Assembly: GCA_013378385.1 (NCBI GenBank)
Contig: JACAFS010000003.1
Location: 417-32,416, forward strand
DNA length: 32,000 nt
Reading direction: 5' to 3'
Source: Nitrososphaerota archaeon
Lineage (GTDB): Archaea > Thermoproteota > Nitrososphaeria > Nitrososphaerales > UBA57
Position numbers and translations under genes: made by a program. The stretch's first letter is position 1. Each line of letters starts with the position of its first letter. The notes under the pieces were generated by a model, which was given only the letters and a program-made list of their open reading frames with translations, was not told where the DNA came from and did not search any database. Below, in pieces: positions 1 through 32,000 of the stretch.

Positions 1-2
1 TT

Positions 3-401
3 GTTCTCGCTACAACTGCACCTGCTATGGGAATGACTTGTGATATGTATTTCACTTTTTGGGGTCTTAAAGTACTAACTAAAGATGGTGTTGATTCTGT
101 AAAGATCGCACCAGTAGGAAATCCTGGCATGCCTATGCCAAATATTGTTGGTGTAATTCCTGGTATGACTAAGATGGCTTCTACTATGATGAAGAGTAAG
201 ATTGAAAAATTTTGGCCTAATGTATACGACATGATTAAAATGGCTAAAGACAGCGGCGTCAAACTCCATGCTTGTTCACCTACTATGGGATTCATGGATG
301 TTAAAGAAGAAGATCTTATTCCTGAAGTTGATGATATTGTTGGAGCATCTGCATTCTTATCATGGGCCAGCGAACCTGATGCATTGACACTATTCATTTA
401 A
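3..401 (+). CDS. DsrE/DsrF-like (COG2210-type, peroxiredoxin-like) family protein, 5'-truncated by the window edge
   Basis: The reading frame is open from base 3 (VLATTAPAMGM...). The motifs 'FTFWGL' and 'KLHACSPTMGF' resemble DsrE-like sulfur-relay-fold proteins. The stop is at 399-401. Confidence 0.55.
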   Translation, partial: VLATTAPAMGMTCDMYFTFWGLKVLTKDGVDSVKIAPVGNPGMPMPNIVGVIPGMTKMASTMMKSKIEKFWPNVYDMIKMAKDSGVKLHACSPTMGFMDVKEEDLIPEVDDIVGASAFLSWASEPDALTLFI

Positions 402-432
402 GTATTAGAAATTTAAACTCAAAGTAAGAAAG

Positions 433-798
433 ATGAAAATAAGCTCCAGACCAGTTAAAGAATATATTATTTCTAGTTTGATTAAACATGATTCTCCTGA
501 TAATTTAGCACGCCGAACTGCAATACAGTCACATTCAATGACTTCTCCATATGTTAAATGGATTGATGGTGTTGTTTATCGAATTCTTAATTTAACTTTT
601 GGTGGCGTAGATGAACGACTCACTGAACAATTTGTTGACAATGGTATTATATGGGTAGACATTGAATATGCAGAAATGCCAACTTTTACATCTACTATTA
701 ATTCTCCTCAAGAAAATATTGTTGTTCCAGTTATTAATAACAGCAGTGACTCAAACGAAAAAGCATTAATTACGTGGATTAAAGATAATAGTCAATAA
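433..798 (+). CDS. hypothetical protein (121 aa), no recognisable domain
   Basis: ATG-initiated ORF that fills the gap between flanking same-strand genes. It lies 31 nt after the upstream stop and 4 nt before the next start. I recognise no motif. Confidence 0.5.
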   Translation: MKISSRPVKEYIISSLIKHDSPDNLARRTAIQSHSMTSPYVKWIDGVVYRILNLTFGGVDERLTEQFVDNGIIWVDIEYAEMPTFTSTINSPQENIVVPVINNSSDSNEKALITWIKDNSQ

Positions 799-802
799 GC
801 AT

Positions 803-1363
803 ATGACTGATTCTCGTGAATTAATTCGTAGCCAGATTAAACATACACGCACATCACAATCTATAGATGATATTAATCTCAAATCTCAAAGTATACAGAA
901 TAAATTATTCTCTAATGAAATCTTCATGAGGAGTGACTGTATTGCTTTTTATAATTCTCTGAATACGGAAGTTAATACTCATAATATGATTGATAAAACC
1001 CTAAATATTGGAAAAACGGTTTGTCTGCCCAGGATTAATACTGAATCTAAAGATATGATATTTCTTACAATAGAAGACCTATTGACCATGAAACCAAATG
1101 ATCTTGGTATTCTTGAACCCACCAATGGGGAAATTTGTACGAATATTGATGTTATTATTGTTCCTGGCCTTGCTTTTGATCAGTCGGGTAATAGGCTAGG
1201 TTTTGGTTCTGGATATTATGATAGATTCCTCAATTTTCAACCTGTAGGATATAAAATTGCACTAGCATTTGATTTCCAGGTTGTTGATAAGATTGATATT
1301 ATCGAACATGACGTCCCTATGGACCTAATTATTACTGAAAACCGTACAATCAAAGTTAGATAA
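803..1363 (+). CDS. 5-formyltetrahydrofolate cyclo-ligase family protein
   Basis: 'VIIVPGLAFDQSGNRLGFGSGYYDRFL' matches the 5-FCL/MTHFS family signature. The 186-aa size is typical. Confidence 0.8.
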   Translation: MTDSRELIRSQIKHTRTSQSIDDINLKSQSIQNKLFSNEIFMRSDCIAFYNSLNTEVNTHNMIDKTLNIGKTVCLPRINTESKDMIFLTIEDLLTMKPNDLGILEPTNGEICTNIDVIIVPGLAFDQSGNRLGFGSGYYDRFLNFQPVGYKIALAFDFQVVDKIDIIEHDVPMDLIITENRTIKVR

Positions 1364-1408
1364 ATTATAAACATTTTAACTATTGTAATGTTTACATGGT
1401 TATAGAAA

Positions 1409-2215
1409 TTGCAAAGCACTATTAGTTCAAAATTACACGATTTAGAATCATGGTTTAATAATTATGATTCAGTTTTGATTGCATTCTCAGGTGGAGTAGA
1501 TAGTACTTTGTTAGCAAAAGCAGCATTTACTAGCATAGGTAAAAAAGCAATTGCAGTTACAGCTGATTCACCTAGTATCCCAAGAAGTGAACTGACTAAC
1601 GCAAAATCTCTTGCTAAAATGATTGGAATTAAACATCTTGTAGTAAATACTAATGAAATGGAAAATCCACAATACACTCAAAACCCATCTAATCGATGTT
1701 ATTATTGCAAGTCTGAATTATTTTCGACTTTATCCAATCTTTTAAAGGAAAAAGATATTGAGATTATAGTAGATGGCACAAATATAGACGACTTATCTGA
1801 TTTTCGTCCTGGTCTACAAGCAGCAAATGAAAATCAAATCCATCATCCTTTTGTAGATCTTAAATTTACTAAACTTGATATTCGAAATATTTCCAAACAT
1901 CTACAATTACCAACTGCAGATCGCCCATCTGCACCGTGTCTTTCTTCACGTGTCTCTTATGGCCAGCCTATAACTCTTAAAACATTAACAAAAATCGAAA
2001 AAGCTGAAGCATTCATTAAAGAACTTACAGGAATTGAAGTTTTACGTGTGCGAGATCATAATAATATGGCAAGAATCGAAGTGGGAAAACATGAACGCTC
2101 CTTGTTGTTTGATGAAATAATTATGGATAGAATCGATAAAGAATTAAAACACATCGGTTTCAAGTACATAACCTTAGAACTATCAGGTTATAAATCAGGT
2201 AATCTAAATAAATAA
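1409..2215 (+). CDS. larE: LarE-type PP-loop ATP-dependent sulfur transferase (nickel-pincer cofactor biosynthesis)
   Basis: PP-loop 'AFSGGVDS', 'RCYYCK' and 'SAPCLSSRVSYG' are present. The gene is adjacent to larB and larC. The start is TTG, and no in-frame ATG precedes the PP-loop. Confidence 0.85.
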   Translation: MQSTISSKLHDLESWFNNYDSVLIAFSGGVDSTLLAKAAFTSIGKKAIAVTADSPSIPRSELTNAKSLAKMIGIKHLVVNTNEMENPQYTQNPSNRCYYCKSELFSTLSNLLKEKDIEIIVDGTNIDDLSDFRPGLQAANENQIHHPFVDLKFTKLDIRNISKHLQLPTADRPSAPCLSSRVSYGQPITLKTLTKIEKAEAFIKELTGIEVLRVRDHNNMARIEVGKHERSLLFDEIIMDRIDKELKHIGFKYITLELSGYKSGNLNK

Positions 2216-2225
2216 TCTTATAAAA

Positions 2226-2990
2226 ATGACCATTGATGAAATATTGAGAAAAGTTTCAACTGGCGAAATTACTCCTAGTGCTGCAAAAAAACAAATTCAA
2301 TTAAATTCTATACACGAAGTTCAGAATATCGCAAAGATTGATACTGGACGTTCATTTCGAAAAGGAGTTCCTGAGATCATTCTTGCAGAAGGAAAGTCTC
2401 CAGATCAAGTTGTTAAAATTGCTAAAAACATGTTCTCAACTTCAGGCCATGTGATAATTAGCCGTACTGATAAATCTCATATCACTGCAATTTCTAAATC
2501 TTTTACTAAAAAATACATTCGTAAAAACGTTCTTGCAAATACTGTTGTAATATCTAATAAAAAGAAGCAAAAAGTTCATGGACATGTTGCAATTATTACT
2601 GCAGGCACTGCCGATATTCCTGTTGCTGAAGAAGCTAAAGTAATAGTTGATGAAGTAGGATGTAAAAGCACTACATATTATGACGTTGGAATTGCAGGAA
2701 TACATAGGTTATTTTCCTCACTTTCATCTGTTATTCAAGACGATGTAGATGTAATAGTGGCCGTTGCAGGTCGTGAAGGAGCTATGCCTTCTATTATTGC
2801 TGGTATGGTTGACATACCTGTTATTGGAGTACCAACATCAATCGGTTATGGCTATGGTGACAAAGGAACTGCTGCATTGATGAGTATGTTACAATCCTGT
2901 GCACTTGGTATTGCAACTGTAAATATTGATTCCGGTATTGCCGCAGGAGTTCTTGCATCAATCATTGTTCAAAAAAAATCAATTAAATAA
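2226..2990 (+). CDS. larB: LarB, pyridinium-3,5-biscarboxylic acid mononucleotide synthase (PurE-like)
   Basis: 'AIITAGTADIPVAEEAK' and 'VAVAGREGAMPSIIAGMVDIPVIGVPTS' indicate the AIR-carboxylase-like fold of LarB. Confidence 0.9.
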   Translation: MTIDEILRKVSTGEITPSAAKKQIQLNSIHEVQNIAKIDTGRSFRKGVPEIILAEGKSPDQVVKIAKNMFSTSGHVIISRTDKSHITAISKSFTKKYIRKNVLANTVVISNKKKQKVHGHVAIITAGTADIPVAEEAKVIVDEVGCKSTTYYDVGIAGIHRLFSSLSSVIQDDVDVIVAVAGREGAMPSIIAGMVDIPVIGVPTSIGYGYGDKGTAALMSMLQSCALGIATVNIDSGIAAGVLASIIVQKKSIK

Positions 2991-4220
2991 TTCTTTTTGT
3001 ATCTGTTTTGAAATGTCATCTTTTAACACGATTAAATTCATTTTATGTTTCTCAGATAATTTAATAATCTGATCAAATTCTGGCTTAAATTGAATAATTT
3101 CTCCAGATTCTGATTTGACTACTTTTACATCAATTTCTTCATCATCATCATTTATCCTAACGTTTATCTTCACATTCTCCCTCATCTGTATGAATCTTGA
3201 TATTGGATATACTCTCACACCCAGTGTTCCTGTTTCTCGCATAACAATATCAGAGAAAAATTCTGCTTTGCTTAAGTTTGTAATTACTTTTAATACATTA
3301 CTTGGACGACCCTTCTTTCCTATTGTTGGTATTAACGATACATCTAATGCACCATGATCAATTATCTTCTGCATCGCATAACCTAATTCTTCTCCCGTTC
3401 TATCATCTATGTTTGTTTCAATTATTGCAACTTCGTCAGTAACTAATTTGGATCTCTGCCCTAGTGTAATTCTTAGAATATTTGGTATCTCTTTAAAATC
3501 AGACGAACCCGCTCCTACCCCTATTATGTCTGGTTTTATTCCAGGGAAAAATTCTTGACTGTCTTCTACCAATGCCGCTAGCATCGACATGCCTGTCGGA
3601 GTTGCAGTTTCATACATTCCTGGCCCTCCTTTAATTATTATGTTATTTCTTCTAGCAATTTCTAATATTGCCGGTGCAGGATTCTGCATTTTTCCATGTG
3701 AGAATGTTATATCTCCCCCTCCGATTGAAACTGGCGTAGTTATAATTTGTTTCAATTTAAATAATCCCAAGTTGTCTAACGCTGTTCCTGTTCCAATAAT
3801 ATCAACAAATGTGTCTATCGAACCAGCTTCATGCAAATGCATCTCTTCTTTTGTTACTCCGTGTAATCTCTTTTCTGCAGAAATTAAATTCTCAAACGAC
3901 CTCTTTATGAACGACCTGGCATCTTCAGATATAGAAATATTTTTGACGCAATTCTCCAAGTTATTATTTAATTCATTTACATTGTGTGTCGTATTATCTT
4001 CTTGAATTACAATATCTGCTTTTTTTGCACGAAACCCATTTTTTATTACATCAATAAAACTTATTTCTAGACGATTACAATTCTTGAAATAATCTTTAAT
4101 ACTCTCTATGTTGTCGATTACTAATTCTTCATCTGCCCCTAAATCTATTGTTGAACTTAATAGCATATCTCCTGATATACCTGCGATACTTGGATCAATT
4201 ACTAAAATATCGTTTACCAT
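2979..4220 (-). CDS. larC: LarC, nickel insertion (cyclometallase) protein, DUF111 family
   Basis: N-terminal 'DPSIAGISGDMLL' and the 413-aa size are typical of LarC/DUF111. Its tail overlaps larB by 12 bp, tail to tail. Confidence 0.9.
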   Translation of the reverse strand: MVNDILVIDPSIAGISGDMLLSSTIDLGADEELVIDNIESIKDYFKNCNRLEISFIDVIKNGFRAKKADIVIQEDNTTHNVNELNNNLENCVKNISISEDARSFIKRSFENLISAEKRLHGVTKEEMHLHEAGSIDTFVDIIGTGTALDNLGLFKLKQIITTPVSIGGGDITFSHGKMQNPAPAILEIARRNNIIIKGGPGMYETATPTGMSMLAALVEDSQEFFPGIKPDIIGVGAGSSDFKEIPNILRITLGQRSKLVTDEVAIIETNIDDRTGEELGYAMQKIIDHGALDVSLIPTIGKKGRPSNVLKVITNLSKAEFFSDIVMRETGTLGVRVYPISRFIQMRENVKINVRINDDDEEIDVKVVKSESGEIIQFKPEFDQIIKLSEKHKMNLIVLKDDISKQIQKELFN

Positions 4221-4294
4221 GTTCTATTAAACTAATTATAAAATCTAATTTAAGGATGAAGACTTAAAATAACCATTAATGAAAATTATATAGG

Positions 4295-4391
4295 GGGCGC
4301 GTCGTCTAGCCAGAGTTGATTGAACTCCTAGAATGGTTAGGATGTCGCCTTTACACGGCGAAGGTCCCCGGTTCAAATCCGGGCGTGCCCA
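4295..4391 (+). tRNA. tRNA-Val (anticodon UAC) with a 22-nt non-canonical intron in the D-loop
   Basis: Hand-folded. The acceptor is GGGCGCG/CGTGCCC with discriminator A. The anticodon stem is TCGCC/GGCGA with loop TTTACAC. The T-arm is CCCGG-TTCAAAT-CCGGG. The D-arm only forms after removing 4312-4333. No CCA is encoded. Confidence 0.85.
4312..4333 (+). other. tRNA intron (D-loop, between positions 17 and 17a/18) with a bulge-helix-bulge fold
   Basis: The central 4-bp helix is CTAG(4306-4309):CTAG(4328-4331). It is flanked by 3-nt bulges CCA(4310-4312) and AAT(4332-4334). The inner helix is GAGT(4313-4316):ACTC(4324-4327). Both splice junctions fall after the second bulge nucleotide. Confidence 0.75.
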
Positions 4392-4450
4392 CTAAATATT
4401 ATTTAGTTCTACTTGCAAAGTTTATTACCAATTATTAGTATGAATTTCTC

Positions 4451-4684
4451 ATGACTAGATTAATTAAACATTCTACTGACAAACCCTTTATTCATATAAC
4501 ACCTTCTGGTGATAAAGTCAAAATCTGCATGTGCGGTGTTAGTAAAACCTATCCATTTTGTGATGCTTCACATAGTAAAACAAAAGATGAAGGTGATCAA
4601 TTATGTTGTTATGACAAAGAAGGTAATCGCCTCTCTTCAGACGAATGGACATATCAAGAAGATAAAGAAATCACTGACGTCTAA
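4451..4684 (+). CDS. CDGSH-type [2Fe-2S] iron-sulfur domain protein (mitoNEET-like)
   Basis: 'CMCGVSKTYPFCDASH' fits the C-x-C-x2-S-x3-P-x-C-D-[GA]-S-H signature. Confidence 0.8.
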   Translation: MTRLIKHSTDKPFIHITPSGDKVKICMCGVSKTYPFCDASHSKTKDEGDQLCCYDKEGNRLSSDEWTYQEDKEITDV

Positions 4685-4687
4685 ATT

Positions 4688-6454
4688 TTATTTTACTGTA
4701 ACTGATTTTGCTAAGTTTCTTGGATAATCTGGATTATTCTTTCTTCTTATTGCCGTATAGTATGCTAAAAGCTGTAATGGAATAAGTTCGATTAACGGAT
4801 ACAAAATATTATCGACTTTGGGAATCTTTATCCAATAATCATACGCTTCATTATCTTCAACTGATATTCCTATTATCTTTGCGCCTCTTGCTTTCATTTC
4901 TATTGCATTATTCATTGTATCTTCATACGATTCATCTTTCGGATTAATAATTATTGCAGGCGTCCCTTCCTCAACAAGAGCTAATGTTCCATGTTTAATT
5001 TCACCTGCTGCCATTCCTTCAGCATGAATATATGCGAGCTCTTTTAGCTTTAATGCACCTTCTAATGCAATTGGATGATGTATTGACCTACCTAAGAAAT
5101 ATACATCATTTGATTCATTCAGTAATTCTATTATTTCATGTAATGATTTTTCGTTTGATATAATCTCCTTTATTTGCTCCGATAATTCCTCTATCTTTTC
5201 ATTACCATCCTTCACCTTTCCTAATTCAAATATTATCTTGTATACTATTGCTAATTGAGATGTAAAACTTTTAGTTGCAGCAACTCCAATTTCTGGCCCA
5301 CAATTCAGATTCAAACTAATGTCACTTACTCTTGACAATGAAGAACCTATTGTATTGTATATTGATAAAATAGTAACTCCTTTGTCTTTCAAATTACGAA
5401 TTACTTCATGTAAATCTGCAGTTTCTCCACTTTGAGATATAGGTATTAATATTGAATTTTCATCCATTAATTCTCTATATTCTTCTGATTCACTAGATAA
5501 AAACGCCTGTACTTGACTTTTTACAAATTTTGTAAGCATTTTCTTAAATATTAACGCTATATGAAAACTCGAACCCGATCCTGTGATAAAAATATTCTTT
5601 CCACTCAATAATTCGTTGACAAATTTTTCAAATTCTTCCTTATCTTGATTTAATGCAGTTTTTACCGTAGAGCTTTGTTCATGTATCTCCTTAATAGTAT
5701 GATGTGAGAATTCCTCTTTTGAAATATCTGCTGCTTCCCAAGCTACATGTGTTTTATCTCGCGTTATTTTATCTCCATCAAAGTTTAGTATTTCAATTGA
5801 ATTCTGTGTAACTTTTACTATTTCTTTGTCTTCTAAAAATATTACATTATCTGTATAATCTATGAAAGAAACAATATCGCTTGAAATAAAATTCTCATTT
5901 TCCCCAATTCCAACAATTAATGGCGCATATTTTCTTACTCCATATATTTCATTTGCCCTATCACTAAAAATTACTATTAGTGCAAAACTACCGTTTAATT
6001 TCTTACTAATATTCTGTAATGTTTTTATTGGATCTTTTAATTTATTATATTCTTCTTCAATTAAATGTGATATTACTTCTGAATCTGTTTGACTCTGAAA
6101 ATTATGATTATTTGATAACCCTTTCAATAATTTTCTGTAATTTTCTATAATTCCATTATGAACTAGTATTACTTCTTTATTACATGATAAATGTGGATGA
6201 GCGTTTTCTTTTGTTACTCCTCCATGCGTGGCCCATCTTGTATGGGCAACCCCAATTTTACCTTCTGCTTCCCCTAGTTGAATTTTTTCATTTATTGAAT
6301 CTATTCTTCCAATATCCTTCTTTATTATTATTTTATCTTTATGAATAGTTGAAATTCCTGCTGAATCATAACCCCTGTATTCCATTCTTTTTAATGATTT
6401 TAATAAAATTGGAGCTGCATCTTTATGTCCAATATATCCAGTTATTCCACACAT
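4688..6454 (-). CDS. glmS: glutamine--fructose-6-phosphate aminotransferase (isomerizing)
   Basis: N-terminal nucleophile 'MCGITGYIG', a 'HTRWATHG' segment, two SIS-like halves and the C-terminal 'NLAKSVTVK'. The protein is 588 aa. Confidence 0.97.
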   Translation of the reverse strand: MCGITGYIGHKDAAPILLKSLKRMEYRGYDSAGISTIHKDKIIIKKDIGRIDSINEKIQLGEAEGKIGVAHTRWATHGGVTKENAHPHLSCNKEVILVHNGIIENYRKLLKGLSNNHNFQSQTDSEVISHLIEEEYNKLKDPIKTLQNISKKLNGSFALIVIFSDRANEIYGVRKYAPLIVGIGENENFISSDIVSFIDYTDNVIFLEDKEIVKVTQNSIEILNFDGDKITRDKTHVAWEAADISKEEFSHHTIKEIHEQSSTVKTALNQDKEEFEKFVNELLSGKNIFITGSGSSFHIALIFKKMLTKFVKSQVQAFLSSESEEYRELMDENSILIPISQSGETADLHEVIRNLKDKGVTILSIYNTIGSSLSRVSDISLNLNCGPEIGVAATKSFTSQLAIVYKIIFELGKVKDGNEKIEELSEQIKEIISNEKSLHEIIELLNESNDVYFLGRSIHHPIALEGALKLKELAYIHAEGMAAGEIKHGTLALVEEGTPAIIINPKDESYEDTMNNAIEMKARGAKIIGISVEDNEAYDYWIKIPKVDNILYPLIELIPLQLLAYYTAIRRKNNPDYPRNLAKSVTVK

Positions 6455-6490
6455 AATTAAAATCTTGAAGCTATATTAACAGATAAAAAA

Positions 6491-6892
6491 CTATGCTCTT
6501 CTTCCTCTTCTGCCGCCAGCTTTTCTAGTCGTATCATGAGGAATTGGCGTTACATCTTCAATTTTTCCTACTCTAAATCCTCCTCTTGCAATTGCTCTGA
6601 TTACTGCTTGCGCTCCAGGTCCTGGAGTTCTTCCACCTACTCCTCCAACTGCACGTACTCTGATGTGTAAATGTTCTATTCCTTTTGATCTTGCAATTTC
6701 TGCCGCTGCTTGGGCAGCTTTCATTGCTGCATATGGTGTTGCTTGGAATCTATCAGCTTTAACATGCCTTCCACCAGAACTTATTGCAATTGTTTCTGAA
6801 CCACTCAAGTCTGTTATATGAACAATTGTATTATTATAACTACTAAAAATATGTACTATTCCCCATTTCTTTGATACATCCGAAATACTCAT
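6491..6892 (-). CDS. rps11: 30S ribosomal protein S11 (uS11)
   Basis: '[21 protein letters not shown]' and '[15 protein letters not shown]' are present. It shares an ATGA overlap with the upstream S4 gene. Confidence 0.97.
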
Positions 6893-7584
6893 TTCTTTGT
6901 TAATTCCTCTTTAGGTTTTATATCTTTTTCCGCCTTAGCTTCTTTAGCTGGCTTTTCTTCCGCCTTAGCTTCTTTAGCTGGCTTTTCTTCCGCCTTAGCT
7001 TCTTTAGCTGGCTTTTCTTCTACTTTACCATTTACTTCTTCTTTTTCATCTGGGTTTCCATATGCATCACTTTTTAATTCTTTTACTGCTATCTCTTGAA
7101 GTACAAATGTACTATTATCTGTCATTTTTATCAACGGTTCTTCATTACGTGTTACTGTATAACTTGGTATTGTTATTCTGTTCTCTCCAATTGCTATATG
7201 ACCATGTGTAATTAATTGTCGTGATTGATGTGGAGTTCTAGCTAATCCTTTTTTTAATACTACTGTCTGTAATCTTCTCTCCAAAAAATTCGAAACATTA
7301 AGAGCTAATACATTATCTAACGTTGCATCTTCAGTAACAATACCTTTCCTTGTTAGTGATGATAATAAAACCGGTTCTCTTGCCGTTCTAATCTCGGTCG
7401 TTGCAGCTAAAAGTTGTCTAGCTTGTTTTCTAATTCTTGATAATTCAGTAGATGCTACATGAAGTTCTTTTTTATTTCTTAAACCAAAATTACCAACTAG
7501 TTCTAATTCTTCTTTTAATAGATTTCGTTGCCATGGATTTCTAGGTCTGGCAGATTTCTTTCGTGAATATTTTGGATCTCCCAT
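6889..7584 (-). CDS. rps4: 30S ribosomal protein S4 (uS4) with a roughly 55-aa repeat-containing C-terminal extension
   Basis: N-terminal 'GDPKYSRKK' and the S4 domain '[28 protein letters not shown]'. The C-terminus carries 3x [10 protein letters not shown]. Confidence 0.95.
6931..7020 (-). repeat. Three perfect tandem copies of a 30-bp in-frame unit (minus-strand sense gaagaaaagccagctaaagaagctaaggcg = [10 protein letters not shown])
   Basis: By direct reading, 6931-6960, 6961-6990 and 6991-7020 are identical. Confidence 0.97.
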
Positions 7585-7588
7585 TTAA

Positions 7589-8053
7589 CTAACTCGCCTT
7601 TCCTGGTTTTAGTGTTGATTTACGTACACCCACAACTTTTCCAGCTCTTCCAGTACATCTTGTTCTTTGACCTCTTACTTTCAAGTTTAATGAATGTCTT
7701 GTTCCTCTCCAGCTTTGCAAAATTCTTTCTAAGTCTATATCTTGTTTCTTTGCTACAATCAAATCTGTTTCTATATTGTGTGAATTTTTACCAGTTTGCA
7801 TATCTTTTCGACGATTTAGATTAAATTCAGGATATTTCTCGCCCATATTTTTAATATTTTCTTCTATAGAATTAATCTGCTCATCAGTCAACATTCCCAT
7901 TCTTAAATTTTTGTCTATTCCTAGTGATTTTACCATGTAATGTGCTAGATTATTGCCTATTCCTTTAACATTTGAGAGAGATTGGACTACTTTCTTTGTG
8001 CCACTCACGTCTCTTCCCATTATTCTTACTATGTACTTGAATTCGGTCGACAA
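7589..8053 (-). CDS. rps13: 30S ribosomal protein S13 (uS13)
   Basis: 'EFKYIVRIMGRDVSG' and 'KVRGQRTR' are present. The TTG start is needed to include the conserved N-terminus. Confidence 0.95.
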   Translation of the reverse strand: MSTEFKYIVRIMGRDVSGTKKVVQSLSNVKGIGNNLAHYMVKSLGIDKNLRMGMLTDEQINSIEENIKNMGEKYPEFNLNRRKDMQTGKNSHNIETDLIVAKKQDIDLERILQSWRGTRHSLNLKVRGQRTRCTGRAGKVVGVRKSTLKPGKAS

Positions 8054-8157
8054 TTTTATAATTATGTAGATGATGCCTCTAATTAATCTTTATCGAAAAA
8101 TGATAAGGTTTTAATTACAATATTCTGCGTTTACTAGGGTATTAAGGAGACGTAAAT

Positions 8158-8793
8158 ATGGCAACCATCAAAATCTTAGAATCATCTGATTCACACGTAA
8201 AGTTACTGCTAAAAGGCATAGATAGAGTTTATGCTAATGCATTGAGACGCTTTGCTATTAGTGAAGTTCCATGTATGGCCGTAGACGAAATAGTAATTCA
8301 TGAGAATTCTTCAGTTTTATATGACGAAATACTTGCTCATCGTTTAGGACTAATTCCTCTAACTACTGATTTAGAAGGATACATACTACCAGAAGATTGT
8401 TCTTGTAAGACATCTTTGGGTTGTACTAAATGTCGGGTTTTATTAGTTCTTGATGCTGTTGCTACCGACGAAGTAAAAACTATTTACTCTGGAGATCTCG
8501 TATCTGAAGACACTCGCGTTAAACCTCATCTTGATAATATTCCAATTGTGAAACTTGCACCAACTCAAAAAATAAAATTAGAAGCCTATGCAAAGCTAGG
8601 TAAAGGACGTAATCATGCTAAATGGCAACCTGCTACTGTTTCTACACTTACCGATACTGATAATGCATCTGAATTTCATCTTACAATAGAATCAAATGGA
8701 AGTTTACCTGCAAAAGAAATATTATTACAAGCTACAAATATATTAAATACGAAATTAAAGAATATGACTGAAACAATTAAGGAATCTGCATGA
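8158..8793 (+). CDS. rpoD: DNA-directed RNA polymerase subunit D (Rpo3)
   Basis: 'YANALRRFAISEVP' and 'DEILAHRLGLIPL' are present, with an Rpb3-like Cys loop 'CSCKTSLGCTKC'. It occupies the canonical position before L18e-L13-S9-rpoN. Confidence 0.9.
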   Translation: MATIKILESSDSHVKLLLKGIDRVYANALRRFAISEVPCMAVDEIVIHENSSVLYDEILAHRLGLIPLTTDLEGYILPEDCSCKTSLGCTKCRVLLVLDAVATDEVKTIYSGDLVSEDTRVKPHLDNIPIVKLAPTQKIKLEAYAKLGKGRNHAKWQPATVSTLTDTDNASEFHLTIESNGSLPAKEILLQATNILNTKLKNMTETIKESA

Positions 8794-8794
8794 A

Positions 8795-9127
8795 ATGACA
8801 TTTGATGATTATCGTATTGAATCAATAAAACGCATTGCGCGAAAAAACCACGCAAAAATCTGGACTAATGTTGTACAAAGACTTGAACAAAAACATGAAA
8901 TTAATGTTGGAAAATTATCTAAGGTTACAAAAACAGGTGACGTTATCGCTGTTCCAGGTAAAGTTCTTGGAGCTGGTGTAATTCAACATTCAATCACTAT
9001 TGGCGCTGTATCTTTCTCTGAAAGTGCAAAAGAAAAAATTAAGAGTGCCGGTGGAACAATTATGTTGATTGAAAAACTTGTTGAAACAAATCCTGATGGA
9101 AAAGGTGTAAAGATTTTTGTTGGCTGA
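8795..9127 (+). CDS. rpl18e: 50S ribosomal protein L18e (eL18)
   Basis: Its size and position between rpoD and L13 fit. The 'AVPGKVLGAG' segment is typical of L18e. Confidence 0.85.
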   Translation: MTFDDYRIESIKRIARKNHAKIWTNVVQRLEQKHEINVGKLSKVTKTGDVIAVPGKVLGAGVIQHSITIGAVSFSESAKEKIKSAGGTIMLIEKLVETNPDGKGVKIFVG

Positions 9128-9569
9128 TTCTGAATCCACTATTGTAGTTAATGGGGATAAACATCTTGCAGGACGTTTATGCTCTGTAGTTGCTAAAATG
9201 TTGTTAAATGGCAATCGTGTTGCATTAGTTAACGCTGAAAAAATTCTTATGTCTGGCAGTAGAGCGAATATTCTTAAGGAAAATGAATTGCGACTAGAAA
9301 TCACTAGCCGTGTACATCCAAAACATGGTCCTTTCCATCCTAGACGTCCTGATACATATATAGAAAAAATGGTTAGAGGTATGCTTCCTTATAAAAAACC
9401 TAAAGGTAATGCAGCTAAAAAACGCCTACGTGTATATATCTCAATTCCAGAAAAATACCAAAAAGCCGAACATAAAACCATTGAGACTGCATTAGCGCCA
9501 AGGTCATTATCTTATTATACTACGATTGGTGAATTATGTTCATCTATGGGATGGAGAAAATTAGAATGA
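9117..9569 (+). CDS. rpl13: 50S ribosomal protein L13 (uL13)
   Basis: 'GRLCSVVAKMLLNG' and 'VRGMLPYKKPKG' are present. The start is TTG at 9117 or 9120; there is no earlier in-frame ATG. Confidence 0.9.
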   Translation: MLADSESTIVVNGDKHLAGRLCSVVAKMLLNGNRVALVNAEKILMSGSRANILKENELRLEITSRVHPKHGPFHPRRPDTYIEKMVRGMLPYKKPKGNAAKKRLRVYISIPEKYQKAEHKTIETALAPRSLSYYTTIGELCSSMGWRKLE

Positions 9570-9970
9570 AAAAGAAATCCACATTAATACCTGCTTCCAG
9601 AAAAACTGCTAAAGCTACTGCTGTAATTAGTCGAGGAACTGGTAAGGTGTTCATAAACAAAACTCCTGTTGAAATTATTACTCCATTAATGGCAAGAGAA
9701 AGAATGTTAACCCCTCTAGAATTGATTGGCGATCAAAGAGATAAAGTCGATATTAATATTCGAGTCTCTGGCGGTGGATATATGGGTCAAGCTGAAGCAT
9801 GTGCAATTGCGATATCAAGAGCGTTAATATCCCATCTTAAAACTAAAGATATTAAGACTCGAATTTCTGAATTCGATAAACATCTTCTTTCTGGAGATTC
9901 TCGTCGAAGCGAATCAAAGAAATTTGGCGGTCCAGGCGCACGAAGAAGAAAACAAAAATCGTACAGATAG
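9566..9970 (+). CDS. rps9: 30S ribosomal protein S9 (uS9)
   Basis: The C-terminal 'GGPGARRRKQKSYR' is present. I prefer the ATG at 9566 (ATGA overlap with the L13 stop) over the ORF-track start at 9536. Confidence 0.93.
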   Translation: MKKKSTLIPASRKTAKATAVISRGTGKVFINKTPVEIITPLMARERMLTPLELIGDQRDKVDINIRVSGGGYMGQAEACAIAISRALISHLKTKDIKTRISEFDKHLLSGDSRRSESKKFGGPGARRRKQKSYR

Positions 9971-9987
9971 GTTGTTGATATTTATCC

Positions 9988-10218
9988 TTGATTATTCCAG
10001 TTCGTTGTTTTAGTTGTGGCACAGTTGTTGCAGATAAACTTGAAACTTTAGAATCTCGAACATCTAATGGAGAAAGTCCTGCAGATATTCTTAACGATCT
10101 TGGGGTTACAAGATATTGTTGTAGAAGAATGTTATTATCTAATTCTAATGTAATTGATCAAATAATTCAATATCACGAGAGCCTCCATGATAAGAGAGTG
10201 GAATTCGATTTTTCCTAA
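9988..10218 (+). CDS. rpoN: DNA-directed RNA polymerase subunit N (Rpo10)
   Basis: 'IIPVRCFSCG' and 'TRYCCRRML' are present. The start is TTG. Confidence 0.95.
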   Translation: MIIPVRCFSCGTVVADKLETLESRTSNGESPADILNDLGVTRYCCRRMLLSNSNVIDQIIQYHESLHDKRVEFDFS

Positions 10219-10246
10219 TTGTATATACTTGAGGCAATACTAATTC

Positions 10247-11512
10247 ATGACAAAAATTACTGATATTAAATCCCGTTTAATTTATAATAGCCGTGGCAGT
10301 GAAACCATCGAAGTTGACGTATATGCTGATGACATTGTAGGTACTGCTTCATCCCCCGCTGGCGCTAGCGTTGGTAAATTCGAGGCCGTTTCTTTTAGAA
10401 ACTCAAAATGTCAAGATACCATCGAATATCTTGATAAATATAAATCTCATTTGATTGGCGCTGATACTTCTGATATATACAATCTTAAGAATATCTTAAA
10501 AGAAGCCGATAAGACCGATAATTATTCCAATATAGGAGGTTCAGCTGCATATGCAATATCACTTGCATCTGTTGACGCAGCTTCTCAGATTCTTAATAAA
10601 CCAATTTATGAAATACTTCTGAATGGAAAGCCAGCTGAAATGCCTCTGCCTTTAGGAAACGTTCTAGGCGGTGGTATGCATGCAGGAAATGGCTCTACTG
10701 ATATTCAAGAATTTCTTTCTTACCCTCTTGGCGCTGATTCAATACGTTCTGGAATACAAGCTAATTTGATGGTTCATAAAGAAATCAAGAAAATTATTGA
10801 TAAGAAAGACTCGAAATTTTCTGGCGGAAAAGGCGACGAGGGAGCATGGGCACCACAATTATCGAATACTGAAGCACTTGAAGTTGCCCAAGAAGCAATT
10901 AATACAGTGTCAGACATAGTTGGATTCGAAATTAGATTAGGGTTAGACGTTGCATCTTCTTCTCTTTGGAATCCCGATAAGGAACTATACGTATACTCTC
11001 GTGAAAATAAAACTCGTAACACTGAAGAACAAATCGCTTATGTTCTTGAACTAATTGAAAAATATAATTTAATCTATATCGAAGATCCCTTACACGAAGA
11101 GGCTTTTTCCGATTTTACTCAACTCTCATCCAAAAGTGACAATTGCTTAATAGTTGGAGACGATCTCTTTGTTACTAATACATCTATACTTCAGAAAGGC
11201 ATAGACCAGAAAGCTGGTAATTCTGTTATTCTTAAAGTAAATCAGGCTGGATCACTAGGTGACGCAATGGAATTTGCGAATTTATGTAATAAACATAACT
11301 ATGCAATTATCTCCTCTCACCGTTCTGGAGATACAGTGGACCGACATCTGGCTCATATTGCAATAGGTTCGGGTTCTGTTATGATGAAAAGCGGAGTAGT
11401 TGGCGGAGAAAGAATTTCAAAATTAAATGAATTAATTCGAATTGAGGAAACTAACTTTATAACTAATAACATGTCGATGCCTATTGCGAGGGTTAAAAAG
11501 TATGTCAGTTAA
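10247..11512 (+). CDS. eno: enolase (2-phosphoglycerate dehydratase)
   Basis: 'ILKVNQAGSLG' and 'SHRSGDT' are present. It sits at the canonical archaeal position before S2. Confidence 0.95.
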   Translation: MTKITDIKSRLIYNSRGSETIEVDVYADDIVGTASSPAGASVGKFEAVSFRNSKCQDTIEYLDKYKSHLIGADTSDIYNLKNILKEADKTDNYSNIGGSAAYAISLASVDAASQILNKPIYEILLNGKPAEMPLPLGNVLGGGMHAGNGSTDIQEFLSYPLGADSIRSGIQANLMVHKEIKKIIDKKDSKFSGGKGDEGAWAPQLSNTEALEVAQEAINTVSDIVGFEIRLGLDVASSSLWNPDKELYVYSRENKTRNTEEQIAYVLELIEKYNLIYIEDPLHEEAFSDFTQLSSKSDNCLIVGDDLFVTNTSILQKGIDQKAGNSVILKVNQAGSLGDAMEFANLCNKHNYAIISSHRSGDTVDRHLAHIAIGSGSVMMKSGVVGGERISKLNELIRIEETNFITNNMSMPIARVKKYVS

Positions 11513-12167
11513 TTTCGAAACCGAAGATGTTGTAAGCACAGGCGATAATATCGATAGCTCTATCACTAAACATGTATCTGAACAAGTTCTATTATCTACA
11601 GGTATTCGTGTAGGCACTCTTGTTAAAACTAAATCTATGTCTAGTTTTATCAGTAGAACTCGTCCTGATGGACTACATATCATTGATGTTGCTCAAACTT
11701 TACAACGTATTGAATTAGCTTCTAAATTTATTTCTAATTTTGATTCATCCCGTGTTGTTGCCTATTCATCCCGAGAATATGGTAAAACACCTGTCGCAAA
11801 ATTCACAGAACTTACTGGCACAATTCCTTTAACAGGAAGATTCATGCCGGGAACTTTTACTAACCCCTTGTATCCTAAACACTTGGATCCCGAAGCAGTT
11901 ATAGTAACAGATCCTTCAATGGATCTACAAGCAGTTACTGAAGCTTCTCAAGTTGGTATTCCTGTAATTGCTATATGTGATACTGATAACCTTACTGAAA
12001 ATGTTGATCTTGTTATTCCTGCAAATAATAGAGGACGTAAAGCACTCGCTGCAGTTATGTGGTTGTTATCAAGGTCTGTTCTCCAACAATCAGGTAAATT
12101 ATCTTTAGACGAATCATTACCATATGCAATTGAAGATTTCGAGACAAAATTAGTAGAAGACGAATAA
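11502..12167 (+). CDS. rps2: 30S ribosomal protein S2 (uS2)
   Basis: 'DGLHIIDV' and 'GIPVIAICDTDN' are present. I prefer the ATG at 11502 over the in-frame TTG at 11484. Confidence 0.9.
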   Translation: MSVNFETEDVVSTGDNIDSSITKHVSEQVLLSTGIRVGTLVKTKSMSSFISRTRPDGLHIIDVAQTLQRIELASKFISNFDSSRVVAYSSREYGKTPVAKFTELTGTIPLTGRFMPGTFTNPLYPKHLDPEAVIVTDPSMDLQAVTEASQVGIPVIAICDTDNLTENVDLVIPANNRGRKALAAVMWLLSRSVLQQSGKLSLDESLPYAIEDFETKLVEDE

Positions 12168-12234
12168 TTCCCATCTTTCTCTAATTATAATTACCCGCTG
12201 ATTTTTATTGTTGTAATGTATTATAAATAGTAAT

Positions 12235-13173
12235 TTGATATCAATTGCAGAAGCTCCAGGTAAAATTATTCTTACAGGGGAACATTTTGTTGTTCATGGC
12301 TCCCAAGCATTGGCAGCTGCAATAAATAAAAATATACGTATCTCCAGTAGTTTCTCATCACAGAATACTATTAAATATAAAAATCAAAAAATTTCTTTAG
12401 CGAACTACAATATAAAAAATGATCCTGTTTATATTGTTCGTAATAAAACTCTGGAATATTTGGGGAAAAAAAATACACTCTCTATCAACATCGAATCAAA
12501 CATTCCTCGTGGTTCAGGTTTAGGTTCTTCTAGCGCCTTATGTGTGGCCACTGCTGCTTCCGTTGCATCACTTTTTAATACCAAACTTGACCGAAAAACT
12601 CTATTTAATCTTGCTATGCATGGGGAAAAGAAAATTCACGGTAATCCCTCAGGAATCGACGTTGCCACCAGTATAATGGGAGGACTCATATCATTTCGTA
12701 AAGGCTATGATCCTAAACGTATTAATCTTAAGTATAATCCTGAATTAATTGTATCAATTAGCGGCAAACGCCGAAAAACATCAAATATGATAAATAAATT
12801 TACCAATCTTCGAAATGAAAAACCATATTCTTTTCATAGTTTAGTAAACTCGTCTAATACATTGACTAAAAAAACATTATCGGCACTCTCACAAAAAGAC
12901 TATCTTTCTGTTGGTTCCTATTTTAATTTCTTTAATTCCACTCTGAATTATTTCGGTCTAAGTTCTACTGTAACTGATAATATGATAGAAAAATGTCTCG
13001 AGTTAGGATCTTATGGAGCGAAAATTACTGGCGGAGGCGGAGGCGGTTCCATTATTGCTATCTCACCATCTAAATATATTAACGTAATTATTGACGAATT
13101 AAATAATATGAACTTTGAAACATTTTCTGTAAAAATTCCACAACAAGGTGTAAAGGTATGGTCAATAAATTAA
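12235..13173 (+). CDS. mvk: mevalonate kinase
   Basis: 'APGKIILTGEHFVVHG' and the GHMP motif 'PRGSGLGSSSAL' are present. The start is TTG. Confidence 0.9.
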   Translation: MISIAEAPGKIILTGEHFVVHGSQALAAAINKNIRISSSFSSQNTIKYKNQKISLANYNIKNDPVYIVRNKTLEYLGKKNTLSINIESNIPRGSGLGSSSALCVATAASVASLFNTKLDRKTLFNLAMHGEKKIHGNPSGIDVATSIMGGLISFRKGYDPKRINLKYNPELIVSISGKRRKTSNMINKFTNLRNEKPYSFHSLVNSSNTLTKKTLSALSQKDYLSVGSYFNFFNSTLNYFGLSSTVTDNMIEKCLELGSYGAKITGGGGGGSIIAISPSKYINVIIDELNNMNFETFSVKIPQQGVKVWSIN

Positions 13174-13919
13174 CAATTCTTAAATTAGGTGGCTCTGTAA
13201 TCACTAAAAAATCCAAAGCGCTTACATTTAATCGTAATTCTGTTGAAAAACTATCTAAAGTAATTAAAAAATTCAACGAACCTTTGATTATTGTTCATGG
13301 AGCAGGTTCCTTTGGACATTATTACGCTAAACGTTACGGAATCTCTAGTAAACCTACAAGATCTACTAAACATGTTGTAAAAATTCGAGATTCTATGCAA
13401 TCATTAAATCGTAAGCTTGTCGAAATATTTCATCAAAACGGTGTTGACACATTTTCTTTTTCACCCATTTACATGTATCATAATAGAAAAATTCCGAATA
13501 TCTGGAAAAATACATTACAAAAAAGTATTTCTTTTGATTTAGTTCCAATGACCTTTGGGGATGTATTACTTGGTAATAATGGATTCTATATTCATTCTGG
13601 CGATCTTATTGTATATGATCTCTGTAAGTTACTAAATCCAAAACGTGTTATTTTTGCATCAAATATTGATGGCATATACCAAAATCTCGATGATAATTCT
13701 AGTTTAGTTCCTATAATTAAGAACAATAAGAATAATCTTAAATTTTCTAAAATCAATTATGATGTTACTGGTGGTATTAAAACGAAAATAACTCAAAGTC
13801 TAAAAATTGCTAATCTTGGCATTGAAGTTCAGATTACTAATGGATTGAACTCTAAAAATTTAATCAAAGCATTAAAGGGCGAGCATATCGGAACATTATT
13901 TATCGGTGATAAACATTGA
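13158..13919 (+). CDS. isopentenyl phosphate kinase
   Basis: The amino-acid-kinase fold motifs 'LKLGGSVITKK' and 'IVHGAGSFGH' are present. It lies between mvk and the type-2 IPP isomerase. Confidence 0.85.
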   Translation: MVNKLTILKLGGSVITKKSKALTFNRNSVEKLSKVIKKFNEPLIIVHGAGSFGHYYAKRYGISSKPTRSTKHVVKIRDSMQSLNRKLVEIFHQNGVDTFSFSPIYMYHNRKIPNIWKNTLQKSISFDLVPMTFGDVLLGNNGFYIHSGDLIVYDLCKLLNPKRVIFASNIDGIYQNLDDNSSLVPIIKNNKNNLKFSKINYDVTGGIKTKITQSLKIANLGIEVQITNGLNSKNLIKALKGEHIGTLFIGDKH

Positions 13920-14998
13920 GTAAAAAAAGTCCTAAAAATATTATTGAGGATCGTAAAAAAGAAGGTATTGAACTCGCATTAAAAAATACTAGTGCAATGA
14001 CTAAAACAACACTTCTGGAATGTGTGGAATTGCTGCATTGTGCTCTACCTGAAATCAATTTCGATGACATTAATACATCTACAAAATTCCTTGGCCATAA
14101 TCTTAAATTTCCTTTTTTAATAGATTCAATGACTGGTGGTACTCCAGCTGCCCAAAAAATCAATACTAGATTGGCACAGGCTGCTGAAGAATTTGGTATT
14201 GGTATGGGTGTTGGTAGCCAAAGAGCTGGTTTATTGTCTAACAAACTTGCCGAAAGCTTTAAAGTTGTACGAAAAAATGCCCCTAATGCATTTATCTTCT
14301 CAAATATAGGAGGCGCGCAACTTTCTCAAGGACTTGATTATCAATCAATAAAAAAATTATTGCAAATGATTGACGCTGACGCGTTAGCTATTCATCTTAA
14401 TCCTCTACAAGAACTTGTTCAACCTGAAGGCGAATCTAATTATCTGTCTGTATTATCTAGAATTGACGAACTCTCTTCTGATTTGGACGTTCCTATAATT
14501 GTTAAAGAAGTTGGTTCAGGAATATCTCCATCTGTGGCTAAAAAATTATCTGCAACTAAAATTGGCGCAATAAATGTTGCGGGAATGGGAGGCACTAGTT
14601 GGGCAGGTATAGAACAAATACGAGCAAAGAAATTTAATAATAAGCAGAAATCTAACCTTGGTCTTTTATTTTGGGATTGGGGTATCCCTACTGCTGCTAC
14701 TATATTCCTTACTCGTAATTCTGTGAAAACTCCTATTATCGCATCTGGAGGTTTACGTAATGGACTGGATCTTGCTAAAACTATAACGCTTGGCGCTGAT
14801 GTCGGAGGATTTGCTCGTCCTATGCTTACACCTGCGTCTAAATCATATAATTCCCTAAAAGATTTCATTAATCAATTAATATTAGAACTTAAATCAACTA
14901 TGTTTTTGGTTGGCGCTAAAAATATTGATGACCTTAAATCTATTGAGTACATTACGACTGAACCACTTACTAGTTGGATATCAAAGGTTCGTAAATAA
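13916..14998 (+). CDS. fni: isopentenyl-diphosphate delta-isomerase, type 2 (FMN-dependent)
   Basis: 'IDSMTGGT', 'VGSQR', 'IIVKEVGSGIS' and 'GMGGTSWA' are present. The TTG start forms a TTGA overlap with the ipk stop. Confidence 0.9.
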   Translation: MSKKSPKNIIEDRKKEGIELALKNTSAMTKTTLLECVELLHCALPEINFDDINTSTKFLGHNLKFPFLIDSMTGGTPAAQKINTRLAQAAEEFGIGMGVGSQRAGLLSNKLAESFKVVRKNAPNAFIFSNIGGAQLSQGLDYQSIKKLLQMIDADALAIHLNPLQELVQPEGESNYLSVLSRIDELSSDLDVPIIVKEVGSGISPSVAKKLSATKIGAINVAGMGGTSWAGIEQIRAKKFNNKQKSNLGLLFWDWGIPTAATIFLTRNSVKTPIIASGGLRNGLDLAKTITLGADVGGFARPMLTPASKSYNSLKDFINQLILELKSTMFLVGAKNIDDLKSIEYITTEPLTSWISKVRK

Positions 14999-16041
14999 TG
15001 ACACACAATATTGCTGATATACTATCTGAACCTGAAATACAAGCAAACAAAAAACTTATCGACGAGATTATAATTAATTTTCTCCCATCAAATCATGGAA
15101 TACAAGAAATTGATTTGTTGTATAATATGATGCGCGATTATCCATTACGTCCTGCTAAAGGAATACGTTCATCAATCTGTTTATTTACTTCTCAAGCATT
15201 CGGTGGCACAATCGACGACGCTCTTTTTACTGCTTCATCACTAGAATTATTTCAAAATTGGATTTTAATTCATGATGACATTGAAGATGAATCTGAATTA
15301 CGACGTGGACAACCAGTTCTACATCGTAAACATACTATTCCACTTGCAATAAATGCAGGTGATTCACTTCACGGCAGAATGTGGTCTCTATTACAAAAAA
15401 ATCATTCATTATTAGGTGCTGAGCTAACGCTAGATATTATTAATGAATTCATTCATATGCTAAATGAAACCACTGAAGGACAACATATGGAATTATCCTG
15501 GTCTCAAAATAACGACTTGAATATATCTCAAGAAGATTATCTAGTTATGTGTACTAAAAAAACTTCATGGTATACTTGTATCACTCCATTTCGACTCGGC
15601 AATCTGATTGCAGAAAAAAAGAACATTAATACAAATAAATTTGTAGAATTTGGCACTAATCTAGGAATTGCTTTTCAAATTCGTGACGATATTCTTAATC
15701 TTACTGCAGATAGTAAGTATGGAAAAGAATATGCAGGAGATTTAATTGAAGGTAAGCGCACTTTGATTCTTATTCATCTTTTAGAATCTTGTAATACTTC
15801 TGATCGAGAATTTATTGAATCCTTTTTTAATAATAACCGTGAATTCCGTGAAAGTAATTCTAAAAAATTACTAGATTTAATTTCTAAATATAAATCAATA
15901 GATTATGCAACTAACATTTGTAACGAACTTTCAGATAAGGCACTAAATGAATTCGATACTATCTTTTCTGATTTGCCTGATACTAGGTCTCGTTTATTAT
16001 TGAATAATATTACTAAATACATGGTTTCCAGGAACTGGTAA
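14998..16041 (+). CDS. polyprenyl (probably geranylgeranyl) diphosphate synthase
   Basis: The first Asp-rich motif is 'LIHDDIEDESELRRG' and the second is 'FQIRDDILN'. Chain length cannot be read from the sequence. Confidence 0.85.
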   Translation: MTHNIADILSEPEIQANKKLIDEIIINFLPSNHGIQEIDLLYNMMRDYPLRPAKGIRSSICLFTSQAFGGTIDDALFTASSLELFQNWILIHDDIEDESELRRGQPVLHRKHTIPLAINAGDSLHGRMWSLLQKNHSLLGAELTLDIINEFIHMLNETTEGQHMELSWSQNNDLNISQEDYLVMCTKKTSWYTCITPFRLGNLIAEKKNINTNKFVEFGTNLGIAFQIRDDILNLTADSKYGKEYAGDLIEGKRTLILIHLLESCNTSDREFIESFFNNNREFRESNSKKLLDLISKYKSIDYATNICNELSDKALNEFDTIFSDLPDTRSRLLLNNITKYMVSRNW

Positions 16042-16044
16042 ATC

Positions 16045-17775
16045 TTGACTAAATCAGAAATCGAGGAACTCGTATTCAAACACAGTTTATTTAATGCATC
16101 CCAACATGAAGGTAAAGCAAATCTTGGTTCTGTTATTAACAAAATTATCGCAGAAAAACCCGAATTAAAATCAGATATTAAAAATTTAATGAACGAAATT
16201 AAGCCTATAATTGAAAAAATTAATTCTATGGGTCTAGATGAACAAATCAAACTTCTTCAAAAAGATTTTCCAGATATGAAATCTGAAACAAAAAACACTG
16301 AAAAATTTCCTTTACCTTCTCTTCCAAATTTCAATTCTTATGAAACTATTGTTACTCGTTTTTCTCCTAATCCAAATGGCCATCTTCATATTGGACACGT
16401 TAAAGCATTTCGTTTAGATTTTCGTTATACACAAAAACATGCAGGTAAATTCTTTCTAAGATTTGATGACACTAATCCTGTTGCTATAAAAACTGAGTTC
16501 TACAACGAAATCCTAGAGAATCTAGATTGGATGGGAATTAAACCTGATCAAATTACTTATACATCTGATTATCTTGACGAAATATATAAAATTGCTACAC
16601 AAATGTTTCACGATAATCACCTTTACATCTGCGAATGTAAATCTGACATGATTAAAAACAATCGTCTTAAAAAACAAATTTGCGAACATAATCTATCTGA
16701 TAACTCTGACAAACAAATTTCTGATTTCCTTTCTTCTCGTATTAGTGGCGTTGTTCGCTTTAAAGGAGATATGAAATCTAATAATACTGCTATGCGTGAT
16801 CCAGTAATGTTACGTTCTGTCGACGAAGAACATCCTCGCACTGGAAAAAAATATAGTATTTGGCCAACATATGATCTTGCCGCTCCAATTACTGATTGTT
16901 TGGAAGGAGTTAGTCATGCATTACGTTCAAAAGAATTTGAATTACGAGATGAATTGTACAATGAAATCACTCAAATTTTATCTGATCAAGGAAAAGTTAA
17001 ATCTAGACCTTCTTTAGTTAGTTTCTCTCGATTGTCTATGAAAGGTTCACCTACTTCAAAAAGCAATATCAAATCTCTTATCGATAAAGGCCAGATTGAT
17101 AATTGGCATGATATACGCCTTGTTACCCTTTCTGCACTTCATAAACGTGGTTTTATTCCTGAAGGAATTAGTAATTTTGTCGATTCTTTAGGATTGAGTA
17201 AAAGCGAATCTTCACCTGATTTTGAGTTATTAGCATCTTTTAACAGAAAAGCTAGAGACAAATCAGATAAAAGATACTTTTTTGTGCCTAATCCTATTAA
17301 ATTAAAAGTAAATAATATTCCTATAAAATCTGTTACTCTTAAGCATCATCCAACCGAAAATCTTGGTGATAGAACTATAGACATATCTGATGAATTTTTT
17401 GTCTCTCCAGATGATATTAATTCGTTAAACGAGGGTGATGAAGTAAGACTGATGGATCTATTCAATATTAAAATAATCAATAAATCTAGTACTGTGACCA
17501 CAGAATATACAAGTACCGAACCTATTTCCTCTTTGAAAAAAATTCATTGGGTCGCTCACGATGGAATCAATTTCAATCTCTTAATTCCTGATAATGAAAA
17601 ATATACTGTTTCTTCAGATGGCTCCTTTGAATTCTTACCAGATAGTCTTACCACTCACAGTGGCATTGCAGAAAGTAAATGTAAAAATCTTAGTGAAGGT
17701 GATATGTTACAATTCAATCGTATTGGTTTCTGTCGTGTCATCTCAGCAGACTCCGCAATATTATCACACAAGTGA
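16045..17775 (+). CDS. gltX: glutamyl-tRNA synthetase, archaeal/eukaryal type
   Basis: The class I HIGH motif 'PNGHLHIGHVKA' and 'FLRFDDTNP' are present. The protein is 576 aa. The start is TTG. Confidence 0.9.
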   Translation: MTKSEIEELVFKHSLFNASQHEGKANLGSVINKIIAEKPELKSDIKNLMNEIKPIIEKINSMGLDEQIKLLQKDFPDMKSETKNTEKFPLPSLPNFNSYETIVTRFSPNPNGHLHIGHVKAFRLDFRYTQKHAGKFFLRFDDTNPVAIKTEFYNEILENLDWMGIKPDQITYTSDYLDEIYKIATQMFHDNHLYICECKSDMIKNNRLKKQICEHNLSDNSDKQISDFLSSRISGVVRFKGDMKSNNTAMRDPVMLRSVDEEHPRTGKKYSIWPTYDLAAPITDCLEGVSHALRSKEFELRDELYNEITQILSDQGKVKSRPSLVSFSRLSMKGSPTSKSNIKSLIDKGQIDNWHDIRLVTLSALHKRGFIPEGISNFVDSLGLSKSESSPDFELLASFNRKARDKSDKRYFFVPNPIKLKVNNIPIKSVTLKHHPTENLGDRTIDISDEFFVSPDDINSLNEGDEVRLMDLFNIKIINKSSTVTTEYTSTEPISSLKKIHWVAHDGINFNLLIPDNEKYTVSSDGSFEFLPDSLTTHSGIAESKCKNLSEGDMLQFNRIGFCRVISADSAILSHK

Positions 17776-17781
17776 TTCATC

Positions 17782-19047
17782 TTGAAATATATTCATCAAG
17801 ACTATCAAGATAAGGTTTGGAATGAAATTAATAAATCTAATTTTAAATCATATCATAAACCTCATTATAAGAAATATTCTTTAGCCAATCTTGCACCTAC
17901 AATATTATCACATTTTGGTAAAAAATCAAAAAATATCCTTAATGACAATCTTATACAAACTTCTCTTGATGGCTGTCAATCAATTGTTCTTATACTTATT
18001 GATGGTTTAGGTTTTAATCTAATTAAAAATTCTCTTCATAACCCATTACTTGATAAACTCTATTACAACAATATTGTTATTCCAATAACATCTACTTTTC
18101 CATCAACTACCTCAACTGCACTTAGTACGGTTAATACTGGTATGACTCCTCAACAACACGGTATAATTGGTCATACTATGTATCTCCGAAAATATGGAAC
18201 TATTGCTAATATGGTTAATTTTAGTCCTGAATCTGATCGAAATAGCAGCCGACTTGCAAAATTCGGGTTTGACCCAGAAACTTTTCTTACAAATAACACA
18301 CTTTATCAATCACTTTCTGATATTGATGTCAAATCTAAAGTCCTAACCCGTTGGATATATAAGAAAAGTGCGTTATCACGCATGCTCCATAAAGGTTCAG
18401 ATGTATTACCTTATGTCAATTCTTCCGATATGTTTCTCAATCTTTCTAAAATAGTTAATAAAAAAACCCCATTTACGTTTGTGTATTGGGATGCCCTTGA
18501 TTCTGCCTCACATGTTTACGGTCCATTTACTCCAGAAGTTCAAAGTGAATTAAGAAATATCTTATTTGGATTACTGAATGAATTCATAAAAAATATTAAA
18601 ACTCAATATCGTAATAAAGTTTGTATATTTATTACTGGAGATCATGGATTAGTTCAAGTTAACAAAACTGGAAGGATGTTTACCAACAATATACCAAAAT
18701 TTCTTGATAATTTAAGTCGTCCACCTTCTGGAGACTCACGCACATCTTTTGTAAAACTAGATAACTCCAATACTAATCTTAAAAATATTTTTCAAAAATA
18801 CAAAAATCAATTTGATATATTTCCTAGTAATCAATTTATTAAAGAAGGATTTTTTGGCTCAAAAACTGTGAATAGGGATATATCTTCAGCCTTAGGAGAT
18901 TATACTATACTCTCACGTAAGGGCAATGTACTCATGCACCGATTTAAATCAGATTTTAAAGCCTCTTTATCTGGTTACCACGGTGGACTTACTGATGATG
19001 AATTATTTGTTCCTTTATTTGTTGTTAACCCTAAAAATCTAGATTAA
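17782..19047 (+). CDS. alkaline-phosphatase-superfamily protein (nucleotide pyrophosphatase/phosphodiesterase-like, COG1524-type)
   Basis: 'LILIDGLGFN', 'TSTFPSTTSTALSTVNTGMTPQQHGIIGH' and 'ITGDHG' are metal and nucleophile motifs of the AlkP/NPP fold. I see no obvious signal peptide. The start is TTG. Confidence 0.7.
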   Translation: MKYIHQDYQDKVWNEINKSNFKSYHKPHYKKYSLANLAPTILSHFGKKSKNILNDNLIQTSLDGCQSIVLILIDGLGFNLIKNSLHNPLLDKLYYNNIVIPITSTFPSTTSTALSTVNTGMTPQQHGIIGHTMYLRKYGTIANMVNFSPESDRNSSRLAKFGFDPETFLTNNTLYQSLSDIDVKSKVLTRWIYKKSALSRMLHKGSDVLPYVNSSDMFLNLSKIVNKKTPFTFVYWDALDSASHVYGPFTPEVQSELRNILFGLLNEFIKNIKTQYRNKVCIFITGDHGLVQVNKTGRMFTNNIPKFLDNLSRPPSGDSRTSFVKLDNSNTNLKNIFQKYKNQFDIFPSNQFIKEGFFGSKTVNRDISSALGDYTILSRKGNVLMHRFKSDFKASLSGYHGGLTDDELFVPLFVVNPKNLD

Positions 19048-19850
19048 TTACTTGTTGCTTGCGATAATTCTTTTGCTAAATTATTTAATTTATTTATCAT
19101 CAAATCAGTATTACTTAGATTATCTTCTATAATTTTTATAAATGCACTACCGACTATTACTCCATCCACTCCTAATTTTGTAAAATTACTAACATGTTCA
19201 GGCCTTGATATTCCAAATCCTACTGCAACAGGTACTCTTCCGTTAACTTTCTCTACTATTCTTTTTGTTGCTTGTGAAGAATATTCTGTAAATAAATCTC
19301 TCGTTCCTGTCACTCCAAATAAACTTACCATATAAAGAAAACCACTAGTTGAATCAATTATTCTGTCTAATCTCATATCGTTTGTTGCTGGACTAGCTAA
19401 AAATATAGTATTAATTGACTTTGATTTTGCTAATTTCACATATTCTACAGCTTCTTCTGGTGGTAAATCAGGAGATACTATCCCAGAAATTCCTGCTTTC
19501 TCAGCACCTTGTAAAAATTCTTCAATTCCCATCTTCATTATAGTATTGTAATATGTTAGTAATACTACTGGTACGCCCAATTCTTCTACAATTTTTTTAC
19601 TAATATCTAAAATATCTTTAGTCGTTGTTCCATTTGATAATGATCTCATACTCGATGATTGAATAGTTGGCCCATCTGCAATCGGATCAGAAAATGGAAT
19701 TCCTAATTCAATGATATCTACTCCCCCTTCTACTAATGCTTTTGCTAATTTAGGCGTTAATTCAATTGATGGATCTCCTGCTGTAATAAAACCAATTAAT
19801 AATGATCTCTTCTGTTCTTTTCCTTCTTTGAACTTCTCGGAAATTTTCAT
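19044..19850 (-). CDS. trpA: tryptophan synthase alpha chain
   Basis: '[18 protein letters not shown]' is present. It overlaps trpB by 4 bp. Confidence 0.95.
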
Positions 19851-21040
19851 AAATTATTCCCTAGATGTTTTGCAATTATTGGAGTATCTTTATCACCTCT
19901 TCCAGATAATGTTACTAAGATAGATTGTTTGTCTCCTAGTTTTTGTGCACGTTTTATTGCTTCTGCAATAGCATGAGATGTTTCTAATGCAGGAATTATT
20001 CCTTCTAATCTTGACATCTCAACAAACGCATTAACTGCTTCTTCGTCATTTATACTGACGTATTCAACTCTATCCTGAGATTTTAGAAATGAATGTTCTG
20101 GCCCTACTCCTGGATAATCTAATCCTGCCGATATACTATGAGTTTCTTGAATCTGCCCATCTTCATCTTGTAATAAATAACTACGTGCACCATGAAGTAC
20201 TCCTTCACTTCCTGCAACTAACGTCGAAGAATGCTTTCCTTTGTCAATTCCTAGACCTCCTGCTTCTACTCCTACTAGTTTACATTCATCATCTAAAAAT
20301 GGATAAAACGTTCCAATTGCATTACTTCCTCCTCCTACGCAAGCAATTAGTATGTCTGGAATCTCTTGAGAAGTAATCTTTGGAAATTGTTCTTTAATCT
20401 CTTTTCCTATTACACTCTGAAAATCCCTGACAATCATTGGATAAGGGTGCGGTCCTACAACTGACCCAATAAGATAATAAGTCGATTCTACATTTGTTAC
20501 CCAATCTCGTATAGCCTCATTTATTGCGTCTTTTAGCGTCTGCGAACCACTCTTCACACTGTGTACTTCTGCTCCTAATAATCTCATTCTAAATACATTT
20601 GGACTCTGTCTTTCTACATCATTACTTCCCATGTATATTTCACACTTCAAATCTAATAATGCACATGCCATTGCAGTAGCAACGCCATGTTGACCTGCAC
20701 CAGTTTCCGCAATAATACGTTTTTTCCCCATTGATTTCGCTAACAATGCTTGACCAATGCTGTTGTTGATTTTATGTGCACCACCATGTAGCAAATCTTC
20801 ACGTTTAAAATATATTTTTCCACCATATTTTTTTGAAAGATTCTCTGCAAAATAAATTGGCGTAGATCTTCCTGCATAATCTTTTAATAATTTTGATAAT
20901 TTTTCATTGAATTCCTTATTTTCTTTAATCTCATTATATTTCTCTTCTAATTCGTCTACTACGGGCATTAATGTCTCAGGAACATACTTTCCACCAAATG
21001 TACCAAATTTTCCATCAGTTGGCTGTGATTTCAAATTCAT
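19847..21040 (-). CDS. trpB: tryptophan synthase beta chain (TrpB1-type length)
   Basis: '[10 protein letters not shown]' and '[13 protein letters not shown]' are present. The protein is 397 aa. Confidence 0.97.
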
Positions 21041-21858
21041 TTTCTTACACTTGTTAACTCCTTTATCTTCTTTTCAATATTGTCTGACTTCATTATTGAT
21101 GTTCCTATTAGAAATCCATTAACTCCTGATTTACCAATGATTTTTATATCTTCACTAGTCAATATTCCACTCTCACTTATTATTGGTTTATCCATCTTAA
21201 ACTCTTCTCCTAAAATTCTGTTTGTCGTTTTCATATCTAATTTTAATGTATTAAGATCTCTATTATTTATGCCCAGTATGTCTACATCCCTTGTAACTGC
21301 TTTATCAAATTCTTGTTTATTGTTAACTTCTAATAATATCTCTAATCCCAATTTTTTTGCACACGCAATCAATTGTTCAAGTTTATTTTGATTATCTACA
21401 AATAAAGTCTCTATTAATAATATTACATCTGCCCCTAAATTATAACCTGCATCAATCTGTCTCTCATCAATAATAATATCTTTCATTAATATTGGTAAAT
21501 TTGTATTCTGTCTTATAATTTTCAGATTATCTAAAGATCCATCAAAATACAACGGTTGAGTCAAAACTGATATTGCAGATGAGCCATTTACTTCCATTTT
21601 AGTAAGAATTTCTCTCTGACTGTTGGAATTACTGTTTATTTCGCCTAATGAAGGCGATGAAAATTTAATTTCTGTAATAATTGGATAGTTCTCTTTTTTT
21701 GATAATAATACGTCTTTCAGACTCGTATTTTTACGTTCAATCTTTTCGGATACATTGTAATATCCTTTATTGATTAATTCTCTAATCTCATCGGCAATTA
21801 CTGTTAAAAACTTATTATCAAACCGATTCGAATTGTTCAATTCTCTCCATGTCTCCAT
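21037..21858 (-). CDS. trpC: indole-3-glycerol phosphate synthase (single domain, no TrpF fusion)
   Basis: '[11 protein letters not shown]', '[12 protein letters not shown]' and 'GINNRDL' are present. At 273 aa there is no room for a fused TrpF domain. Confidence 0.93.
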
Positions 21859-22879
21859 CTACAAATCGAATAAATTCTTTTAATTTATTAATACATTTTC
21901 CTGAATTCAATACTGTTCTTGCTATTTCTACTCCTTCTGAAATTGACGATGCTTTTCCTGCAACAATAAATCCTACTGCACTATTTGCTATTACTGCTTC
22001 AACATTTGGATTATCTATATCTAATCTATTCGCGAGAATTTTATACATTATTTCGGCATTATAATCTATTCCAGTTCCAGCTATGTCTTGAGCATTAATC
22101 TTTTTCAAACCAAAATCATCTGGTTTTACAATAATCTCTTCTCCTTCGTTCTCTAAATCTCCAATAAATCTCATTTTTGTTTCACCAAATGTAGCAATTT
22201 CATCTAAACCATCCAAACCATGTACGATTATAGCTCGTTTACAGCCAAGTTTAGGTAATATAGCTGCATATTTATCAACTAATTCGGTATTCGCCACACC
22301 AACAATCATTGAATCTGCACTTGCAGGGTTTGTTAATGGACCTAAAATATTGAAGATTGTCCTTACTCCTATTTCTTTTCTAGTTCCTATGACATTTTTC
22401 ATTGCAGGATGAAATATTGGAGCAAACATAAATCCTATTCCATTTTTTTCAATGGATTCTTCTACTTTTTCTGGTTCTGTATCAAGACGATACCCTAATC
22501 TATCAAGGACATCTGCACTTCCACATTTTCCAGTAGCTGCTCTATTTCCATGCTTCGCTATCATAATTCCTGACGTCGCTAAAACAAATGCTGAAATTGT
22601 GCTCAAATTGATTGTTTTAATTCTGTCTCCGCCAGTTCCTACTATATCTACTAGTCTATTATCATGATTTGGCTTTATTCTATTAGCAAATTCCTTCATA
22701 GTCTGGGCTAATGCTACAATCTCTTCAATTGATTCTCCCTTCATACTCAAAGATATTAAAAATGCAGATATTTGTGATGGCGTAGCAGAACCTGACATAA
22801 TCTCTTTCATTGCTTGAGATGCTTCATCACTCGAAAGTGCATCTCTATTTACATTCTTTTTAATTGCGTCTACTATCAT
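21818..22879 (-). CDS. trpD: anthranilate phosphoribosyltransferase
   Basis: 'VDIVGTGGD' and 'AKHGNRA' are present. Confidence 0.95.
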   Translation of the reverse strand: MIVDAIKKNVNRDALSSDEASQAMKEIMSGSATPSQISAFLISLSMKGESIEEIVALAQTMKEFANRIKPNHDNRLVDIVGTGGDRIKTINLSTISAFVLATSGIMIAKHGNRAATGKCGSADVLDRLGYRLDTEPEKVEESIEKNGIGFMFAPIFHPAMKNVIGTRKEIGVRTIFNILGPLTNPASADSMIVGVANTELVDKYAAILPKLGCKRAIIVHGLDGLDEIATFGETKMRFIGDLENEGEEIIVKPDDFGLKKINAQDIAGTGIDYNAEIMYKILANRLDIDNPNVEAVIANSAVGFIVAGKASSISEGVEIARTVLNSGKCINKLKEFIRFVDGDMERIEQFESV

Positions 22880-23466
22880 TCGTTATTACCTTCAATAAAA
22901 TTCATTAATAACTTTCTTCCTGATTCAGTTAAAATAGACTCTGGATGACATTGAATTCCTTGTATATTGTATTCTTTATGCTTTAGCCCCATAATCTCGT
23001 TGTCATCTTCCGATCTTGCCGAAATAATTAATTCATCTGGCAATGTTTCCTCATCCACCACTAAAGAATGATATCTAGTTGCTCTAAAAGGATTTGGAAG
23101 ATTCTTAAAGATACCAGTTCCATTATGTTTAATCATACTAGTTTTTCCATGTTTCAATGTTTTTGCACGTCTAATCTTTCCTCCAAAAGTATGACCTATT
23201 CCTTGATGTCCAAGACAAACACCTAATACCGGTATTGATTTTTCTCCAGACAATTTAATAATTTCCGAACATATTCCAAAATATCTTTCATCACATGGGT
23301 TGCCGGGCCCTGGTGAAATGACTACTCTGTCTGGTTCTATTTGATTAAACTTTTCAACACTAATTTTATCATTCCTGTATACCTTTGGTTCTATTGATAA
23401 TTCTCCAAAGTATTGTACAAGGTTGTATGTAAACGAATCATAATTGTCTATTATTAATAATTTCAT
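22876..23466 (-). CDS. trpG: anthranilate synthase component II (glutamine amidotransferase)
   Basis: 'LGVCLGHQ' and 'IQCHPES' form the class I GATase triad context. Confidence 0.95.
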   Translation of the reverse strand: MKLLIIDNYDSFTYNLVQYFGELSIEPKVYRNDKISVEKFNQIEPDRVVISPGPGNPCDERYFGICSEIIKLSGEKSIPVLGVCLGHQGIGHTFGGKIRRAKTLKHGKTSMIKHNGTGIFKNLPNPFRATRYHSLVVDEETLPDELIISARSEDDNEIMGLKHKEYNIQGIQCHPESILTESGRKLLMNFIEGNNE

Positions 23467-24830
23467 TTTATACTAACTCCTTTTTTAGCCATTTCTAATG
23501 CGGCAATTAATGCACTTGCTTTTTGTTCTGTTTCAAACCACTCTCTTTCTGGAATGGAATCTGCAACAATCCCTGCTCCAGCTTGAATGTATGCATCATT
23601 TCCTTTTACAACAAGTGTTCTGATTGTTATTGCAAAATCTGCACACATATTCTTAGAAAAATAACCTAATGCTCCTGCATAAGGGCCTCTTGATTCTTCT
23701 TCTAACTCCTGAATTATTTCCATTGCACGAATCTTTGGTGCGCCTGATACTGTTCCTGCAGGAAATATCGCTCTTATTGCATCAAAACAGTCTCTATCCT
23801 TCTTTAACTCTCCAATCACTTTTGATACAATGTGTTGTACATGACTGAACTGATGTACTTGCATAAATTCTGGTACTTTTACTGATCCGAATTTGGCAAT
23901 TTGACCTACATCATTTCTTGCTAAATCTACTAACATCACATGTTCTGCTCTTTCTTTCTCATCTGATAATAATTCATCAGTTAATTGTTTATTTTTCTCT
24001 TCGTCATTATCTCTTGGTCTAGTTCCTGCTATTGGAAATGTTTCAATCTGATTCCCTGTAACCCTTACAAGCATTTCTGGACTAGACCCAATTATATTTA
24101 CATTCTTAGTCTTGTAATAATACATATACGGAGACGGATTTATTGTTCTAAGCGCTTTATATATTGATAATAAATCTCCTGTTATTTCGAATTCATACTT
24201 CCTCGATAATACAACTTGGAATATATCACCTGATCTAACATATTCTTTTGCAACGTCAACATTCTTCTCAAACTTTTCTTTATTTATGTTCGAAGTGGGT
24301 TCTGTATAATCTATTGTTCCGATCTCTCTTTGTAAGGTTAATGATTCTAATATTTCCTCTAAGTTGTTCTGTCCTGAGTAATAATAATAAGATTTATTTC
24401 TTTCATGGTCAAATATTATTCCTTCATTAAATAATCCAAATTGAAAGTCAGCATAAGTTCTTTTAGTATAATTATCCGATATATCTTCCCAACATCTGAC
24501 TATATCGTAGGAAATAAAACCCACCAATCCACCAATTAATCTATTAAAATTATTGTCTACATGATTTTCTTTTAATATTTCTCTTAAATTACTAAATAAA
24601 TCATAAGAATTACTAACATCTGTGGTATTCTCTTTATCATCCTTACTTATTCTGATAGTATTGTTGTCTAAAGTAATCTTTAACGAAGGATTAAATCCAA
24701 TATAAGAAAATTCTGATAACTTTTCAGGCCCCAATATTGACTCTAATATGTAAATATCATCAAACTTTTCCGATAACCTGACAAATGTTTCAAATGGTGA
24801 AATTTTTATGTCGATTTCTTCAAAATTCAC
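23463..24830 (-). CDS. trpE: anthranilate synthase component I
   Basis: 'PSPYMYY', '[11 protein letters not shown]' and '[14 protein letters not shown]' are present. The start is GTG. Confidence 0.95.
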
Positions 24831-25022
24831 GCTAAATTTATTCGTGCCAAAAACGATCGCCCATATTACTCACAATTACTTATTATAATTTGTATATATT
24901 TAAATAAATTACAGACGATTTGACCATTTAATAAAATATTAAAAAATATCTCATTGGCAATCTGATTTGTTGAATACTAAACCAAGAAGTTATATTCCAG
25001 TAAATTGCGAGAAATAGATAGT

Positions 25023-25394
25023 ATGTCTAAGCCTTATTACGTCAAAGTTGAAATTCCAAAAGAAATAGCTGAAGCAAGTTATGAAGCTCTTCGACAAGCA
25101 AAACAGACTGGCAAAATCAGAAAAGGTACTAATGAAGCTACCAAGGCTATTGAACGTGGAATTGCTAAATTAGTTGTTATTTCTGAAGATGTAGATCCAC
25201 CTGAAGTTGTTGCACATCTTCCTATTTTATGTAACGAAATGAACATTCCATTTGTATTTGTACCACAAAAAGAATTACTTGGTCAAGCAATTAGTATTGA
25301 TATAGGTACAGCAGTAGCTTGTATTGTCGAACCTGGCGATGCAAAAGCAACTCTGGATAAAATTATTGATTCACTAAATAATTTAAAAGGTTAG
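25023..25394 (+). CDS. rpl7ae: 50S ribosomal protein L7Ae (K-turn binding)
   Basis: 'IRKGTNEATKAIERGIAKLVVI' is present. I prefer the ATG at 25023 over the in-frame TTG at 25005. Confidence 0.95.
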   Translation: MSKPYYVKVEIPKEIAEASYEALRQAKQTGKIRKGTNEATKAIERGIAKLVVISEDVDPPEVVAHLPILCNEMNIPFVFVPQKELLGQAISIDIGTAVACIVEPGDAKATLDKIIDSLNNLKG

Positions 25395-25404
25395 ATCATA
25401 ATCT

Positions 25405-25623
25405 ATGAGCTCTAAGGAAATTCAAGAAGATAAAACTCCTTGTGAAGTAATACAAATCGTTGGACGCACTGGCGTTGCTGGTGAAATTACACAAGTTAGA
25501 GTAAAAATCTTAGATGGAAAAGATAAAGGGCGTATTCTCACAAGAAATGTTAAAGGACCTGTTCGTATGAATGATATAATTATACTTCGTGAAATTGAAA
25601 GAGAAGCCCGTAAGATAAGGTAG
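25405..25623 (+). CDS. rps28e: 30S ribosomal protein S28e
   Basis: '[23 protein letters not shown]' is present. Confidence 0.95.
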
Positions 25624-25633
25624 ATGGCTATAC

Positions 25634-25819
25634 TTGTTATCATTAAAAAAATGTACTTTTTGTGGAAAAGAAATAGCATTCGGTAACGGTACTATGTATA
25701 TTAAAAATAATGGAGATATTAGTTGGTTTTGTTCTTCTAAATGTAGAAAAAATACTTTGGATCTTAAACGTGATTATAGAAAATATAAATGGGCTAGAAA
25801 AGGAAAGTCGGTAGTTTGA
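25634..25819 (+). CDS. rpl24e: 50S ribosomal protein L24e
   Basis: 'KKCTFCGKEI...FCSSKC' is a zinc-ribbon-like pattern. The start is TTG. Confidence 0.9.
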   Translation: MLSLKKCTFCGKEIAFGNGTMYIKNNGDISWFCSSKCRKNTLDLKRDYRKYKWARKGKSVV

Positions 25820-26220
25820 CTGACAAAACTCTTATTCTAATCAAACCGGACGGTGTAAAAAAAAGACACATTGGTGATATAATAAGTCGTTTTGAAGAAC
25901 GTGGTTTTAACATCTTACATGTTCGCATGTTAACAATGAACTCTGACCAAGCTTCTGATTTTTATTCAATCCATAAAGAGAAACCATTCTTTTCTGAACT
26001 CATCGATTACATAACTTCAGGTCCAATAGTTCAGGTTGTTTTAGAAGGTAATTCTGCTATTGAGGTTGTCAGACAGATGGTTGGAGCAACAAACTCTCTT
26101 AAAGCAGCATCTGGTACAATTCGAGGTGATTTTGGCTTAAGTCATACTGAAAATGTAATACATGCATCTGACTCTGTAGATAGTTTCGAAAGAGAATTTA
26201 ATATTTTATCAAATATTTAA
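25816..26220 (+). CDS. ndk: nucleoside diphosphate kinase
   Basis: 'TLILIKPDGV' and 'NVIHASDS' are present. The TTG start forms a TTGA overlap with the L24e stop. Confidence 0.95.
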   Translation: MTDKTLILIKPDGVKKRHIGDIISRFEERGFNILHVRMLTMNSDQASDFYSIHKEKPFFSELIDYITSGPIVQVVLEGNSAIEVVRQMVGATNSLKAASGTIRGDFGLSHTENVIHASDSVDSFEREFNILSNI

Positions 26221-26262
26221 TAATTCTAAATAAAGACCTTTTACATTACTAATTGTAGATGA

Positions 26263-28041
26263 TTGATAATGAATTCTAAATTTAGACAACCAATTGTTGT
26301 AGTATTGGGTCACATTGATTCTGGTAAAACTTCACTTTTAGATAAAATTCGTGGAACAGCTGTTCAATCTCGTGAAGCAGGAGGTATTACTCAACATATT
26401 GGCGCAAGTTTCTTTCCTATTGAAACTCTAGAACAACTTTGCGGTAATCTTCTCCAAAAAGTAGGTGGAAAAATTGATATTCCTGGCATACTTGTTATCG
26501 ACACACCTGGACACGCTGTGTTTACTAATCTTAGAAATCGTGGAGGTTCTGCTTCAGACATCTCTATTCTTGTAATTGACGCTATGAAAGGTATTGAAGT
26601 ACAAACGCGTGAAAGTCTTGACATACTCAGGAAACGTAAGGTTCCTTTTCTCATAGCACTTAACAAACTTGATACCGTACCTGGATGGAGACCTTCTTCA
26701 AGTTTAACTTCATCCTTAAAACAATTAGACGAAACTACTCAAAATAATCTTGATGGAAGAATATACAACGTAGTTGGCGAACTATCGAGATATGGAATAC
26801 AATCTGAAGCATTTTATAGATTACAAGATCCACAAAAACAAGTTGCAATAGTTCCTGTTAGTGCGAAAACAGGAGAAGGAATACCCGAATTAATCTCATT
26901 ATTGATTGGCCTAACTCAAAGTTACTTAAAACAAAAACTTACTGTTAGTGATGATACTCGAGGAATAGTTCTCGAAGTTACTGAAGAACCTGGTTTAGGA
27001 GATACTGCTAATATTATTCTCACTGATGGAGTATTAAATAAACACGACGAAATCGCAGTAGCAAAAAAAGACGGAGCCGTTACTACAAAAATTAAAGCGA
27101 TATTTATGCCAAAACCGTTAGATGAAATGCGAGATCCACGCGATAAATTCACTCCTGTTGATCAAGTAGTGGCCGCTTCTGGTGTAAAAATTTCTACTTC
27201 TGATCTAGATGGAGTTCTTGGAGGTTCACCGATAATTGGCATTACTGATGGTAATATTGATTCAGTAAAAAATGAAATCGAATCCGAGATTAAAGCAATT
27301 TTTGTTGAAACTGATAGTGTTGGTATTATTGTAAAAGCTGACACTCTTGGTTCCCTTGAAGCTGTTGTAGATACTCTAAAAGAAAATGATATATCAATTA
27401 GTACTGCTGATACAGGAATGGTTTCCAGAAAGGATGTAGTTAAGGCTCAAGTAATTACTGAAACCAATAAATATTTAGGAAGTATTCTTGCCTTTGGTGT
27501 TAAAGTTCTTGATGATGCTAAAGACGAAGCAAATAAAAATGGAATAAGAATATTTTCACAACCTGTCCTTTATGATTTAGTCGATGAATATAGGGATTGG
27601 GTAACTTCTGATAAGGAAAACATGCAAAAAACTGAACTCGATTCGATAATGATGCCCTGTAAATTTCAACTAATAAAAGGAATGGTCTTTCGAAGAAACG
27701 GTCCTGCCGTATGCGGTGTAGAAATTCTTGGCGGTTCCTTAAAACAAAAATCTATTATAATAAATTCTACAGGTAAAGAAGTCGGCGTTATTAAACAAAT
27801 TGAAGATAATGGCGAAAATATTAAACAAGCAGCTAAAGGCAGTGAAGTCGCTGTCTCAATGAACGAACCTGTTATTGGACGTACTATTCGTGAAGGCGAA
27901 ATTTTATATTCTTTGCCTAATGACATAGGCGTCAGATTATTAAAAGAGCGATATCATGATTCATTATCTGACGAAGAATCTAATATTTTAGACGAAATTA
28001 TTACCTTACGACGTAAAGTTGTACCTTTGTATGGATTTTAA
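26263..28041 (+). CDS. infB: translation initiation factor aIF5B (IF2-like GTPase)
   Basis: 'VLGHIDSGKTSLLD', 'DTPGH' and 'LNKLD' are G-domain motifs. An alternative ATG start lies at 26269. No intein is present. Confidence 0.95.
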   Translation: MIMNSKFRQPIVVVLGHIDSGKTSLLDKIRGTAVQSREAGGITQHIGASFFPIETLEQLCGNLLQKVGGKIDIPGILVIDTPGHAVFTNLRNRGGSASDISILVIDAMKGIEVQTRESLDILRKRKVPFLIALNKLDTVPGWRPSSSLTSSLKQLDETTQNNLDGRIYNVVGELSRYGIQSEAFYRLQDPQKQVAIVPVSAKTGEGIPELISLLIGLTQSYLKQKLTVSDDTRGIVLEVTEEPGLGDTANIILTDGVLNKHDEIAVAKKDGAVTTKIKAIFMPKPLDEMRDPRDKFTPVDQVVAASGVKISTSDLDGVLGGSPIIGITDGNIDSVKNEIESEIKAIFVETDSVGIIVKADTLGSLEAVVDTLKENDISISTADTGMVSRKDVVKAQVITETNKYLGSILAFGVKVLDDAKDEANKNGIRIFSQPVLYDLVDEYRDWVTSDKENMQKTELDSIMMPCKFQLIKGMVFRRNGPAVCGVEILGGSLKQKSIIINSTGKEVGVIKQIEDNGENIKQAAKGSEVAVSMNEPVIGRTIREGEILYSLPNDIGVRLLKERYHDSLSDEESNILDEIITLRRKVVPLYGF

Positions 28042-28089
28042 TATATTTCAAAAAGATTTATAGATATAAAAAAGAAGTGAAATGTTACT

Positions 28090-28509
28090 TTGGCAGAATT
28101 TAAAATTGTAGTTTCAGATCCCAAAACAGGAAAATCCATAACTAAGGAGATTAAAGATAAATCTGCCCAAACCTTGATGGGCATGAAAATTGGTCAAGAA
28201 ATAGATGCTACTATTGTAGATATTGATGGAACTCTCAAAATTAGCGGAGGAAGCGATAAAGTCGGATTTCCAATGCGAAGTGACGTTCATGGGAGTGCTA
28301 GAAATAACATACTCTTAACATCAGGTGTTGGATTTCGCTCTAAAGTTAAAGGCATGCAAAAACGAAAAATTGTTCGTGGCAGTATGATTTCTGATGAAAC
28401 CTACCAAATTAATACAATTCTAGTTAAGGGTAATCTTGTTCTTGATAAGCCAGCTGAAGAAGCTAAGGCGGAAGAAAAGCCAGCTGAAGAAGCTAAGACC
28501 AAAGAATAA
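28090..28509 (+). CDS. rps6e: 30S ribosomal protein S6e (eS6) with a repeat-derived C-terminal tail
   Basis: 'FKIVVSDPKTGKS' and 'ISGGSDKVGFPMR' are present. The tail is '[20 protein letters not shown]'. The start is TTG. Confidence 0.9.
   Translation: MAEFKIVVSDPKTGKSITKEIKDKSAQTLMGMKIGQEIDATIVDIDGTLKISGGSDKVGFPMRSDVHGSARNNILLTSGVGFRSKVKGMQKRKIVRGSMISDETYQINTILVKGNLVLDKPAEEAKAEEKPAEEAKTKE
28447..28497 (+). repeat. About 1.7 copies of the 30-bp unit gaagaaaagccagctgaagaagctaaggcg (EEKPAEEAKA)
   Basis: By direct reading, these 51 nt are identical to the array at 31889-32000. Confidence 0.95.
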
Positions 28510-28529
28510 GATAATAATAAATTCAATTA

Positions 28530-29771
28530 ATGCTGATTTATATTATGCAAAAAATTCCTTGTCAACCTGAGATAAATATTGGTACTGCAGGTCATGTAGA
28601 TCATGGTAAAAGTACTATAGTTGATGCAATTACCGGTAAATGGACAAGTGCTCATAGCGAAGAACTTCGTCGAGGAATTACTATTAAAGTAGGATATGCC
28701 GACGCCGGCTTTTATCAATGTAAATGTGAAGGACCTTATAATTATTCAACTCAAGAATCTTGTTCTAAATGTAAAACTAAAGGTAAATTACAACGTGTTA
28801 TAAGTTTTGTAGATGTTCCTGGACATGAAAGTTTAATGGCCAACATGTTATCTGGCGCCGCTTTAATTGATGGAGCTATTCTAATTATATCTGCTAATGA
28901 AGAAGTTCCAAAACCTCAAACGCGTGAACATCTTCTTGCGTTACAGATGCTTGGCACTAAACAAATTGTCATTGCCCAGAACAAAGTTGATTTGGTATCT
29001 ACCAAAGAAGCACAAAATAACTATAAAAAAATTAAACAATTTGTCAAAGGCACTGTTGCTGAAAAAGCTCCGATTATTCCAATATCTGCTCAGCATGGGC
29101 TCAATATTGACGCTTTAATCTCTGCAATAGAAAGTAATATCAAAACTCCTGAAAAAGATAAACAATCTTCTCCATCTCTCCAAGTCCTACGTTCTTTTGA
29201 TATAAATCGCCCTGGCATATCATTAAATAAATTAGTTGGCGGTGTATTAGGAGGGTCACTATCTAAGGGAGTTTTTGAAGTAGGAGATGAAATTGAAATT
29301 CGACCTGGATTTCTTAATAAAAAATCTGATAAATATCAATCTCTCTTTAGCAAAATTTCTAGCTTAAGTAGCAGCGCTGGATTAATGGATAAAGTTTATC
29401 CTAGTGGATTAGTTGCAATTGGAACGGATCTGGATCCATCTCTAACAAAAAGCGATTCTTTCGTTGGATCAGTTGTTGGACATCCAAATGAACTTCCTGA
29501 AACATATTATTCTATTAATGTCGATCTCGATCTCTTTGATTTTGCTATTGGATCAACTGATATGATAAAAGTAGAAAAATTAAAGCGAAATGAAGCATTA
29601 CGAATAAACTCAGGTACTGCAGTTACTGCCGGAGTGGTTACTAATGTAAGTAATGACAATGCTACTATTGATTTACGACGTCCTATTACCGCCGAACAAA
29701 AAAGTCGATTATCTATTAGTCGAAGACTTGGAGATCGTTGGCGTCTAATTGGAGCGGGGGTAATCTCTTAA
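28530..29771 (+). CDS. eif2g: translation initiation factor aIF2 gamma subunit
   Basis: 'GHVDHGKST', 'DVPGHE' and 'QNKVD' are present, with the zinc knuckle 'CKCEG...CSKCK'. An alternative ATG lies at 28545. Confidence 0.95.
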   Translation: MLIYIMQKIPCQPEINIGTAGHVDHGKSTIVDAITGKWTSAHSEELRRGITIKVGYADAGFYQCKCEGPYNYSTQESCSKCKTKGKLQRVISFVDVPGHESLMANMLSGAALIDGAILIISANEEVPKPQTREHLLALQMLGTKQIVIAQNKVDLVSTKEAQNNYKKIKQFVKGTVAEKAPIIPISAQHGLNIDALISAIESNIKTPEKDKQSSPSLQVLRSFDINRPGISLNKLVGGVLGGSLSKGVFEVGDEIEIRPGFLNKKSDKYQSLFSKISSLSSSAGLMDKVYPSGLVAIGTDLDPSLTKSDSFVGSVVGHPNELPETYYSINVDLDLFDFAIGSTDMIKVEKLKRNEALRINSGTAVTAGVVTNVSNDNATIDLRRPITAEQKSRLSISRRLGDRWRLIGAGVIS

Positions 29772-29775
29772 CATC

Positions 29776-30174
29776 TTGAGAACTATTGTCCTTGATACTA
29801 GTTTCTTAATTCATGTTGCTAATAATCCTCTACCTAGTTCTGATTACCTGTCAGATATCAAATCTTATAATTTAGTCACAATTGACGACGTTGTTCAAGA
29901 ATTATTTGGTCTCTCTCACGATCGAAAAAATTCCTCTAAAACTAAACGTTCAAAAGAAGCCAATCTTGCCCTTCAATATATTAAAGATATCCCAAAAGAA
30001 AAGATCGATGGCTCTGGCACAACCGATGATAAACTCCTTACTTATACGACTAGAAACCATGATATAATTGCAAGTTTAGACCGCGGCATACTCAATAAGG
30101 CCATTAGTCTCAATATAGATTCGGTCACTATTGAAAAACAACGCTTAATCTGGCGTATAAATTATAATCGCTGA
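29776..30174 (+). CDS. PIN-domain protein, Fcf1/Utp24-like (COG1412-type)
   Basis: The N-terminal acidic PIN motif 'IVLDTSFLI' is present, plus later 'TTDDKLL' and 'ASLD'. It holds the conserved archaeal position after aIF2-gamma. The start is TTG. Confidence 0.7.
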   Translation: MRTIVLDTSFLIHVANNPLPSSDYLSDIKSYNLVTIDDVVQELFGLSHDRKNSSKTKRSKEANLALQYIKDIPKEKIDGSGTTDDKLLTYTTRNHDIIASLDRGILNKAISLNIDSVTIEKQRLIWRINYNR

Positions 30175-30243
30175 AATGATTCCCAAAAATCGAAAAATTC
30201 ATATTGCTCCCTTTCGCGTTAACATTATTCTAGGTATATAGAT

Positions 30244-30825
30244 ATGTTTCAAATTATAGAAGCCGAAGACGTTGTACGTGTAGAACCACTAGACTTTAGT
30301 GAATCCCTAAATAAAATGGCTGAAAAAATGCTAAAAATTAAATATGAAAGTACGCTTTCTCCTGAATTTGGATATATTGTACTCATCATTAATGTTAAAG
30401 CCGATAAGGTCGGAAAAATACTTCCTAGTGATGGAGCTACTTATCATAGTGTTCATTTTAAAATTCTTACCTACCTGCCTAAATTACAAGAAGTTGTTGA
30501 AGGTGAAGTTGTAGAAATTACTGATTTTGGTGCATTTATTCGAATTGGACCGACCGATGCATTATTACATTTGTCTCAAATTACTGATGAATATCTTAAC
30601 AGTGATGTCCGTCAGGGTTTGATTACTGCACAACAAAGCAGTCGTACAATTAGTGTTGGTACTCGAATGCGAGTTCGTGTAACTGCATTAAGTCTAGCTC
30701 GAGGTAGTTCTATGGGTAAAATCGGCGTTACTTGCAGACAACCATTTCTTGGTGCAACTGATTGGATTGAAGAAGATCTTAAAAAAACCTCAAAACCAGC
30801 TTCTAAGAAAAAGGAATCTGAATAA
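30244..30825 (+). CDS. rpoE: DNA-directed RNA polymerase subunit E' (Rpo7)
   Basis: The S1 domain 'VEGEVVEITDFGAFIRIGPTDALLHLSQI' follows an N-terminal Rpb7-like domain. Confidence 0.9.
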   Translation: MFQIIEAEDVVRVEPLDFSESLNKMAEKMLKIKYESTLSPEFGYIVLIINVKADKVGKILPSDGATYHSVHFKILTYLPKLQEVVEGEVVEITDFGAFIRIGPTDALLHLSQITDEYLNSDVRQGLITAQQSSRTISVGTRMRVRVTALSLARGSSMGKIGVTCRQPFLGATDWIEEDLKKTSKPASKKKESE

Positions 30826-30827
30826 TA

Positions 30828-31022
30828 ATGGCTAAAGAACTAGCTTGCAGAAAATGTAAAATCATCATACCATCTTCAGGTCGTGTTTGTCCTAGTTGCG
30901 GTGGTACTGATTTAAGTACTGACTGGTCCGGTCTAATTGTATTATCTAATCCTGATAAATCTCAAGTTGCTAAACAATTGGATTTTACAAAACCAGGTCG
31001 ATACGCTATTAAAGTATCTTAA
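30828..31022 (+). CDS. spt4: transcription elongation factor Spt4 (RpoE'')
   Basis: The zinc ribbon 'CRKC...CPSCGG' is present. The protein is 64 aa and lies directly after rpoE'. Confidence 0.8.
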   Translation: MAKELACRKCKIIIPSSGRVCPSCGGTDLSTDWSGLIVLSNPDKSQVAKQLDFTKPGRYAIKVS

Positions 31023-31054
31023 TTCTAATCTTCTAATAATACTTATGATGTAAA

Positions 31055-31582
31055 TTGGACGTAAAAAATCTCCCAAAAAAATACCGAGATTTTCTTAAAC
31101 GTCCTTTTGGCGAATTGATAAATTCCTCTAATCCTTCATTTCATGAAATAGATTCCATAATAAATAATTATTCATTCTTAATTACTGTTGGAGACGCGTC
31201 ATCTGAAAATATCTCTAAATTAGGAATTAAAGCTAATATACAAATTATTGATCTAATGGAACGTAGGCATAAACGTACTTTTCCTAAATTACATTGGACT
31301 GAAAAAAGATCCATTGATAATCCTCCAGGCACTCTGTCCACAGAATCGATTGTTCTAATACATGATTTAATCACACAAAATACCGATTCTCTTGTAGTTG
31401 TTAATGGAGAAGAAGACCTTCTTGCTTTACCATCGATCCTTTTTGCTCCGTTGAACGCGTATGTCCTCTATGGCCAACCAAATGAAGGTCTAGTTGTAGT
31501 CTCTGTTACTGAATCATTAAAAATCAAAGTTCAAGGTATATTAATAGAAATGGGTTTTAGTGAAAATATACTAAAGTATTAA
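31055..31582 (+). CDS. GTP-dependent dephospho-CoA kinase (DUF359/COG1909 family)
   Basis: 'ITVGDASS' and 'VNGEEDLLALP' are present. It holds the conserved archaeal position between spt4 and S24e. The start is TTG. Confidence 0.72.
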   Translation: MDVKNLPKKYRDFLKRPFGELINSSNPSFHEIDSIINNYSFLITVGDASSENISKLGIKANIQIIDLMERRHKRTFPKLHWTEKRSIDNPPGTLSTESIVLIHDLITQNTDSLVVVNGEEDLLALPSILFAPLNAYVLYGQPNEGLVVVSVTESLKIKVQGILIEMGFSENILKY

Positions 31583-31609
31583 TAGTTGAAATTATTAAGC
31601 CTTGTATCG

Positions 31610-32000
31610 ATGAACTTCACAAAATTTGAAAAACGAGCAAATCCATTGCTAGAAAGAACTGAAATCTCTGCAATTTTCGATATTGAAAACACATCATTTA
31701 ATCGACGTGAAGCTTCTACCTTAATCGCAAAAGAAGCTAAAATCAATCCTGACACAGTTTATTCTATTAAATTATCTAATAGTGCTGGTTCACATTATGT
31801 TTCTGGTTTATTTTACGTCTATAAAGATGAAAATACCGCCAAAATGTATTTACCAAAATTTATTTTAAATAGAAATGTTCCAAAGATAGAAGAAAAGCCA
31901 GCTGAAGAAGCTAAGGCGGAAGAAAAGCCAGCTGAAGAAGCTAAGGCGGAAGAAAAGCCAGCTGAAGAAGCTAAGGCGGAAGAAAAGCCAGCTGAAGAAG
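31610..32000 (+). CDS. rps24e: 30S ribosomal protein S24e (eS24), 3'-truncated by the window, with a tandem-repeat C-terminal extension
   Basis: This ORF is not in the ORF track because it has no stop. My own translation from the ATG at 31610 reads MNFTKFEKRANPLLERTEISAIF...YVYKDENTAKMYLPKF, followed by (EEKPAEEAKA)n that is still open at base 32000. Confidence 0.85.
   Translation, partial: MNFTKFEKRANPLLERTEISAIFDIENTSFNRREASTLIAKEAKINPDTVYSIKLSNSAGSHYVSGLFYVYKDENTAKMYLPKFILNRNVPKIEEKPAEEAKAEEKPAEEAKAEEKPAEEAKAEEKPAEE
31889..32000 (+). repeat. At least 3.7 perfect tandem copies of the 30-bp unit gaagaaaagccagctgaagaagctaaggcg; the array runs off the window
   Basis: By direct reading, 31889-31918, 31919-31948 and 31949-31978 are identical, and 31979-32000 is a partial fourth copy. 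Confidence 0.97.

Follow-up and report, generated by a model that had tools for sequence, protein, structure and literature searches.

Why is it that, in an AT-rich marine lineage of uncultured Nitrososphaerales (thaumarchaea), three non-homologous ribosomal protein genes end in copies of one 30-bp unit, and what does it mean for the chromosome that one of these arrays is inverted relative to the other two? The unit, GAAGAAAAGCCAGCT[G/A]AAGAAGCTAAGGCG, is present at the 3' ends of the uS4, eS6 and eS24 genes of the window, the whole stretch of 32,000 nucleotides that was analysed (Table 1). We consider it probable that one joint account holds, made up of a minisatellite tail, exchange of sequence between loci and an inversion of about 25 kb through the uS4 and eS24 arrays.

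Table 1. Positions of the host genes, the arrays and the invertible block in the window (TRF, Tandem Repeats Finder).
Feature	Positions	Strand	Description
uS11 gene	6491..6892	-	outside the invertible block
uS4 gene	6889..7584	-	Pfam S4 4e-14; 231 aa
uS4-type tail end and stop	6889..6930	-	diverged orthologous version in relatives, E(E)DIKTKEESTEK
uS4 array	6931..7020	-	3 perfect 30-bp units GAAGAAAAGCCAGCTAAAGAAGCTAAGGCG, 10 residues each; TRF 6928-7020, 3.1 copies, 100% matches
Invertible block	7021..31888	.	about 24.9 kb between the uS4 and eS24 arrays; inverted in sublineage II
eS6 gene	28090..28509	+	Pfam S6e 2e-34; 139 aa
eS6 array	28447..28500	+	about 1.8 units, EE variant; TRF 28447-28506, 2.0 copies, 90% matches
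eS24 gene	31610 to beyond 32000	+	Pfam S24e 4e-12; 93-aa body, then repeat units
eS24 array	31889..32000	+	at least 3.7 perfect units GAAGAAAAGCCAGCTGAAGAAGCTAAGGCG (EEKPAEEAKA), runs off the window end; TRF 31889-32000, 3.7 copies, 100% matches, array interrupted by the window end

The repeat module is a 30-bp coding minisatellite for a Glu/Lys/Ala/Pro-rich C-terminal tail that is predicted to be disordered. Its units, a multiple of three in length, are joined head to tail and in frame, with 100% matches in the uS4 and eS24 arrays. An earlier note, made from the sequence of the window, had placed the units of the three genes in the same codon phase, and a single frame (GAA GAA AAG CCA GCT xxx xxx GCT AAG GCG) was indeed common to all three arrays. 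It had also described the eS6 and eS24 units as identical and the uS4 unit as one A/G transition away. The second part stands, as the uS4 unit differs from that of eS6 and eS24 by one A/G change per unit (AAA GAA, or KE, instead of GAA GAA, or EE), whereas the eS6 array does not hold two full identical units: the first opens with GAT in place of GAA GAA, the last closes with ACC AAA GAA TAA, and the whole eS6 tail has 21 residues. The uS4 protein consists of a body extending to about residue 188, the three repeat units and a 13-codon tail end, and its stop codon overlaps the start of uS11.

When up to three mismatches were allowed, the 30-mer matched the window seven times, while 100 dinucleotide-preserving shuffles yielded no match at all, and a six-frame scan of the window showed no further E/K/P/A-rich stretch beyond the three arrays. 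The unit is as GC-rich as the earlier note had stated (15/30, or 50% G+C, compared with 33.1% for the window), and the AAG and GCG codons that it uses are rare in their surroundings: AAG accounted for 17 of the 20 lysine codons inside the repeats and 17.7% outside, and GCG for 7 of the 24 alanine codons inside and 7.6% outside. The inverted orientation of the uS4 copy, also pointed out beforehand, was recovered by alignment of the uS4 array with the eS24 array (96% over 98 nt) and with the eS6 array (90% over 63 nt).

The uS4 and eS24 arrays run in opposite directions, so a crossover within them would invert the block that they enclose, and in one sublineage this appears to have happened. The block contains the genes for uS13, RpoD, L18e, L13, uS9, RpoN, enolase, uS2, the mevalonate pathway, a class-I aminoacyl-tRNA synthetase (Pfam tRNA-synt_1c), trp genes, L7Ae, eS28, NDK, aIF5B, eS6, aIF2-gamma, Rpb7, Spt4 and DUF359, together with the bodies of uS4 and eS24. 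The uninverted order is uS4-uS11 and eS24-eS31, and the inverted order is eS24-uS11 and uS4-eS31. In the inverted relatives, eS24 ends with the uS4-type tail end and is followed by uS11-GlmS (DUF359-eS24(...AEDIKTKEESTEK)-uS11-GlmS in contig L011), and uS4 ends with the eS24-type tail end and is followed by eS31 (uS13-uS4(...AEKAKE)-eS31 in contig L012), which gives the hybrid C-termini ...NVPKMEEKPAEKAKAEEDIK for eS24 and ...AEKAKE-COOH for uS4. The uS4-type tail end adjoins uS11 in every arrangement and terminates eS24 (or eS6) in the inverted relatives; the upstream partner of uS11 among the relatives is uS4, eS24 or, doubtfully, eS6.

The evidence on arrangement comes entirely from short-read metagenome assemblies. 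In these, the junctions were reciprocal, with both breakpoints inside repeats, and in three cases both inverted junctions were located about 25 kb apart on one contig (L012 and L059 on PicMicro_10001351, L058 and L085 on k141_61477, and L011 and L076 on k141_815087), while both uninverted junctions were located on Ga0209501_10000091, k141_1193730 and k141_874043. The far junction was reached through members of the eS31 cluster; by exact match, RpoD, L18e, L13, uS9, enolase and uS2 were not identical in the relatives, and RpoN differed at its C-terminus. Comparison of L011 with uninverted contigs showed no differences in 2205 + 834 nt of flanks. The arrays at the junctions contained 1 to 4 units, which points to crossovers at many registers.

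The inverted order was observed in more than 20 contigs of sublineage II, across both junction censuses and in several assembly styles. It was present in 8 of the 9 contigs on the uS11 side, in 9 of the 10 places listed on the eS31 side (out of a larger set with nine further similar places) and in all 12 complete members of the uS4 cluster. The accession numbers of uS4 and eS31 were adjacent in three NCBI genome assemblies from metagenomes, and four scaffolds crossed the uS4 array by 100-N gaps, which we read as paired-read links from the uS4 body to eS31. The contigs of sublineage II thus present what the earlier note had predicted of recombination between uS4 and eS24, a flipped block with the reading frames kept and the tail ends swapped. 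In this state both genes stay in frame, nothing but their final 6-13 codons and the genes downstream is exchanged, uS11 is translationally coupled to eS24, and eS31 follows uS4. Such an inversion would be tolerated because at each junction one ribosomal protein gene acquires the tail end and the downstream cistron of a second. In sublineages I and II the oppositely oriented arrays are 100% identical; in the window, the uS4 and eS24 units differ by one base per unit, so that the longest perfect match is 29 nt, and this pair is probably a poorer substrate for recombination than those of the two sublineages.

Could the junctions have been made by assemblers? If only the shared repeat were real, the eS24-uS11, uS4-eS31, eS6-uS11 and uS4-aIF2-gamma joins would be chimeric de Bruijn paths through a collapsed repeat, and a repeat that is not spanned gives the same assembly graph for both orientations. 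Many contigs end inside an array, probably including the source contig of the window, some scaffolds have N gaps inside arrays, and the junctions of L011, L058 and L066 hold one unit only, like the shortest path through a collapsed repeat. Sample ERZ27247699 contained both an eS6-uS11 join (L066) and a 3,604-bp contig (L068) with ends overlapping by 141 nt, which is exactly the loop expected from two collapsed direct arrays, and it is clear that assemblers can misjoin here. However, gene order followed the sublineage and not the assembler, and this makes a purely chimeric origin unlikely: sublineage II was inverted in MEGAHIT-, SPAdes-, JGI- and scaffold-style records as well as in NCBI assemblies, whereas sublineage I, with an identical unit and arrays at least as long, was uninverted in 9 of 10 places. 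Moreover, most junction arrays measure 30-120 nt, which is less than the final k of 141 and less than the read length, and the tail end of sublineage II reads EEDIK instead of the EDIK of sublineage I, so that the junction is no simple splice of uninverted sequences.

Minority arrangements were found as well (L011 and L076 in sublineage I, L091 in sublineage II, and L066 and L067 as the product of a uS4 x eS6 event). Those within sublineages suggest that the inversion is recurrent, but they could be misjoins of the kind seen in L066 and L068. We did not accept an inversion between uS4 and eS6, because L066 and the loop contig L068 were assembled from one sample and the other support consists of a single low-coverage SPAdes contig (L067) and its protein (P0152). 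It also seems rather doubtful that the arrays act as portable recombination sites through which the core-gene block flips back and forth in deep-ocean thaumarchaeal populations. If they did, each flip would move uS11-GlmS and eS31 to another ribosomal operon and swap tail ends, a recombinase-free heterogeneity of ribosomes and operons that would be driven by homologous recombination and possibly be under selection.

A programmed and reversible switch resembling phase variation, which would place uS11-GlmS and eS31 under a different operon or alter the tail composition of the ribosome, is very unlikely. Although each orientation can be found as a minority form inside a sublineage, with identical flanks, and all reading frames are intact in either state, the minority forms could be errors of assembly, the two states differ in 6-13 terminal residues only, and crossover takes place in ordinary coding repeats that vary in length and not at short fixed sites. 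No recombinase or invertase gene was present among the Pfam matches in the window or in the annotated 20-kb flanks of the relatives, which also argues against such a switch.

In the joint account of tail, exchange and inversion, the arrays gain and lose whole units, and those of uS4, eS6, eS24 and, in some strains, eS31 trade sequence with one another through homologous recombination or gene conversion, a mechanism that we infer from the pattern of variants. Copy number varied among near-identical strains, whose flanks diverge by less than 0.4% within a sublineage, from 1 to 4 units in uS4, from 1 to 5 in eS24 and from 1 to 2 in eS6 (some low counts may reflect assembly collapse); the arrays thus behave as variable-number tandem repeats (VNTRs) of 1-5 units. 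Units within one array were homogeneous, yet GAGAAA and GAAAAA, which are synonymous variants, each filled arrays of different genes. The eS24 arrays of sublineage II were all-GAA in L016 and L058-L065 and all-GAG in L049, one gene carrying different variants in strains with flanks less than 0.4% apart. Mosaic arrays were also observed, as in P0148 (KE, EE and EE units), and some uS4 proteins of window-type (sublineage III) sequence had arrays in which all or part of the units were of the EE type found in eS24 (P0141, P0148 and P0150).

Exchange between arrays of non-homologous genes would keep identity at synonymous sites and make the unit type change together across loci. The shared synonymous variants, the mosaic arrays and the joint turnover of units fit conversion, and reciprocal crossovers could give the same patterns. 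Gene conversion or a recent spread of the unit between loci, which the earlier note had preferred to independent evolution, is supported by variants that cross genes, by mosaics, by the unit of sister lineage IV and by the apparent gain of the unit in eS31. Independent convergence of the genes on one optimal tail peptide without any exchange of DNA is barely credible: many eS24 and uS4 proteins of archaea do have tails of similar composition, but the identity reaches synonymous sites and the locally rare AAG and GCG codons, convergence being largely refuted by the former, synonymous variants are common to different genes, a 24-bp unit is common to eS6 and eS24 in the sister lineage, and recombinant tail ends exist.

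By analogy, gene conversion and inversion between dispersed repeats seem to be known in kind. In Salmonella, gene conversion between the inverted duplicate genes tufA and tufB is coupled to chromosomal inversion, and a share of the recombination events inverts the intervening block while both genes stay functional, according to PMC6735719 (citing Hughes 2000) and PMC5485169. The likeness is that near-identical inverted sequences in clusters of translation-machinery genes exchange by homologous recombination. The archaeal case differs in that the repeat is not a duplicated gene but a coding tandem repeat of 30-120 bp appended to non-homologous genes, so that exchange yields hybrid proteins with the body of one and the tail end of another, and in that the evidence comes from natural populations of an archaeon and not from Salmonella genetics.

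Related prokaryotic strains are also distinguished by inversions that arise when dispersed, inverted rRNA operons or insertion sequences undergo homologous recombination. Here too, dispersed inverted repeats recombine and the arrangement separates related strains, but the rRNA operons and insertion sequences span kilobases and do not code for protein or are mobile, whereas our repeats measure about 0.1 kb and form part of the reading frame of proteins. Prokaryotic coding VNTRs, known mostly from surface or contingency genes, have in common with these arrays the perfect head-to-tail units in multiples of three, the copy-number polymorphism and the homogenisation within arrays; in contrast to them, these arrays belong to genes for essential ribosomal proteins and are common to several loci. 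A coding repeat of about 0.1 kb in non-homologous essential genes can homogenise loci and rearrange a chromosome, with ribosomal proteins that would be hybrid but functional as the outcome, and the system is a naturally occurring parallel, in archaea, to the tufA/tufB paradigm. The gene order uS13-uS4-uS11, which is universally conserved, is breakable without apparent harm. For genome binning and synteny work, the arrays are a warning that assemblies break or misjoin at such places; unit variant, copy number and orientation provide markers by which the strains of this abundant, uncultured archaeon of the sea can be followed.

Collections of metagenomes and genomes were scanned with the 21-nt core of the unit as a DNA pattern. 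A search of relatives for the 30-mer had been proposed in the earlier note, and within this lineage the carriers proved to be genes of small-subunit ribosomal proteins only (uS4, eS6, eS24 and eS31). The genome collection contained one relative with the unit (L010), the other nine matches being single chance matches in bacteria, and metagenome loci with a single match were rejected as carriers, most of them being unrelated KPAKKAKK-type bacterial or other sequences. In L046, L080-L084 and P0167, copies of the unit form a new tail on eS31; these contigs are window-like, and their upstream array matches the EE type of the window. It appears from these sequences that eS31 gained the unit in some strains, and that up to four small-subunit genes are tailed in some relatives. 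Sister lineage IV has a different 24-bp unit, GAAGCTCCAGCAGAAGAATCTAAA, which is present four times in eS6 and three times in eS24 and is DNA-identical between the two.

The Pfam domains stop before the tails, and residues 168-231 of uS4 were predicted by AlphaFold2 with pLDDT below 50 and without secondary structure. The tail may be a flexible, solvent-exposed appendage. The earlier idea of an undescribed feature of the ribosome surface holds in part: within this lineage the unit was found in genes of small-subunit proteins only, and the tail is predicted to be disordered, but charged repetitive C-terminal tails with many different units are widespread in archaeal eS24 and uS4, which makes the tail itself an ordinary ribosome feature. 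No description of these tails in Thaumarchaeota was found in the limited literature collection searched, which does not prove novelty. Composition rather than exact sequence is probably what is maintained, because related lineages carry quite different units. In this respect the tails resemble other charged low-complexity extensions of ribosomal proteins, which are likewise carried on a conserved domain, predicted to be disordered and conserved in composition over sequence; unlike those, the tails of three or four proteins are here made from one DNA unit and evolve together.

The arrays of the window were located with Tandem Repeats Finder and assigned to genes by translation and Pfam, and, with the codon counts, they bore out the earlier note's description in every material point.

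Features of the window and of related loci (the window unless a locus is named)
Feature	Coordinates	Strand	Remarks
uS4 array	6928-7020		3.1 copies, perfect 30-bp; Tandem Repeats Finder
eS6 array	28447-28506		2 copies; Tandem Repeats Finder
eS24 array	31889-32000		3.7 copies, perfect 30-bp, continues past window end; Tandem Repeats Finder
uS4 gene	6889-7584	minus	array at 3' end
eS6 gene	28090-28509	plus	array at 3' end
eS24 gene	31610 to beyond 32000	plus	array at 3' end
uS13-uS4-uS11 and RpoD to uS2 clusters	6491-12167	minus and plus, respectively	divergent
132-aa reading frame	29776-30174	plus	between aIF2-gamma and Rpb7
L046, tailed eS31	1686-2087	minus	
L010, eS31	1063-1341		acidic N-terminal extension
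L079, eS31	10399-10686		acidic N-terminal extension
L059, split eS24	2093-2504		JGI 3300003702 PicMicro_10001351
L037, eS24	230-757		Ga0164318_10278308, 43% G+C

All arrays share the codon phase GAA GAA AAG CCA GCT nnn nnn GCT AAG GCG, as claimed for the 3' ends of uS4, eS6 and eS24; nnn nnn is AAA GAA in the uS4 units and GAA GAA (peptide EEKPAEEAKA) in those of eS6 and eS24, which is the A/G difference previously noted. The claimed identity of the eS6 and eS24 units held for this variant, but the eS6 array really amounts to about 1.8 units, its first and last codons being altered. Seven matches to the 30-mer with up to three mismatches were found in the window and none in shuffled sequences. 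The unit is 15/30 G+C in a window of 33.1% G+C and archaeal information-processing gene content, and it contains locally rare codons, as proposed: AAG represents 17/20 of the lysine codons in the repeats versus 17.7% elsewhere in the window, and GCG 7/24 of the alanine codons versus 7.6%. No further E/K/P/A-rich stretch was present in any frame of the window, and such a tail is absent from its other ribosomal proteins, uS13 and uS11 (identified by Pfam) and L18e, L13, uS9, uS2, L7Ae and eS28 (by synteny with annotated relatives). The uS13-uS4-uS11 cluster, with GlmS directly after uS11, is divergent from RpoD-L18e-L13-uS9-RpoN-enolase-uS2.

The source genome is outside the GTDB representatives. 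A single relative with a metagenome-derived genome assembly (Nitrososphaerales archaeon L010) was identified, and protein searches, a metagenome scan for a 21-nt core and exact-protein look-ups gave about 60 related loci drawn from numerous marine samples. The flank DNA defined three sublineages 3-4.5% apart, with a divergence below 0.4% within each: sublineage I (e.g. L010 and Ga0209501_10000091), sublineage II (e.g. PicMicro_10001351 and ORDI01000056) and sublineage III (the window and locus L034). Locus L079 represents a more distant lineage IV.

Within sublineages, the number of units varied from one to four in uS4, one to five in eS24 and one to two in eS6. Four DNA variants were found at unit positions 16-21, each uniform inside an array: GAAGAA (EE; window eS6 and eS24, sublineage I eS6), AAAGAA (KE; window uS4), GAGAAA (EK; sublineage I uS4 and eS24, some sublineage II uS4 and eS24 arrays) and GAAAAA (EK; sublineage II eS6, most sublineage II eS24 arrays and one uS4 array). 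One synonymous variant is thus common to different genes, and one gene carries differing variants across near-identical strains; the eS24 array is all-GAA in locus L016 versus all-GAG in L049, with flanks differing at 3/834 nt. Window-type (sublineage III) uS4 proteins include some with eS24-type EE arrays (P0141 and P0150, and partly the mosaic P0148). Lineage IV has a 24-bp unit, GAAGCTCCAGCAGAAGAATCTAAA (EAPAEESK), DNA-identical in eS6 (four copies) and eS24 (three copies). Common descent cannot account for one unit in genes that are not homologous, and convergence is ruled out because synonymous sites and rare codons match as well. Spread of the unit followed by ongoing exchange between loci is the only reasonable interpretation of these sequences, in agreement with the gene conversion or recent spread proposed earlier. 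The uS4 cluster member P0146 (1,340-bp contig) has a sublineage III-type body, unusual EEKPAEEAKAEKKPAEEAKA units and a sublineage II-type tail end, EEDIKTKEESTEK, which suggests recombination between sublineages.

The earlier note had predicted that recombination between the uS4 and eS24 or eS6 arrays would invert the intervening block and swap the tail ends, and such products were found. Some eS24 proteins carry the uS4-type tail end (P0130, ...AEDIKTKEESTEK; P0123, ...AEEDIKTKEESTEK; compared with uS4 P0009), and some uS4 proteins (P0010, P0153-P0166) the eS24-type ...AEKAKE. The swap is confirmed by the gene orders, which are DUF359-eS24-uS11-GlmS in locus L011 and uS13-uS4-eS31 in L012, versus uS13-uS4-uS11-GlmS in the window and DUF359-eS24-eS31 in L010. 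Three contigs, PicMicro_10001351 (L012 and L059), k141_61477 (L058 and L085) and k141_815087 (L011 and L076), each contain the two recombinant junctions, separated by about 25 kb, and three others, Ga0209501_10000091, k141_1193730 and k141_874043, each contain the two parental junctions. The tail end, the downstream gene and the overlap of the uS4-type stop codon with the uS11 start are fixed in place; the gene bodies are flipped together with the whole segment that separates them. In L059, a frameshift within the array breaks eS24 into reading frames of 98 and 48 aa, with MEEKAS* as the tail; either the sequencing or assembly is faulty here, or this eS24 is naturally truncated and tailless.

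In sublineage II, the inverted order was found in 8/9 contigs on the uS11 side, in nine of the ten places shown on the eS31 side (with nine further similar places beyond those) and in 12/12 uS4 cluster members that are complete, among them three from NCBI assemblies in which uS4 and eS31 have adjacent accession numbers. The inverted records bear MEGAHIT-, SPAdes-, JGI- and scaffold-style contig names or are NCBI assemblies, and look like the output of several pipelines; in four scaffolds the uS4 array is bridged by 100-N gaps, which we read as paired-read links. Sublineage I was uninverted in 9/10 places, and the single junction observed in sublineage III (uS4-uS11) and in lineage IV (eS24-eS31) was uninverted too. 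The order uS13-uS4-uS11 is general in archaea, so the inverted state is derived. On these sequences, a fixed inversion difference between sublineages appears well supported.

Recurrence of the inversion within sublineages is plausible but unproven. The sublineage I contig with L011 and L076 is inverted at both junctions yet identical to uninverted contigs over 2205 + 834 nt, and the sublineage II contig L091 has an uninverted eS24-eS31 junction. Products of uS4 x eS6 exchange were also found, L066 (eS6-uS11) and L067 (uS4 with an eS6-type end, then aIF2-gamma). All of these fit recurrent crossovers. Assemblers can, however, misjoin at arrays, as indicated by L068 (ENA ERZ27247699 k141_1750540, 3,604 bp), from the same sample as L066. 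Its first and last 141 nt are identical and its order, Spt4'-DUF359-eS24 (eS6-type tail end)-aIF2-gamma-ORF132-Rpb7-Spt4', is that of a loop between the direct eS6 and eS24 arrays. This is either an assembly-graph artefact, of the form expected from two collapsed direct arrays, or a 3.46-kb unit that was excised or duplicated; that essential genes were truly excised is less plausible.

A fourth gene, eS31 (S27ae), has gained a C-terminal tail of the unit in L046, L032, L080-L084 and the P0167 cluster (70 members). The tailed proteins measure 113-133 aa (up to 152 aa including P0198, P0199 and P0203) versus 92 aa in sublineages I and II, and another array, directly oriented, precedes the gene by about 400 bp. 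Each of the five contigs inspected with this variant (L080-L084) begins in or just past this upstream array, which in L080 consists of EE units like those of the window; a tailed eS31 therefore probably lies just past position 32000 in the genome of the window as well. The eS31 N-terminus has an acidic low-complexity extension in L010 and L079 (e.g. MVEEEITKTEVEKTSEESPVEEKPVSKAKGK); its length varies from lineage to lineage, and it includes an EEKP motif similar to the unit.

AlphaFold2 modelled uS4 residues 1-160 with confidence and gave residues 168-231 a pLDDT below 50 and no secondary structure. This predicted disorder, and the restriction of the unit within this lineage to small-subunit protein genes (among relatives found by the 21-nt core scan, whose genomes are incomplete), agree with the ribosome-surface feature proposed earlier, but charged repeat tails are ordinary on archaeal uS4 and eS24. 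More distant uS4 orthologues (45-50% identity) have other units (e.g. EAKPA, EAPAT, EAAPA, EAPAKEEET and VEKPAEA), and in eS24 representatives of diverse sequence clusters the tail is rich in Lys, Glu, Ala and Pro, spans 6-114 residues and is often repetitive. The tail is therefore an ordinary appendage of conserved composition, its exact unit free to turn over. The small-subunit restriction could come simply from proximity, all four genes being within about 25.5 kb, and the functional proposal is unproven and less unusual than supposed. A similar tail exists outside this lineage, in the eS24 of a different archaeon (L037), with 12 tandem PAEEAK units (hits 36 bp apart) and a distant eS31 homologue following.

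The genetic interpretation, exchange and inversion, is thus supported and extended. A site-specific switch is ruled out by the varying crossover register and the lack of a recombinase gene near the arrays (window Pfam; annotated flanks of L011 and L012). No description of these tails or this inversion was found in the limited selection of literature searched. Among described systems, tufA/tufB in Salmonella comes closest; according to a passage of PMC6735719 citing Hughes 2000, recombination between inverted duplicate genes there leads to gene conversion and, in a large share of events, inversion. Here, in contrast, the recombining sequence is a coding tandem repeat of 0.1 kb attached to essential genes that are not homologous, hybrid proteins arise, the universally conserved uS4-uS11 adjacency is broken and the events come from natural populations of archaea. 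The 132-aa reading frame of the window, without a Pfam match, is conserved and has the same position in all relatives examined.
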